From contig OZ316899.1 of the NCBI GenBank assembly GCA_973895155.1, positions 4,653,241 to 4,717,240 on the forward strand: 64,000 nt of DNA, in the 5' to 3' direction. Positions within the stretch are counted from its first letter, which is position 1; each line of letters opens with the position of its first letter. The notes below the pieces were generated by a model. That model saw nothing but the letters and a program-made list of their open reading frames with translations, did not search any database and was not told where the DNA came from. A program made the translations under genes and the position numbers. Shown in pieces: positions 1 to 64,000 of the stretch. This DNA is from Marsupella aquatica. Taxonomy: Eukaryota > Plantae > Marchantiophyta.

Positions 1-205
1 CCCTGTACCAAGTGCTAGCGCCAAGTCTGGGAAAAAATGTATGTTACACATCCCTATTTTGACTTCATCTTTGGGTAGCGCCCGACGCTATTATGTGTCC
101 TGCATTTAATATGTTTTATCTTGTATCAATGTTGGTGTTTGGTCAGCACCTGGCGCTATTACTATTTTTGTGTTAAATAACATTCTATTTTTGACGGATC
201 TGTAG

Positions 206-2035
206 GTGGGAGAAAATTTGATGGTGCCACAAACGACACAAAAATAGATGCCACTTCAAAAGTCTTTGAGGCCAATACTGGTGCCAATCCAGACCCTACC
301 ACTCCAGTTGAGAAGGGGAAAGCTATAGTTCTTATCGACGCCACAAGCACAAAGAAGAAGAAGAAGAAAAGGGCCATCGATGCTTAGGAATCATCTCGAG
401 ATAATGCTTGTGGGGCTGGTCTCCAACGAGATGTGGGGAATTTCAAGAGCAAAGTGGGAAGGCACTGTATGATTGAATCCAGCTTGGCAGAATTTATAGA
501 TAGTGCGATAGTGCTTTTAGCAAGGAGGAGAAGCCAGATTGGGTCGCAGACGCTGAGAAGTGGGATAAGGATTTGATTAAGTCGGGGTGTAGAGATAAAG
601 GAATCATTAGAGGTGGGAAGGAACAATTTTTGGGGGTCAATGCGGGTTTCATCTATCTTCCAACTAGGTTGAAACCCACCATTGTTGACCGTCGGGTCCC
701 ATAATGGAATGTAATAGATCACACAACAGCCAAATCATTTTTCCAAGCTATGGATCCTTTCCTTTTGGATGATGGCATGCTAGCTATCTTATATTCGGAT
801 GACCACGATCAGATTTCCCAAGTCATTGCTACATGTCAGCAGTCCAAGAAGTTCATGTGCATTAATATGCACAATGTTTTCATGCCGGTCCCAATGTATA
901 GATCCAAGACAGACGTCTAGGTAAATGTTTTCTCTAAGTCTTACTTTATTAGCGCCCAACGCTATTTTTACTTTTGGAGTTCTTCTCTGTTGACTAAGAG
1001 ATTTTTTCAATCCAATTGGTTTGCCGACTTGTGTAGGTCTTCACTCTTATACTGGATATATTTTGTCAAGTTTCCTTCAAGGGAAAGGTCCCAAAGGATC
1101 CAAGATTCAAGCTATTATCAAGCGCTGAAGATCCTTCAATCTCAAACCTCATTGGGCTCCAATCTTTGAAGGCAGATCATTGTCCTAAACTGCACTTTAC
1201 TGGGAACACCCAATTGCCGGTTGGTTTTATGCAAATTGTCATTGAACTTTTTACAATATCGAGGGATATTGTTATGGATTGGACCGTCGGTTCTAGTAGT
1301 ACATTCATTGTTGGGGATTACTCTGGCCGTTTTGTCATTGGATTGGAAAATCATCGGGAGTTTGTTGAGATTGCTTCAAGGATTTTTTTGGACCTCATTT
1401 CTCCCAAACCTTTGGAGACACAACCTCCCCCTCCTCAAATAAGTGGATGGAAAAAGAAAGATAGACTTTGATCTATCCTCAACTTTGACTCAGATGAGGA
1501 GGAAGGTACGCCTAAAGATGACGATCCTGAGGATGTCAATAACGATGGGAAAGATTGAGGAAACCCAACATGAAGGGTCAACGGAGGATAGCAAAGAGTC
1601 TTTTGAGTAATTTTTGTCTCTCATAAGCTCCTTTATCCTTTCAATTGTTGGTGAACCTTTAATTCCACCAGTTCTATCTGCCAAGTACTTACTTCCTCTT
1701 CATCTTCCGTTTCTCTTTTGAGTAGGTCAGAATGGAACCAAAGAAAATGATTTCAACTCCGAAGGAAAGTAGCTTAAAATGTAATCGTCACTCCCTAGAA
1801 GCCCTTTGTGTTGCCATCATACACTAAGAATGTCGCAAGGAAGGCTGAGAAATTTAGGACGCTTTGTTGGGAAACAAAAGGCCTTAGGCTTCTTAGGGGA
1901 GTAGACAAGAAGTTCATGAGGAACCCTTATGTAGATGATGTTTCTAGAAGCAAGTATATTGATGACAAGGCTGAATTGACCGATAGATCTCATAGCTCCA
2001 AAAATGATAGCTCGGGATCTGACACTCAAGAGTAG
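206..2035 (+). pseudogene. 3' exons of ParB-MTase-like cargo gene, copy 1 (N4/N6 DNA methyltransferase-like fold), truncated by window start
   Basis: Exons ~206-920, from 1037, and a last exon from ~1726 are colinear with 49160-50992, with the same intron positions (GT 921..AG 1036). Translation QLPVGFMQIVIELFTISRDIVMDWTVGSSSTFIVGDYSGRFVIGLENHREFVEIASRI matches the C-terminal motif X-I-II pattern of beta-class N6_N4 MTases. Several stops and frameshifts. Confidence 0.75.
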
Positions 2036-2560
2036 TAATCTTATCACCTATAAGGTCAAAGTGCCTCTTGACTATACGCTTATGACCTTGGTTTTGGTTA
2101 GCGCCTGACGCTATTGAATTTTAGTAAATACAAGCGCTTGGCGCGATTGAGACCATTGTACAGATATGATTGGTGGGTTTAACATTTGAGTGACCAGGAT
2201 TGAATCTGAGGGACATATGTCACATCCATTTAATGGTTTTGTCAAACCTGATAATGGGGTTGTGCGTAAAGTCTTTGGTGTGGATTCCTCTCTGTGTTTC
2301 ACTAGCGTACGACGCTCCCCAAGAAAGATACCCTAGGTCCCGAAAAAACACATTGGAAGTTTCTGTTTGGATTTTGTCGTTTATACCTAACGGTCCTTTG
2401 CCCGTCAGTCAAAAATTGGTAGCAAAGTCAGGACCAATAACGGGAAATCCAAGTGCCTTATACATATATTGTTGTCTCAAGGATACCAAACATTTTCAGT
2501 TCCATACATTGGTCGAAGCTCTCAAAGTCCAGTGATCTCATATTTCTCCTTTTCAGTTCA

Positions 2561-2983
2561 ATGGAAGGCCATCTTCAAAGTTCCAATGTAAGAAGTGACC
2601 CGGATGTGCATCATCTCGGTATTGTGAGAGATATGAGAGTGGAGATTGGCACAAATAGGGTTATTCAAGGAGACCCCATTGTTCCCGTTTTGACTCACTT
2701 GACTTCTTTTGAGACAAGGATTGAATCTATTGAGACAGAATCCACTAAGAGTGTCAATTGCCTCCATCTTCCACCGGATGAAGGTATCTATCCCGGGGAG
2801 AGGAACATACCTTGGCAGCGTGATGTTCCATTGCCACCGTTTGTAGAGAGGTTTGCTGTTCATCGGCCCAAACCCATGGAGGTGCCACCACCACTCCATT
2901 GTCAACTTCATGAGATGTTCAGGTGCGTTGACTTTCAAGATATGAATCTCCCTGAAGTCAGTTTTTGGAGATCAGTGCATTGA
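2561..2983 (+). CDS. Hypothetical protein, possible additional cargo gene of DNA-transposon copy 1
   Basis: ATG at 2561 follows a pyrimidine-rich acceptor-like stretch; 140 codons of protein-like composition; bracketed by palindrome copies. No recognisable domain. Confidence 0.35.
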   Translation: MEGHLQSSNVRSDPDVHHLGIVRDMRVEIGTNRVIQGDPIVPVLTHLTSFETRIESIETESTKSVNCLHLPPDEGIYPGERNIPWQRDVPLPPFVERFAVHRPKPMEVPPPLHCQLHEMFRCVDFQDMNLPEVSFWRSVH

Positions 2984-3824
2984 ATGTCCACGAGAGCATA
3001 TGTTAACTTTTGATTAGATGGTTTCTGCGAGGATCCAGATCGGTAGGACGTTGGGATTGACAATGACTGTCACTCTTTGAGCTAGGAAATGGTACAAGGA
3101 ATCACCAAACAGGAGTATTAGCGCCTGGCGCTAGTTAGAATTTTAGGGTTAGGAAGGAATGCCCCTTGTTAGAACTCTATTTAGGACACTTCCCTATCCC
3201 ATCTTTCGGGAGTAGAGGCGCATGGATGTAAAATCTGCCTCATCTAAGTGTATTTTCTGAGATGTTTTGTACATGTATCTCAAACTTTTGAGTTTCCTTC
3301 TTTTCTTTTCTAAAGATTGTACATCAATGAAAATGTCTGGTTTCTTTTTCTTCAATTTCCCATTTGCAGTTCAGACTCAGATACCTTGGGGTATAACCAC
3401 CGTGACAGCAAATAGTAAATAGATTTGCTGTTACGAGCAAAAATTTACTCATACGAGTAATTCAATTACTCATAGCAAAAAATTTGTTTACTCATACGAG
3501 AAACTATTTACTTGTATGAGTTTTATAGGTTATTCAAAGTTGACAAAAAGGGCTCCATTTTAAAAAACAACAACCATATAAGCGCTCTCTGAATGCTAAC
3601 ATAATGGGGCCCACCATTCAATGATAAATAACGGGCCATATAGAGGTCATTATAAGAAGACGCGCTTTATTTAACAGGCAATATATTTGCTATCTGTTGC
3701 AAATTTTGGCTAGCGCCAGGCGCTAGCAACAGACAACACATATTTTTGGATAAGAAACCGGTACATCTTCTGCCCGTTAGAAAAGACAAATGCCACTTAA
3801 AGCTATTGAACGACACCAAATTGA

Positions 3825-6800
3825 CTACATGTCCGTTCCATTTTGTCGATCAAGCAGGTAATGGACTTCACCCAATGTCAGAACTGGTTGACTAGATAGT
3901 GTCAAATCATGAAGACTCAACTTCAACACAGTCCTGAATACCCAATATAGATGTTTGCAAGGCATGTAAGGTTTCCTATAAATGTGCCTCCGATAGAAAT
4001 CCTCACACGAACAGCAAGGGAAACAAAAAATCTGCACCCAATAAGAGGCAGCAGTCCTCTCATATTCATGTGTTCTGATACAATACTGCTTCCCCCACTC
4101 GTGACATCTCTCTCGCATACGAGTCTCATTACTTCTGTTTCGGGATGCTTCAATCTTCTTGTAATGTGTTTGAGTTAGATTCACTCTCTGCAAGCACTTC
4201 CTTCCATTCCTGGAGCCACATCTGAAAATTGGGTCCGCTAAATTGATCCTCTCTTGGAACAAATTCACATCGATGCGCAACTCAAACGGGGATGGCTCCT
4301 GACCTTCCCTTACCTCTCCTGTACCAATTAGACCTTGTTCTCTCAAGAATTGGATCTCGCCCTCCTGGAGATTGGTCCTTCTTGCAATGGGAAGAACGGG
4401 TGGTATATTGGGAATGTTTGAAACATCTCTTCTTGGCCAACTTATGTGACATTTGTTGTTTGGGAAAAACCATATCTGGTCCGGATGAGGTTCTCCTCTA
4501 AAAAGTCTACATCCTCTTACAGATATTGCGACAACTCCTTCTGGATTTGGAAACCCAACCTTCTTTACTCGATTTTGACATTCATTGCGGCTTCCTCTCC
4601 AACCGAGGGTCCCATTACAAGCTGGACCAGCACCACATTTTGCAGTTTGTTGGAGCTGCCAGAGACCTGGAGCTATGTCAGTTTCCATCGGGAGAAGAGA
4701 TTCCTTAGGCGCGGCCTCAGCTTCATGTCTGCCGGGAGGAATAGAAGATCTTGTCGTTCGATGTGAGGGTGTCTCAAGGACGACGACCTCCTCAAAATCT
4801 TCACTCTTAGTTTGAGACAAATTAACAACACCACTTCCACCAGCAGAAGGTGTGGAAGACATCTTCTCAAAGTCTGTGGAATGGAGGTTTCTCCTCTTCA
4901 AACCCCTTATATTTGGTGAAATCACAAGGATAGTATCATGCTTGTGAGAGTCTTGTGCCAAGACATTCCCACTTGCATTACCTTTTTGTTTCACCGATCG
5001 AGTGATGACGTCTCCATTCAATGGAACAATTCTTTCCAAATCAAATTCAGCTGCGTTGGAAAGAAGGAGATTGGTCGCTTCTTCAAATAGACATGAAGAC
5101 CCTGTCATGTCCGCAGATCTGAAAGCCAGCTCAAAGATAGTGGGTCTAGTTCCCCGATGTACTCCTCGACCGTATGCAGTATAAGTTGCAATCTGACATA
5201 CGGCTTGGTTTTGGTCAGTTTTGCATCCCTCCATGAGGCCAACCCGCTTCTTCATTTGCCACGCCTTCATGCTTGCATGGACCAATTCCGAACTAGTACA
5301 ATTCTGAATCATACCTGCCTCCTCAGCACTCTTGCTCTGTCATCGAAAACAAATAAATATATTTAGCAACTACAGTAATTTGCGACAAGTGGAGTTTGTA
5401 TTTATGCTATATGGACTCTAACTATAAGTAGCGCCCGGGGCTATCAAATCTCTTGCATCAATGCCATGTTCGTAGTTGCAAAAGTCTGCTTGTTCACACT
5501 AGCGCGTGGCGCTACTATACTGTAACAAGGCATTGGACTCCGAGTACTCATTTTCCATAATAGCGTCGGGCGCTATTACAAAACATTGGTAAAGGACTAT
5601 CATGAATATAAGAAAAGACTTACCAGTCTTATGAAGTTTCCCCACTGTCTCCAACGGACGACCCACCATGAGAGCCATCCTTGCAACATTCGAAGCTTCC
5701 CCTGATGGCAATTTCCAGCTTGCCACCAATCGTCGATCTCTCTTGACATATGATATGCGTCCAAAAATGTTTTTGCGTTACAAAGACTGTCCCACATCTT
5801 CTTGTGTTCTTCAAGTTTTCCTTCTGGAACACCTTCGCGTGAATGCCAACAAAATGACTGATAAAAATGAAACGCATCTGATCGCTCTCGGTCAGGATTA
5901 GGTACCCCATTGAAGAAAACATTTCGCATCGCATTCCAACCAGCCTAGGCATTGTCCACCATGAATCCTTGAATTTGAATGTTCTCCAAGCCATTTTCAC
6001 TCGCAACTTCTATCATCAATCGCCACGCTCTCTCTAAGGATTTGGTGTCTTCAACCTTTAACTCACAAGTGAAAATTGTACAAAGTGCCCGATAGTGATG
6101 ATCATATACATGAACACTAAAAGTTAGCCAGTTTGATGTAATTCCATGCATGACGTCGAAACTCACCATGACCCCTCTAATGAACCACCACGCTGCATTT
6201 TCCGGAGAAGGTTGATCCCAGATCCTTTGCCTTTCACAGTCATCTTGAAGATGTGAGCACTTTCGTCTTGACATCCTTGGCCTGGAAGCAAATACCTATG
6301 AAGAAAGGGACGTCTCACACACTTTTGCATCCACACCAAATATTCAAGCTCATCTTTACCTTTCTGGTCTTGCCTCACACTTCACAGAACAGAAGCAAAC
6401 TTTTGTGGGGTAGCAACAACCATGAGGAACTCCCATATCTCCTTCTCCTCTTCCAAAGACATTTCCTCCACAGATTCCTCACAGAGGACATTGGTTAGAG
6501 AGTCTGTAGCCGCATTTTTTATCCCATCGGGCGTAGCTCGTGGATTAGCTTGGAACTGCTTTGCAAGGTGAGTCTTAGCAACCTTTTCAACCTCTCTCGA
6601 CCACACCCGATGATTGGGATGGTTGTGAAATCCCATGTGCACAGCCAGCCGGGACATATACGCCAAATGTGTTGAATCCACTTTGGCCGAAGGATACATA
6701 TAGAACATCATGGCCGGACACAATCTCGTACACATCGAAGGTTCAAAGCAGTGGTGACAGACAATACCACCTTGCGGGATGAGTTCTCCAACTTGAAAGG

Positions 6801-7643
6801 TTCCTGAGAGTTTTGGTGATCTTGCCCAGACTTGGTTGTTCCTAGTCTTTTTGTCTCTCTAGAATTGGCAGGAATTGTTCCAACATTCAAGAGAACCGGT
6901 ACACTGAACCTTTCCAAAATCCCACATCTTCTTCGATAAAACATTCAAAGATGTTTTGACAATGTGCGTCCAGTAATAGCAATCCTTCCCGCGGTCCATG
7001 TCCTTTAGTCGTTCCCCTTTCAAATTCACGCAATCGACTGGAGGCAACTCAAACACAACATTCCCATTGTATGTCATCGGGAGGCTAGGAACTATCTGAT
7101 GCGTGAAATCCTTCTCCCTAATGAAACAAGATAACTCGCTATGCCCCTTTGATTTTAGGATAGTATCCATCGCACTTTGCCGATATACAATTGGAACATC
7201 TTGAACCTCCATCTTCACAACCAAGGGATCCACTGGGATCCTTTTTGGGACATCAAAGGAAAGGGCAGAATTTTCCCCTCGTCTTCCAAAGTGTCAGAGA
7301 GATTGACAACATCAACACCACCAGGAACAGGACATGGATCTTCCGATGCTTCAGAATCTTCCAAAACAAAGACCTCGTATACTTTATCCGGATACATCGT
7401 CCAAAACCTGAGTCCATCAACGACATCGTAGAAGATGGTATTTGCCTTTGAATCCTTAGGGAGGAGGGACACAGAGAGAATACACTCTTTTGAAACATCA
7501 AATCTTAACCCCAAATATTCATCCGAAACTCTCCTTGACTGAGATTCAGGGGATACGATAACTGTGACAACATCCCGCGTGTCCTTGCGTCTAACTACAA
7601 TCGATCGTCCCATTTCAGCGGAAGAGAATAATCGATGTCTCAC
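3825..7643 (-). pseudogene. MULE/Mutator-like DDE transposase with N-terminal Cys/His (GCM/WRKY-like) region and C-terminal SWIM finger, disrupted
   Basis: Fragments give CWNNSC..CHHC..C..HMGFHNHP; VSFDVMH (D1); GFMVDNA (D2); DAFHF (CxxH position); NCTSSELVHASMK (E); SWIM CSCEDF..PCKHLYWV. One intron at ~5337-5623. Several in-frame stops and a frameshift. Confidence 0.82.
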
Positions 7644-9462
7644 TTTGCCAATCGGTTTAAGGCTTGTTTGATGTACGAGGTTAATAACGACAGTATAAAT
7701 GAACGTTGAATAATGACAAAGAAAGATACGTTAAGCGTTTGGACGATGTAAATCAATTGAGTTTTGTCGTTATTCAACGGCTGTATTGAACCAACTGATT
7801 GGTCAGTAGTTTAATAGCGTCGGGCGCTACTTTTGTGAACGGAGAACAACTTCACAATGGAAGCATGACTCTGGACCAAATATAGTACCGCGTGGGGAGG
7901 AGGAGAGGGAAAACTCAGATTGTAATAATAGCGCTCGGCGCTATCATCAAAGCTCGTACGTTATAACTCTAACAATAGACAAGAAATCCGTGACGCGGTC
8001 CAAATACGCAGTGTGCATTGAAGTTTTCACAATCGAGAGATCTCAAAAATCTACCAACGCATCTCGTACGTCTATTGCACGATTGGAAACCATTACATCT
8101 AAGACATCCATCTGGGGTCCGAACGTTCTCTCCTCTATCCCCAAAACCTGGCCGGTGAGTCTGCCTCCCATCATTTGGAGTTCTTTGTTCTCAAAACTTT
8201 TATTGCGCTCCTGCCTCCGGTTTCGTCCAAGAAACTTCTGTTCAGTCTCAATCTTTTAGAGTCGTTTGTTTAGGTTTCCATGGCTCCACCACAAGCAAAG
8301 GGGAAGGCGAAGGTTACATTTCAAAGCGACAGCAATAGAGAGGGTGCTGTGGAGAAGTCTCTCACAAAGCCTCCAGCTCATTTGACCGTCCCAATCTTGG
8401 CAAAGGGGAAAGTGATCGCTAAGACACGGGGAACTGTATCCGCACCAGATGGTGCTCCTCAGGCTAAAGTAGAAGTTCAACCCTTGGTGCATAAATCTTG
8501 GGTGTCCAAGGCGGAGTTTTCTTCTTTGCACCAGTCACCTGGGCATGGCACAAGTTGTCACGTCGTCAACCTAGGCCTTAACCCGGGCTTTGGCTTAGAC
8601 AGGCACATCCTTTGTGAATATGAGGGTTCGGGCAGGGAGGGACGCACAAAATGCTCCTAATTCACGTAAATTAGCGCTAAGTGCACTTATTGTTATGTAC
8701 AGACACCTCCTAGGTATAGTTTGTGTTCTGCCGCCTGAACGTACCTTAGTCAACACGGGGTCAACCCCGGCTCACGGACTTCTAAGCCTTTGTGTTACCG
8801 CCTTCGATCCGGATCCGTTAGTACAAGAGCTCAACTCGGGCTCGCAACCCCGTACCCATATCCTGAACCCCGTGCACGGTTGGCATAACGTGTTTGGCCC
8901 GTCATTGATACTTGCACATGAGACTCATACATGCATACATACATAACATAAATCTTGATTTACACGAAGGAATTAAAGAGAAAGGATTTCATTCATTTAT
9001 GATCATACACTTTACGATTGGTTGACCCGACACCTCGTGAACAACCGGGCCCAAGGCCGAGGAGTATACACTACAATGGAGCCCGACTCTGCACTCGCCC
9101 AATGTGACGGGTACCCCGTCACGGGAAGTCACACATAACTGGTTGCAAAGGCCGATACCTTGTTAATAGTCAATGTAAATAAGCCATTTTTTAATTTTTA
9201 GTTAATTCCGTCATTATAGGTTGATGATGCCCCAGGTGACTTTATATTCTTTCTCTCATAATAGTTCTAAGATTTGCGGCGACCTAAGTGGGCAAATATT
9301 TTGGGACCTTGAAACTAGCCAGGACCAGCCCCATAGGACTTACCGTTTTGCTTCAAGAGCTATTGTTGAGACCCCCATTGCAAAGTCAGGAGAGGGGGGG
9401 TTTTTTTTAAATAAATCCCTCCTCAGGAGGGCGAGTCCCATTAGTGGCCGTCCGAGAGAAAG

Positions 9463-9836
9463 AGGGGCTGCCTCGCGAGCCCATAGGGCTGCGTGCCCGG
9501 GCGATTAATGGGGCTCCGCGAGCTGAAGGGGCTGCCTCGCGAGCCCATAGGGCTGCGTGCCCGGGCAATTAATGAGGCTCCGCGAGCTGAAGGAGCGCAA
9601 GCGAGCGGGGGGGGGGGAGTTAAAGGGCCTCCCGCGAGCTGGGAGGATCACGCGAGCGGGGGGGAGTTAAAGGGCCTCCCGCGAGCTGGGAGGATCACGC
9701 GAGCGGGGGGGAGTTAAAGGGCCTCCCGCGAGCTGGGAGGATCACGCGAGCGGGGGGGAGTTAAAGGGCCTCCCGCGAGCTGGGAGGATCACGCGAGCGG
9801 GGGGGAGTTGAAGGGCCTCCCGCGAGCCGGGAGGAA
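9463..9836 (+). repeat. GC-rich tandem repeats in LTR of A: 64-bp unit x2 then 47-bp unit x5 (also at ~20206-20580)
   Basis: 47-bp unit CGCGAGCGGGGGGGAGTTAAAGGGCCTCCCGCGAGCTGGGAGGATCA with starts at 9651, 9698, 9745 and 9792; both unit types share CGCGAGC. Confidence 0.95.
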
Positions 9837-10258
9837 TGGCCGCGCGCCCTGCATAGGGCCGCGCGCAGGAGGACGCAAGGGTAAGGCCCGAGAAATGGGC
9901 CGGGGCGCATGGCGAAGGCGCCAGGAGTTTTTTCGGTTCTATTTTTTTTTCCTTCCTTTTTCTTTCCCTCTTCCTTTTGCACGACCCTCTCATTGCCGAA
10001 AGCAAAAACGGGGTTCTTCTCTCTCTTGCCGGAAGCTCTCTCCAGATTCTAATTATTTTTGAAGCTCTCTCTTTCATGGTGGATTAGTGGGGCTTGCTGG
10101 CGTCATTCTTCCAGGCATTAGTGGCGGCCGCACGGAGTAGTGACGGGAAATTGAGAGAATTTAAGTGATCGGGCTACGGGGGCTGTTTCGGGCCAGGGAA
10201 TTGACATTGCCACGGGTGACGGGATTGGTGATTGAGAAATTGATTTCGGGATGCATGG

Positions 10259-12115
10259 ATGCTAGATCAACCAGAGTTTAGTGCGTCACGCATTCGGAGA
10301 TACAAGGCTGCTTACCGTGACTACGTGGAGACTCGGATTACACGGGAAAGGGAAGAGAGAGAAGTTATGATGAGCACGGGATTGGCAGCGGGTTCCTCAC
10401 CGGTGGGTAGGAAGATTTTTCGTCGAATTTATCCCAAGACCTCCACCAAGGTGATGGAGGATTGTCGGAACATTTTCCAAGCCACCGGGCTTACAGAATT
10501 CATGAAGGTGGAGATTACCATCCCTTCAGGGAAGAGCTGGGACATTGAGGCCGGGATGGAGTTCCGAACGGAGGGAATCTACTTTGAATGTCTCAAACGT
10601 GTAGTGCCCCATGTGGAGTTGGCTAAGCTATTGTTTCTTGAGAATCAGAAATTCTCATTCACACCTCGGAATATCAGGGGAGAACTCACGTTGAAAATGG
10701 TGGCCACTTGGGTGACCAATCCTACCTCCACCACCGCCATCCCTCTTTCTGCTGTCAAGGATGTTGAGTATAAGGGCTTCCTGGCCAAGGTGCATCAACG
10801 GGTTCTTGGCAACGTGCAATCCGGAGTGCTGAATGAGGAGCATTTCGTGGTAGCTATGGACATCAAGAACTACCCAGCCCATGTGTACGGATGGTGGTGC
10901 TACGGATTGAAGAAGCTATTGGCCGCTGAGCCCGGGAGTGTGAAACCAGGTGGGGCTGTACATTTGATGGGGTCATTTGTATTGGCCAGGGCAGAAGGGT
11001 TGATTGGTTCTCCGGGGCATGAAGACACGGGATCATCTCTCACCACGGAGATCCGGAGTATTGCCACTACCGTTTTAGGGAAGCTCACGGAGGAATCATT
11101 GTCTGCTGGTGGGGAGGATAATAGAGAAGAAGAGAACCAGGAGGATGATTGCACATTGGAGTGGCTTGAATCACTCGTGGGAGATCCGAAACAGCCTCTG
11201 GAATACAACATTCCGGATGTTTACTTGGCAGAGCTACGGGATTTCAGAGAGGGAGTCCACGAGGGACTCAAGCTAGTCCACGCATTGAGGGAGTCTCTCA
11301 AGCACGCCACAGTCAAAGTAGAGACGTTAGAGCAGAGCATCCTGTCACTGAAGGAGGTGATCAAGACCAAGGAGCAGACCATTCATGAGAAGGTCAGGCA
11401 CATCAATGCAGCTCACGTAGAGATCACCAACTTGAAGGGAGCTTTGTCCACCAAGGCCAAGGAAGCAGAAGAAGTAGGAGCGTTGAGGCAAGCATTGGCC
11501 AAAGAGAAGCAAAATTCTGGAGAAGTGATGGAGTGGAGGAACCAGGTGGGAGCACTACGGAGTCAGGTGGCAGCCTTTGAGACACGAGCGAAGAGAAGTG
11601 AGGCCCTGAGTCTAGGGAAACGGAAGAGTCCCGGCACACCTGGCTCCACACTTTCCCCGGATGTGATCTCCCAAGCTATCGAGATGGTGGTGAAGGAGGT
11701 TAGTGGGAAGTATGGACCCTTGTTGGATGGAGCCAAGAAGAGTCAGGAGAAGAGTAAGAGCTTGGAGAAGAAGCTCCGGGAGGTACGGAAATCGTTACGG
11801 GAGGCTCAGGTCAGTACGGGGATGCCACCCAGGTCTGTCACCCCCGGGACTCCCATGGCCACGGGGCAAGTTCTACCGTTGGAGTTGCGGTCCGGAGAAG
11901 AGGCTACCCTCTGGAAGGACACAATTGGTGAGGGGTACATCAAGGCGTGGCAGGCCTTGGCTGCTTTGAGGAAGCGCGGGAGCAGCAGCACTAAGAGTAC
12001 TCCGTCGAAGAAGAAGAAAAGTACGGTGGCACTCACTCCCGTGAGTGATGAGGAGGAGGACCACTCACGGGGCACAAGTCCGGGCACCGAGAGCGAAGAA
12101 GAAGAGGAGGATTAG
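10259..12115 (+). CDS. LTR-encoded 618-aa protein of A (divergent PMD/plant-transposon-protein-like N half, coiled coil, basic NLS-like and acidic tail)
   Basis: Intact ORF wholly inside the LTR; heptad region VETLEQSILSLKEVIKTKEQTI; PSKKKK; weak similarity to the B and C LTR ORFs. Confidence 0.85.
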   Translation: MLDQPEFSASRIRRYKAAYRDYVETRITREREEREVMMSTGLAAGSSPVGRKIFRRIYPKTSTKVMEDCRNIFQATGLTEFMKVEITIPSGKSWDIEAGMEFRTEGIYFECLKRVVPHVELAKLLFLENQKFSFTPRNIRGELTLKMVATWVTNPTSTTAIPLSAVKDVEYKGFLAKVHQRVLGNVQSGVLNEEHFVVAMDIKNYPAHVYGWWCYGLKKLLAAEPGSVKPGGAVHLMGSFVLARAEGLIGSPGHEDTGSSLTTEIRSIATTVLGKLTEESLSAGGEDNREEENQEDDCTLEWLESLVGDPKQPLEYNIPDVYLAELRDFREGVHEGLKLVHALRESLKHATVKVETLEQSILSLKEVIKTKEQTIHEKVRHINAAHVEITNLKGALSTKAKEAEEVGALRQALAKEKQNSGEVMEWRNQVGALRSQVAAFETRAKRSEALSLGKRKSPGTPGSTLSPDVISQAIEMVVKEVSGKYGPLLDGAKKSQEKSKSLEKKLREVRKSLREAQVSTGMPPRSVTPGTPMATGQVLPLELRSGEEATLWKDTIGEGYIKAWQALAALRKRGSSSTKSTPSKKKKSTVALTPVSDEEEDHSRGTSPGTESEEEEED

Positions 12116-13246
12116 ATAGGCGTACGGACGTGGGTGTACGGCCTCCAGATTTCCAACATTTTAGTGGGGGGTCACTCATGGGCTTGTTGGGATGAGCTCG
12201 CGGAGCTGATTCCAACAAGAGGCGGCGCTCCTCAAACGGAGCCAGGATGAGCAAGTTATGGCCTGGAGAACTTATGTTTTTGCGGTACGGAAACGGCCAT
12301 AACTCAGGCGTCTGAAGTCCGTTGAGGGAGCGACTTAGTGATTCGGAAGCAGGAAAAGAAGAGCTATCCAGGGGTGAGCTCAGGTGTGCACTTGGAAGGG
12401 CACCTAGTTTCGGCCATTTTGGGGTGCCTCTCACTTTCAGGGTTCACGTGTACTGTTGGGGCGCCGTCGAAGGCACCGTCGGCCCCCTTGTTTTGGGTTT
12501 AGGGTTTTAGCAGCATGTGTGTGCCGCATGCTCCTCTTCAGTTTAAGGATTTCTCTTAGTGCGAGGTTTTAGCGGCGCCGCTAGGGTAGCCGCCACCGTT
12601 GTGACCCTGTGAGGGGTGCTTTGGTGTGATTTTTCAGTATTTAGGGGGATAGCCCCGAAGTAGTTAGGGGGACTCAGTGTGAAGTTAGCAAGGAGGGATA
12701 GAGTGGAGCCTGAGGAGTTTGAAAGCGTGTTCAGAGTAGTGAGGGGGAGCCATACTCATTGTCCGGAGAGGCAGGAGTTGAGTAGACGGCAGGAGGCCGG
12801 GTTACTCATGCAATGTGTATCGTTTTTCCCAAGAGATATGGATCTGTACATTTGACTTGATGGGCTTTTGTTGTGTGTTCCTTCTCCCTTTTTCGCTTTC
12901 CGAATTGTGTTCTCCCGTTCTATGATTTGAAGAAACTTGCTTGGTTTGAGTCGGCCTTGTGAGTAGGGGTGGTGACAGCACTCTTTGGGTGACTCCGAGT
13001 GAAGGTGTAGTGGGGTAGTCGGCAGGACTTGATCAAAAGCTGTGGGGTGAGGGTAGTCGGTAGACTTGATCAAAACCTACATTTCCGGGAGCGGAAACCA
13101 AAATACTCATCCTGGTGTGAAAAGAATCCAAATAGCGTCCCTCCACGACCCCGTAATACGATACCAACGGTTTAAGCGAAGAAAAGTGCGGTTTGCACGT
13201 ATTAACCGTTGGAGAGGCAAGTGACATAAGTGTGGTCTTTTGTTTT

Positions 13247-13264
13247 TGGCGCCGCTGCCGGGGA
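13247..13264 (+). promoter_or_regulatory. Primer-binding site of A, tRNA-Asp type
   Basis: TGGCGCCGCTGCCGGGGA is one mismatch from the Athila-type Asp PBS TGGCGCCGTTGCCGGGGA; it lies 20 nt from the LTR end. Confidence 0.8.
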
Positions 13265-13481
13265 ATCCTTCTTCTTGTTTGACGACACGAAGGAGGGGAG
13301 CTACGTCTATTGGGAGTTCAAACCTATCAACCACAACGCAACTTGCGACGGTTGATACGTGAGAAGTTTGTTGGTTACTTTGTTATTGTACGTCAACCAC
13401 AACGCATCGTGCGACGGTTGATGTTTACAAATATTGCTTTCTGAGACATTGGTGTAAGTTTGGAATGCAGGTCTCAATGGG

Positions 13482-16400
13482 ATGCCGAGAGGGAGAAGGG
13501 GAGGTAGAGGAAGTCCCCAACACACACGTACCCCAAGATCAGAGCTAGAAGGGGGGCCCTCTTGGATTGGGACCAGACGACGAGTTGCTGCCGAAGAACG
13601 CTTACGGCTTGCAGAAGAGAGGAGGTTGCCACTGGTGCTGGAAGAACAAGTTGGTGTGCAACAGGAAGAGGCTCAACGTAATGAGGCCATATGCCCAGAC
13701 GAAGAGCCAGACATAGATCACGAGCGAGAAGAAGGAGAGCCCTTTGTGTTGGTGCAGTCTGAGTTACAAAATCTGATCCCAGAGCTCACTGCATTGCCAC
13801 AAATCATCTCACACCTATCATCGGTGCTGTTACCGGTGGCCCAACAAGCGCCATTACCACCTGTGTTGATACAGGCACCGGCTGCACCGATGGCAGCTGC
13901 ACAACGTACCCGTGTTCAGTACGTACCCTTCAAGGGGAGACCAAAGGATGATCCAGACGAATGGATTGAGGAGTTTGAAGGGATTGCCGAAGCTAATGGG
14001 GAGTCTGCACATAAGCTCACTATCATTCCTGGAATGATGAGAGGGGAGGCAGGTCCATGGTTCATTTCGTTGTTGGCCAACGTGAAAGCTGATTGGGCTC
14101 TGTTCAAGCAAGCCTTCTTGAAGGAGTTCAGATCCATAGGAGTGGAGGCCACCTCACTATTAAAGGTGGGCCAACTCAGGATGAAGAAGAAGGAGTCATT
14201 ACGGAGGTTTTTGCAAAGGTTCCAAAAGCTGGTACGTCGGATCCAAGCCCGTACCGATGATGCTATGCGTCAAGCCTGGTTTGTGGCTGCCCTACCAAGC
14301 AAGATGGGGTTCTTTGTACGTCAAGCCAAGCCAACCACATTGGCTGAAGCTATTGCAGCAGCGGAGTCATACACCGCAGCTGATGCCACAAGCAAGCGTT
14401 GCCGAAGAAAGAAGCTGAAGCCGGTTGACAGTTCCTCCAGTGAGGAGTCGAGTGGATCTGATTCAGATAGTAGTGATGAATCTGAGGATTCTGAGAGTAC
14501 TACAGAGTCAGACACTACGGAGTCAGAAGCTGAAAGACGAAGGAGGAAGAAGAAGAAGTTGTCAAAGAAAGTCAAGAAGTCCTCTCACCGTGAAGTGATA
14601 CTACCCACGGTGGCCGTTACACCATTGTCTACGGCAAGACGCCTGAAGGAGCAAGAGGCCAGATATGATGAGCTGACGGAGCAAATGAAAGCGTTGAAAG
14701 TACATTTTGCCGGACTCAAACCTGAGAGGAGAAAAGTTCCGGTGGAGAGAGCCAATGTGTGGTGCACCAAGTGCATGAAGTTTGGTCATGCCCCGAAGGA
14801 GTGCCCAGCGGGAGAACCAGCCAAGGTTTTCCAAGTACGGGAGGAGGATGTTGAGGGGGCAAGCTACTCAAATCCTTCATATGCAGCGGAAGGGCCAATA
14901 GAGTACTTCATGGAGGAGCCACCAGAGGCCAACGTGTATAGTGTACAACCTCTCAACCCGGGACCACGGAGCATTCATGGAGTTTCAACAAACGCCGGAG
15001 CACCCGCATACTCCAACTATCCCAACGCTAACCCAGGGAATCGACCACCGTACCCTGGAGTGAGGAAGATCCCTATTTGTTACAATTGTAGAGTGGCGGG
15101 CCACTACGCTAATGTGTGCCCAGAGCCCACCCGTCAAGGCAATGGAGATTTTGCCCGGCTGTGTCAACTATGCAAGGGGGAGGGTCATCTTGCACCACAC
15201 TGCCCAACCTTGGAGGCGTTCAAGGCTCAACCGATTGGGGCACAAGAGAAGAAGGGGCCGCCACCTCCTCTGAAAGAAGCTAGCGTCAACTTTCTCACCA
15301 CGGAAGCAGTCGACACCCCTCTAATCACTAGAAGAGAAGAAACCGTAGTGAACATTCCCAAGCAAAGGATGACCACCATAACGGAGGAGGTGGTACCGCT
15401 AGTCGTTGTAGTATCTCCAGTTGTTGAGATACCGGTGGTTGTTGTTGCAACATCTACGGAAGTTGAAGTTGCTAACCCCTCACCCCCAAGTCATGAGTGG
15501 ACTCATGCTGAGAATCTACCGGAGGAAGACAGCGACGAGGAGAGAAGGCATTACTCTTGTTACCGAGTCTCCACTCGATCCGGCAAAAAGAAGGGCAAGT
15601 CCGAGCTCAAGCAGAAGTACAAGGAGGTGCATCAAGCTTCCACATCGGGTACCTCACACGAACCGGAGGTGCCACCCATGGAGGATAGTGACTTTGATCG
15701 GGACAACCCCAAGTTGTTCTATCCGAAGGTGGGAGAAGAGGTACGTAAGCAGTTGGAGGAGCTAGAAGCACAAGCCATGCAAGCGGCCATTGACAAAGAC
15801 ATGGAGGAGGCAAAGGCCAGAAAGAAAGCGGAGGAGAGGGTTGTTCGTTGGAAACCGGGAGAAGAGGTCATCCCACCCATACCTCCTGCAACCGCGTACA
15901 ACATTGCTCAAGACATTCTGGATTGCCCAGTCAGTGCCACAATTGGTCAACTATTACGGGATAGCTCCCTATACCGTCGCCAAGTCAAGGAGATTCTCAT
16001 GAGGAGGAGACGTAGAAGAAGGTTACCCAAAGTTGGGGCTGACCCCATACAAGTCAACTGGGTCACGGAGGATTTGGGTGCCCCAGAACTCACGGTGGAC
16101 ATCAATGGATGTGCAATACGGTTTGTACCGGTGGACGGGGGCTCGGGAGTCAACATCATGACTGAGGAGACGGCAAACCGGTTGGGGTATACAGAGTTAG
16201 AACCACCGGCACGTGCCATGAGGTTGGCTGATGGTGCACGGGTGGTGCCGTTGGGGTGTCTCACCAAGATTCCAACAATGATTGGGGGAAAATCTTTCCC
16301 CCTCAACTATTTGGTGATGCGACCCGTTCGGCCGTACGGTTTTCCCATTTTAATTGGCAGGCCATGGTTGTATGTGGCCAAGGTCACAAGTGATTGGGGC

Positions 16401-19400
16401 AAACGGCAGTTTCGGTTTGGTATCCCCACTATCACTATTCCATGGTCAGCGGAGTCACCTCACGGGGAGACTACGACTATGGAGGAGGAATATGATTCAG
16501 AGGTCACCTCAGATGAAGACGAGGATGAAGTATACATGGTGAAACTGATTTCTCACCTCACGGAGGAAGATGTTTTTGGCCCCGGAGTTGCTACTCAAGA
16601 GCATGCAGTAGAGGAATCAGTTAGCCAAGTGCACGCTGTTCTAGAAGAGATGGAAGACGAGCGAAGCAAAATTGTGGAGGCTGAACCTCTAGAGATTCAT
16701 GATAGGGAGGCAGAGGATCACCCCGAGGAGGTGGAAATGCAAGCCCACACGATCATGTTTGATGATGAGCAAAGAGAGCAGTTTTTGAATGACATCCTGG
16801 ATGATGACTTTAGAGAGGAGCTATTGTCACATTACAAAGAATCTGACGTTGAAGAAATAATGGCCCATGTGACAAAGGATCCACCTCCATCCCGACCAGA
16901 CCAGGAGGAGAGTGATGCACCGGTGTATGGAGGGATGAGGCTCGCACGGTTGGAAGAAACCTTTGATGAGGAGACACGCAACAAGTTGGACGTGATCAGG
17001 CCGGAGCAGTACACAAAGGTGGAAGTGGGTGAGGGCAAGACACTCAACATTGGTAGTAAGTTGGATGCTACGGAGCAACGCACGATTCAGGAATTGTTGA
17101 AAGAGTACCAAGACGTATTTGCGTGGAGCCACCAAGATTTGAAAGGAGTGCCACCTGAGTTTGGTGAGCACAGCATTGACCTGATGTCAGGAGCACGACC
17201 TGTGAGGCAACGCCAATACCGCCTCAACCCCAAATACTCACTCATGGTGAAGGAGGAGATTGACCGTTTGTTGGATGCAGGATTCATTTATCCGGTCATG
17301 CATAGTGAGTGGGTGTCACCCATCGTAATCGTGCCCAAGAAAAAGGGGCCAGACGGGAAGGTGAAAATACGGGTGTGCCAAGATTTTCGAAAGTTGAATG
17401 ATGCGACCAAGAAGGATCACTACCCGCTACCGTTCACGGATATCGTGTTGGACATGGTAGCAGGTTGGGAGATATACAGCTTCTTGGATGGCTACTCTGG
17501 GTACAACCAAATCTGGATACGGGAGGAGGACCAACTCAAGACGGCTTTCACAACAGAGTGGGGGATTTTTGCATTCCGGAGAATGCCTTTTGGGTTGTGC
17601 AATGCCCCTGGCATGTTCCAACGGCTCATGATGAATATATTTCATGACTTTTTACGCAGGTTCTTGGAGATCTTTATTGATGACTTTGCTGTCTACGGCA
17701 AACGAGTCAAGCATCCGGAACACTTACGGTTGACTTTTCAGCGGTGCCGGGAGACTTGCCTGAAGCTGCATCCGGAGAAATGTTTCTTTGGAATTGAGGA
17801 GGGAATCCTATTGGGCCACAAAGTGTCTGCACAAGGGATTGAAGTTGATCGTGAGAAGGTCGCCGTGTGGGTAGCAGTCTCATTTCCCAAGAATGTGAAG
17901 GAAGTGAGAGGGTTCTTGGGGTGTGTTGGCTACTACCGACGCTTCATCAAAGACTTTGCCAAGGTAGCCATGCCACTCACTTCCATGTTGAAAAAAGGAA
18001 GTGAGTTTGAACCTACTCCTTCCCGTCAGGCTGCTTTTGATGAATTGAAGAAACGATTGCTAGAGGCCCCCGTGCTCATTACGCCCAATTGGAATAAGGA
18101 ATTCCATGTTTACGTAGACGTATCAGGATTTTGCATCGGTGCCGTTTTGAGTCAGTTAGATGATGATGGAAGAGACCATCCCATCTACTTTGCCAGTAGG
18201 CAGTTGGCCCCGGCAGAGAAAAACTACTCACCCACCGATAGGGAGGCACTTGGTATCATCTACGCTTGTAAGAAGTATCGTCATTATTTGTTGGGGTACA
18301 AGGTTGTGTTCCACACGGATCACAACAGCTTGAAATACATGGTCAACAAGCCAGATCTGTCCGGGAGAATTGCACGTTGGGTTTTGTTGCTACAAGAGTT
18401 CAACTATGAGGTGAGAGTAAGATCGGGGAAGAGTCATAGCAATGCAGACTTCTTCTCCCGTATTGAGGGAGCATCTGACTCCCAGGAGATTGATGATCGG
18501 TTCCCGGATGAGGAAGTGTTCAGCGTGAATACAGAGGCCACTACTTGGTATGGAGAAATTTTGGAATTTCTCCGCACGGCTAGAGTTCCCTCACGTTTGG
18601 GCCCGGAGAGAGCAGCAGTGTTTTTGCGTAAGACAGGTCCCTACTTGCTTGTGAAGGGAGTACTTCACAAGTACGGCATGGATGGCCGACTTCGTCGTTG
18701 TTTGGAGGAAGCGGAGATACGTACAGTCATGGCAGCATTACATGAGGAGGAAGCTGGTGGCCACTTTGCACGGGAGACCACCGCAAGGAAAATACTAGAT
18801 GCTGGATATTGGTGGCCAACTCTCTTTCGGGATGTACACCGGTACATCCAGCGATGTGATCCGTGCCAGCGTCAAGGCAAACCAGGGCCCTCCTCACGAC
18901 ACCCATTGGTGCCCATACTTCCTCTTGCACCCTTTGAGAAGTGGGGGGTGGACTTCATTGGCCCTTTCACTCCCATCACACGAAGAGGGAGGAAGCGCTA
19001 CATCATTCTTGCAACGGACTATGCCACCAAGTGGGTGGAGGCCCGAGCTACTGCCAAGGATGATGCCAACACCACGGCACGTTTTTTGTATGAGCAGATT
19101 TTTACACGATTTGGTCCACCATTGGAGTTGGTAAGTGACAGGGGTACTCACTTCCTCAATCATACGATTGAACGTTTGACGGAGAACTACTTGATCTCAC
19201 ATAGGAAGACCACTCCGTACCACCCTCGAGCCAACGGGCTCACTGAGAGAGCCAACGGGATCATGGGCAAGATCCTCAACAAAACGGTATCCGCTCACAA
19301 GACCGATTGGGATTTGAAGTTGTTGGCTGCCACTTACGCTTACAACCTGGCTCACAAGACTACCACGGGCCACAGCCCCTATTTCCTTGTGTTTGGACAA

Positions 19401-19880
19401 CACTCTCTTGTGCCGGTGGAATTTGAGGTTCCAACCATTCGAATCCTAACACGGGAAAGGGAAGGGGCAGAAGAAAGTGTCGCTTCACGGATCCAACAGT
19501 TGGAGCAACTCACGGAGACACGAGAAGAGGCTTTGACACATACGGAGCAGGAGCAAGGCAAACGCAAGTCACATTACGATTCCCGTCTCCGTCGTGTGTC
19601 CATTGAGGAGGGAGATTTGGTGCTCCTCTACGATAGCCGCTTCATGCATTTCCCCGGGAAGTTGCATACACGGTGGATGGGACCCTACGTAGTGGATGCC
19701 GTCTACTCCAACGGCTCGGTTCAACTCAAGACATTGGAGGGGCAACTACTCAACACACGGATCAATCAAGAGCGCCTAAAGAAGTACTACACGGAGGAAG
19801 AGTATGGTGCTCGCGGGGGCGCTTCGCAATTAAGAGAGGAGCTATGTGACGGGTACCCCGTCACGGGAAGTCACACATAA
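13482..19880 (+). CDS. gag-pol: Gag-Pol polyprotein of A (gag, 3 CCHC knuckles, protease, RT, RNaseH, integrase)
   Basis: 2132 aa: CTKC..H..C, CYNC..H..C, CQLC..H..C; VDGGSGVN; RMPFGL, IFIDDF; VYVDVSG, EALGI; HHCC (H..GGH..CDPC), WGVDF, SDRG, GLTER; GPY. Stop codon lies inside the 3' LTR. Confidence 0.98.
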   Translation: MPRGRRGGRGSPQHTRTPRSELEGGPSWIGTRRRVAAEERLRLAEERRLPLVLEEQVGVQQEEAQRNEAICPDEEPDIDHEREEGEPFVLVQSELQNLIPELTALPQIISHLSSVLLPVAQQAPLPPVLIQAPAAPMAAAQRTRVQYVPFKGRPKDDPDEWIEEFEGIAEANGESAHKLTIIPGMMRGEAGPWFISLLANVKADWALFKQAFLKEFRSIGVEATSLLKVGQLRMKKKESLRRFLQRFQKLVRRIQARTDDAMRQAWFVAALPSKMGFFVRQAKPTTLAEAIAAAESYTAADATSKRCRRKKLKPVDSSSSEESSGSDSDSSDESEDSESTTESDTTESEAERRRRKKKKLSKKVKKSSHREVILPTVAVTPLSTARRLKEQEARYDELTEQMKALKVHFAGLKPERRKVPVERANVWCTKCMKFGHAPKECPAGEPAKVFQVREEDVEGASYSNPSYAAEGPIEYFMEEPPEANVYSVQPLNPGPRSIHGVSTNAGAPAYSNYPNANPGNRPPYPGVRKIPICYNCRVAGHYANVCPEPTRQGNGDFARLCQLCKGEGHLAPHCPTLEAFKAQPIGAQEKKGPPPPLKEASVNFLTTEAVDTPLITRREETVVNIPKQRMTTITEEVVPLVVVVSPVVEIPVVVVATSTEVEVANPSPPSHEWTHAENLPEEDSDEERRHYSCYRVSTRSGKKKGKSELKQKYKEVHQASTSGTSHEPEVPPMEDSDFDRDNPKLFYPKVGEEVRKQLEELEAQAMQAAIDKDMEEAKARKKAEERVVRWKPGEEVIPPIPPATAYNIAQDILDCPVSATIGQLLRDSSLYRRQVKEILMRRRRRRRLPKVGADPIQVNWVTEDLGAPELTVDINGCAIRFVPVDGGSGVNIMTEETANRLGYTELEPPARAMRLADGARVVPLGCLTKIPTMIGGKSFPLNYLVMRPVRPYGFPILIGRPWLYVAKVTSDWGKRQFRFGIPTITIPWSAESPHGETTTMEEEYDSEVTSDEDEDEVYMVKLISHLTEEDVFGPGVATQEHAVEESVSQVHAVLEEMEDERSKIVEAEPLEIHDREAEDHPEEVEMQAHTIMFDDEQREQFLNDILDDDFREELLSHYKESDVEEIMAHVTKDPPPSRPDQEESDAPVYGGMRLARLEETFDEETRNKLDVIRPEQYTKVEVGEGKTLNIGSKLDATEQRTIQELLKEYQDVFAWSHQDLKGVPPEFGEHSIDLMSGARPVRQRQYRLNPKYSLMVKEEIDRLLDAGFIYPVMHSEWVSPIVIVPKKKGPDGKVKIRVCQDFRKLNDATKKDHYPLPFTDIVLDMVAGWEIYSFLDGYSGYNQIWIREEDQLKTAFTTEWGIFAFRRMPFGLCNAPGMFQRLMMNIFHDFLRRFLEIFIDDFAVYGKRVKHPEHLRLTFQRCRETCLKLHPEKCFFGIEEGILLGHKVSAQGIEVDREKVAVWVAVSFPKNVKEVRGFLGCVGYYRRFIKDFAKVAMPLTSMLKKGSEFEPTPSRQAAFDELKKRLLEAPVLITPNWNKEFHVYVDVSGFCIGAVLSQLDDDGRDHPIYFASRQLAPAEKNYSPTDREALGIIYACKKYRHYLLGYKVVFHTDHNSLKYMVNKPDLSGRIARWVLLLQEFNYEVRVRSGKSHSNADFFSRIEGASDSQEIDDRFPDEEVFSVNTEATTWYGEILEFLRTARVPSRLGPERAAVFLRKTGPYLLVKGVLHKYGMDGRLRRCLEEAEIRTVMAALHEEEAGGHFARETTARKILDAGYWWPTLFRDVHRYIQRCDPCQRQGKPGPSSRHPLVPILPLAPFEKWGVDFIGPFTPITRRGRKRYIILATDYATKWVEARATAKDDANTTARFLYEQIFTRFGPPLELVSDRGTHFLNHTIERLTENYLISHRKTTPYHPRANGLTERANGIMGKILNKTVSAHKTDWDLKLLAATYAYNLAHKTTTGHSPYFLVFGQHSLVPVEFEVPTIRILTREREGAEESVASRIQQLEQLTETREEALTHTEQEQGKRKSHYDSRLRRVSIEEGDLVLLYDSRFMHFPGKLHTRWMGPYVVDAVYSNGSVQLKTLEGQLLNTRINQERLKKYYTEEEYGARGGASQLREELCDGYPVTGSHT
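19831..19844 (+). promoter_or_regulatory. Polypurine tract of A, within the integrase coding sequence
   Basis: TAAGAGAGGAGCTA immediately before the TG of the 3' LTR; equivalent motif in B and C. Confidence 0.8.
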
Positions 19881-22800
19881 CTGGTTGCAAAGGCCGATAC
19901 CTTGTTAATAGTCAATGTAAATAAGCCATTTTTTAATTTTTAGTTAATTCCGTCATTATAGGTTGATGATGCCCCAGGTGACTTTATATTCTTTCTCTCA
20001 TAATAGTTCTAAGATTTGCGGCGACCTAAGTGGGCAAATATTTTGGGACCTTGAAACTAGCCAGGACCAGCCCCATAGGACTTACCGTTTTGCTTCAAGA
20101 GCTATTGTTGAGACCCCCATTGCAAAGTCAGGAGAGGGGGGGGTTTTTTTTAAATAAATCCCTCCTCAGGAGGGCGAGTCCCATTAGTGGCCGTCCGAGA
20201 GAAAGAGGGGCTGCCTCGCGAGCCCATAGGGCTGCGTGCCCGGGCGATTAATGGGGCTCCGCGAGCTGAAGGGGCTGCCTCGCGAGCCCATAGGGCTGCG
20301 TGCCCGGGCAATTAATGAGGCTCCGCGAGCTGAAGGAGCGCAAGCGAGCGGGGGGGGGGGGAGTTAAAGGGCCTCCCGCGAGCTGGGAGGATCACGCGAG
20401 CGGGGGGGAGTTAAAGGGCCTCCCGCGAGCTGGGAGGATCACGCGAGCGGGGGGGAGTTAAAGGGCCTCCCGCGAGCTGGGAGGATCACGCGAGCGGGGG
20501 GGAGTTAAAGGGCCTCCCGCGAGCTGGGAGGATCACGCGAGCGGGGGGGAGTTGAAGGGCCTCCCGCGAGCCGGGAGGAATGGCCGCGCGCCCTGCATAG
20601 GGCCGCGCGCAGGAGGACGCAAGGGTAAGGCCCGAGAAATGGGCCGGGGCGCATGGTGAAGGCGCCAGGAGTTTTTTCGGTTCTATTTTTTTTTCCTTCC
20701 TTTTTCTTTCCCTCTTCCTTTTGCACGACCCTCTCATTGCCGAAAGCAAAAACGGGGTTCTTCTCTCTCTTGCCGGAAGCTCTCTCCAGATTCTAATTAT
20801 TTTTGAAGCTCTCTCTTTCATGGTGGATTAGTGGGGCTTGCTGGCGTCATTCTTCCAGGCATTAGTGGCGGCCGCATGGAGTAGTGACGGGAAATTGAGA
20901 GAATTTAAGTGATCGGGCTACGGGGGCTGTTTCGGGCCAGGGAATTGACATTGCCACGGGTGACGGGATTGGTGATTGAGAAATTGATTTCGGGATGCAT
21001 GGATGCTAGATCAACCAGAGTTTAGTGCGTCACGCATTCGGAGATACAAGGCTGCTTACCGTGACTACGTGGAGACTCGGATTACACGGGAAAGGGAAGA
21101 GAGAGAAGTTATGATGAGCACGGGATTGGCAGCGGGTTCCTCACCGGTGGGTAGGAAGATTTTTCGTCGAATTTATCCCAAGACCTCCACCAAGGTGATG
21201 GAGGATTGTCGGAACATTTTCCAAGCCACCGGGCTTATAGAATTCATGAAGGTGGAGATTACCATCCCTTCAGGGAAGAGCTGGGACATTGAGGCCGGGA
21301 TGGAGTTCCGAACGGAGGGAATCTACTTTGAATGTCTCAAACGTGTAGTGCCCCATGTGGAGTTGGCTAAGCTATTGTTTCTTGAGAATCAGAAATTCTC
21401 ATTCACACCTCGGAATATCAGGGGAGAACTCACGTTGAAAATGGTGGCCACTTGGGTGACCAATCCTACCTCCACCACCGCCATCCCTCTTTCTGCTGTC
21501 AAGGATGTTGAGTATAAGGGCTTCCTGGCCAAGGTGCATCAACGGGTTCTTGGCAACGTGCAATCCGGAGTGCTGAATGAGGAGCATTTCGTGGTAGCTA
21601 TGGACATCAAGAACTACCCAGCCCATGTGTACGGATGGTGGTGCTACGGATTGAAGAAGCTATTGGCCGCTGAGCCCGGGAGTGTGAAACCAGGTGGGGC
21701 TGTACATTTGATGGGGTCATTTGTATTGGCCAGGGCAGAAGGGTTGATTGGTTCTCCGGGGCATGAAGACACGGGATCATCTCTCACCACGGAGATCCGG
21801 AGTATTGCCACTACCGTTTTAGGGAAGCTCACGGAGGAATCATTGTCTGCTGGTGGGGAGGATAATAGAGAAGAAGAGAACCAGGAGGATGATTGCACAT
21901 TGGAGTGGCTTGAATCACTCGTGGGAGATCCGAAACAGCCTCTGGAATACAACATTCCGGATGTTTACTTGGCAGAGCTACGGGATTTCAGAGAGGGAGT
22001 CCACGAGGGACTCAAGCTAGTCCACGCATTGAGGGAGTCTCTCAAGCACGCCACAGTCAAAGTAGAGACGTTAGAGCAGAGCATCCTGTCACTGAAGGAG
22101 GTGATCAAGACCAAGGAGCAGACCATTCATGAGAAGGTCAGGCACATCAATGCAGCTCACGTAGAGATCACCAACTTGAAGGGAGCTTTGTCCACCAAGG
22201 CCAAGGAAGCAGAAGAAGTAGGAGCGTTGAGGCAAGCATTGGCCAAAGAGAAGCAAAATTCTGGAGAAGTGATGGAGTGGAGGAACCAGGTGGGAGCACT
22301 ACGGAGTCAGGTGGCAGCCTTTGAGACACGAGCGAAGAGAAGTGAGGCCCTGAGTCTAGGGAAACGGAAGAGTCCCGGCACACCTGGCTCCACACTTTCC
22401 CCGGATGTGATCTCCCAAGCTATCGAGATGGTGGTGAAGGAGGTTAGTGGGAAGTATGGACCCTTGTTGGATGGAGCCAAGAAGAGTCAGGAGAAGAGTA
22501 AGAGCTTGGAGAAGAAGCTCCGGGAGGTACGGAAATCGTTACGGGAGGCTCAGGTCAGTACGGGGATGCCACCCAGGTCTGTCACCCCCGGGACTCCCAT
22601 GGCCACGGGGCAAGTTCTACCGTTGGAGTTGCGGTCCGGAGAAGAGGCTACCCTCTGGAAGGACACAATTGGTGAGGGGTACATCAAGGCGTGGCAGGCC
22701 TTGGCTGCTTTGAGGAAGCGCGGGAGCAGCAGCACTAAGAGTACTCCGTCGAAGAAGAAGAAAAGTACGGTGGCACTCACTCCCGTGAGTGATGAGGAGG

Positions 22801-23970
22801 AGGACCACTCACGGGGCACAAGTCCGGGCACCGAGAGCGAAGAAGAAGAGGAGGATTAGATAGGCGTACGGACGTGGGTGTACGGCCTCCAGATTTCCAA
22901 CATTTTAGTGGGGGGTCACTCATGGGCTTGTTGGGATGAGCTCGCGGAGCTGATTCCAACAAGAGGCGGCGCTCCTCAAACGGAGCCAGGATGAGCAAGT
23001 TATGGCCTGGAGAACTTATGTTTTTGCGGTACGGAAACGGCCATAACTCAGGCGTCTGAAGTCCGTTGAGGGAGCGACTTAGTGATTCGGAAGCAGGAAA
23101 AGAAGAGCTATCCAGGGGTGAGCTCAGGTGTGCACTTGGAAGGGCACCTAGTTTCGGCCATTTTGGGGTGCCTCTCACTTTCAGGGTTCACGTGTACTGT
23201 TGGGGCGCCGTCGAAGGCACCGTCGGCCCCCTTGTTTTGGGTTTAGGGTTTTAGCAGCATGTGTGTGCCGCATGCTCCTCTTCAGTTTAAGGATTTCTCT
23301 TAGTGCAAGGTTTTAGCGGCGCCGCTAGGGTAGCCGCCACCGTTGTGACCCTGTGAGGGGTGCTTTGGTGTGATTTTTCAGTATTTAGGGGGATAGCCCC
23401 GAAGTAGTTAGGGGGACTCAGTGTGAAGTTAGCAAGGAGGGATAGAGTGGAGCCTGAGGAGTTTGAAAGCGTGTTCAGAGTAGTGAGGGGGAGCCATACT
23501 CATTGTCCGGAGAGGCAGGAGTTGAGTAGACGGCAGGAGGCCGGGTTACTCATGCAATGTGTATCGTTTTTCCCAAGAGATATGGATCTGTACATTTGAC
23601 TTGATGGGCTTTTGTTGTGTGTTCCTTCTCCCTTTTTCGCTTTCCGAATTGTGTTCTCCCGTTCTATGATTTGAAGAAACTTGCTTGGTTTGAGTCGGCC
23701 TTGTGAGTAGGGGTGGTGACAGCACTCTTTGGGTGACTCCGAGTGAAGGTGTAGTGGGGTAGTCGGCAGGACTTGATCAAAAGCTGTGGGGTGAGGGTAG
23801 TCGGTAGACTTGATCAAAACCTACATTTCCGGGAGCGGAAACCAAAATACTCATCCTGGTGTGAAAAGAATCCAAATAGCGTCCCTCCACGACCCCGTAA
23901 TACGATACCAACGGTTTAAGCGAAGAAAAGTGCGGTTTGCACGTATTAACCGTTGGAGAGGCAAGTGACA
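19845..23970 (+). repeat. 3' LTR of A (4126 bp)
   Basis: Direct repeat of 9103-13226; followed by TSD CCCAA. Confidence 0.97.
21003..22859 (+). CDS. Second copy of LTR-encoded 618-aa protein of A
   Basis: Identical to 10259-12115 except one T/I change (GLTEF vs GLIEF). Confidence 0.85.
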   Translation: MLDQPEFSASRIRRYKAAYRDYVETRITREREEREVMMSTGLAAGSSPVGRKIFRRIYPKTSTKVMEDCRNIFQATGLIEFMKVEITIPSGKSWDIEAGMEFRTEGIYFECLKRVVPHVELAKLLFLENQKFSFTPRNIRGELTLKMVATWVTNPTSTTAIPLSAVKDVEYKGFLAKVHQRVLGNVQSGVLNEEHFVVAMDIKNYPAHVYGWWCYGLKKLLAAEPGSVKPGGAVHLMGSFVLARAEGLIGSPGHEDTGSSLTTEIRSIATTVLGKLTEESLSAGGEDNREEENQEDDCTLEWLESLVGDPKQPLEYNIPDVYLAELRDFREGVHEGLKLVHALRESLKHATVKVETLEQSILSLKEVIKTKEQTIHEKVRHINAAHVEITNLKGALSTKAKEAEEVGALRQALAKEKQNSGEVMEWRNQVGALRSQVAAFETRAKRSEALSLGKRKSPGTPGSTLSPDVISQAIEMVVKEVSGKYGPLLDGAKKSQEKSKSLEKKLREVRKSLREAQVSTGMPPRSVTPGTPMATGQVLPLELRSGEEATLWKDTIGEGYIKAWQALAALRKRGSSSTKSTPSKKKKSTVALTPVSDEEEDHSRGTSPGTESEEEEED

Positions 23971-24309
23971 CCCAACGAGCTTAGTCGTATACCCTCCCCT
24001 TGGTACTCCGGTACTTCACTGAGTTTGGGACTCCCCGTACGTACTGCAAATGGCCAACTTTTGAGTCTAAAATCCCCCTCTAACCTATACTGGGGGGGCC
24101 GCTAAATACTAAGGGCTGAGGACCGGCCTGGCCTCATGCCCAAATCTACGCTAACTTATATCCTTGCTAAGTTGGTGCTTGCTTGTCCTATTAGTCTAAC
24201 CTATTCTACACAGGCTGGCTAATGTGTCAGCGCCGCTATCTTCTGGCCGGCACTTGTCCTACCAGCCTGTTTTAGCTACTCCTAAGTCTATTCTAAGCCT
24301 AACCCTCCG

Positions 24310-26922
24310 CTAATGTCTAGTGCGCTTGCCAGAGCCGTCCAAGTGGGAGCGGCCATCCCGCTGCCTACGAAGTCTGTCGTTGTCCACCTTGAGGAGCTGG
24401 ACTTGGTCCAGCAGAGATTTGTTTTCTCGCTTTGCCGCGTCCGTCTCCTCAGTTGCCTCTTGGCATGCCTCTTCCAGTTGTTAGGCGTTGCTCGTCAGCT
24501 TGTCCACCATCTGGGTCTGTTTCTCGGCTTTGGCTTGAAGCCGTGCCACTTTGGCCTGCAGGGTGGCAATCTTCGTAGTGTCACACTGGGCCCGTTCTTC
24601 GGCCTCCTCTAGGGCTTTCTGCCAAATGATAATTTGGTTCTTCAAACTGTCAACCTGGGTCCGGAACCGTGCAATCTCGGCCTCCTTCTCGGCTTTGGCC
24701 TGTTCGGCTAAGGCGGTAAGGGCATGCGCATTTGCTAACAACTCATCGGTGACTGCAACCTTGGGTCGTAGTTGCAGAAGCTCAGCCTCTTGAGCTGCAA
24801 CTTCATCCTTTAGGTACACGCACTCAACCCAGTACCGCTCTATCCGCTGAAGGGCCTCCGACTGAGCCCGACCTACTTTTACTGCGGTAACCAACTCCTG
24901 ATTGAAGAAGAAGGCTACCTTCCAAGCCATGAACTCCCCGGTATCCCGGACTATCTGTTGGGAGAAATCTCCCAAAAGCCCATTTAGAAATGTACCCGGT
25001 ACAAAGAGTTCCGGGTGGTCCAGGTTATGCCCGTCTGGAGTTGGGCACGGGCAGACGTTAACTCGCGTGGGAGCCGGGGTAGTGACATCCAGCCCTGGGG
25101 ATGTAGTGTTGGAAGGGGTTGGAGTGTCCTTCTCCACCATCGGGCCATCCTCTAGAATAGCCACTCATGGGTCTTCTGGACCCTCGGGCTCGGGCAAGGC
25201 CTCCACCGCCCCAGCTTCTGCACCAGGCCCGGCCTGGTTGATCGCAGCTAAGGTTGCGATCACTGCCTCTTCCGGTACTTCTTCAGCCACGGCTACCGCT
25301 ACCTGTGGAGGTTGGATGGGTGAGGCTTGCATCGCCGCCGGACTTCAGGCCTCGGGTTGAGGCCGTCTCTCCAAGGCCGGGAAGATCCACTTAGTCGGGA
25401 CCAACTTAGTTACGTTGACCCGGGGAAGGGTTCGTCGATCAAACCGGGCGTACCACTTGACAATGATCTCGATGTGGCTCGCGGAATACGCCTTCTTGCC
25501 GATGTATAGTGACTTCCTTTGCCGCTCCATCTTTTCATGGAACTTCTTAGCAAAGTACGAAGCCCACTTCCTAGGTTGATAGTTCTCGACCTGCATAACC
25601 TGGGCAGCGGAGATCTCGCCCCGGGGTTCCATCATGTGGAGGGCATACCTCTCGAACTCCAACCGCTCAGCTATCTCGGGGATGAGGCAGGTCCTCATCA
25701 CAAACTCGTTGTCCACTCACCCCTTGGAGGGAAAACTTGAGGATTGGTACTTGGCTCCCTTGCCCCCGGGAGCCCGTGATTTGACTCGGTGATCGCCCTT
25801 GCGTAGCCCAAAGATCATCCTGAGCCGCTCCTCTGTGAGGGACATATTCCTCCCCCGCAGCCGAGTATGCTAACGAACATCATCATAATTCTTGACAAAC
25901 TCCATCATGTCCTCCCCGTAGTATCTGTAGGTGTTTTAGGGGAGGGAGGCGAGGTGCTCAAACCCCTGAGTCTTCAAGTACACCGCATGTTTGGGGTGGA
26001 GGATGTTCTTATGCACGTTTTCCCCCATGTGGTGCATTGTTACCTTGGCTGCGGCTACCGTGGCCATGGGTAGTCCGGATATAGGTGCAGGTTCCTTCCT
26101 CTTCTTTCCCCGAGACTGGCTTGGGGAGGGTGACACCTCCCCATCCTCTCGATCGGGTGTAGGTAGTGCCACCGCCGTTAGTATTGGGGCCGGGGCGGCT
26201 ACGGTCACCGTGTTGTCCGCTGGAGCCGATACTCTGGTCCGGGCCTGGGGAAGGGGCGATGTAGTGTCGGCTCCCTGGGTACTTGCTCCTCTAGGCCGCC
26301 TGAGTAGGGGTAAGGTAGCCTCTTGGTCGTCGCTGAGGTCCACAGCGTTGATGACGGATCTCACCTATAGGGGCGGGGCGACTGGTGGTTGGGGTTGGCT
26401 AAGCTGAGGCGGAGCCTGAGCTGGTGCTGGTGCGGGCATGGCTGGGCTGGCACCAGTGGTCGATGGTGTGGTTGCCATGAAATTTTGTAGGTGCCGATAG
26501 AGGTTTTCTGACGCAAGTATAGACGCCCTTGTAGATCGAGTAGCGTTGGACTCGCTGTTGATGATGTTCCGGACCCAAGCGGGGATGTGGTCAAAATGGT
26601 GCTCCTATAAGTCGATCGTGCTTGGGATATTGAAGACCTTGTCCGAGAGCCGAAGCAATGCCTCCTAGAAGCCGATATATTTGCCTCCGTCGAAGAAGTA
26701 CCCTGATATTTCTTTGGGTCAGTAAAGCTCGCTCTGGGATGGGTAATCAAAGTTAAGGAGATAGTGATGGCGGCCTGCTAGGCGGATGGCTCTCTTGTAC
26801 TTGCATTTGATCTTGTATCGTCGTGGGTTGGCGTGTTTCAACAAGTCGGCCAAGTGCCCTCCGATAGACAGGAACTGCGTCCAAAATTGTATGGCCAAAC
26901 TGGAAAGGATCGTGTGCGACAT
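24310..26922 (-). pseudogene. LTR-encoded ~870-codon ORF of B (PMD-like + coiled coil), broken by in-frame stops
   Basis: ORF fragments starting at 26922, 26364, 25716 and 25164 share one frame. Read-through gives MMEFVKNYDDVR*HTRLRGRNMSLTEERLRMIFGLRKG..SFP..TCLIPEIAERLEF..HMMEPRGEISAAQV, homologous to the C ORF. TATA-like TATAAAA on the minus strand at ~27021-27027. Confidence 0.8.
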
Positions 26923-27362
26923 TCAGAGGAGATGGAAGGCGACTAAGGATAAGCAAGAGAACTGGAGTCGGAGCTAGCGCGTGGGCTGAAGAACTGGTGC
27001 ATTGCAAAGGATCGGCCCCCTTTTATACCCTGAGAGCTCGTCAATCGCTCATCGCCTCCTCATTGCTTATAGGCCGAGCCTTTCATGCTTGTAGTGTACC
27101 GGCCACTCCGCCAGTCCGAGTCAGCGCGTGTCAGTGGCCGCCTCCCAAAATTTGTTATACGGACCCGAGGGGAAAGAGTGGAGGGCCCATTACACGCTCG
27201 CAACCCGGGCGTGTGAATGGTGACCCGCCGCCAGCCCGAACACGAACGCCCCTTATTGACTAATGATTTCTTACTCATAATGGCTACCTAAATACTATCA
27301 TTATGCTAATAATTACGGCCTAAGATACCCCTAACGCACGTGCAAAGCGTTGTTAGGCCGAA

Positions 27363-27894
27363 TCACTCATTACCCACCATACCGGCGGTGTCACATAGCT
27401 CCCTGCTTAATTGTGAAGCGTCCTTGCGAACATCACTATCGGCGTCGTCGTCTTGATGGTGGTACTTCTTCACACGATCGTAATTGACTCGCGTGGGGAG
27501 TAAATGGCCGGCGTACGTTGCAAGTTCCAAAGATCCGTTAGGGTAGATTTGATTGACTAGGAAAGGCCCTAACCAACGGGAATGAAGCTTCCCCGGAAAT
27601 TTCATGTACCTACTATTGTACAGCAGGACTAGATTGCCCGTCACGACGTCGATCTTCCGTAGTCCTTTGTCGTGCTGCTTCTTGGAAGCTGCCTACTGTT
27701 TCATGGTGTGTCGAGCTGCCAGTAGCCGTGCCTCTTCTAAGGCTTCAATCTGATAAGCTTGGTCTGACAAACTTTTGGGTTTGGGTAAGCAATCCCGAAT
27801 GCTGACTCGTGGAGTGTGTACTTTGAACTCAATGGGGACCAACGAATGTTGGCCAAACACAAGAAAGTACGGGTTGTGACTCGTAGTAGTCTTG
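27363..27894 (-). pseudogene. Integrase C-terminus of B (downstream of C insertion)
   Basis: VLLYNSRYMKFPGKLHSRWLGPF...ASQLSRELCD, running into the LTR. Confidence 0.92.
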
Positions 27895-30800
27895 TGTGGT
27901 GCGTCCCATGGCTCCCTAAACCCAAGAAACCCCCCAGCTCAAGCCGATTCCCGCAGGTTTCACGCTTGGCGAGGCCGTTTCCGCGGCTTAGCGGCATGGG
28001 ACGCTGCTAACCTTCTACTATTACTATTAACATTTTACACACATATACTGGATAGATCCTTCATCGGGTCATGAGATACGTAGCCGGCCTAATCTAGGCC
28101 TTCCCTCGTCTTCCCCTCCGTCTTGTTAGGTATGTTTGGATTCCGCCGCCGGAATGATCCCCAATAGGCTTGGTTAAGCCGCTAAGACCTCTCTCAGCTC
28201 GACACATCCAACTCTCACCCCCCTGCTTACTTTCCTTCCTTCTGGTTGATGTGGGCACTCTTCACACAAGTTAATGCGACACACAAATAGCAAAATGACT
28301 CATTCTGACTGAGTCATACCATGCACTTGCCATACAAACAGTACATCTCATACACAAGCTCTGCGAACTAAGCCGTGAGGCCAACTCTATTCAGCTCTTA
28401 GGCATGAGGAAACATGAATATACACAAGGGTCACTGTATGACTAACCGAGAGCTTCTCTTACTACTTGATCCCAGCCCGGCTGGTGCAAACTAAAAACTT
28501 GCTAAAGAAGAGGCCCTGAGCTCCCCGCTGCCCAGGTACTTATCCTGGTAGTGGATCCGCCTAATTCTTTGCAGCGTAAGCCTAATCTACCTAACAGTAA
28601 TCTACTTGCCCGGATCTACCTATGTACAGCAAGGCAGGAGCACAAGTGTTGCTCCTACCAGTGGAACCGCAATCCCACTAAGCTAAGTGTCAGGGCCGCT
28701 CCTGGTCCTGATTCTAATCCTAAACTTGGAGATCAGCGCCCGCCCTGCCCACTCACGCCTCCTCCCTCCACGTCCGCCCTTCCTAAAAGGAACGACACCC
28801 TTGCACCGTCACGACACCGGTGGTGGATCCTCAATGGACGCCCCCAACGCTTCCTCCTCAGCCACTGCCGTAGGTTCGTTTTCTGACAGATTACCTACCC
28901 TTGACTGAGTCAACTATCCATCGGCCTGACTGGGTCCACCATCGGCGTCGGCATCGGCTCGGGAATCATTCTCGGCTACGGCCTCAGCCTCGACTATGGT
29001 CTCCCCGGCCTGCTCAAGAGGTGGATCTGGGATACCGGCCTCATTACTGAGTAGTTCGGCTTGGGCCGCACCACCCCCACCTATGATGATAGCGGGATCT
29101 ATTGCCGTATTCATGCTGGAGGATGGTGCTGGGTCTACCTCCTTGGTCACCACGGCTTGTGGAGTCGGATTACTCCTTGACCCTGAAGGTTTCCGCTTCT
29201 TCTTCTTTTCTGGTTCGGCAGCTAGTCCCTTCCCCTTCCCACTTACTTCCGGCACTGGTGCAGGTGGCGCGGCTTTTTCTTCTTCCAGTACCACTCCTGG
29301 TAACTTGGTTGCCCCAATTGGAGTTGGGCCTGATGAAGACAAGCACTTAAATACTGCGGCTTGTTTCTTCAGCCGCTCCGTTTGGTTGTCGGCCCGCCGT
29401 TGGAGGTTCTCCATCTTCCTCGTGATTTCCTCCAACTCCTTCTGGGTCTCATCCAGGTCCTTGCGCGCCTCCTCTAGTTCCTTCTGGGCTTCCTCCCGTT
29501 CTTTTTTCAAGGTAGTCCTCTCCTCCCGGGTTGCTCTTAGCTCCTTGTCGAGCTCTGCAATGATGACAGACTCCATCTGGTTCATCTTGGCGTAAGTCTG
29601 ATCGAGCATCTCGTCCTTCTCCCTTAGGTCGGCCTTGAAGCTGGCCGTCAGGGATGCAAGCTCCTGTTGCAGCGCCATAATCCCTTGATAGGATTTTCCT
29701 AACTCGACCTCCTTCTGCTCAAGGGCTCTGCGAATTTTCTCGAGCTCCCCCTTCAACGCCCATTCCTTTCTTTGGGTCTCCGCCATGGCCCGGCTGTTGG
29801 CTGTTATGTGGGCCTCCTCTGTATTCCTCAGCTCTCGCTTCCACTTCTCCCTCTCTTTGATCGTATCGGCCAACTCTCCCTGCGTCTGAGTCAGTTTATC
29901 CTTGATATTCTGATTATCAGCCTGCGCGGTGTCCAACTGCCCCTGCATGATGTTCAGCTCATGCCGTTTAATCCGCAGTTCATCTTGGGCTTTCTTGGCC
30001 GCCCTTAGATCTTCAATCTCGGCTTCCATCCTCCTAAGCCGCCGAATGACCTCGTCCTTCTTGCTTCTCTCTAAAGCCACCACTTCTTCTAATTGGTGCT
30101 TCTCCAACTGCTCCCTATGGAAAAAGGGTCCTACCTCCAACTCCTCTCCAAAGATGCCGAGCGCAAGTTCCCCACACATCTCACCATACTCCATGGCTCT
30201 ATTCTTAGCGTAGGTGGAGTAAGTAGAAGTGATCGGCATCGCCCATCGCGGCCTCTGCTCCCAAGCCGTCTTGCGGATCTCTTCAATCGTGGCTAGAGGT
30301 TTTCTTCCTTTTTCGGCTAGCCGCCTGATGTCCTCCGGCCAATCTCCTCCTGGTAAATCCTTTTCCCTAGCCAGGGCTGCCTCCTCTTCCTGCCTGATTC
30401 GCTCCTGAAATTCTTGCGCCGTCTATTTTATGCCGTCAAAGCTCGGGGGAGCAACATCTGGTGGGGGAGACTCAGGGCTACTCTGCTGGTTGGGGTCCCC
30501 TCGTACTACCCTTGGAAGTGTGGGGACAAACCGGCCACAGGTCCTTACTCCTGGAACGTGATGGTCCGACCCATAGCCGGAGTTATCATGGCTGCAGTCC
30601 TCCACTGCCTCCTCTATTTCTTGGACGTTCGGCTTCTCCCTCTCCTCTTCGTTGGTAGGAGCTTCAGGCAATTCTGCCTCAGTTTCAGAGCTTGAGACTC
30701 CCACATACATTCGAACACCTGGCTTGGATTCCGGCCTGATTCTCTCCTCGTCTCCAGCAAAGGGGTTTTCTCTTGTGAGCCGGTGTAGGCCTACCTCTGG

Positions 30801-32565
30801 AGTAGTGTCCTACATTGTTGTCGTTGCCGTTGTCGTTGCCGGTGCCGATCTCTTTTCTTTCTCCAGTAGTTTCAGCAGACTCTGCATGCCTGGTTGCTGC
30901 ATCGGCAAGTCCTCCTTCCTGGGCCTAAACACCTGCTCGATCGTAGGGCTAACAGGTGGTTGAGGCTTCTCTGCTACTGGCCTCGGTTCTGGAGCTTCCT
31001 CGGGTGCCCTTACCTGCAGGGGAAGTACTGGGGCAAAAGTCTGACCTCTGGCATACCGGCACAACAGCGGCATGTGATAGCCAAGCCGCGACACGCTCCC
31101 CATGCCGATTACCTGTTGCTCCTCCTTTAAGATCTTCTTCAATTGGTTGAGGAGGTACCCGTTGTAGTCCCGGCTTGGGTCTGGCCTCTCTGCCAGATAG
31201 ACCTGTGCCTTGCCGATCTCCGCCCTCGGCAAGTTACAATGCATGGTCACCCGCAAGAAGTCGATCATCTCTCCTATGTGCGGGTTGGTGCAGGTGTTCC
31301 CGAAGAAGCCATTCTTCGTTGATGGCCCGGGGAACGACCGGAACTCCTTGTCAGGCAAGGTCTTCCTGGTATCAACTTTGGTCTTATTGCCTATCGGCAA
31401 GCCAAACACTTTGGCAATCACTTTGGGAGTAAGATAGAAATCCTTCCCATATATCCTCGTGCAATTGGTCTCAGGTTCCCATGACCCCACGAATTCTAAT
31501 AGGTCTGACTCCGGTACCTCCGGCTTCAGCCATGGTAATCTTACAAAGGCCTCTAAGCCGGATCCGGCCATGAAGCCTTGGTACTTCTTGGTCTGCATGG
31601 CCGTAAAGCATGCATCCTCCTCCCGTGCAAAATGTAGTTGCACCTCTACCGGTAGGGTTGCCGCCCAGCCCTTCCAGGTGTCATCCCTGGTTGGAATGGC
31701 CTTGATGGGATCGACCTCCTCCTCTTCGGCTTCTCCCTGCCTCCTGCTCTGCTGCTCGGCTGGCTTCTTTGGTACCGCCGACCTCGTTCTTTTTGCCGGG
31801 GTGGCTTCATTGTTGACGGCTCCCTTCCTCTTCATCTCTGCTGCCGTGGAGGTTTCTCCTAGCACTGTTGCCTGGGTCCACCTTTCCGTGCTACCCTTCA
31901 ATTCCCAGTGTATGTCGTTGCAGTTCTTGATGGCCTCTCGGATGCCGACGACGCTGTCTTTGCAAAACAGAAGATCGTCGAGCTGATTGGAAGTAGGAGT
32001 CCACAAGAACTCGTCTTTGATGAGTTCGCCTCCTAAGAAAGCCGTCTTCTGCAGCTCCCACAATCGAGCGAGCTCCTGCCATTCTCGAGCTGCCCTTTCT
32101 GATTCCTCATCCTCGTAAGTCTTGATGTACTCAGTTGCCCGTTCGAACAGGCATCCCCAGAAATGTGCCGCTTGATTGACGTTGCTCATACCCTCCTTAG
32201 GTCGATCGTCGGTATCTACTCTCTCCCCGAGTGCTTGCCTAAGCAGCTGACAGTAGTTGACCTCCCGTAGTCGTCTGCCTAGTTCGTGCTCGCAAATGAG
32301 CCACCATCTCCTGCAAGCGCTCCTTACCCCTCTCCTCTTCAGGTCCTTCCTCCCGTTGATCCTTCCTAGCCGCCGATGCTTAACGCGCCCTAACCCTAAT
32401 CGAGTTTTCACCCCCAGCGTCCTTACCTCCGGCCTCGGCCCGGGTTCCATGGTTGCCCCTAATTGTTTATATTTTCCTTGTTTTGTCCCTATACTAAGGT
32501 GTTTCTAGGGTGCCTTCCTGCTTTACCCACTTAACTGGCCGAGTGATTCCTGTCTAGGCATCACA
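27895..32565 (-). repeat. 3' LTR of C (4671 bp)
   Basis: Repeat of 38781-44334, roughly 1-2% diverged by eye and mostly transitions; preceded on the minus strand by PPT AAGTGGGGAGCTA. Confidence 0.96.
28914..32450 (-). pseudogene. LTR-encoded ~1178-aa protein of C (PMD-like domain + long coiled coil), 3' LTR copy with two CAG>TAG stops
   Basis: ORFs 30810-32450, 30423-30710 and 28914-30239 are in one frame; the stops are read through in the other LTR. Motif LLEFVGSWEPETNCTRIYGKDFYLTPKVIAKVFGLPIG resembles the plant mobile domain (W.PET...T...V....GLP..G). Confidence 0.88.
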
Positions 32566-35500
32566 TAGCTCCCCACTTAATTGTGAAGCGTCCTCGCGAA
32601 CAACTTCATCTTCGTCCATATAGTATTTCTTGAGGCGGTCATAATGGATGCGAACTGGATACACCTCTCCCGTAATGTTGGCCAATTGTACGGAGCCATT
32701 GGAGAACTTCATGGTTACTCTAAAGGGTCCTAACCAGCGAGTGTAAAGCTTTCCTGGAAACCTACTATACCTACTGTCATAAAGTAGCACAAGATCACCG
32801 GTGTGAATACTAACTACTTTCAACCTTTTATCATACTGCTGCTTCATGATATTCTGTCTATATTCTACTCTCTCGGCTGAAATCATTCTCGCCTCCTCTA
32901 AAGCTTCTAACCTATATTCTCGCTCCTTTAGGCTCTCCTCCGCTGAGGCTCTTTCCTCAATTGTAACTTGAAATGTCGGTATCTCAAGTTGCATGGGTAC
33001 CAGGGCTTCTTGTCCAAAGGTTAAGAAGAAGGGTGTATGACCGGTAGTGGATTTATAGGCTAGATTGTAAGCAAAAACAGCAGCAAACAATTTATCATCC
33101 CAATCGAGTTTGTTCTGAGCTACTGTCTTGTTCAATATCTTTCCTATAATTCCGTTTGCTCGTTCTGTCAACCCATTTGCCTTTGGGTGGTAGGGAGTAG
33201 TAGGCCTATGCCTAACTAAATACTGCTCATTTAAACGACTAATTATATCATTCAGAAAATGGGTTCCTCTATCACTAACTAATTCTAGGGGTGCTCCATA
33301 CCTGGTGAAGATCTGCTCATACATGAATCTAGCCGTAGTAATTGCATCATCCTTCGTTGTCGGTCTGGCCTCTACCCATTTAGTTGCATAATCCGTAGCC
33401 AGGATTATGTACTTGTTCCGTCGAGGGTGGGTCAGTGGTTTCAGAGGTCCGATGTAATCAATACCCCACTTCTTGAATGGTGCCAGAGGTAGAATAGGGT
33501 GTAGTGGATGTCTGGTGGACGCCCTTGGTCCTCCCGCTCGTTGACAAGGATCGCATTGTTTGATAAATTGATAGACATCCTTGTGCAAGGTGGGCCACCA
33601 GTAACCGGCATTTTAATATCTTCTTAGACGTGGTTACTGGGGCAAAATGTCCTCCGGCCTCTTCTCCATGCATGGCCCGTAGGACTCGTTTTACCTCTCC
33701 CTTTTCCAAACACCTTTGAATCGTGCCGTTGATTCCATGCTTGTGCAGTATGCCTTTAATGCACTGATACTGTCTGACCTTCCGCACAAAGACTGCGGCT
33801 TGCTCTCGGCTTAATCTTGGCTATAATCTGGAAGTGCTGAGAAAATGTAAAATCTCAGGGTACCATGTATCAGCTATTTCCACAACGAATAGCTCCTCGT
33901 CGGGGAATCGATCATCGATGCAATCCGTGGCAGGTTCACCTGTGATCCTTGAAAAGAAGTCGGCATTGGCGTGTAACTTTCCCGGCTTGATCCTCAGCTC
34001 ATAGTCAAACTCCTGTAATAGCAAAATCCATCTTGCTACTCTGCCTGTAAGGTCCGGCTTATTGACTAGGTACTTCAAACTTTCATGATCGGTATGAAAG
34101 ATTACCTTGTACCCTAGTAAATAATGCCTAAACTTTTTACAAGAATAAATGACTCCTAATGCTTCTCTCTCTGTGGTGGAGTAGTTCCGTTCGACATCGG
34201 CAAGCTGACGGCTTGCGAAGTATATGGGATGGTCCCTTCCTTTCTCATCCAACTGACTTAGTACTGAGCCGATACAGAAGCCCGAGACATCTACAAAAAC
34301 ATGAAAATCTTTGTTCCAGTCCGGTGCTATCATGACTGGGGCCTCTACTAACATCTGTTTCAGTTCTACCACCGCTGTGACTCATTCGGGTCTGGGTTCA
34401 AAGTCTGCTCCTGCCTTGAGCATGTTGGTTAATGGTAAAGCTAGCTTGGCAAAATCCTTGATGAACCGGCGATAGTAACCAATGCATCCCAAGAAGGATC
34501 TTACATCCTTTATGTTCTTAGGTTGCATGATATCTAGCCATACTGCTAGCTTACCTTTGTCAATCTCAATGCCCTTCCTTGATACCTTGTGACCTAGTAG
34601 CACCCCCTCGGTTACTGCAAAGAAACATTTATCTGGGTGTAACTTGAGACCCACCTCTCTACATCTCATGAAGGTTTTCCTGAGGTATTTAGCATGTTTC
34701 GATGCCTTCCCGAATACTGCAAAGTCATCAATGAAGATTTCCATGAACTTTCTCAAGTAATCATGAAAAATGTTCACCATTAATCGTTGAAACATAGCTG
34801 GTGCGTTGCAGAGTCCAAACGGCATACGATTGAAGACATAGATCCCCCATTCCGTGATGAAGGCCGTCTTGATTTGGTCTTCCTGTCGAATCCTGATTTG
34901 GTTATAACCAGAGTACCCATCCATGAATGAATATAGTTCATGATTGGCTACCATGTCTAGTACCATATCAGTAAACGGTAAAGGAAAATGGTCTTTTAAT
35001 GTTGCTTCATTCAGCTTCCTGTAATCCTGACAAACCCGGATCTTGGGTTTACCATCGGGTCCAGCTTTCTTGGGAACTATCACAATTGGAGATACCCAGT
35101 CTGAATGTAGGACTGGAGTGATGAATCCAGCTTCCACTAGTTTGTCGATTTCCGTTTTGACTAGCAGGGAATACTTCGGGTTCATCCTTCGAATTGGTTG
35201 TCGAAATGATTTGGCTCCTAACATGAGATCAATTCGATGTTCCCCTAGTGTTGGATCTACTCCCTTTAGATCTTGGTGACTCCATGCAAACACATCCTGA
35301 AATTCAATCAATAAGTCACTGATCTCTTTCTTGAGCTCAGGTGCTAGGTTTCTCCCTAAGTTCAATTCTCTTCCCTCTGCTAAGTCGAGCTTCCGATATT
35401 GCCGTGCTTGGATCATATTAATCTGCTTCTTCAAATTCGGGTCCAATTCGGCTTCCAGTCTCTCCAATCTCATACCTTCATAAACTGGAATCTCGGCTGG

Positions 35501-38500
35501 ACTAGCCGAGTTGGTCCCTTCCTTGGTGTCCATAGATTGTCCCCTTGCCGGTCTATCCGGTTTTGAATTGGTGGTCGGCTCCCCTTCCTGCCTTGGCTCT
35601 GGATTGTGTCTGAGCATCTCATCCACCTCTTGCTCCTGAGGGTCAGGCCGCTGTGCTCTCCCGGCTTCTAATAGGGCCTCAATTTGTTCTGCCCTCGTAA
35701 TCGGCTTGTATGCCGATCCCTTGGTATTTAATTCCTTGCCGATGATCGATGGCATTGTGAACCCTGCCGGCTCTGCCACAACGCCTGCAGAAAATCCACT
35801 GTCCCTGCTACTGCTCCCCACTTAGCCGTTTCATCCAATTGGTCTACATCCTTTACTTCCTCCGGAATTGCAGCTAAAAAGGTGGATTCTATTGTAAAGC
35901 AGTCCTCGACCTCTTCGTCTTCTTCTTCTAAGTCACCTTCCATTGGTTCTTGCCATAATCCGCTGGGGGGTACCTCCGGTCCAAAGACACTTTCTTCGGT
36001 TAGGTCAGTGAGGCATTCTAACCAACGTACTTCATCGGCTGACTCCAGTCCACTGTCGTACCCATCTACTTCCCTTATGCTTTTCCTACGGTCATCCTTA
36101 GTGTCCCAGGATACCGTGATAGAGGGGGTCCCGAAAGTGAACTGCTTTTTACCCCAATCTTCTATTACCTCGGCTAGGTACAGCCATGGCCTACCAATCA
36201 ATAGCCGGAATGACGTAGGATTTACCGGCTTCATTACCACATAGTTAATGCTAAAAAAGATACCTCCTATCTCTGTCTTGATGCCGGTTAACACTCCCGT
36301 GGGAATGACCTGATATCCATTGGCCATGTTCAACACTCTTCCAGTCATCTCCGGTGTTAGACCCCATCCTTTTGCTGTTGAATCAATCATAATACATACC
36401 CCTGATCCTCCATCGATGGGTACCCGTAGTAATAATTCTCCTTGAATCATTAATGGTAATGCTGGGGCTCCTTGATCTTCTTCTATCATTAGTACGTCGG
36501 ATCTGGTTGCTACCTTGGGTAATCTCGGCTTGCCGAGAATAGCCTTCCTTAATTGCTTCCGGAAGTACGGGCTATTTTTCAATAGTTGACCTACTGTTGC
36601 CGAGACTCTAGATTCTAGTACATCTTTAGCCAGGTCATAGGGAACAATCGGCTTCTCCTCTGGTGGTGTCTCCGTCTTGGATTCGGCCAGTTTTGCCACG
36701 CTAGTCTCCACAGCTGTTGGGTCCTCCGAAGCAAACAATGCTTTTGCTCGTTTCACATCCTTGGCAATGGCTTCGGTATTCTCCAGGGTTTCTAATTCTC
36801 TCAATTGTTCCTTAACACTAGCCGTAACAGAGGGGTAGAACAACTTAGGATGATCTCGATTGAAGTCGCTATCTTGTGAAGGATTGGGTTCACTGGTGGG
36901 CTCATGGCTTACCTGTATTGCCGGAGCCCTCCCTTCTCCTTCCGTTGATGTTGACGAAGAGTCGATCTTTTCCTCCGTAACCTTCCCTTTATTTTTGGCC
37001 AGCCCATCCCACCTTTCCTTCCTTCTGGTAGATCGAGTAGAGACCCGGTAGCAATCATGATCTAAATCCTCTTCTGAGAAGGTTGATAGGGCTTCGGCCT
37101 CATCATCAGATGGTACGAACTCTGCCTCGGCATCCTCTTGCCATCCTAGTTCGATGTGGTTGATTTGAACTCCTCCGGGGGTAGTACCTGGCGGTAAGAC
37201 CTTGACCAGCAAAAGTTTATGATTTGCGGCCAGGCCTGCCAACCAAGTAGGACATTGGCCTAGCATATGACCTTCCCTAAACATAGCTGAGCTGGTTGTC
37301 CATCACCCTGTTTGCGTGCATTCGGGCATTCTCTAGCAAAATGGCCAGGTTGACCACAATTATAGCATGCCGCAAATCTTTGCACATTCGGCCTAGGAGG
37401 TACAGATGGGTTTTGAATAATCCGAGGATACATCTCTCCTGGATTGTTCCTTAACCCTGACCACAGGGATGCAGGTCTGTTGGATAGGTCTCGTGCTCCA
37501 GTCTCACTGATGCCGAGAACACTATCAGCGGCATCTCCTAAAAAGTACTCTACTTCTCCCTGACTTGGTCTGATCTCGGCCACATGCCAAACATGATTAG
37601 TATTAAGCTTAGGACACGCATCTTTATGGTGTCCGGTTTTATAACATAAGGCACACCATACAGAGCTATCCTCCTGTACTACCTTCTTCTTTGGTTTTAC
37701 CTCTGCAATTATAGCCTTAAGTTGCTCTGTAAGGGCTACAATGTTATCTGGTGGCTTAGCCTCCAGCTTGACTTTCGTCTTCCCTCTCCTTCTGCCCTTC
37801 CTTTTCCTAGTTTTTTCTTCTTCAGAACTAGAAGATGACTCACTCTTGCTACTTCCACTATCCGAGCTTCAGTTATCACTTCTTGACTTCTTAGAATGTT
37901 TCTTCTTCTTATCTTTTTTCTTATGGGGTGATCCCTCCTCTGATGAGGAACTCTCAGACTTAAGCTGTTTCTTCCGGCTTGTGATATCTGCATTAATGTA
38001 TAATTGAATATCCTTAATTGCTTTGGCTAAAGTCTCCGGGTTCTCCTTCCTAATTGCAAAACTCATCTTCTGTGGCAAAGCATTCACCAACCATTGAAGT
38101 TGCATACTTTCAGATGCATTGGTCTTTGTACGTCTTACCAATTTCTGAAAGCGTTGCAAGAACTTCCTGAAGGATTTGTTCTCCTTGAACCGAAGTCGTC
38201 CCAACTTCAGCACTACTAGTTCTGAAGTTCCAATAGGTCGAAACTCCTTAACAAAGAGTGTTTTGAAGATATCCCAGATGGCTTGATCTTCCACATCTAA
38301 TGCTCTGTACCAAGGCCTAGCCTCACCCTTGAACAGGCCAGGAAGAATCTGCATCTTGATGGCCGATTCTCCATTTGCTGCAGCGGTTCCCTCGAAATCA
38401 TCCAACCATTCGTCCGGATCCTCATCTCCTCTCCCATGAAATGCCTTGTAATGTATGCGCGACCGTTGGCTCAGTCTGGTCCCTGGCCTCTCGTCTGGTC

Positions 38501-38711
38501 GTGCCTCTGGTTCCCCCATGTCGGTTGGAGACTCACTTCTCCTTACCGACTCTTCTTCTGGTAAGTCTTCTTCGACGCCACTTCCAGTTTTGGAGCTACC
38601 AGCTCTTTCTGCCCCTCTCAGTCGCTGTGTATCATGCCACCCGGCGAGCTGCTGCAGTCCAGCTCTCTCCCGTTGAATCACTCTTTCTTCCCTCGGCGTA
38701 AGGTCAGTCAT
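32554..38711 (-). pseudogene. gag-pol: gag-pol of C, with stops and frameshifts
   Basis: Fragments: gag DEDPDEWLDDFE, CYNCGQPGHFAREC, IDGGSGV, IFIDDF, VFVDVSG, WGIDY/SDRG/GLTER; ends ASQLSGELCDA inside the LTR. Confidence 0.95.
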
Positions 38712-38758
38712 TACCTACGCTTCCTTTCTAACTTCATATCTCACGGCTTAAGAAATGC

Positions 38759-38776
38759 CCCCTCCATCTAGCGCCA
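38759..38776 (-). promoter_or_regulatory. Primer-binding site of C, tRNA-Asn type
   Basis: Minus strand TGGCGCTAGATGGAGGGG, 4 nt from the LTR; near-complement of the plant tRNA-Asn 3' end (TGGCGCTAGAAGGAGGG), as recalled. Confidence 0.72.
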
Positions 38777-39799
38777 AAAATGTGGTGCGTCCCATGGCTC
38801 CCTAAACCCAAGAAACCCCCCAGCTCAAGCCGATTCCCGCAGGTTTCACGCTTGGCGAGGCCGTTTCCGCGGCTTAGCGGCATGGGACGCTGCTAACCTT
38901 CTACTATTACTATTAACATTTTACACACATATACTGGACAGATCCTTCATCGGGTCATGAGATACGTAGCCGGCCTAATCTAGGCCTTCCCTCGTCTTCC
39001 CCTCCGTCTTGTTAGGTATGTTTGGATTCCGCCGCCGGAATGATCCCCAATAGGCTTGGTTAAGCCGCTAAGACCTCTCTCAGCTCGACACATCCAACTC
39101 TCACCCCCCTGCTTACTTTCCTTCCTTCTGGTTGATGTGGGCACTCTTCACACAAGTTAATGCGACACACAAATAGCAAAATGACTCATTCTGACTGAGT
39201 CATACCATGCACTTGCCATACAAACAGTACATCTCATACACAAGCTCTACGAACTAAGCCGTGAGGCCGACTCTATTCAGCTCTTAGGCATGAGGAAACA
39301 TGAATATACACAAGGGTCACTGTATGACTAACCGAGAGCTTCTCTTACTACTTGATCCCAGCCCGGCTGGTGCAAACTAAAAACTTGCTAAAGAAGAGGC
39401 CCTGAGCTCCCCGCTGCCCAGGTACTTATCCTGGTAGTGGATCCGCCTAATTCTTTGCAGCGTAAGCCTAATCTACCTAACAGTAATCTACTTGCCCGGA
39501 TCTACCTATGTACAGCAAGGCAGGAGCACAAGTGTTGCTCCTACCAGTGGAACCGCAATCCCACTAAGCTAAGTGTCAGGGCCGCTCCTGGTCCTGATCC
39601 TAATCCTAAACTTGGAGATCAGCGCCCGCCCTGCCCACTCACGCCTCCTCCCTCCACGTTTGCCCTTCCTAAAAGGAACGGCGCCCTTGCACCGTCACGA
39701 CACCGGTGGTGGATCCTCAATGGACGCCCCCAGTGCTTCCTCCTCAGCCACTGCCGTAGGTTCGTTTTCTGATAGATTACCTGCCCTTGACTGAGTCAA

Positions 39800-42700
39800 C
39801 TATCCATCGGCCTGACTGGGTCCACCATCGGCGTCGGCATCGGCTCGGGAATCATTCTCGGCTACGGCCTCAGCCTCGGCTATGGTCTCCCCGGCCTGCT
39901 CAAGAGGCGGATCTGGGATACCGGCCTCATTACTGAGTAGTTCGGCTTGGGCCGCACCACCCCCACCTGTGATGATAGCGGGATCTATTGCCGTATTCAT
40001 GCCGGAGGATGGTGCTGGGTCTACCTCCTTGGTCACCACGGCTTGTGGAGTCGGATTACTCCTTGACCCTGAAGGTTTCCGCTTCTTCTTCTTTTCTGGT
40101 TCGGCAGCTGGTCCCTTCCCCTTCCCACTTACTTCCAGCACTGGTGCAGGTGGCGCGGCTTTTTCTTCTTCCAGTACCACTCCTGGTAACTTGGTTGCCC
40201 CAATTGGAGTTGGGCCTGATGAAGACAAGCACTTAAATACTGCGGCTTGTTTCTTCAGCCGCTCCGTTTGGTTGTCGGCCCGCCGCTGGAGGTTCTCCAT
40301 CTTCCTCGTGATTTCCTCCAACTCCTCCTGGGTCTCATCCAGGTCCTTGCGCGCCTCCTCTAGTTCCTTTTGGGCTTCCTCCCGTTCTTTTTTCAAGGTA
40401 GTCCTCTCCTCCCGGGTTGCTCTTAGCTCCTTGTCGAGCTCTGCAATGATGACAGACTCCATCTGGTTCATCTTGGCGTAAGTCTGATCGAGCATCTCGT
40501 CCTTCTCCCTTAGGTCGGCCTTGAAGCTGGCCGTCAGGGACGCAAGCTCCTGCTGCAGCGTGTGATGCCTAGACAGGAATCACTCGGCCAGTTAAGTGGG
40601 TAAAGCAGGAAGGCACCCTAGGAACACCTTAGTATAGGGACAAAACAAGGAAAATATAAACAATTAGGGGCAACCATGGAACCCGGGCCGAGGCCGGAGG
40701 TAAGGACGCTGAGGGTGAAAACTCGATTAGGGTTAGGGCGCGTTAAGCGTCGGCGGCTAGGAAGGATCAACGGGAAGAAGGACCGGCAGAGGAGAGGGGT
40801 AAGGAGCGCTTGCAGGAGATGGTGGCTCATTTGCGAGCACGAACTAGGTAGACGACTACGGGAGGCCAACTACTGTCAGCTGTTTAGGCAAGCACTCGGG
40901 GAGAGAGTAGATACCGACGATCGACCTAAGGAGGGTATGAGCAACGTCAATCAAGCGGCACATTTCTGGGGATGCCTGTTCGAACGGGCAACTGAGTACA
41001 TCAAGACTTACAAGGACGAGGAATCAGAAAGAGCAGCTCGAGAACGGTAGGAGCTCGCTCGATTGTGGGAGCTGCAGAAGACAGCTTTCTTAGGAGGCGA
41101 ACTCATCAAGGACGAGTTCCTATGGACGCCTACTTCCAATCAACTTGACGATCTTCTGTTTTGCAAAGACAGCGTCGTCGGCATCCAAGAGGCCATCAAG
41201 AACTGCAACGACATACACTGGGAATTAAAGGGTAGCACGGAAAGGTGGACCCAGGCAACGGTGCTAGGAGAAACCTCCACGGCAACAGAGATGAAGAGGA
41301 AGGGAGCCGTCAACGATGAAGCCACCCCGGCAAAAAGAACTCCATCTGGTTCATCTTGGCGTAAGTCTGTTCGAGCATCTCGTCCTTCTCCCTTAGGTCG
41401 GCCTTGAAGCTGGCCGTCAGGGACGCAAGCTCCTGCTGCAGCGCCATAATCCCTTGATAGGATTTTCCTAACTCGACCTCCTTCTGCTCAAGGGCTCCGT
41501 GAATTTTCTCGAGCTCCCCCTTCAACGCCCATTCCTTTCTTTGGGTCTCCGCCATGGCCCGGCTGTTGGCTATTATGTGGGCCTCCTCTGTATTCCTCAG
41601 CTCTCGCTTCCACTTCTCCCTCTCTTTGATCGTGTCGGCCAACTCTCCCTGCGTCTGAGTCAGTTTATCCTTGATATTCTGATTATCAGCCTGCGCGGTG
41701 TCCAACTGCCCCTACATGATGTTCAGCTCATGCCGTTTAATCCGCAGTTCATCTTGGGCTTTCTTGGCCGCCCTTAGATCTTCAATCTCGGCTTCCATCC
41801 TCCTAAGCCGCCGAATGACCTCGTCCTTCTTGCTTCTCTCTAAAGCCACCCCTTCTTCTAATTGGTGCTTCTCCAACTGCTCCCTATGGAAAAAGGGTCC
41901 TACCTCCAACTCCTCTCCAAAGATGCCGAGCGCAAGTTCCCCACACATCTCACCATACTCCATGGCTCTATTCTTAGCGTAGGTGGAGTAAGTAGAAGTG
42001 ATCGGCATCGCCCATCGCGGCCTCTGCTCCCAAGCCATCTTGCGGATCTCTTCAATCGTGGCTAGAGGTTTGCTTCCTTTTTCGGCTAGCCGCCTGATGT
42101 CCTCCGGCCAATCTCCTCCTGGTAAATCCTTTTCCCTAGCCAGGGCTGCCTCCTCTTCCTGCCTGATTCGCTCCTGAAATTCTTGCGCCGTCTGTTTTAT
42201 GCCGTCAAAGCTCGGGGGAGCAACATCTGGTGGGGGAGACTCAGGGCTACTCTGCTGGTTGGGGTCCCCTCGTACTACCCTTGGAAGTGTGGGGACAAAC
42301 CGACCACAGGTCCTTACTCCTGGAACGTGATGGTCCGACCCATAGCCGGAGTTATCATGGCTGCAGTCCTCCACTGCCTCCTCTATTTCTTGGACGTCCG
42401 GCTTCTCCCTCTCCTCTTCGTTGGTAGGAGCTTCAGGCAATTTTGCCTCAGATTCAGAGCTTGAGACTCCCACATACATTCGAACACCTGGCTTGGATTC
42501 CGGCCTGATTCTCTCCTCGTCTCCAGCAAAGGGGTTTTCTCTTGTGAGCCGGTGTAGGCCTACCTCTGGAGTAGTGTCCTGCATTGTTGCCGTTGCCGTT
42601 GCCGTTGCCGATGCCGATCTCTTTTCTTTCTCCAGTAGTTTCAGCAGACTCTGCATGCCTGGTTGCTGCATCGGCAAGTCCTCCTTCCTGGGCCTAAACA

Positions 42701-44219
42701 CCTGCTCGATCGTAGGGCTAACAGGTGGTTGAGGCTTCTCTGCTACCGGCCTCGGTTCTGGAGCTTCCTCGGGTGCCCTTACCTGCAGGGGAAGTACTGG
42801 GGCAAAAGTCTGACCTCTAGCATACCGGCACAACAGCGGCATGTGATAGCCAAGCCGCGACACGCTCCCCATGCCGATTACCTGTTGCTCCTCCTTTAAG
42901 ATCTTCTTCAATTGGTTGAGGAGGTACCCGTTGTAGTCCCGGCTTGGGTCTGGCCTTTCTGCCAGATAGACCTGTGCCTTGCCGATCTCGGCCCTCGGCA
43001 AGTTACAATGCATGGTCACCCGCAAGAAGTCGATCATCTCTCCTATGTGCGGGTTGGTGCAGGTGTTCCGGAAGAAGCCATTCTTCGTTGATGGCCCAGG
43101 GAACGACCGGAACTCCTTGTCAGGCAAGGTCTTCCTGGTATCAACTTTGGTCTTATTGCCTATCGGCAAGCCAAACACTTTGGCAATCACTTTGGGAGTA
43201 AGATAGAAATCCTTCCCATATATCCTCGTGCAATTGGTCTCGGGTTCCCATGACCCCACGAATTCTAATAGGTCTGACTCCGGTACCTCCGGCTTCAGCC
43301 ATGGTAATCTTACAAAGGCCTCTAAGCCGGATCCGGCCATGAAGCCTTGGTACTTCTTGGTCTGCATGGCCGTAAAGCATGCATCCTCCTCCCGTGCAAA
43401 ATGTAGTTGCACCTCTACCGGTAGGGTTGCCGCCCAGCCCTTCCAGGTGTCATCCCTGGTTGGAATGGCCTTGATGGGATCGACCTCCTCCTCTTCGGCT
43501 TCTCCCTGCCTCCTGCTCTGCTGCTCGGCTGGCTTCTTTGGTACCGCCGACCTCGTTCTTTTTGCCGGGGTGGCTTCATTGTTGACGGCTCCCTTCCTCT
43601 TCATCTCTGCTGCCGTGGAGGTTTCTCCTAGCACTGTTGCCTGGGTCCACCTTTCTGTGCTACCCTTCAATTCCCAGTGTATGTCGTTGCAGTTCTTGAT
43701 GGCCTCTCGGATGCCGACGACGCTGTCTTTGCAAAACAGAAGATCGTCGAGCTGATTGGAAGTAGGAGTCCACAAGAACTCGTCTTTGATGAGTTCGCCT
43801 CCTAAGAAAGCCGTCTTCTGCAGCTCCCACAATCGAGCGAGCTCCTGCCATTCTCGAGCTGCCCTTTCTGATTCCTCGTCCTCGTAAGTCTTGATGTACT
43901 CAGTTGCCCGTTCGAACAGGCATCCCCAGAAATGTGTCGCTTGACTGACGTTGCTCATACCCTCCTTAGGTCGATCGTCGGTATCTACTCTCTCCCCGAG
44001 TGCTTGCCTAAGCAGCTGACAGTAGTTGGCCTCCCGTAGTCGTCTGCCTAGTTCGTGCTCGCAAATGAGCCACCATCTCCTGCAAGCGCTCCTTACCCCT
44101 CTCCTCTTCAGGTCCTTCCTCCCGTTGATCCTTCCTAGCCGCCGACGCTTAACGCGCCCTAACCCTAATCGAGTTTTCACCCCCAGCGTCCTTACCTCCG
44201 GCCTCGGCCCGGGTTCCAT
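39800..44219 (-). pseudogene. 5' LTR copy of the C LTR-encoded ORF, broken by one stop (41712) and the inverted insert
   Basis: The 835-aa, 131-aa and 231-aa fragments match the 3' LTR copy. Confidence 0.88.
40561..41340 (+). mobile_element. Inverted 780-bp fragment of another family-C LTR (exact LTR 5' terminus)
   Basis: Starts TGTGATGCCTAGAC, the reverse complement of the end at 44334; carries SNPs absent from both C LTRs; flanked by duplication 40458-40560 / 41341-41443. Confidence 0.92.
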
Positions 44220-44339
44220 GGTTGCCCCTAATTGTTTATATTTTCCTTGTTTTGTCCCTATACTAAGGTGTTTCTAGGGTGCCTTCCTGCTTTACCCACT
44301 TAACTGGCCGAGTGATTCCTGTCTAGGCATCACATCTTG

Positions 44340-45356
44340 TAAGCTAGATTATACGAGTACACCACTGCGTACAACTTATCATCCCAATCCGTTTTGTGCG
44401 CGGCTACCATCTTGTTGAGGATCTTCCCTATGATACCATTGGCTCTCTCCGTCAGCCCGTTGGCTTTAGGATGATATGGGGTAGTCTTGCGGTGCTTGAC
44501 TAGGTAAAGCTCCGTAAGCCGTGCTACGGTATCATTGAGAAAGTGTGTTCCATGGTCGCTTACTAATTCCAAGGGAGGCCCGAACCGGGTGAAGATATGC
44601 TCGTATAAGAACCGGGCGCTTGTGGCGGCATCGTCCCTCACCGTAGCCCGTGCTTCGACCCACTTTGTGGAGTAATCTATAGCTAACAGAATGTACCTGC
44701 ATCTTTGTCTTTGGGTAACGGGAGTGAACGGCCCGATATAATCAATACCCCACTTTTCAAAAGGTGCTAAGGGAAGTATTGACGTGAGGGGGTGATGATG
44801 AGCTTGTCTTGGGGCCCAGCCCGCTGACACAGGTCACAGCCCTTGATGAAGCGCTGCACATCCCTATGGAATGTGGGCCACCAATACCCTGAGTCGAGAA
44901 TCTTTTGGGTGGTGGTGATAGCTGCAAAATGGCCCTCCTGCTTCCTCTTCATGCAAGGCCCGCATCACAATGAGAGTTTCTTTGTACTCCAGGCAACGTT
45001 GTATTTTCCCGTTAATTCCTTCCTTGTGTAAGTGGCCCCGTATCATGATGTATGGCCCCGCCTTTCGAAGGAATACGGCGGCAGCTTCCTGGTTGATGCC
45101 ATCGGGGATACGCCCAGTCATAATGAACGTAATGATTGGCCCATACCACGTTGGCGCTCCCGTCCCAACGTGGAACAATTCCTCATTGGGGAAGGTGTCG
45201 TTAATGGGTTGCTCAACCGGTACTCCGTCCAGTCTTGAAAATAAATCAGTGTTGAGGTGTACCTTCCCGGGTTGAACCTGTACTTTGTAATTAAACTCTT
45301 GCAGTAGTAACACCCACTGGGCTATCCATCTCATGACATCTGCTTTGTTTACCATG
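44340..45356 (-). pseudogene. RNaseH end and integrase core of B
   Basis: YMVNKADV..WVLLLQEF; HEEEAGG; FEKWGIDYIGP; SDHGTHF; GLTERAN; frameshifted. Confidence 0.93.
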
Positions 45357-45561
45357 TACACGCTCGCAACCCGGGCGTGCGAATGGCGACTTGCCGCCAG
45401 CCCAAACACGAACGCCCCTTATTGACTAATGATTTCCTACTCATAATGGCTACCTAAATACTATTGTTATGCTAATAATTACGGCCTAAGATACCCCTAA
45501 CGCGCGTGCTAAGCGTTGTTAGGCCAAATCACTCATTACCCACCGTACCGGCGGCATCACA
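45357..45561 (-). repeat. 205-bp remnant of 5' LTR of B
   Basis: Matches 27191-27395 with about 14 substitutions; joined directly to RNaseH sequence by a deletion. Confidence 0.9.
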
Positions 45562-46855
45562 CAAGTTCTTCTAGTGAAGGCGAGGATACAGACGATGACG
45601 TAGGGACCCACAACGACTCGGGGTCCAACAACGACTCCTCTTGCAGTCGGGGTGGGTTTTGCTAGGGCGTTGGTTCTAGCGATTCCAACGACGATTTGGA
45701 TGCTTACAAGCCAAGCTGGTGGGAAGATTAACTTACCCTGGCTACGCATCGATCGTCTGATCCTAGAGAACAAAGTAGTCCTGAGTAGATGGCCAACTCC
45801 TTTTGGTGGAGTTCGATGTTGACAGCCATGACCAGTTGTTGCAGTAATGGTAGTAATGGTAGTCAATCTTTTGCCAGCATGGTTGTCTCAGAATGTAGTG
45901 GGAGGTTACTCCTGAGTTTTTTTAAATATCTTGAAGTGTACACTTGATGTTTCTAGACTTCGTGAAGTAAATCCGATGCCTGTAAATGGAGTTTGAAACT
46001 CTTAGACATCCCCTTGACGCATTTTGCATGAGTCAGTTCATGCTTTTTGATGTTCTGTCTTATGGGAATGAGTCAATCTTTGCACCAAATGTCATTTGGA
46101 AGTCTGCAAAATGCTTGTAGTTTTTGATGGAGGGGTCTTACCAGTGACACGTTCCATATTAGCACTCGGCGCTATCATTGGAATGCTCAAAATTATACTT
46201 CTGATACCAGTGGAATTCTGAAAATATTTGTGGATATGGATGAGTTTGTATTACGCTCTCGTGGTGAGTAGCATTGAATCGAATGTCATTTATGATAGCG
46301 CCGAGCGCTAATAAACGCTTATGGATAAAACGGTTCAAATAACGTCCATTTTGTCCCTCAATGCTGGAATTCCATTTGAATTGTGTAAAAACACATATGT
46401 GGACGATTTGTTAGCGCTCGGCGCTATTGAAATTAGTAGTTTAAATCGGGTAATATGGAGTTGTTTTGCTAGCGTTTGGCGCTATCAATAAGGCCAAAAT
46501 GATCAACGGTCATATTTTAACGGTAACATTGAGGATTGCTGGTCACGCATGATATTGAGGATTGTTGTTCACATAAGACGGTTGCTGGTCCACTGGTAAT
46601 CTTCCAAGTGTTCGGATCTGTTGGTGTTACCGTTGAGCAGCACTCTAATGTGCTCGAGACTCCATCTCTTAACCTTTTGTGGGGACTTGGCACTTGTGCA
46701 AGATACGTGATTCTCTAGGAGCAGCCTGTTTGAACGTCACATTTTGTACCTGAGTCTATTACTCCGTACTGGATCAGGGGCTCTGGGAGAGTTGTACAAT
46801 AGTGTCCGACGTTCTGCTCAATGCCATCGCCATCTCTCAGTGGGGTAATACAAGG

Positions 46856-49800
46856 ATGGGAGATAGTCATGCCGGTCATTCTGAGTCCTCACAGTCCTCT
46901 TTTTCAGGTTTTGTGTACACTCATCGCGTGACTCGGTCCGCCGCGTCTCATTCACATTTAGACATTGGCTCAACTCTTCCAACCGCGCGATCAAGAAGGG
47001 GGAGAATGGACATGACTGAGGAAGTTGCTCGGGTTGATTTCGGTGTTTCCGGGCTTTCAATGGACGATTACATTTCCAAGCAAGTCTTGTCCTTTGGCAA
47101 AGATTTCATAGGATTGGAGAAGGAGCCTCCACAAATTCCTCTATGTCAATTGATTCATATGGAAGTGGTGCAAACATTGCAGAAGCAGAGCGCCTCCATT
47201 GACAAATTGAAGGAGTCATTCTGGATTTCTGGATACAATTTGCGAATGGGCATGCCATTTTACGTACAACCAACAAATGCGGATGGGGTTCCACAGATTT
47301 TCACTAATGAGATTAGAGCCTCTTGGGACCCAATCTGGGTTGCCAAGAATGACAAGTTCGAGGAAGAGTGTGATGCTGATCTTGATTTCAAAGTTTTGAA
47401 GGACAAGATATTTTGTGTCTTTGATGGAAATCACCGTTTGTATTCGTGGTCGATTGTGACAGCAGAGCATCCAGACAACATTAAGTACCACTCTCGTGTG
47501 ACTTGCATTGTTTTCAATGGAGATAAAGGTTCCCTCGTGGAGCTTGAGGCTGCCATGCACGCTGTCAACCAGTAAGTCATTGTTCAAGACAACCTCATTT
47601 AATATGACGTACTAGTTCAAGATGGACTTTTGATGTGATATTATCTTTGGTGTTTTACTAGCGCCCGGCGCTGCTAATTTCCATGTAAATTTTGACGTAG
47701 GTTGGGACAAGCTGTGGTCGAGCCGTCTTGGATTCTTGATGCTGACAGAATCTCTTGTCTTTTATCTTGTGACCTAGAGCACTACAAACCCCTCATTGAT
47801 GCTACGAGTTATGCAAAGTTTGAAGCCATTCGAAAGAAGACTTGCAATGGTTCTTGGTATACACACAAGATGCCACAAGACGCGCTCATCTGCATTTTGT
47901 GTGAGAACAAGATTAAATCTTATACAAACCAATTCAAAGTAGACATGGATTTTGCAGCCGCCTAGGGGACTCCATGGTCCAAAGAGGAGACGCAGAAGAG
48001 GCATGAAGCTATGATGAAGGAAGCGACAAAAGATTGGGCTATCAAAGTAACAAAGATCACTCCATTGCTGCACCCTGATTTTGGTGACTACTTGGCCACA
48101 TATGCGGAAATGTTTCCCGTGATAGAGAAGAACAAAAGAGAAAAGAAACCCGATACAGTTGTTTGCACTGTGGATCGCGCTTGCCTGTTTACTGCAGTGA
48201 CTTATCTGGATCCGAAGTTAAGGTGTATACTTCTCGTCGCCCATTGTACTCTGGAGATTTGTTCTTTCATTCGGCTAGTGTGAACGACGATCCTGTAAAA
48301 CAATGGTGCCATACCTAGCATATCTGGAATTCAGTGGAGGAAATTGCTACTGGATTGATCCTCACCTCGCTCGAGCAGGTTTTGGATCGCATGCCAGATG
48401 ATCGTCTAGTCAAGTCTGGTTGTGAGTCCCTGGATTTTCTCATGAAGTCCATTATTGAAGAATTCAAATCATTTGGAGACCTTGTGAAGGCTAAATTTTT
48501 CAACATAATGTGGCCATCAAAGTATGCAGACAAGGAGGACTACACTGAGCGGAACCGGAAACGAGCCAAACGATACGTTTACCATTTCTACATGTGGATG
48601 GAGTTGCAATCTCCTGAGGTTTTGTGGGCTTACCCTGGTGCATTTCAAAAGTGGGTGATGATCAAAGATGGTGACCACCTTGTTGATCTGTATTCGATGT
48701 ACCCAGTTGAGGGAAAGTTTCCACCTCGCGCCTTGTCAGAGTGGGAGAGACTCCACTGCCCATGGTATCTAGACACTGACAAATGGGATCTGCCTTTCGA
48801 CGAGGTGGAGAAAGACGCTTTCATGAAGTTGCAAAAGTTGCAAATCCCAGCAAGGTATGTATCAGAGATGAAGCAGGGTCTTGCGATTGAAGTGGACGCT
48901 TCGACAACTGAGCTGCAAAAGAAATGCGAGACAGTCGTCGTGCATGTTGATTGGAGCCAAAAGCCAAGAGTGAAGGCCTAGAATGAATCTGCAGCTCCCA
49001 GTGAATCAACTCAATCTCTTAAAAAACATAAGTTTGCCTCTTAGGATTCAGTAAGGGATTCCCGCTCTTGTTCGTATGACATATTTTCCCCAATTGATAC
49101 TAGCGCCGAGCACTATTATGAGAACTAGTTTTGTTGAGTAACGTATCTCTGTCTTTCAGGGGGAAGGAAGTCGGATGCCACCAATGATGTAAAAGATGAC
49201 GCTAGTCCTCAGGCCTCTGAAGCTAACACTGGTGCGGAAAATACACCAGATCCGGGAACCCCTGGGGAGAGTGGAAAGGCAGTGATTCCAGTGGACGCGA
49301 CAAGTATGAAGAAGAAGAAAAAGAGAGGAACACTTGATGATAGGCTCGTATCTTCGTCCCAAGATTCAGTTGCGTCTACTGGATTGCAGAGAGATGTGGG
49401 GAATTTCAAACAAAAAGTGTACTCGACATTGTTTTGTGGAGTCGAGTGTTACAAAATGTTTTGATTCCCTGTTTCACAAGGGAGAAAATCCGGACTGGGT
49501 TTCTAATATTGAAGGTTGGGGGAAAGACCTGGTGAAGTCTGGGGATCGAGCAAAAGGGGTTGTCCGAGGGGGAAAAGAAAGAGCTTTTGGAGTTGATGTT
49601 GGTTTCATATATCTTCCGACTGGGTTGAAACCAACACTTGTGGATAGGAAGGTTCCTAAATGGAACCTTCAAGATTATACGATTCCAAGTGCCTTCTTCA
49701 GAACAATGGATCCTTTCCTAGCAGATGATGGATTGCTAGCAATTTTGCACAGGGGCGACTATGACCAAGTTTCCAAAGTCATTGCAGCTTGTCAAGATTC

Positions 49801-50992
49801 ACAGAAATTAAAGTGTATCTCAACACACAATGTTGTGATGGGCACTCCAATGTACAGGCCTCGCTCGGATATGCAGGTATGTATAGTAGCGCCTGGCGCT
49901 ATTCCAGAGTTTCTGTTTTGTGTCCTCCTTTGGAGATTGACGGTGACGATAGCGCCAGGCGCTAGTGTGGCATTTCCTCTTCATGCAAGGTTTCCCTATT
50001 CTCAACGTAGTATCTGATGTTTATTCTGAACAAAACGTTATTCGATGTGCAGATTTTTATGCTCACTCTCAATGTTTTTGGGCGTGTTTCGTCCAAAGGT
50101 AGGGTCCCGAAGGATCCCAAATTTTGGCCTCTTTCACATATAGAGGATCCTTTGATAACCAATCTCATTGGTTTTCCCGTGCCAAAAAATGATCCTCTGT
50201 CAGAGCTTGCGTTTGCTGGGAATTCAAGGTTGCCTGTGGGTTTCATGTAGTCAATTTTAGAATTAATTACCCTCCTTGGGGATATTGTCATGGACTAGAC
50301 TGTTGGGGCCGGAAGTACATTTGTTGCTGGAGATCATTGTGGGAGGTTTGTAGTCGGGATTGAAAATTGTAAAGAGTTCTTGAGAACAAAGAGGCCTCCA
50401 CGTCCACGCCTCCGCACCGGCAGGTGGGGAGTAAGAAGCAGGACAGACTCCATGCTATTCTTAATTTTAATTCTGACAAGGACAATGATGGAGGCGATGG
50501 TACTCAATAGTCCAAAGATGATGGTGCCTCCAAGAAAGTGGTGAACCTCGGGTCTTCTGAATCTGAGGATAGTGAAGAGTCTTCTAAGTAATGATCTCCA
50601 GCTTCCCTGCCTTTTTTTTCTTTTTAAGGGTGACATTAGTGTCTCCAAAATTCCACCATTTTCCCGGATCCGACTAAAGATATTGGATTCAACTTTCCAG
50701 GTCCGAGTGGAATCTTTGGAAGCGCTTTCAATTACGGAGGAAAGTTGCTAGGAATGCAATAGAAATCCCGGAGAAGCCGTTTGTCTTGCCTTCTTATGCA
50801 AAAAAGGCGGCTCGAAAAGCAGATTCTGTGAGAATGCTGACTTGGGAAAGCAAAGGCCTGAGGCTCAAAAGGGGCTTGGATAGGAAGTTTATCAAGAACC
50901 GCTATGTCAATGACATTGTCCCGAGCAAGTATGTAGACGATGAAGTTGAGTCTACTGATAGTCCCAAAGTAGTGAAGAAGAATCAGAACTAG
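46856..50992 (+). pseudogene. Multi-exon ParB/Srx-like + N4/N6 DNA-methyltransferase-like fusion gene, copy 2
   Basis: Exon 1: IPLCQL..LKESF..GY..FCVFDGNHRLYSW..AAMHAVN (ParB/Srx GxxR motif). Introns 47572-47700 (phase verified), ~49051-49159 and 49877-50052. MTase part: DVGFIYLPTG..KWN..FLADDGLLAILH, then RLPVGFM*SILELITLLGDIVMD*TVGAGSTFVAGDHCGRFVVGIENCKEF. Multiple stops and frameshifts. Confidence 0.8.
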
Positions 50993-51208
50993 ATACGACT
51001 GATTCAGAATCTGATGGCTAGCGAGACTTTAAAACAATAGTTTTTGGATAGAGATATTGGCTATTTTACAAAATAGCGCTTGGCGCTATTGTGAACACAT
51101 GTAATATTGATGGGTGTTTATAAAGTGAGACGGACTGTCCAAATTGTTTTTTTACTATACTTTCCTCTGTGAAGAGGACAATCTTAACTTGGGATGTATT
51201 ATAATTTG

Positions 51209-51358
51209 TGTTATAAGTTAAAGTTAACCCTAGATAAACAGGTTAAGGAGTAGTTACATAACTACCTCCATATAACCACACATCTGTACTAAACACTTAC
51301 ATTATTATGAATGTTGGAGGTTGGAGTAAGTTCTGGCTATGGTGTCCTCAATCTAACA
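51209..51358 (+). repeat. 5' LTR of D (150 bp)
   Basis: TGTTATAAG...CTAACA, repeat of 58860-59006. Confidence 0.93.
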
Positions 51359-51716
51359 CGTTATCAGCACGTCTCTTCGAGCAATTTTTTATTAAACGGC
51401 CATACAAGCATGAGAGAGGAGATTGCCCCCAACCTATCAACAATTTTTCCCTTTTTCAATCAATAGGATCCTAACCCAATACAAAAGTGCCAGAAATTGA
51501 ATTTCTAAATCCTCCAAAGATCGCATACTGCTCGGTGCTCACTACCTCCCAAATTTAGGAAGAATTGCGAGGCGGGAACCATTTTCCTATAAGGACACGG
51601 CTTGGATATCTACAAATTTCAAATCAACAGTATCCCACACACAATTTCCTTTACAAGGATCACACTCCAAAGAAGGAAACCCTTACGGGCTGACAAGAGA
51701 AGCGGTTACACAACAA

Positions 51717-54700
51717 TGACGCTAGAAAGCTCAGCTTTCGAGAATTGGCAATTGATGGATCAAATTATTTATCTTGGTCTCTCGATATAGAGGCGCACCT
51801 CGCAGCGAAAGACCTCCTAGACACAATAATTACATATCAAGGACCTACGCTACGAGAAGAAGCAAAGGCCCTCGTTTTCATAAGGCACCATCTAGCAGAT
51901 GCTCTGAAAACTCAATACTTAAATGAGTACAATCCGAGAATATTATGGGACAAATTGAAACTTTGATTCGATCACATGCGGCTCATCTCATTACCAGCAG
52001 CAAGACACGGCTGGATCAACCTCAAGGTGCAAGACCACAAGACCATCGCAGAGTACAATAACAAATTATTTTGCATAGCCTCACAACTCGCGATCTGTGG
52101 GAGCCCGGTCGATGATGTAGAGCAAATTGAGAAGACCCTATCAACATTCCATGCAACTAACTTAGTATTATCTGCCCAATACATAAATATGGCATTCACG
52201 AGATACTCCCAATTAATTGCACACATGTTATTAGCAGAGAAGCATCAACTACTACTCCTGGAGAATTTGAAGGCAAGGCCCCCAGGTACCCTCCCACCTA
52301 TAACCAAACCTGAATCACAATACAATAGTAGAAATCAAAGGGGAAGAGGATTCAGGGGGAGGAGCGAAAACTATGCAGGCCGAGGTCGAAGCCAATTTGC
52401 AAGAGGAAGGGGCTCAGGATGCATGAACAACCCCAAAAATAATCAAACAAAGTGGCAGAGTTGAAGCAGTGAACATGGCAGAGGGCGGAGTCGACCCAAC
52501 AATAACAATACATCAGATAAGAGGAACAACCTTCCCAAATGTTTCAGATGCGGCACACTAGGACATACAAGAAATGAATGTAGGGCACCCTTGCATTTAG
52601 TTAAACTTTATTAGAACAGCATAAACTACCCTATAAGAGAACCCCAAGGAATTTTTTTGGAATTACCACAAGACCTCACCCAATACATTACTAAACCAGC
52701 CTCACCCGAAATACACGCAATTATTTATGGAACAGAGAGGCCAAACTTAGCAGACCCAACAACCTGCATAATAGACAGCGGCACCTCACATACCATCTTA
52801 AAAGATAGAAAATACTTCACTAGCATCATACCATCATCCAGAACTATTACTACGATCTCCGGACAAAAACAGATTGAACATGGCCATTGTAAGGCTGTAG
52901 TAATATTCCCAAGAAGGACAGTGATCCACATAGAATCTGCGATATACGCCCCCACAGCCACAAGAAACCTGATTAGTTTTCAGGACATCAGGGCAAATGA
53001 CTTACATATCCACACAAATATACACAAGAACAGAGAAGTACTATACATTCTCAAGAAGACCAAAAAGGGACTACAGATCCGAGAAATACTCTCAACAGAA
53101 CCCCCAGGACTATATATGACCCAAATACAGTCACATTATGCCGAAGATAAACAAGAGAGTATTGCCATTACATGGCATAATTGGTTGGGACATCCCGGCA
53201 CAAACATGTACCATAAAATCTGTAAAGATTCAGTGGGCATACCACAAGCAGCTAAAATACCTCCCAAACGAGAACCCTGCAGAGCATGCTCGCAGGGTAA
53301 GCTAATAACCCGCCCAGCAATTACCAAATCGGTGTATACTATCCCCAAATTCCTGGAGCAACTCAATGCAGATGTCTGTGGCCCCATTGACCCACCTAGT
53401 GGACCATTCAAGTTCTTCTTGGTTCTGATCGACTCATCGTCCAAGTGGTCCCAAGTCTCCCTACTATCAACGAGAAACCTAGTATTCTCAAGAATCCTAG
53501 TGAACATACTTAAGTTAAGAGCTCAGTTCCCTGAGAACCCAATACGCATCATATGAGTCGATGGAGCAGGAGAATTTACTTCCAAGACATTTAATGACTT
53601 GTGCATTACTGCTGGAATAGAAGCCCAATACTCTGCCCCATATGTACACTTCCAAAATGGGATAGCCGAGTCAGTGATTAAAAGATTACAGATGATTGCA
53701 CGCCCATTATTAATGCAAACTCCCAGCTACAGCCTAGGGACATGCCATACTACACGTAGGGTCCCTACTACAGTATAGACCTTCATCTTTCAACTCATTG
53801 TCCCCACACCACCTAGCATACGGCCTACCCCGAACCTCACCCACCTGAAAACATTTGAATGCCAGGTGCTAGTACCAATCTTGGGCCCTAAACGCACAAA
53901 ATTGGGCCCCCAGAGGCAAGTAGGAATCGGGTAGGAATCTATGTCGGTTTTGATTCTCCATCCATTATAAGATTCCTAGAACCTACTACCGGGGATGTTT
54001 ATAAAGCCAAATTTCAGGACTGTCACTTCTTCAAGAACACATACCCAAAACTGACAACCGGAAAACCAGAAGACACGGTTGTAGCACCTAAGTTACTATG
54101 GAAAACTAAGGACATACTCCTAAATGACCCGAGAATGAGACAAGCAGATGAAGAAGTCAGACGAGTCTTACATTTAAACCAAATATTGAACACATTACCA
54201 GATGCGTTCAATGATGCCACTGTTGTAACCCGCTCTCACATAGAGGCCGCAAACGTACCTACACATATTAAACCCATGCAAATTGAAGCAGCTGAGGTAC
54301 CACCTAAAGCTAAGTGAGGCCGACCCCTAGGATCTAGAGATACTTGCCCTAGACAGAAACAGAATACAACACCCACGACTACACCACCTATAGACAACAT
54401 CAGCAAAGAACCTAATACGAATCCACCACAGGACAACGAGGAAATATCAATACAATATATGCATACAGGACAAGTGTGGCAGAGAGCACAGACTACAGTA
54501 AATGCACAATTTGCTTTCCTCATTGCACAGGAAATTACTAACGATACTCCTAATCCACAGACGGTCCAGGAAGCTCAAAACAGAGAAGATTGGCCACTCT
54601 GGCAGGAGGCAATAAACTCAGAGCTTGACTCACTAATTAAGCAACATGTATTTGGCCCAATCCTACCAGCTCCATCAGATAGGAGCCTAACTGGATATAA

Positions 54701-56439
54701 ATTTACCTTTGTGCAAAAAAGGAACGCGAAAGGAGAAGTGATATGAGACAAAGCTAGACTCGTGGCAAAAGGATACACTCAGATTTATGGTCGAGATTAC
54801 GACCTGACGTACTCACCTGTTATGGATGCAATCACATACCGCTATATGATAGCCTTTGCTCTATTCCATAAGCTAATAATGCACCTGATGGACGTTGTAA
54901 CGGCATATCTGTACGGCATTATGGACACGGAAATATATATGCAAGCACCCCCTGAATTAATTACCAGAGTCAAGTTCCATATTCAGGGGGAGAAAGGCAC
55001 CATACTACATCCGGATCTGCAATCAGGCATTAAACAAATCACTGATAAGCCAAAAAATGGACCTACAGTCCAAAACACCCATGGGATAAAATATCAAACT
55101 AACCAGCCTACTGCTGAGTTAGGAGTGAAGGATGCTCCTTTCAAGCCCTTGCAATGGTACCAACGCAACCAGGGAATCCCATTCCCAAACGAAGGTGGAC
55201 TTCTTCCACCTCAACATGCCAAAACGCAAAGAAAGCAGAAAACAACAAAGCTAGCATATGCAGTACAAGTGATGAGATCCATAAATGGCCTGAAACAAAG
55301 CGGCCGCATCTGGTACAAATGCTTTCGCGATGAAATGTTGGCCTTACAATTTACAAATGCAGAAATAGCACCCTGTCTATTTCTTAAACATGTTGGCATA
55401 GAATTTGTGATACTAGCAATTTATGTCGATGATATCAATATCTTTGGAACTAAGCAGCTAACAACACAGACGATCGCAACACTTAAGAGAGTTTTTGAAA
55501 TGAAAGACATTAGAGTCCCGAGTTACTGCCTCGGCATTCAGTTTAATCATCTAGAGGAAGGTATCCTTATCAACCAATCTACATATACACAGAAAATTCT
55601 CAAACAGTTTAATATGCACAACTCGTACCCGGTTAGCACTCCAACGGACTTACGTTCACTTGACCCAGCACGAGACATGTTTAGAAAGCGCTAGGAACAC
55701 AAACAAGTGTTGGGACCCAAGAAACCATACCTTTCAGCAATTTGGGCCCTCCTCTACTTACCAAACCAAACGCGACCTGACATCAGTTTTGCAGTCAACC
55801 TCCTTGCAAGACATGGATCACAACCAACAATAAGGCATTGGAACAGAGTGAAAAGAGTTTTCCGCTACTTACAAGGGACAGCCGATATGGGATTATACTT
55901 CCCCAAGAATGCGACCCCAATCTTAATCGGATTTGCAGATGCCGGATACTTGTCTGACCCAGACAATGCGAAGTCCCAGACCGGATATGTCTTCCTACAA
56001 GGGGCAACAACAATTTCATGGAAGAGCACGAAACAATCATTGACAGCTACATCATCGAACCATTTGGAAATCATCGCACTCTATGAAGCTACAAGAGAAT
56101 GCGTGTGGCTCAGAAGCTTAATCGACCACATCAACCAGAGCACAGGCAGACCACCATTGACAGAACCTACCATTCTTTACAAAGACAATCGACCATGCGT
56201 GGACCAGATTGCGCAAGGCTTCATCAAAGGGGACCGGATAAAACATATTGCCCCAAAACTATTCTACGCACACGAACAACATGGAGATAAGATACAAGTT
56301 CAATGGATATCAACGAAAGAAACACAGGGCCGACCTCTTTACGAAACCCTTACCTCCCGCCCTCCATAAAGCTCATACATGTGGCATTGGAATGCGACAG
56401 TTAAAAGATATATTACGCCAAGACGCAGCACAGAACTAA
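51717..56439 (+). pseudogene. gag-pol: gag-pol of D (gag, PR, IN, RT, RNaseH), disrupted
   Basis: IDGSNYLSWSLDIEAHL; CFRCGTLGH; IIDSGTSHTI; WHNWLGHPG..CRAC; ADVCGP; GLKQSGR, IYVDDI; GFADAGY, SWKSTKQ, SSNHLE. Confidence 0.93.
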
Positions 56440-57298
56440 GACAGAAGATGAAAGCACTTACCTTTTTTTCTGCCAAAATGAGCTTGGACGAGTTGCACCC
56501 ACAGGGACTGAGTTTAGTGACACCATAGTTTTTCCTAGCCAGGTGGATCAGTGCATTATGGTTCCGATGCAGACCATGAGAGGATGGTCCATTGTCATAC
56601 CAATTTTCCCTCGGCGAAGGAAGGGCTTCATGGCATCAGTCCTTGCAGACGATGCGGACTGACACTATCCTTCACACCCTCCATTTATATGTATTGGCTA
56701 TGCCCACCTTCCACATATATATTGACATATGTTTCGACGTTTGAGATCTGGCAAACTGGAGGGAGAGTTGTGCAAAGTTTCTTCTTTCCTCACTTTATAG
56801 CTAAGAACACATTAAAAAGCATTAAACCTCGGCCTTCGAACAACCTTCAATGGGTCCTAGCACGTAAACCCTTATCACGTAGGCCAATTGACACTTCGAA
56901 CTTATTAACGTCAACCTCAACGTCATTAGACAATCAAAGGTCGCTTATACCCATAATGAAGACATTAATCTATAGTTATGTCGTAGATACTTTGTACAAA
57001 CGACGTATACATAGTACGTCCTTGGTTTACCTCGTAGTAGACGACGTAGATTGTGTTACCATGTCTTAAACGACGTAAACGTTTATTTAACCATTCTTCT
57101 GATGACGTTCAAAGTTTCAATCGACGTTACTCACAAAACACATTACAAATATAAATTGCCTGGGAGGGACTTTTTATTCATGCGCTCAGAAACATACAAC
57201 GTGCACATAAGGCATGAGTCTGACTCCAGTCTAAACTGATTCCAATCCTAGGCAAATGATGCTCCTCCGTCTCCAGCTGACCTTGGCACTAGTGTAGC

Positions 57299-57859
57299 TT
57301 AAGGGGTCCCTTCACCAGACCAGTAGTACTCCTCATCTGCCTTCCTCTTTTTGTACGAATCACGCCTATTGCTGGCGTTCCATTTCTTGCGGACCACTGC
57401 TTCACCAACCTTCAGCCTTTCAGCCTCAATCTCAGCTGCACAGCTTTCCTTGTAGTCATACATCACAATATCAAGTTCAGTCGGTGACAACTGACATTTA
57501 GCCAACTTTGGTGGACAAGCCTCACCATCATCATCCTTGGGCGTATTGTCCAGCATCAAATCATCCCCTGGATGCAGCAAAAACTCTTCTGGGTCCAACT
57601 CCTTATTGCCCAGAATGGAGTCCTGTACCCAACAAATCGAGATGAAATGCACGGACTCTGCAAAGTGCTCGATCAATCCAGGATAGTCACTGAAGTGCTC
57701 TGTGACTTGTTTCCAGGTATTGGCAAGCAAGTATTCCGTCTTTGAGTTACAAAACTTGTCTATCACACCTCCACGACAAAAAAAGCCACGAACAGTCTTG
57801 TCTTCTTCACCTAGCGGAAGAAAACAACAGTGGACATCCTTGAATATCTTACATACCAT
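57299..57859 (-). CDS. Antisense accessory ORF (186 aa) in 3' region of copia D
   Basis: Uninterrupted and protein-like, with Cys residues, an acidic middle and a basic YKKRK tail; lies between pol end and PPT. Confidence 0.6.
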   Translation of the reverse strand: MVCKIFKDVHCCFLPLGEEDKTVRGFFCRGGVIDKFCNSKTEYLLANTWKQVTEHFSDYPGLIEHFAESVHFISICWVQDSILGNKELDPEEFLLHPGDDLMLDNTPKDDDGEACPPKLAKCQLSPTELDIVMYDYKESCAAEIEAERLKVGEAVVRKKWNASNRRDSYKKRKADEEYYWSGEGTP

Positions 57860-58859
57860 AGTTGAAGACTTTCAATCTCACTCTGCAAATTCTGTGCACT
57901 ATCGTACCCGTAGGACATCTGAAATCACGAATGACCTGTGCAGTGAGGTCCCAGTAGCCTTGCCCCAAAAACTCCCGCAAAAAACCTTACGCATGCCAAT
58001 TGGATTCCATTAACGTCGTTTCCCACATTGGTCATATACGTCTAACATCGCCCAACATCCATTATACATCGTCATAGCATAGTATCCGTTATAGCCACGT
58101 CTGAAACGACGTACATCTATACATCGACCCAACCCTATTCTGTTACACCGTCTGGGACGACGTCTACATGTTTGCCTCGTTATAAAAGACGTAAATAGCC
58201 CTATTGGGAGATACGTTAAATTAAAGACCCTCTAGACGACGTAAAATGGGAAGGAAAGTCAAATGGGTAAACCCATTTTGGGTTACGACATAGAGGGAGA
58301 TGTACTGGGGAGTAACGTCGTGTCACATGACACGAAAGGAAGTCACGACGTAGTGAAATGTAGTTGTGACCATCACAACCTAACCAAGAAGCCATGCCGA
58401 TGACCACCGTCATACTTGACAAGAAACACAATCGATACAAAACAACATGCGCGACCTTCATAGAACACATTGACTTTTTCTTTAAGAAAAATCCTTCGAC
58501 ATGGAGAGCGACTTCATCGGAAACACTACGACCTCGATCCCGCTCAGTTGAAGCTTACACCCCCGGCTTACTTACCATTTATATTACTTAAACTACGTAA
58601 CTTAGACAGTTAACAAAAGGCTACTCCTCTGGATTTACATTACACATATACATTTTAGACACGTAAAACTCTGATTAAACTTTTATTTTCTTTAGTTCGT
58701 CCCACATCATGTAATGGCTGTGGCACTCTTTCCCTTATAGTCAGAAGAAGGGTTTTGATGAGACCAAACCAACAAAAGATGGGACCTACTACGGGTTAAA
58801 CTTCCTTTTAGTGTGGTTGATTTTATTTTTTTGCTATACTTAAATCAACCAAGGGGGAG

Positions 58860-59006
58860 TGTCATAAGTTAAAGTTAACCCTAGATAAACAGGTTGAGTA
58901 GTTACATAACTACCTCCATATAACCACACATCTGTACTAAACACTTACATTATTATGAATGTTGGAGGTTGGAGTAACTTCTGGCTATGGTGTCCTCAAT
59001 CTAACA
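58860..59006 (+). repeat. 3' LTR of D (147 bp)
   Basis: Repeat of the 5' LTR with a 3-bp indel and 2 substitutions. Confidence 0.93.
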
Positions 59007-59764
59007 ATTCGGTCATATTAGAATGTGACTTCCCCCCTTCCCAATTTTTCATCAATTGGCATCTGATGGTCTTTAATTGATCTCTATTTTTTAGGTCTGT
59101 TATTGACGTCTGAATGAGGTTTCGGGTATTCTAGACTGTTTCAAGACTGTGGCGCTGGGCGCTAGTATTACGATGTGTTTCAAAATAACGGATTTTAGAG
59201 GTTTCAATTTCATTTTGAGAGAGATGTACGATTAGGGAAGATTTTTTTGGTGCAGACATTTGCTGTTATGAGCTTTACTATTTGCTGTTTGTTGTTTCCT
59301 GTTTGTTGTCACCGTCAAAAGCCTCATACCTTGGTTAAGTTCTGGTTTTGTACTTTGATAATGAGTTTCAAGTGTTGGAGTTTGGAAATTGATTGGTATG
59401 TTTGGTTTTTATTTGGATCTTATCAAAACCTCAGCCTGAACATTACTCTTATGTTCTCATGATTTGCTTCACAAAAGCAGCGCCCGACGCTAGTATTCGG
59501 CATGTTTGGGAGATAGATGTTTGATTATGTAGGGTTTGAATGCCCGGTGCTAGTATTGGGCATGATGTATGTGTGATTGCTTTGGCTGTAAATGTCCGGC
59601 GCTAGTATTTGGCATTGCAGAAGTATGAGTATTTTGAGAATGGATTTTCCAAATTTTACCACAATACCAGGAGAAATGTGCACCTTTAATAGGAAATTTT
59701 GCTGTTACCAGTTCCTATTATAGTTTCCTATTTGCTGTTTACTGTCTTTTGTAAATACCTCCTT

Positions 59765-61058
59765 AGTGTTGCATCTGAAACAAGTTGAAGGGTTATAGAG
59801 TTTATCTAGGTATGTGGTTGGAGCAAATTTGTTTGTAGCTCTCGCTTGCAGTTGATTGCTGTTGTTGCGCTTCTAGGGTTTCCTGGGATTGTCATTGTCG
59901 TATCGGGATCTACCACGGCCCCTCCCACAATAGCCATTTCCGCAACCCCTGTAAGATCTGGTCCCTCTGCCTCGTCCTCTGCTATAGTATGATGTTCCCA
60001 AGTGGCCATGTGGTGCATAGTAATGAGTTTCCGGATTTGGTTGTGGTGGGATGGTACCAGGGGGTCTTGATTGGGTATTTCTCAGTATTAACAGTTGGTG
60101 TTTTTTTGCTAGGAGCATATGTGCTAGGAGTTTAGAATATTCGGTAAAGAACATGTTTCGATACTGAGTGGATAGAATCAGATTTGTGGAGTGAAGCGTG
60201 GACAGAGTTTTCTTGATTTGTTCTTCATCTCTTACTCGCTGCCCGCAGATGGCTAATTAAGCAACTATTCTGAATAGTGTGCTATTGTAATCTGCAATTG
60301 TTTTGTGGTCTTGGACTCAAAGATTGATCCAATCATGTCTTGCTGCAGGAAGAAAGATGGTGCGCGTGTGGTCAAATTGCAAGTGGAGTTTGTCCTAGAG
60401 GATCTGAGGATTGCATTCGTTCATGTACTGTCTCTTGAGGGAATTGGCTAGGTGATGCCGGATCAATATTAAGGCCTTGGCCTTTTGTTGCAATGATGTA
60501 CCAGCGTCTATATATAATGATAGTATCATGTAAATCTTTTGAGGCAAGATGTGCTTCAATATCTAGGGACCACAATAAGTAGTTGGAGCCATCAATATTC
60601 AGTGCTTGGAAAAGCAGTTTCTCAATCAAATTCGTAGCTCTGTGATCCATATCTTGGATGGGCTGGAGAAAAAGAAATTGTGCTTCTATTTTGTCTCGGT
60701 ATTGTTGCTCCTTTTGCTCATAGATAGGTGGTAGGCCACCTGGGACAATTTGTTCCTTTGTAATCCGTGTATATGGGAAACATAAGAAAAAAAGGGGATT
60801 CAATTTGAATCGTCTCCTGTCCAAGATCAAGGAATTGCCTCTTGAAAGATGCATTCCGGATCTATGTCTCCCCGATGTGTATCCTTGGAAAAAAATTGTC
60901 TTGAGCAAAACATCATGCTGATACCATGTACATCTGAAAGAAGAAGTTCATTAATCATCAATGGGATACATATGAGGAATTGAGGAGAAGGTAGTTATGG
61001 CGGTTATGCTTAGCCTAAGTAGAGTAGGACTAACCTATGATTAACTTAGGTTACAACA
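59765..61058 (-). mobile_element. Truncated Bianca-type copia E: 5' LTR (~60927-61058), PBS and gag
   Basis: Minus strand TGTTGTAAC...TACA then TGGTATCAGCATG; ALNIDGSNYLLWSLDIEAHL; YSKLLAHMLLA; ends at the CFRC knuckle. Confidence 0.8.
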
Positions 61059-61493
61059 GGCTATGGGTTTTAATAATGGTTTTCATGGAAAAGTACTAAA
61101 CAAACAATAACTTGTACTTCTTCCAATCATGCTGAAATTATTGCCTTGAATGAAGCTAGTAGAGAATGTATATGGTTAAGAAGAATCATTGACCATATTT
61201 GTATCCAATGTGGCTTACCAACATTAACCCAACCCACTCTGTTGTTCAAAGACAATTATACATGTGTTCAACAAATATCAAAATGATTCATCAAAGGAGA
61301 TTGGATTAAATACATAGTTCCAAAATTCTTCTTTACTCATGAGCAACAAGGAGATACCATCCAAGTGGAGGCCATTGTTGGAAAAGACAACCATGCCAAC
61401 CTATTTACCAAACCTTTACCCCCAGCAGTACATCAAGCTCAGTGTCATGGCATAGGCCTAAGAAGACTATCTAGAATCAGGGATCAATCATAG
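61059..61493 (+). pseudogene. Copia RNaseH fragment (element F)
   Basis: FSWKSTKQTITCTSSNHAEIIALNEASRECIWLR...NLFTKPLP. Confidence 0.85.
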
Positions 61494-61507
61494 AAAATAC
61501 TTATAAC

Positions 61508-64000
61508 TGTTGAGAGACACACGTGCCATAGCTAAATCACCAACATGTATTCTTCCATTAGAGGGTAATATGTATGTGTGGTACATAGGTGGGCAGTTAT
61601 GTAAACGCCTCCGTCCTATTAACTAATGTTGTTAACTAGGGTTAGATTTAGACTTATAACACTCCCCCTTGGTTGGTTAATAAAGCAACCATACTAGGGT
61701 AAAGTCTAATCCTGGGAAAATAGTTAATATGGTTCCCATATTTTTGGTGTGGTCTCATTAAAACCCTCTTGCTTTCTTCCAAGGGAAAGAGCGCCACCAC
61801 CTACATGTTATGGGATCATATGGTTGCAATTGAGTGATTCAAAGTAAGTGTAAAGTTGTATTATGTGGAAACTTGCTAGGTTTGGGTGTTTGTGTCTACC
61901 GATTGAGTTGTATTTGTATACACTATAAGTGTTGGCGTGAAGGTTGGTTTTCATGGGGAAGTTTGGGAGGAATATAGAGTCTGTGTTCTAGTGTTGTGCG
62001 TCAATTATGTGAGCAAGTTGCAAGGCGGAATCAATGTTAGATATGGTTGAAGCGTCATCTGGGTTAGATAGGTAGTTGGCATCCACAGAGCCTATTAGGA
62101 TATTGGGCATATTCTTTGGGAAATAAAGTCCCAAATCAATGGTTCCTAGCAGGTATCTGAATATGTGCTTAATATTGTTCCAGTGTCGGATTGTTGGCTG
62201 TGAGCTGTGGCGAGCAAGCAGGCTAACCGCAAAGGAAATGTTGGGGCATGTCTGGTTGGCAAGGTAAGGTTTCTCCGGTCCCATAACTAATTTGGTCTCC
62301 ATGCATTTCTTGAACATGTCCTTAAGTGGATCTAGGGATCGTAGTTTCATCGGTGTACTGACAGGGTGGGCATGTTGCATATTGAATTGCTTGATTATCT
62401 TCTTGGTGTATGTGGATTGGTTGATCAGTATCCCGTTAGGTAGGCAATGGAATTGTACTCTAAGCCAGTAGTTAGGTGCTTCAAGGTCTTTCATTTCAAA
62501 AACTCCTTTCAATGTCTTGATTGTCTATGTTGTGAGTTTTGGAGTGCCAAATATGTTGATGTCGTCAACATATATGGCAAGTATGGCAAATATGGTGCTG
62601 ATTTGCTAAATAAATAGGCAGGGGGCTATATGTTTGTTGGTGAAGTTCAGAGCTAGCATTTCCGCTTTGAATCGTTTGAACCTGCTTTAGCTCTGTTTAA
62701 GTCCATATAAAGAGCGTAATACCTGTACAGCAAAAGCCTTCTGGACTTTTGTTTTTGTAGTATTTTTCTGTATGCTTAGATTGGTAGTAGGCCAATTTTT
62801 TACTTCAGTTGAGGGGGTAGCGAGGATCATCAGTTATCAATGGCTGATAACTGTTATTAGTTATCAGTTTTACCGCCTTGAAATTTCTGAATCTCAGCTG
62901 AGGAGCTGAGATAGGGCCTTTGCACTTTTGCGCATCTCAGCTGGGCAGCTGAGATTGACTCAATTTCAACTGACCTTGCCGAGAGCGGCGTAAGGACAAA
63001 AAAAATTCCCTCTCTTTTTTGGAAAAATTCAAACAAAAAAAATTTAAAAAGTTTTTTTTCTCCATCAAGTTGCTAGAAAAAAACTCTTTTTTTGTTGCAT
63101 TTTTTCAGCGCCCCAACTTGGCGGCCTCTCTGAGATGACATGACGACTGATATCAGGTCAACTGATGGAAAACACTGATAACTGATGATGTAACTTTACT
63201 CTTTTGTTGAGTGTAGTGCATATTTTTGTTGTTGGACTGAAGGTCCATTCGATGTCTCCAGGATTTGTCTAGTAGGGGCAATGTGGATAGGTCTGGCATT
63301 TTGTTTGGCAGTAGGTTGTTTAGGGTCCTTTGGTGTGTGTAGCACACTGGGACTCTCTTATGGGCTGAAGGTCCATCTTGAATAATTTGCTTGATGTCTG
63401 GTAACAAGTCTGGGGCTAATGTGTGGGCTCTCTCCTCCTGATATGGAAATCCACTCTCTAGAGTAATTTGGGGGGTGCCTTTATATAAATTTTTACCATA
63501 GGGGTATGCAATGACCACGTCCATGAGATGCATGACGAGGTTGTGGGTTAAAGTGAAGGCAATCATATATCTATAGGTAATGGTGTCCATGACAGGGGAA
63601 TAGGTGAGGTCCTAATCACATCCGTGGATCTGGGTATAGCCCTTTGCAACCAGGAGGGCTTTATATTTATTGACTTTGCTTATGGCGTTCCTCGTTCTTA
63701 CAAAGATGAACTTGTAGCCTGTGAAGTTTGTATTTGGTAATATAGGGATTATCTTTTTGAAGACTTGTCTTTTAATAAGTGAGTCCAATTTGGAGTTGAT
63801 GGCAGCTTCCCACTGTGGCCAGTCGTCTCTTTTTTGTGCTTCAAGAACTGTAAGTGGATCTGGTGCTTCCTTTGTAATTTCTTGTGAGATTACGAATGCA
63901 AATTGGTCATTTATTTTGGTGTTATCTTGAGGCCAGGTTCTTCCTGTGTGCATGTATTGGATGGATATCTCTTCATTGTCTCTATTGGGTGTTGGTTTGG
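61508..64000 (-). mobile_element. Bianca-type copia G, 3' part: RT fragments, PPT, 3' LTR (61508-61661); continues beyond window
   Basis: Minus strand AAGGGGGAG|TGTTATAAG...CAACA; RT fragments 61988-62512, 63153-63590 and 63612-63953. Confidence 0.87.
62826..63189. mobile_element. MITE-like non-coding insertion in RT of G
   Basis: Inverted repeats ATCATCAGTTATCAAT (62826) and ACTGATAACTGATGAT (63174-63189); internal TCAGCTG/CTGAGA and TGATAAC repeats; interrupts RT. TSD not resolved. Confidence 0.6.

Follow-up and report, generated by a model that had tools for sequence, protein, structure and literature searches.

We found that a 15-base palindrome (TAGCGCCNGGCGCTA) recurs through the non-coding DNA of a transposon backbone in the window, the whole 64,000-nucleotide stretch of Marsupella aquatica DNA analysed here, and that related loci carry variants of it. 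Our preferred reading, to which we give roughly an even chance, is that a two-gene DNA transposon family of seed-free land plants uses the palindromes to recognise itself, through binding of a dimeric protein that the element encodes, probably the ParB/Srx-methyltransferase (MTase)-like one. Each element carries two divergently transcribed genes, one transposase-like (~1,200 aa) and one accessory (~1,100-1,200 aa), the latter predicted to join an N-terminal ParB/Srx-fold domain to a C-terminal beta-class amino-methyltransferase-like domain. Some 15-30 copies (9 in L001) of one 14-17 bp CpG-containing palindrome are distributed over the non-coding DNA, in the promoter spacer common to both genes, in their introns and in the 3' flanks.

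The palindrome matched the window exactly four times (3119, 3711, 49887, 49950; 0.00 expected) and 22 times at <=2 mismatches, against 0.09 expected and a maximum of 2 in 100 shuffles. A copy with three mismatches at 2132, together with half-sites near 59540 and near 59592, raises this to ~25, the number reported by the first-pass annotation, which had placed the copies in the transposon backbone only. This was borne out, as all 22 fall within 1-8000, 46100-51100 and 59100-59500, amounting to ~14 kb of backbone. None was found at <=2 mismatches in ~46 kb of nested retroelements (~45 kb in the annotation, which had also called them free of copies); the one 3-mismatch match in the nested LTR retroelements, at 37182, is at chance level. 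The description of the motif as a 15-bp palindrome held for its multiplicity, but only four copies are perfect and the strongest conservation is that of R-TAGCG-N5-CGCTA-Y, not of the full 15-mer. Among the mismatches of the window copies, 19 of 25 are C>T or G>A. Eight copies lie inside GT-AG introns, and several (7815, 7929, 46160-46484) in the spacer of the two divergently transcribed genes. Copy 7815, extended by 10 nt of flanking sequence, matches 59468-59492 in inverted orientation, and copy 59478 begins a right-end array of CCnGGCGCTAGTATTnGGCAT, three units ~55 bp apart. The DNA flanking the window copies proved mutually unrelated, which rules out a MITE or longer repeat as the source of the palindrome; the flanks carry no target-site duplications either.

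Table 1. Palindrome copies and gene features of the window.
Feature	Position	Strand	Remark
Paralog A, 3' half of ParB/Srx-MTase-like accessory gene	1-1984	+	cut by window start; pseudogene, in-frame stops
Palindrome copy, 1 mismatch	76-90		non-coding, before exon block from 202
Palindrome copy, 2 mismatches	144-158		68 bp past copy 76
GT-AG intron, paralog A	918-1036	+	between motif-IV exon and motif-I exon
Palindrome copy, 2 mismatches	950-964		in intron 918-1036 of paralog A
Palindrome copy, 1 mismatch	2099-2113		115 nt past last conserved block of paralog A
Degenerate palindrome copy, 3 mismatches	2132-2146
Exact palindrome copy	3119-3133		intergenic
Exact palindrome copy	3711-3725		~100 nt past 3' end of transposase-like gene
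Transposase-like gene, second exon	3825-5337	-	495-aa ORF 3825-5312; C-terminal CxC...CxH cluster, by eye
GT-AG intron, transposase-like gene	5338-5621	-	GTAAGT...GACAG; three palindrome copies (5429, 5500, 5561)
Palindrome copy, 1 mismatch	5429-5443		transposase-like gene intron
Palindrome copy, 1 mismatch	5500-5514		transposase-like gene intron
Palindrome copy, 1 mismatch	5561-5575		transposase-like gene intron
Transposase-like gene, first exon	5618-7643	-	Cys/His-rich N-terminal part, DDE-like core (...FDVMH..., ...FMVDNA...)
Palindrome copy, 1 mismatch	7815-7829		spacer between divergent genes
Palindrome copy, 1 mismatch	7929-7943		divergent-gene spacer, as copy 7815
Palindrome copy, 2 mismatches	46160-46174		upstream of paralog B
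Palindrome copy, 1 mismatch	46296-46310		upstream of paralog B
Palindrome copy, 1 mismatch	46412-46426		upstream of paralog B
Palindrome copy, 2 mismatches	46470-46484		upstream of paralog B
Paralog B, full-length ParB/Srx-MTase-like accessory gene	46802-50959	+	decayed pseudogene, in-frame stops
Paralog B ParB/Srx domain	47099-47572	+
GT-AG intron, paralog B	47573-47699	+	CAG/GTAAGT...ACGTAG/G; directly 3' of ParB/Srx domain
Palindrome copy, 1 mismatch	47659-47673		paralog B intron 47573-47699
GT-AG intron, paralog B, approximate ends	49051-49159	+	CAG/GTAAGG...TTTCAG/G
Palindrome copy, 2 mismatches	49101-49115		paralog B intron ~49051-49159
Paralog B degenerate motif-IV exon	49463-49873	+
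GT-AG intron, paralog B	49874-50052	+	between motif-IV and motif-I exons
Exact palindrome copy	49887-49901		paralog B intron 49874-50052
Exact palindrome copy	49950-49964		paralog B intron 49874-50052; 63 bp past copy 49887
Paralog B SAM-binding motif-I exon	50053-50382	+
Paralog B C-terminal block	50693-50959	+
Palindrome copy, 1 mismatch	51074-51088		115 nt past paralog B end
Palindrome copy, 2 mismatches	59150-59164		backbone resuming past nested Copia element
Palindrome copy, 2 mismatches	59478-59492		first CCnGGCGCTAGTATTnGGCAT unit
Two more half-site units, GGTGCTAGTATTGGGCAT and GGCGCTAGTATTTGGCAT	59530-59615		rightmost motif-related sequence

The accessory gene is present as two paralogs. 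Paralog A retains three conserved blocks (202-917, 1037-1501, 1718-1984) with 55-65% amino-acid identity to paralog B by tblastx, and includes PF01555 motif I at 1166-1471 (E=3e-9); GTAAAT follows directly on the block ending at 917, and the frame shifts across the gap. Paralog B has 209 relatives by phmmer, and the Riccia proteins P0158 and P0029 show the same block order. Its exon end at 47572 is common to relatives, most phmmer matches stopping at query residue 256, and an intron corresponding in position to 47573-47699 interrupts the Riccia genes. The position of intron 49874-50052 matches that of paralog A intron 918-1036 and of an intron in the Riccia genes. Copies 950, 47659, 49101, 49887 and 49950, assigned to accessory-gene introns by the first-pass annotation, do lie in introns with canonical splice sites, and its claim that sites are shared by equivalent introns of the diverged paralogs was confirmed as well. 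Copy 950 corresponds to 49887/49950 and copies 76/144 to 49101, while 2099 and 51074 each lie 115 nt past the last conserved block; the non-coding DNA around these equivalent sites can no longer be aligned, with tblastx blocks at ~60% protein identity. The sites are element-specific and have been kept where nearby non-coding DNA has diverged past alignment. Because the window gene copies are pseudogenes, nothing is acting in the window now.

In the transposase-like gene, the first exon is decayed (one frameshift near 6170-6180, in-frame stops) and shows 42-58% identity to the intact ORFs P0154 and P0155 (690 and 742 aa). The second exon is 41-42% identical over its full length to P0001-P0003 and aligns to ORF2 of L001, L002 and L009, and the intron at 5338-5621 falls between the ORF1 and ORF2 homology blocks. 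The three copies previously placed in a transposase intron (5429, 5500, 5561) are indeed in a GT-AG intron, read on the minus strand. No Pfam family was found for the exons or for the intact 690-, 742- and 517-aa homologues, which leaves the earlier label 'MULE' without Pfam support, and the AF2 model of the core was poor (pLDDT 48). The Cys/His-rich N-terminal region of this protein could itself read the palindromes, which speaks against the accessory protein as reader.

Eight related loci, from Riccia sorocarpa and environmental contigs, contain the same gene pair, each with a variant palindrome; these lineage-specific variants are a new observation. The window and L009 share TAGCGCCnGGCGCTA, L010 has TAGCGCCGGCGCTA, L005 has TAGCGAGnCTCGCTA, L001 has nine copies of TAGCGGnnCCGCTA, L004 has 18 of CGGCGGAnTCCGCCG, and L006 and L007 have C[GA]GCGG/A-N3 types. 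L011 combines the accessory gene with 29 copies of CAGCGAcccTCGCTG, and no transposase gene was detected within 10 kb on either side. A cross-table of variants against loci was near-diagonal, with almost no cross-occurrence and each variant far above shuffles, so the co-variation of motif and subfamily proposed earlier as a check came out positive. All sites of a lineage are of that lineage's variant, with the GCG core and half-site spacing constant across loci, and even subfamilies within the single Riccia sorocarpa genome differ in the inner bases. Arm type tracks the transposase tree (Riccia clade versus TAGCG clade, split support 100/100). A site in the intron right after the ParB exon is common to L005, L010 and the window, and the flanks of the Riccia elements are free of sites. 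Variation between lineages consists largely of transitions at the outer CpGs (CGGCG > CAGCG > TAGCG), hybrids included, and could reflect CpG decay homogenised by tandem duplication, not co-evolving specificity.

The N-terminal domain of the accessory protein was confidently predicted to have a ParB/Srx fold (AF2, pLDDT 92.2). Its leading Foldseek matches in the PDB were all ParB, Noc, KorB or sulfiredoxin, with probability up to 1.00, weak E-values (0.014) and TM scores of ~0.45; the best was 7BNR, and the KorB structures 8QA8 and 8QA9 were among them. The domain has the motif WDGNHR (DGQHR/Srx-like), not the GERRxRA CTP box, with WDGNHR or FDGNHR in 96 of 105 motif instances, and Pfam and PDB sequence searches found no HTH or other DNA-binding domain in the protein. 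For both reasons CTP-dependent loading and spreading is speculation, and the ParB-type mechanism put forward in the first-pass annotation is weakened. The ParB-MTase designation itself stands for the ParB/Srx fold and the PF01555 SAM-binding motif. The C-terminus matches only that SAM-binding part, and the tetrapeptide of the catalytic motif departs from the canonical form (D[LM]P[TS]G in Riccia, YLPTG in the window), with the aromatic residue missing; DNA methylation by this domain is for that reason uncertain. The ParB/Srx N-domain is a nucleotide-binding/catalytic module and not the DNA-reading part of ParB, a point that likewise counts against the accessory protein as reader.

On our preferred reading, a dimeric element-encoded protein, most likely the ParB/Srx-MTase-like one, would read both half-sites, and its specificity would drift together with the sites. 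At such high site density the accessory protein could cover the entire element and determine its chromatin or transcriptional state. Such occupancy might protect CpGs from host silencing or mark them against it, as with VANC, or it might place the divergent promoters under autoregulation, like that of KorB on O_B sites.

The palindromes could instead be transposase-binding sites, read by the Cys/His-rich N-terminal domain, that aid synapsis or mark the element for excision; we regard this as possible though rather unlikely. They would resemble the subterminal repeats of CACTA (TnpA), Ac and Mutator elements, where a protein of the element binds many short element-specific sites, but would extend through the whole element. 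The transposase-like gene has a dense set of sites within and next to it: three in its intron here, and in L001 and L009 others in the intron and upstream. Putative termini adjoin arrays in the window element (right end) and in L004 (3' flank), arm type follows the transposase tree, and L011, as a non-autonomous copy, would need transposase sites all the same. However, known transposase sites cluster in the last few hundred bases at either end and as a rule are not palindromic, whereas here they fill introns and spacers over 10-15 kb. Moreover, the palindrome is missing from the putative L004 TIRs (about 1110-1164 and 15957-16021), and the red-algal repeat arrays adjoin a ParB-like gene that is also found with unrelated transposases. 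Co-variation cannot separate the two readers because both genes always travel with the sites.

An improbable alternative is that the sites are cis-regulatory and bound by a host factor (a dimeric transcription factor, insulator or methyl-CpG-related protein) that drives or protects element expression. The copies in the divergent-gene spacer of the window, L004, L006 and L007 fit this, and a constant GCG core with fixed spacing would suit one conserved host reader. A single host factor does not favour different inner bases among subfamilies in one Riccia sorocarpa genome, nor the absence of sites from 50 kb of other window DNA and from the Riccia element flanks. Action through nucleic-acid structure (a cruciform, a pre-mRNA hairpin, or a small-RNA source or target) appears very improbable. 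Palindromes can be perfect and many are transcribed within introns, but a centre of 0-3 nt leaves a hairpin stem of only ~5 bp, copies are as common in untranscribed spacers, and conservation peaks at fixed positions (TAGCG..CGCTA) rather than following base-pairing potential, arm mismatches in the window copies having no compensating change in the opposite arm. A tiny separate mobile element that left the copies as insertions or footprints, or a short repeat scattered genome-wide, has only their multiplicity in its favour and is scarcely credible, being already contradicted by the unrelated flanks, the lack of target-site duplications, the positions shared by paralogs A and B, the absence from younger nested retroelements and the lineage-specific variants.

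The combination had been singled out as undescribed, but ParB-like and DNA-methylase transposon genes with inverted-repeat arrays were published in 2025 for red and brown algae. The system is a land-plant variant of that kind, and the function proposed there is likewise inferred. In red-algal Plavaka families, inverted-repeat arrays adjoin the ParB-like gene PAG3, and PAG2 and PAG3 are associated with further transposon types too (10.1101/2025.02.11.637652). Ectocarpus Sola1-1_Ec32 encodes a 1,104-aa ParB-like and DNA-methylase protein opposite the transposase (PMC12477816). Self-binding and self-modification were suggested for these accessory genes (PMC12477816; 10.1101/2025.02.11.637652). 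Our elements appear analogous in their ~1,100 aa protein with ParB-like N-terminus and PF01555-type methylase on the strand opposite the transposase, and share the inverted-repeat arrays beside the accessory gene and the best structural match, 7BNR. They differ in their land-plant hosts (the liverwort Riccia, Adiantum ferns), in sites that also fill introns with lineage-specific sequence, and in the non-canonical catalytic motif; the red-algal counterparts are two genes, one joining the ParB-like part to a 2OG oxygenase, the other the methylase to a SET domain.

VANC21 binds short motifs in VANDAL21 introns and spacers and co-evolves with them (PMC5735166). As in our elements, the transposon encodes an accessory protein and concentrates short motifs in its own non-coding DNA (introns, spacers and termini), motif and protein vary between related families, and arrays grow by tandem duplication (PMC5735166). 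VANC, however, shows no sequence relationship and contains neither a ParB nor a methylase domain, and its motif (YAGTATTAY) is asymmetric, AT-rich and in a single orientation (PMC5735166), whereas the CpG-rich palindrome here implies a symmetric dimer. Among the site-specific ParB-family loaders found on bacterial mobile elements, KorB/O_B of plasmid RK2 likewise pairs a ParB/Srx fold with a 13-16 bp palindrome in multiple scattered copies, promoters included (PMC11790492). A GERRxRA CTP pocket and a defined site-reading HTH are features of KorB and ParB; neither was found here, where the context is eukaryotic chromatin and a methylase-like domain is fused. The O_B core (TTTAGCGGCTAAA) has TAGC...GCTA arms in common with the window motif, a curiosity rather than evidence.

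The palindrome TAGCGCCNGGCGCTA occurs four times without mismatch in the window (at 3119, 3711, 49887 and 49950; expected 0.00). When up to two mismatches were allowed, 22 copies were found against 0.09 expected, and 100 dinucleotide-preserving shuffles of the window yielded at most two each. All 22 copies fall in three stretches of transposon backbone (1-8000, 46100-51100 and 59100-59500), which have a GC content of 0.40-0.45 versus 0.50-0.55 in the DNA separating them. That DNA consists of nested LTR retroelements, inside which we found a single motif-like string, with 3 mismatches, at 37182. The enrichment and element-specific placement proposed in the first-pass annotation were thus borne out. 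Once the palindrome copies had been masked, no second enriched k-mer was detected in the 13.9 kb of backbone.

The 45-nt flanks of the copies were mutually dissimilar on both sides, so the motif stands alone as a 15-mer instead of forming the core of some longer repeat. For the same reason we rejected the possibility that it is the end of a tiny MITE, which the first-pass annotation had allowed for. An RNA hairpin was likewise rejected, since the centre is short and the mismatches are uncompensated. Relative to the consensus there are 25 mismatches, 19 of them C>T or G>A; 17 lie at the inner CCnGG and 8 at the outer TAGCG...CGCTA. The preceding position is a purine in 21/22 copies and the following one T or C in 16/22, the best-kept form among the window copies being R-TAGCG-N5-CGCTA-Y. 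Neighbouring copies are often spaced by 58-71 bp or about twice that distance. In the window the inner CpG is intact in 20-22 of the 22 copies, whereas decay of the outer CpG is seen in several lineages; this is consistent with a core that is constrained or protected.

The window genes were searched as single stop-free pieces, and statements about full-length proteins rest on annotated Riccia proteins. The transposase-like gene consists of two coding blocks, the first with one frameshift near 6170-6180, and the introns of the window have plant-like GTAAGT...YAG borders. The two accessory-gene paralogs have diverged considerably: the proteins are 55-65% identical in blocks, and the DNA could be aligned over 324 nt only (67%). 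Palindromes nevertheless occupy equivalent places in both. Copy 950 of paralog A lies in the same intron as 49887 and 49950 of paralog B, copies 76 and 144 precede the same exon as 49101, and copies 2099 and 51074 are both located 115 nt past the last conserved block. The two accessory-gene copies (1-3800 and 46800-51100) lie on either side of the transposase-like gene, share one strand and carry the same palindrome. One element with two paralogs and two adjacent elements both fit this arrangement, copy A running off the window.

Features of the window discussed in the text
Feature	Position	Strand	Remarks
Transposase-like gene, first block	7236-5618	-	aligns to intact 690-aa and 742-aa ORFs of environmental contigs, 42-58% identity
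Intron between transposase-like blocks	5621..5338	-	GTAAGT...GACAG; three motif copies inside
Transposase-like gene, second block	5312-3825	-	open 495-aa ORF, 41-42% identity over full length to homologues P0001-P0003
Accessory gene, paralog A, 3' half	1-1984	+	in-frame stops
Accessory gene, paralog B	46802-50959	+	in-frame stops
Paralog B intron	47573-47699	+	contains copy 47659
Paralog B intron	~49051-49159	+	contains copy 49101
Paralog B intron	49874-50052	+	contains copies 49887 and 49950
Ty3/Gypsy element	9102-23970		apparently intact, very young
Rearranged retroelement block	27187-45561		
Copia element	51208-59006		between paralog B and right-hand motif copies; LTRs 151 bp, 96.7% identical

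Related loci from Riccia sorocarpa and environmental contigs carry palindromes of their own. Three Riccia loci (L004, L006 and L007) are collinear with the window, with a transposase-like gene, a spacer and the accessory gene on the opposite strand. When every motif was counted at every locus, the resulting table was almost diagonal and each count was far above the shuffles; co-variation of motif and subfamily, which the first-pass annotation had suggested examining, was therefore found. All variants have GCG at positions 3-5 of each arm and cores four or five bases apart, so that half-site spacing is nearly fixed. We considered two site classes in L006 and L007 but rejected them, as the types differ by CpG transitions at outer positions and hybrid copies occur; both loci are described by the single class C[GA]GCGG-N3-CCGC[CT]G.

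Palindrome variants in the window and at related loci
Locus	Palindrome	Copies	Placement and remarks
Window	TAGCGCCnGGCGCTA	15 at <=1 mismatch	
L009	TAGCGCCnGGCGCTA	7	often inside GC...GC; upstream of ORF1 and between ORF1 and ORF2
L010	TAGCGCCGGCGCTA	2	DNA following ParB exon
L005	TAGCGAGnCTCGCTA	3	one in gap following ParB exon
L001	TAGCGGnnCCGCTA	9	
L002	CCAGCGnnnCGCTGG	2	
L004	CGGCGGAnTCCGCCG	18 at <=1 mismatch	arrays spaced 66-135 bp
L006	CGGCGAGnCTCGCCG	9	upstream
L006	CAGCGGnnnCCGCTG	12	downstream
L007	CGGCGGnnnCCGCCG	11	
L007	CAGCGGnnnCCGCTG	11	
L011	CAGCGAcccTCGCTG	29 at <=2 mismatches	across 11 kb

A tree of the transposase core, built from the translated alignment pieces of each locus strung together with stops as X, separated a Riccia clade from a clade of the window, L001, L002, L003 and L009 (split 100/100). 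The arms of the palindrome follow these clades, being CGGCG or CAGCG in Riccia, TAGCG in the window, L001 and L009, and CCAGCG in L002, while L003 has no motif. The Riccia and window lineages share two introns, one following the ParB domain and one preceding the motif-I exon, which indicates that the site-bearing introns are old while the site sequence changed in concert in each lineage. The gap between the transposase coding blocks measures only 41-56 bp in the environmental relatives L002 (1191-1247) and L003 (1425-1466), where it holds no palindrome. In the window it measures 284 bp, and in L001, where sites fill it, 760 bp; intron size thus seems to go along with site number here.

The sites are specific to the element, persist in DNA that is under no other constraint and have changed together within each lineage, which is the pattern expected of binding sites for an element-encoded symmetric dimer. 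On this sequence pattern, the palindromes are probably functional, element-specific protein-binding sites.

Some further features of the sites were noted. The sites of L004 are confined between putative inverted ends at ~1110 and 16021; this locus also has, at 8498-9257, 3143-3627 and 15239-15474, tandem arrays of 95-bp units, some of which carry one palindrome apiece, together with an array of 24 bp (TAGCCCGGGGTCGGCGCTGGATTA) towards the right end. The centre of CAGCGAcccTCGCTG in L011 is asymmetric (CCC or GGG), so that each site is oriented: copies upstream of the gene are almost all CCC, and those in and just after it GGG. At the right end of the motif-bearing DNA in the window (59468-59615) there are three CCnGGCGCTAGTATTnGGCAT units ~55 bp apart, the last two being half-sites only. 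Both LTRs of the nested Gypsy element contain one copy of the L001 variant TAGCGGnnCCGCTA, at 12570 and 23314; this is a single sequence duplicated with the LTR, and probably a chance match.

We next consider the two proteins. In the transposase-like protein the N-terminal part is rich in Cys and His, and two conserved blocks, ...FDVMH... and ...FMADNA..., are compatible with a DDE core; a CxC...CxH cluster at the C-terminus was noticed only by eye. A low-confidence AF2 model of the core, from a 4-sequence alignment (pLDDT 48), gave three strands followed by a helix, which with the conserved D...D positions would be compatible with an RNase-H-like DDE core. The first-pass annotation had called the element a MULE. 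This label found no support in Pfam: the models for MULE, Transposase_mut, FAR1/WRKY and SWIM matched neither the window exons nor the intact 690-, 742-, 517-, 474- and 315-aa homologues. A homologue search with the 690-aa transposase ORF returned itself and one relative only. MULEs are marked by long terminal inverted repeats and 8-11 bp target-site duplications. At L004 we found inverted repeats of ~55-64 bp at ~1110 and ~16021, with no clear target-site duplication. The two ends of the window element are not both within the window; a search for termini through inverted matches gave only a 25-nt match that itself includes a motif copy, and not the true ends. In this match the first CCnGGCGCTAGTATTnGGCAT unit with 10 nt of flank (TTCACAAAAG) pairs with 7815-7839.

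For the accessory protein, a phmmer search with the 257-aa exon 46802-47575 against 1.84 billion representatives identified 209 relatives. Those with species names are annotated as hypothetical proteins and come from the liverwort Riccia sorocarpa and two ferns, Adiantum nelumboides and A. capillus-veneris; the nearest named relatives of both window genes come from the liverwort and the ferns. With the plant-like intron borders, this makes a seed-free land plant the likely source of the window, and no sign of human DNA was seen. A profile search found at least 75 Riccia proteins, on all chromosomes; in the Riccia assembly, no fewer than 75 gene models belonging to this transposon family carry an ordinary hypothetical-protein annotation. 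An AF2 model of window 47099-47572 (32-sequence alignment) reached pLDDT 92.2 and pTM 0.86. When it was compared with the PDB by Foldseek, the top 10 matches were all ParB or Noc, the leading ParB matches being those of Myxococcus, Bacillus and Caulobacter, followed by KorB, sulfiredoxin, SbnI and a serine kinase. The best match was 7bnr_A (E=0.014, probability 1.00, TM 0.44-0.46). The N-terminal domain is therefore predicted to have the ParB/Srx alpha/beta fold. Its nearly invariant WDGNHR/FDGNHR follows strand E103-109 of the model and opens helix H111-123, at the junction of strand and helix that holds the GxxR motif in this fold. We take WDGNHR to be of the DGQHR/Srx kind and not the GERRxRA box of CTP-binding ParB, which is absent, DGNHR standing at that motif instead. 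The Pfam ParB-like domain matched no window piece or intact homologue even at E<=10, and PDB sequence searches gave no match with the ParB-domain profile and nothing meaningful with full-length P0158, a Riccia homologue. No DNA-reading domain, such as the helix-turn-helix that follows the N-domain in canonical ParB and reads the palindromic site, was found: the region downstream of the ParB/Srx exon has no Pfam or PDB match, and the modelled exon stops after the N-domain.

When every long exon piece of the two genes (at E<=0.01 and at E<=10) and the intact homologues were searched with Pfam, only the C-terminal motif of PF01555 (N6_N4_Mtase) was detected. The match at window 1166-1471 scored 37.6 bits (cut-off 26.7; E=3e-9) over profile positions 163-220 of 221, and is thus limited to the SAM-binding motif I, with the N-terminal two-thirds of the profile unmatched. 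The same part scored 23.7-26.2 bits in the Riccia proteins P0158, P0159 and P0156. The full-length Riccia proteins (~1,100-1,200 aa) consist of the ParB/Srx domain, a long middle, a motif-IV-like strand and motif I, and motif IV before motif I is the beta-class order; in P0158 (1,207 aa), DGNHR lies at residue 271 and motif I at 1112-1162. At the catalytic position we found DLPTG, DMPSG or DMPTG in Riccia, DVPFG in Adiantum and YLPTG in the window, so the canonical (D/N/S)PP(Y/F/W) tetrapeptide is not present, the aromatic residue being missing at the aligned position. Of the ParB-methyltransferase identity given in the first-pass annotation, the ParB/Srx fold and motif I were thus supported; the GERRxRA box and the canonical catalytic motif were not seen. 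CTP-dependent clamping or spreading and DNA methylation by this protein are unsupported by the motifs found. The same annotation had proposed that the protein loads on the palindromes and spreads, modifies or shields the element, an interpretation that as a whole was reasonable, but only partly supported. Some members (P0158, P0159, P0156 and P0162) bear the UniRef label 'Trimethylguanosine synthase', for which Pfam backs the weak PF01555 motif I only.

Which protein would read the sites was then considered. Judged from sequence, there is about an even chance that the reader is the ParB/Srx-methylase-like protein. The main rival, reading by the N-terminal domain of the transposase, appears rather unlikely. 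Both genes always accompany the sites, so co-variation fits either reader and cannot separate them. At L011 (Riccia sorocarpa CM100801.1, 3991-15285), a divergent subfamily, the accessory gene occurs with 29 sites, and the 10 kb to each side yielded no transposase homologue. Together with two red-algal reports, of arrays adjoining a ParB-like gene and of this gene on other transposon types, L011 mildly favours the accessory protein.

The closest known case is the accessory gene for a ParB-like and DNA-methylase protein in algal giant transposons. In Ectocarpus, the accessory protein of Sola1-1_Ec32 has 1,104 aa and is encoded on the strand opposite that of the transposase (PMC12477816). In Bostrychia Plavaka elements, PAG2 combines PF01555 with SET, PAG3 combines a ParB-like domain (best HHpred match 7BNR) with a 2OG oxygenase, and tandem inverted-repeat arrays adjoin PAG3 (10.1101/2025.02.11.637652). 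Like these proteins, the one described here has ParB-like and PF01555-type domains and is encoded opposite the transposase within a DNA transposon; this divergent order was seen in the window, L004, L006 and L007. As in the algal PAG systems, the land-plant loci have inverted-repeat arrays beside the ParB-like gene. A profile search toward the algal ParB-methylase proteins, with sensitivity limited by shared words, retrieved only Riccia, Adiantum and environmental proteins. The combination had been presented as the best candidate for an undescribed system, but the idea is already in print for algae (Ectocarpus, Bostrychia), and the present case is a land-plant version of a recently described, putative accessory system. 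New are the family in land plants, the definition of its palindromes, the fact that these lie in conserved introns and vary by lineage, and the non-canonical catalytic motif. We found no report of such a system in land plants; the Riccia genome paper does not mention transposons, and a literature search joining 'ParB', 'Marchantia' and 'transposon' gave the red-algal paper only.

The element-specific short motifs in introns and spacers, differing among related families, also resemble VANDAL/VANC, although the accessory protein here has a different fold from VANC. By analogy, the bound protein might shield or mark the CpGs of the element, as VANC does (PMC5735166). Alternatively, it might regulate the divergent promoters from scattered sites, in the manner of KorB (PMC11790492). 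Active PF01555-type N4-cytosine methylases acting at CG are present in Marchantia (10.1101/2021.02.12.428880). We put forward as a tentative and somewhat doubtful possibility a ParB-type site-specific loading on eukaryotic chromatin, in which the transposon-encoded ParB/Srx-methylase-like protein would, as a dimer, read the co-evolving palindromes of its lineage and from them shield or chemically mark the CpGs of the element, the subfamilies of one genome thereby being mutually private with a parS-like 'barcode'. Few self-recognising, self-modifying transposons are known, and VANDAL/VANC was given by Petroll et al. as the only known case of a transposon recognising and modifying its own DNA (10.1101/2025.02.11.637652). 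If true, the proposal would carry the 2025 algal observation over to land plants, and would suggest that transposon accessory proteins of bacterial descent form an old and widespread class. Riccia sorocarpa, with dozens of annotated, apparently intact copies, clear-cut sites and private variants in one genome, would make the ParB-methylase idea directly testable, cognate and non-cognate palindromes providing a built-in specificity control.

Finally, scanning the window for Rfam families and tRNAs gave no hits, and the nested retroelements were characterised as follows. The Gypsy element has 4.1-kb LTRs (9102-13226 and 19844-23970) that are 99.86% identical and an open 2,132-aa gag-pol ORF (13482-19880). 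Each LTR contains an open 618-aa ORF without Pfam match (10259-12115 and 21003-22859), and there are LTR tandem repeats of 47 bp and 64 bp (9463-9835). In the rearranged block, whose retroelement DNA is on the minus strand, 27895-32566 is repeated at 38781-44335 with 98.7-98.9% identity, a 780-bp piece is also present in inverted form (31786-32565 against 41340-40561), and a 210-bp repeat pair (27187-27395 and 45352-45561) is 93% identical. Pfam matched none of several long ORFs in this block (835, 546 and 441 aa). To the right of the Copia element, at 60017-62629, there is another, diverged Copia fragment that runs in the opposite orientation.

Follow-up and report, generated by a model that had tools for sequence, protein, structure and literature searches.

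The window analysed here, a 64,000-nucleotide stretch of contig OZ316899.1 from the liverwort Marsupella aquatica, contains three nested non-chromovirus Ty3/gypsy elements, designated A, B and C. Their long terminal repeats (LTRs) measure 4124, ~3967 and 4671 bp, respectively, and a sense open reading frame (ORF) lies within the LTR of each (Table 1). The elements show the TG..CA LTR pair, 5-bp target site duplication (TSD), primer-binding site (PBS) and polypurine tract (PPT) of Ty3/gypsy retrotransposons, the 5′ LTR of B being a remnant. The LTR pairs, TSDs and ORF coordinates bear out a preliminary description of this DNA, in which three gypsy elements with giant, ORF-bearing LTRs had been proposed. 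The range given there, 9103..44334, is appropriate for A and C; B reaches from 8556 to 45561. For the LTR DNAs of A, B and C, which were called unalignable there, mutual matches are limited to 14–20 bp at E<=1. The sense strand of the LTRs is G-rich. A search of Rfam returned no match.

Table 1. Coordinates of the features of elements A, B and C (window numbering)
Feature	Position	Strand	Remarks
B 3′ LTR, last 542 bp	8556..9097	-	beyond A insertion; TSD ACTTG at 8551-8555
A 5′ LTR	9103..13226	+	4124 bp; TG..CA; TSD CCCAA 9098-9102
Tandem arrays, A 5′ LTR	9463..9835	+	upstream of ORF; 64 bp x2; 47 bp x4.8
A LTR ORF, 5′ copy	10259..12115	+	618 aa, intact
Relic-like PPT box, A 5′ LTR	12151..12174	+	60 nt behind ORF stop; 1052 bp from LTR end
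A PBS	13247..13264	+	TGGCGCCGCTGCC..., Athila-type; 20 nt behind LTR end
A gag-pol	13458..19880	+	single intact frame; gag, CCHC, PR, RT, one RH, IN
A conserved PPT box	19819..19844	+	at pol end
A 3′ LTR	19845..23970	+	4126 bp; TG..CA; TSD CCCAA 23971-23975
Tandem arrays, A 3′ LTR	20206-20579	+	identical kind; 64 bp x2; 47 bp x4.8
A LTR ORF, 3′ copy	21003..22859	+	intact; one base off from 5′ copy
B 3′ LTR, first 3425 bp	23971..27395	-	TATAAAA at LTR position 369, then pyrimidine-rich leader
B LTR ORF	24310..26922	-	870 codons; 10 in-frame stops, no frameshift; family domain aa ~296-488
C 3′ LTR	27895..32565	-	4671 bp; TSD TCTTG 27890-27894
C LTR ORF, 3′ copy	28914..32450	-	1178 codons, 76% of LTR; 2 in-frame stops
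C gag-pol	32554..38714	-	broken, several frames
C 5′ LTR	38781..44334	-	5554 bp; TSD TCTTG 44335-44339
B RH-integrase remnant	44335..45351	-	resumes at 27894-27396 past C insertion
B 5′ LTR remnant	45352..45561	-	210 bp; deletion joins RH region; TSD ACTTG 45562-45566

Among the three elements, A alone has an intact LTR ORF, and it is intact twice, as had been reported. Its two LTRs differ by four substitutions and two indels. The encoded protein has a globular N-terminal part, followed by coiled coils, a KKKK motif and an acidic tail. The primer of A is presumably tRNA-Asp. Pfam domains of the polyprotein follow the order gag-PR-RT-RH-IN, and the frame runs 36 nt into the 3′ LTR. No Chromo match at E<=1 was observed after the integrase of A or C, pol ending at the LTR, and the additional archaeal-type RNase H of the Tat elements that carry one (Ogre, Retand, TatI-III) is absent from the A polyprotein, which has one RH region.

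The 3′ LTR of B is interrupted by A, and because the 5′ LTR survives only as a 210-bp remnant, the size given for the B LTR is based on one copy and the TSD. The earlier figure of ~870 codons for its ORF is correct as to length, with the qualification that the frame is broken. The figures for C (~1178 codons, 76% of the LTR) are likewise confirmed, though both copies are broken: the copy in the 5′ LTR has one stop and an inverted insertion, with the family domain described below at 42777-43454. Within that LTR, 780 bp of LTR sequence are inserted in inverted orientation at 40561-41340, and 105 bp are duplicated.

Coding capacity and affinities of the LTR-borne proteins

In 300 Markov-2 simulations of A's LTR, the longest open frame had a median of 151 and a maximum of 344 codons, compared with 623 in the real sequence. 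Substitutions in the A ORF were collected among the contigs of four DNA runs, which yielded 276 in all. The 40 analysed, chosen as the best supported and not as a random draw, comprised 23 synonymous and 17 non-synonymous changes, with no stops. The synonymous share expected is 0.23–0.31 (~29%); for this subset, p ranges from 3e-6 to 5e-4 and omega is ~0.2–0.33. Two of the five indel rows fell inside the ORF. Between elements, four pairs of family domains gave pN values of 0.39–0.55 versus pS values of 0.69–0.87. The differences between the two LTRs of C are unskewed (15/42 synonymous, p 0.21), as is expected once an element has inserted.

Coiled-coil segments, identified by a simple heptad score, are present in A (339-370, 488-521), B (736-856) and C (672-1038). 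The assertion that all three proteins end in coiled coils is correct as to their presence; the C-terminal ends of A and C, however, are low-complexity tails. Coiled coils by themselves imply nothing about protein-level selection, and were rejected as evidence for it. Because of the variant pattern and the conserved family, the data nevertheless support the view that the LTR ORF is a genuine gene for an accessory protein, kept by purifying selection and doubled along with the LTR, as the suggestion of a gene present twice in every copy had anticipated. No transmembrane segment was found in A, B or C (maximum 19-residue hydropathy, KD19, 1.09–1.29), and basic clusters were observed in all three and in three of seven relatives.

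The homology of B and C claimed in the preliminary description is clear (phmmer E 9e-16, with B311-512 aligned to C288-485). The two share a ~190-aa domain of a protein family with liverwort members. A phmmer search with the C domain against 1.84 billion proteins returned 20 matches at E<=0.001, of which 17 are family-like and three were dropped as unrelated on the basis of their Pfam content; two of the ten looked up are listed under Calypogeia fissa. An iterated family profile matched 36 of 80 loci fetched by integrase (E<1e-3). Word-based searches found no homologue of A or of the C domain, and a wider alignment found one protein. There was no sequence match in the PDB and no phage match, and nothing was returned by locus scans of viral_contigs with an RT or integrase query, of metagenomes with P0027, or of prokaryote genomes with the PPT pattern. 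AlphaFold gave a pLDDT of 33.8 for the A N-terminus and of 46.6 (pTM 0.28) for the C domain (21 rows); because these models are poor, the Foldseek blanks are uninformative.

A Pfam scan gave no match for the window's own domains. Membership in the PMD family, as had been envisaged, was not upheld: PF10536 was matched in no Pfam HMM scan. A Transposase_32-like affinity, also raised earlier, fared somewhat better as a weak lead, although it stays below the cut-off. The ESM look-alikes of C include Transposase_32 (0.89) and ATHILA (0.87), and the domain of one relative, L018, matched PF20167 at E 0.02 (15.2 bits; gathering score 45), the one match among 14 members. These data hint at a possible remote kinship of the family to the Transposase_32/ATHILA ORF proteins, and the family may be a seed-free-plant branch linking these ORFs of undefined function.

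The place of A was considered separately. It has no significant family match: its hhalign score against the B/C family is 20.9, the maximum of 60 shuffles being 19.65, and against a wider family profile it ranks 22 of 1001, by the GL.EF motif only. Such results, and a conflict between the domain and integrase trees (below), would be expected if the LTR were a cargo slot, filled by several captures or swaps and holding in A a gene unrelated to that of B and C. This is judged unlikely, since A agrees with the family in position, strand, domain order and placement of the GL.EF motif. Moreover, the ESM search returned one unnamed cluster (279 aa, 72 members) for both A and C, and an ATHILA cluster for A (0.76, a lead only). 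The A protein may instead be a diverged member of the B/C family.

Position of the gene in related elements

In outgroup elements the gene is situated between pol and an LTR of 0.5–1 kb. In L001, the ORF is followed by a PPT box of the type seen in the window, and with this box a 991-bp LTR opens; in L018 the LTR, also behind the ORF, is 542 bp; and L023, L037, L042 and L064 have LTR pairs of ~600 bp, with the family domain between IN and the 3′ LTR. L006 was labelled internal from a PPT-like site, though the family profile did not match its ORF. In A, B, C, L003, L004, L005, L007 and L009, the box adjoins the end of pol, and because it sits there the gene falls inside the LTR. The contigs of the five relatives among these each include a single LTR copy, and the LTR limits of these five were deduced from the box.

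These eight, together with L014, form one integrase group (support 95/92; one change, in 97% of bootstrap trees). The tree comprised 26 rows chosen from 83; a quick tree of 81 rows (L061 and L062, too short, were dropped) gave the identical grouping. The domain tree conflicts with it, in that L003-L005 cluster with the internal-state L001/L002 (100/99) and not with B/C, which makes gene swapping or two captures possible.

The part of the giant LTRs behind the ORF measures 0.9–1.1 kb and resembles the entire LTR of L001. The relic-like box in this part of A is the best PWM site of the entire LTR, with p 0.016 over the LTR as a whole and p 0.003 for the 300 nt next to the stop; it was found in one of the four LTRs tested, being absent in B, C and L005. 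L001 has an extra purine tract right behind pol. This tract was rejected as the LTR start, the true box lying behind the ORF, and L002 and L008, with a similar tract on short contigs, were consequently left out of the classification. The L001 tract does suggest a ready substrate for a shift in priming.

Among known systems, the 3′ extra ORF of Athila (PF03078/PF20167) is similar in several respects: a non-chromovirus Ty3 element, a sense ORF downstream of pol, a globular domain with a coiled coil, and a PBS of the type found in A. L001, L018 and L023 have exactly this layout, and the extra ORF with a long non-coding stretch between pol and the 3′ LTR is present in L001 and L018. That arrangement is absent in A, B and C, where pol extends as far as the LTR and beyond its edge, little other than gag-pol occupies the internal region, and the ORF lies twice within LTRs, without a Pfam match at cut-off or a transmembrane segment. 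The extra ORFs of Retand and Grande also place an accessory gene with a conserved domain and coiled coil (Transposase_28, SMC-like) near the 3′ end; they differ in being antisense and internal, with LTRs of 315–1194 bp, and PF04195 was not matched here. For Grande gene23, an own promoter and a nuclear location have been reported (PMC7264820, PMC11963269). Ogre, a non-chromovirus lineage with extra ORFs, has LTRs of 1.9–6.5 kb and PMD in 57% of its extra ORFs (PMC6431247, PMC6317226). Its extra ORFs are described as internal, and it has a second RNase H; no PF10536 match was obtained here, and A has one RH region. Phygy elements are similar in that the polyprotein fills the internal part, but according to their description they are short and lack extra ORFs. 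The Tat Z1/Z2 elements of seed-free plants, including liverworts, lack an additional RNase H, as does A, a comparison made by description only. In retroviruses, accessory ORFs within or overlapping U3 (MMTV sag, lentiviral nef, foamy-virus bel/tas) are likewise duplicated on integration. Those proteins, of ~200–320 aa, are unrelated; the ones reported here, of 618–1178 aa, occupy <=76% of the LTR of a plant retrotransposon.

Proposed origin and predicted function of the LTR gene

The relatives with the gene outside the LTR permit an account of its origin, which was absent from the preliminary description. Plus-strand priming would have moved to a purine tract where pol ends, so that an accessory gene formerly 3′ of pol came to belong to the LTR, likely to U3. 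A giant LTR would then consist of an accessory gene with its own promoter plus an ancestral LTR of ~1 kb, and each LTR, even a solo one, would form a transcription unit complete in itself. The encoded protein is predicted to assemble through its coiled coils into an oligomer in the nucleus, which would shield the element from silencing in a VANC-like manner, possibly by acting on the tandem arrays of its own LTR. To this reading as a whole, capture by a priming shift together with the predicted anti-silencing oligomer, we assign a probability of about 50%. Its parts differ in strength. Capture of the gene from an internal position is well favoured by the positions in relatives, the direction of change being read as internal to LTR, and a location in U3 rather than in R or U5 is somewhat probable. 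An anti-silencing or transactivating role in the nucleus is put forward tentatively, at slightly less than even odds.

The promoter-like signals bear on the U3 assignment. A TATA-like box with a pyrimidine-rich leader precedes the ORF in B (369), L007 (339) and L004 (459), and also in L018, where the gene is internal. In A and B, the kilobase that follows the ORF has no canonical TATA, which weakens the case for a main promoter downstream. Past the stop there is an excess of TGTA, a motif characteristic of 3′ ends in plants (10/14 in B, 6/10 in C). With the sole clear TATA thus ahead of the ORF, at LTR position 340–460, the gene might lie in a giant R or U5, the genomic RNA starting near the LTR start with the ORF first and gag-pol being expressed by splicing or re-initiation, much as in Ogre and Tekay, which carry extra ORFs at the 5′ side. 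This arrangement seems rather improbable: it would require a strong-stop cDNA of 3–4 kb or a giant R; 115 bp precede the first ATG of C; and in the internal-state L018, sequence resembling a promoter lies ahead of the ORF, and the short LTR carries a TATA-like site of its own.

As to function, VANC proteins of the VANDAL (MuDR) transposons are likened to the LTR proteins by functional model alone, VANDAL being a DNA transposon: an accessory globular domain with a coiled coil, and, in A, tandem arrays upstream of the ORF. For VANC, structural homology to MAIN has been reported, and VANC and the Athila domain have been modelled as coiled-coil pentamers (PMC13547354). The protein could instead act in the particle or RNA phase, as a chaperone or in nuclear import/export or cell-to-cell movement. 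Such roles have been proposed for env-like ORFs (PMC7264820), the gene in relatives has an env-like position (sense, between pol and the 3′ LTR), and long coiled coils are generic. We regard a role of this kind as improbable in view of the basic clusters, the lack of a transmembrane segment and the nuclear signals reported for look-alike families (PMC11728184). That purine-rich LTR sequence gave rise to these ORFs as by-products lacking a function, or that the repeats are segmental duplications, can be dismissed despite the broken frames of B and C and the G-rich sense strand, given the TG..CA ends, three TSDs and PBS/PPT at the limits, as well as the simulations, the synonymous excess and the family conserved in 36 of 80 loci.

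A broader proposal, which we consider possible though doubtful, is that an entire Ty3 clade of seed-free plants moved its plus-strand priming to an upstream purine tract and in this way acquired an LTR that is a self-contained gene of 4–5 kb, with promoter, an ORF of 600–1200 aa and 3′ end, for a VANC-like anti-silencing oligomer; L001, in which purine tracts flank the gene, would be the intermediate. If so, each insertion would deliver two copies of the LTR gene, and the solo LTRs that remain after recombination in the host would go on providing the factor in trans. Because plant transposable element annotation treats LTRs as non-coding, a gene that is under selection and occupies as much as 76% of an LTR is overlooked or taken for one of the host's own. 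The family has no Pfam model. The loci would represent the states before and after an LTR grew by taking in a gene from its 3′ side, and such capture is a testable mechanism for the origin of giant LTRs, relevant to those of Ogre size. Hosts usually remove such elements by reducing them to solo LTRs; should the protein act against silencing, this route would leave the counter-defence in place.

Anatomy of the nested elements

Self-comparison of the window, together with its boundary sequences, identified three Ty3/gypsy elements (A, B and C) lying one within another. It is apparent from the TSDs, the boundaries and the LTR lengths (4124/4126 bp in A, about 3967 bp in B and 4671 bp in C) that these are indeed elements with giant LTRs of 4.0-4.7 kb, as the preliminary description had proposed. 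The 5' LTR of B is a 210-bp remnant abutting the RNase H region. Between the two LTRs of A there are 4 substitutions and 2 indels, and those of C diverge by about 1.2%. The gag-pol of A is a single intact frame of 2140 codons (gag, CCHC, protease, RT, one RNase H and integrase), and a domain search of this polyprotein gave no match to a chromodomain.

In all three elements, pol crosses a conserved polypurine-tract (PPT) box and ends within the first LTR bases, so that no interval separates pol from the 3' LTR; in A and C the box is therefore also coding. Between the LTR end and the PBS there are 20 nt in A, versus 4 nt in C and 11 nt in L001, a related metagenome locus. The spacer of A is unusually long, and integrase processing would have to remove it.

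Features of the window and of related loci (locus coordinates are those of the locus)
Feature	Position	Strand	Remarks
Element B	45561-8556	minus	TSD ACTTG; outermost and most decayed
Element C	44334-27895	minus	TSD TCTTG; inserted in B's integrase
Element A	9103-23970	plus	TSD CCCAA; inserted in B's 3' LTR
A pol end inside 3' LTR	19845-19880		36 nt
C pol end inside 3' LTR	32554-32565		12 nt
A PBS spacer	13227-13246		
Inverted piece with duplication, C 5' LTR	40456-41443		piece of 780 bp, from the beginning of another LTR of the C family (96.7% identity); duplication of 105 bp
Ty1/copia-like remnants	52615-56369, 60017-62629	opposite orientation	decayed; about 65% identical
ORF regions	3825-7730, 46754-50017		no Pfam match for their ORFs
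ORF	3825-5339		CxC..CKH motif at its end
Similar segments	561-884, 49517-49840		67% alike
L001 purine tracts	3735-3775, 6535-6575		flank accessory gene on both sides
L018 open frame	1-4710		integrase and accessory ORF, no stop between
L006 3' ORF	2663-5098		811 codons

Elsewhere in the window, the two Ty1/copia-like remnants matched Pfam Pol_BBD and gag_pre-integrs, and the CxC..CKH motif is one that we take to resemble the SWIM finger of Mutator-like elements.

Coding capacity of the LTRs

The LTR ORF of A (618 aa) is intact in each of its two LTRs. That of B (870 codons) has 10 stops and no frameshifts. The ORF of C spans 1178 codons and takes up 76% of the LTR; its 3' copy is interrupted by 2 stops, and its 5' copy by 1 stop and an inverted LTR piece. 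Each LTR does hold a frame for a protein of 600-1180 aa, as first reported, though those of B and C are broken by stops. The longest frame in 300 Markov simulations of the A LTR was at most 344 codons.

Contigs from four DNA runs were aligned to the ORF of A, giving 276 substitution rows. Among the 40 best supported, which are not a random draw, 23 were synonymous, 17 non-synonymous and 0 to stop; a synonymous share of 0.23-0.31 was expected (excess p at most 5e-4). The inverted piece in C, derived from another copy, was synonymous at 12 of 25 coding differences (p 0.03); C's own LTR pair had no skew (15 of 42, p 0.21). Given the simulation maximum, the variant pattern and the C copy comparison, the LTR ORF is a genuine gene, subject to purifying selection in lineages that replicate, and the earlier suggestion of protein-level selection holds.

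In two of the runs (X1 and X2), the summed contig depth on this ORF, which is not a copy number, was in the thousands, and many contigs were 80-95% alike, which suggests a high-copy family with diverged subfamilies. A 105-bp duplication is present at the site of C's inverted piece, which possibly arose by template switch or aberrant integration.

The homology of the B and C ORFs was confirmed as a common domain of roughly 190 aa (E 9e-16). Searched against 1.84 billion proteins, this domain gave 20 matches, of which 17 were retained and 3 discarded as unrelated; ten were looked up, of which two carry a name, in both cases Calypogeia fissa, a liverwort. By simple in-house scores, a low-complexity linker usually joins the domain to a coiled coil, and there is no transmembrane segment. 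The GL.EF motif is the sole feature that A's protein, a possible member, has in common with the family. A Pfam scan of the family gave no match at any family's cut-off, and the proposed PMD membership was not borne out, no Pfam scan having matched PMD. A PF20167 (Transposase_32) match below cut-off (E 0.02, 1 of 14 members) and the ESM look-alikes of C (Transposase_32 0.89, ATHILA 0.87) are leads to a possible kinship with Transposase_32 and ATHILA. Two structure predictions were too poor for use as structure-search queries.

From its basic clusters and coiled coils, the weak link to ATHILA/Transposase_32 and the tandem arrays present in the LTR of A, the protein is predicted to be a nuclear anti-silencing or transactivating oligomer. 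The prediction also draws on VANC, which is reported to be structurally like MAIN; VANC and the Athila domain are both modelled there as coiled-coil pentamers (PMC13547354).

Gene position in relatives and probable origin of the LTR-borne state

The best 80 of 433 confirmed integrase-fetched metagenome loci were scanned with an iterated domain profile. The family domain was found at E<1e-3 in 36 of these 80, and in 33 of the 36 it lay downstream of integrase on the same strand. In L001, a circular assembly, a 741-aa ORF is followed by the PPT box as in the window, opening a 991-bp LTR, and a second purine tract lies directly after pol. L018 has a 542-bp LTR behind the ORF, and in each of L023, L037, L042 and L064 a pair of LTRs of about 600 bp flanks an internal region that includes the domain. 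In A, B, C, L003, L004, L005, L007 and L009, the box lies directly after pol and the ORF follows (LTR limits of the five loci were inferred; one LTR copy per contig). The post-ORF part of the giant LTRs (0.9-1.1 kb) is the size of the entire L001 LTR. The best PPT-box match of A's LTR lies 60 nt behind the ORF stop (p 0.003 locally, 0.016 LTR-wide); the same search found no relic box behind the ORF in the LTRs of B, C and L005.

When 26 chosen integrase rows were placed on a tree (midpoint root, distant Ty3 rows outside), the eight elements with the box directly after pol fell together with L014 in a single group (95/92, one change), around which the internal-state elements, with the ORF between pol and the 3' LTR, are successive outer branches. 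The domain tree places L003-L005 with L001/L002, not with B/C; this is at odds with a simple history, such that swaps or a second capture of the accessory gene may have occurred.

As judged from these sequences, the relatives most likely reveal the origin of the LTR-borne gene from the internal state. Plus-strand priming most likely moved to the purine tract at the end of pol, a shift that would have placed the accessory gene and its own promoter in U3 and so copied the gene to both element ends. A TATA-like box and pyrimidine-rich leader lie ahead of the ORF in B, L004, L007 and the internal-state L018. The rival reading is a single promoter, with the ORF located in a giant R/U5.

The purine tract that follows pol in L001 recurs in L002 and L008 and may be a second plus-strand priming site. 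A pol-accessory fusion is possible in L018, in which a TATA-like site and ATG precede the domain despite the open frame from integrase. The 3' ORF of L006 has coiled coils and a Cys/Trp-rich C-terminal part of no recognised kind, and did not match the family profile. In L010-L013 the polyprotein extends past integrase, and a DTG motif like that of aspartic proteases occurs there a second time (by eye, L011 and L013).

Among retroviruses, MMTV sag, nef and bel/tas are accessory ORFs in or overlapping U3. The extra ORFs of plant elements, in the published descriptions consulted, are placed within the internal part of the element, on either the 5' or the 3' side of gag-pol (PMC7264820, PMC10508981, PMC6317226, PMC11728184; likewise PMC11963269, PMC12885004, PMC5418596, PMC13547354, PMC13468544, PMC6431247), whereas those of A, B and C are inside the LTR; a literature search, judged from listings, found no paper on a plant Ty3 element that carries a gene inside its LTR. 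Taken together, the LTR-borne accessory gene is real, selected and of an unnamed family, with internal-state relatives identified.
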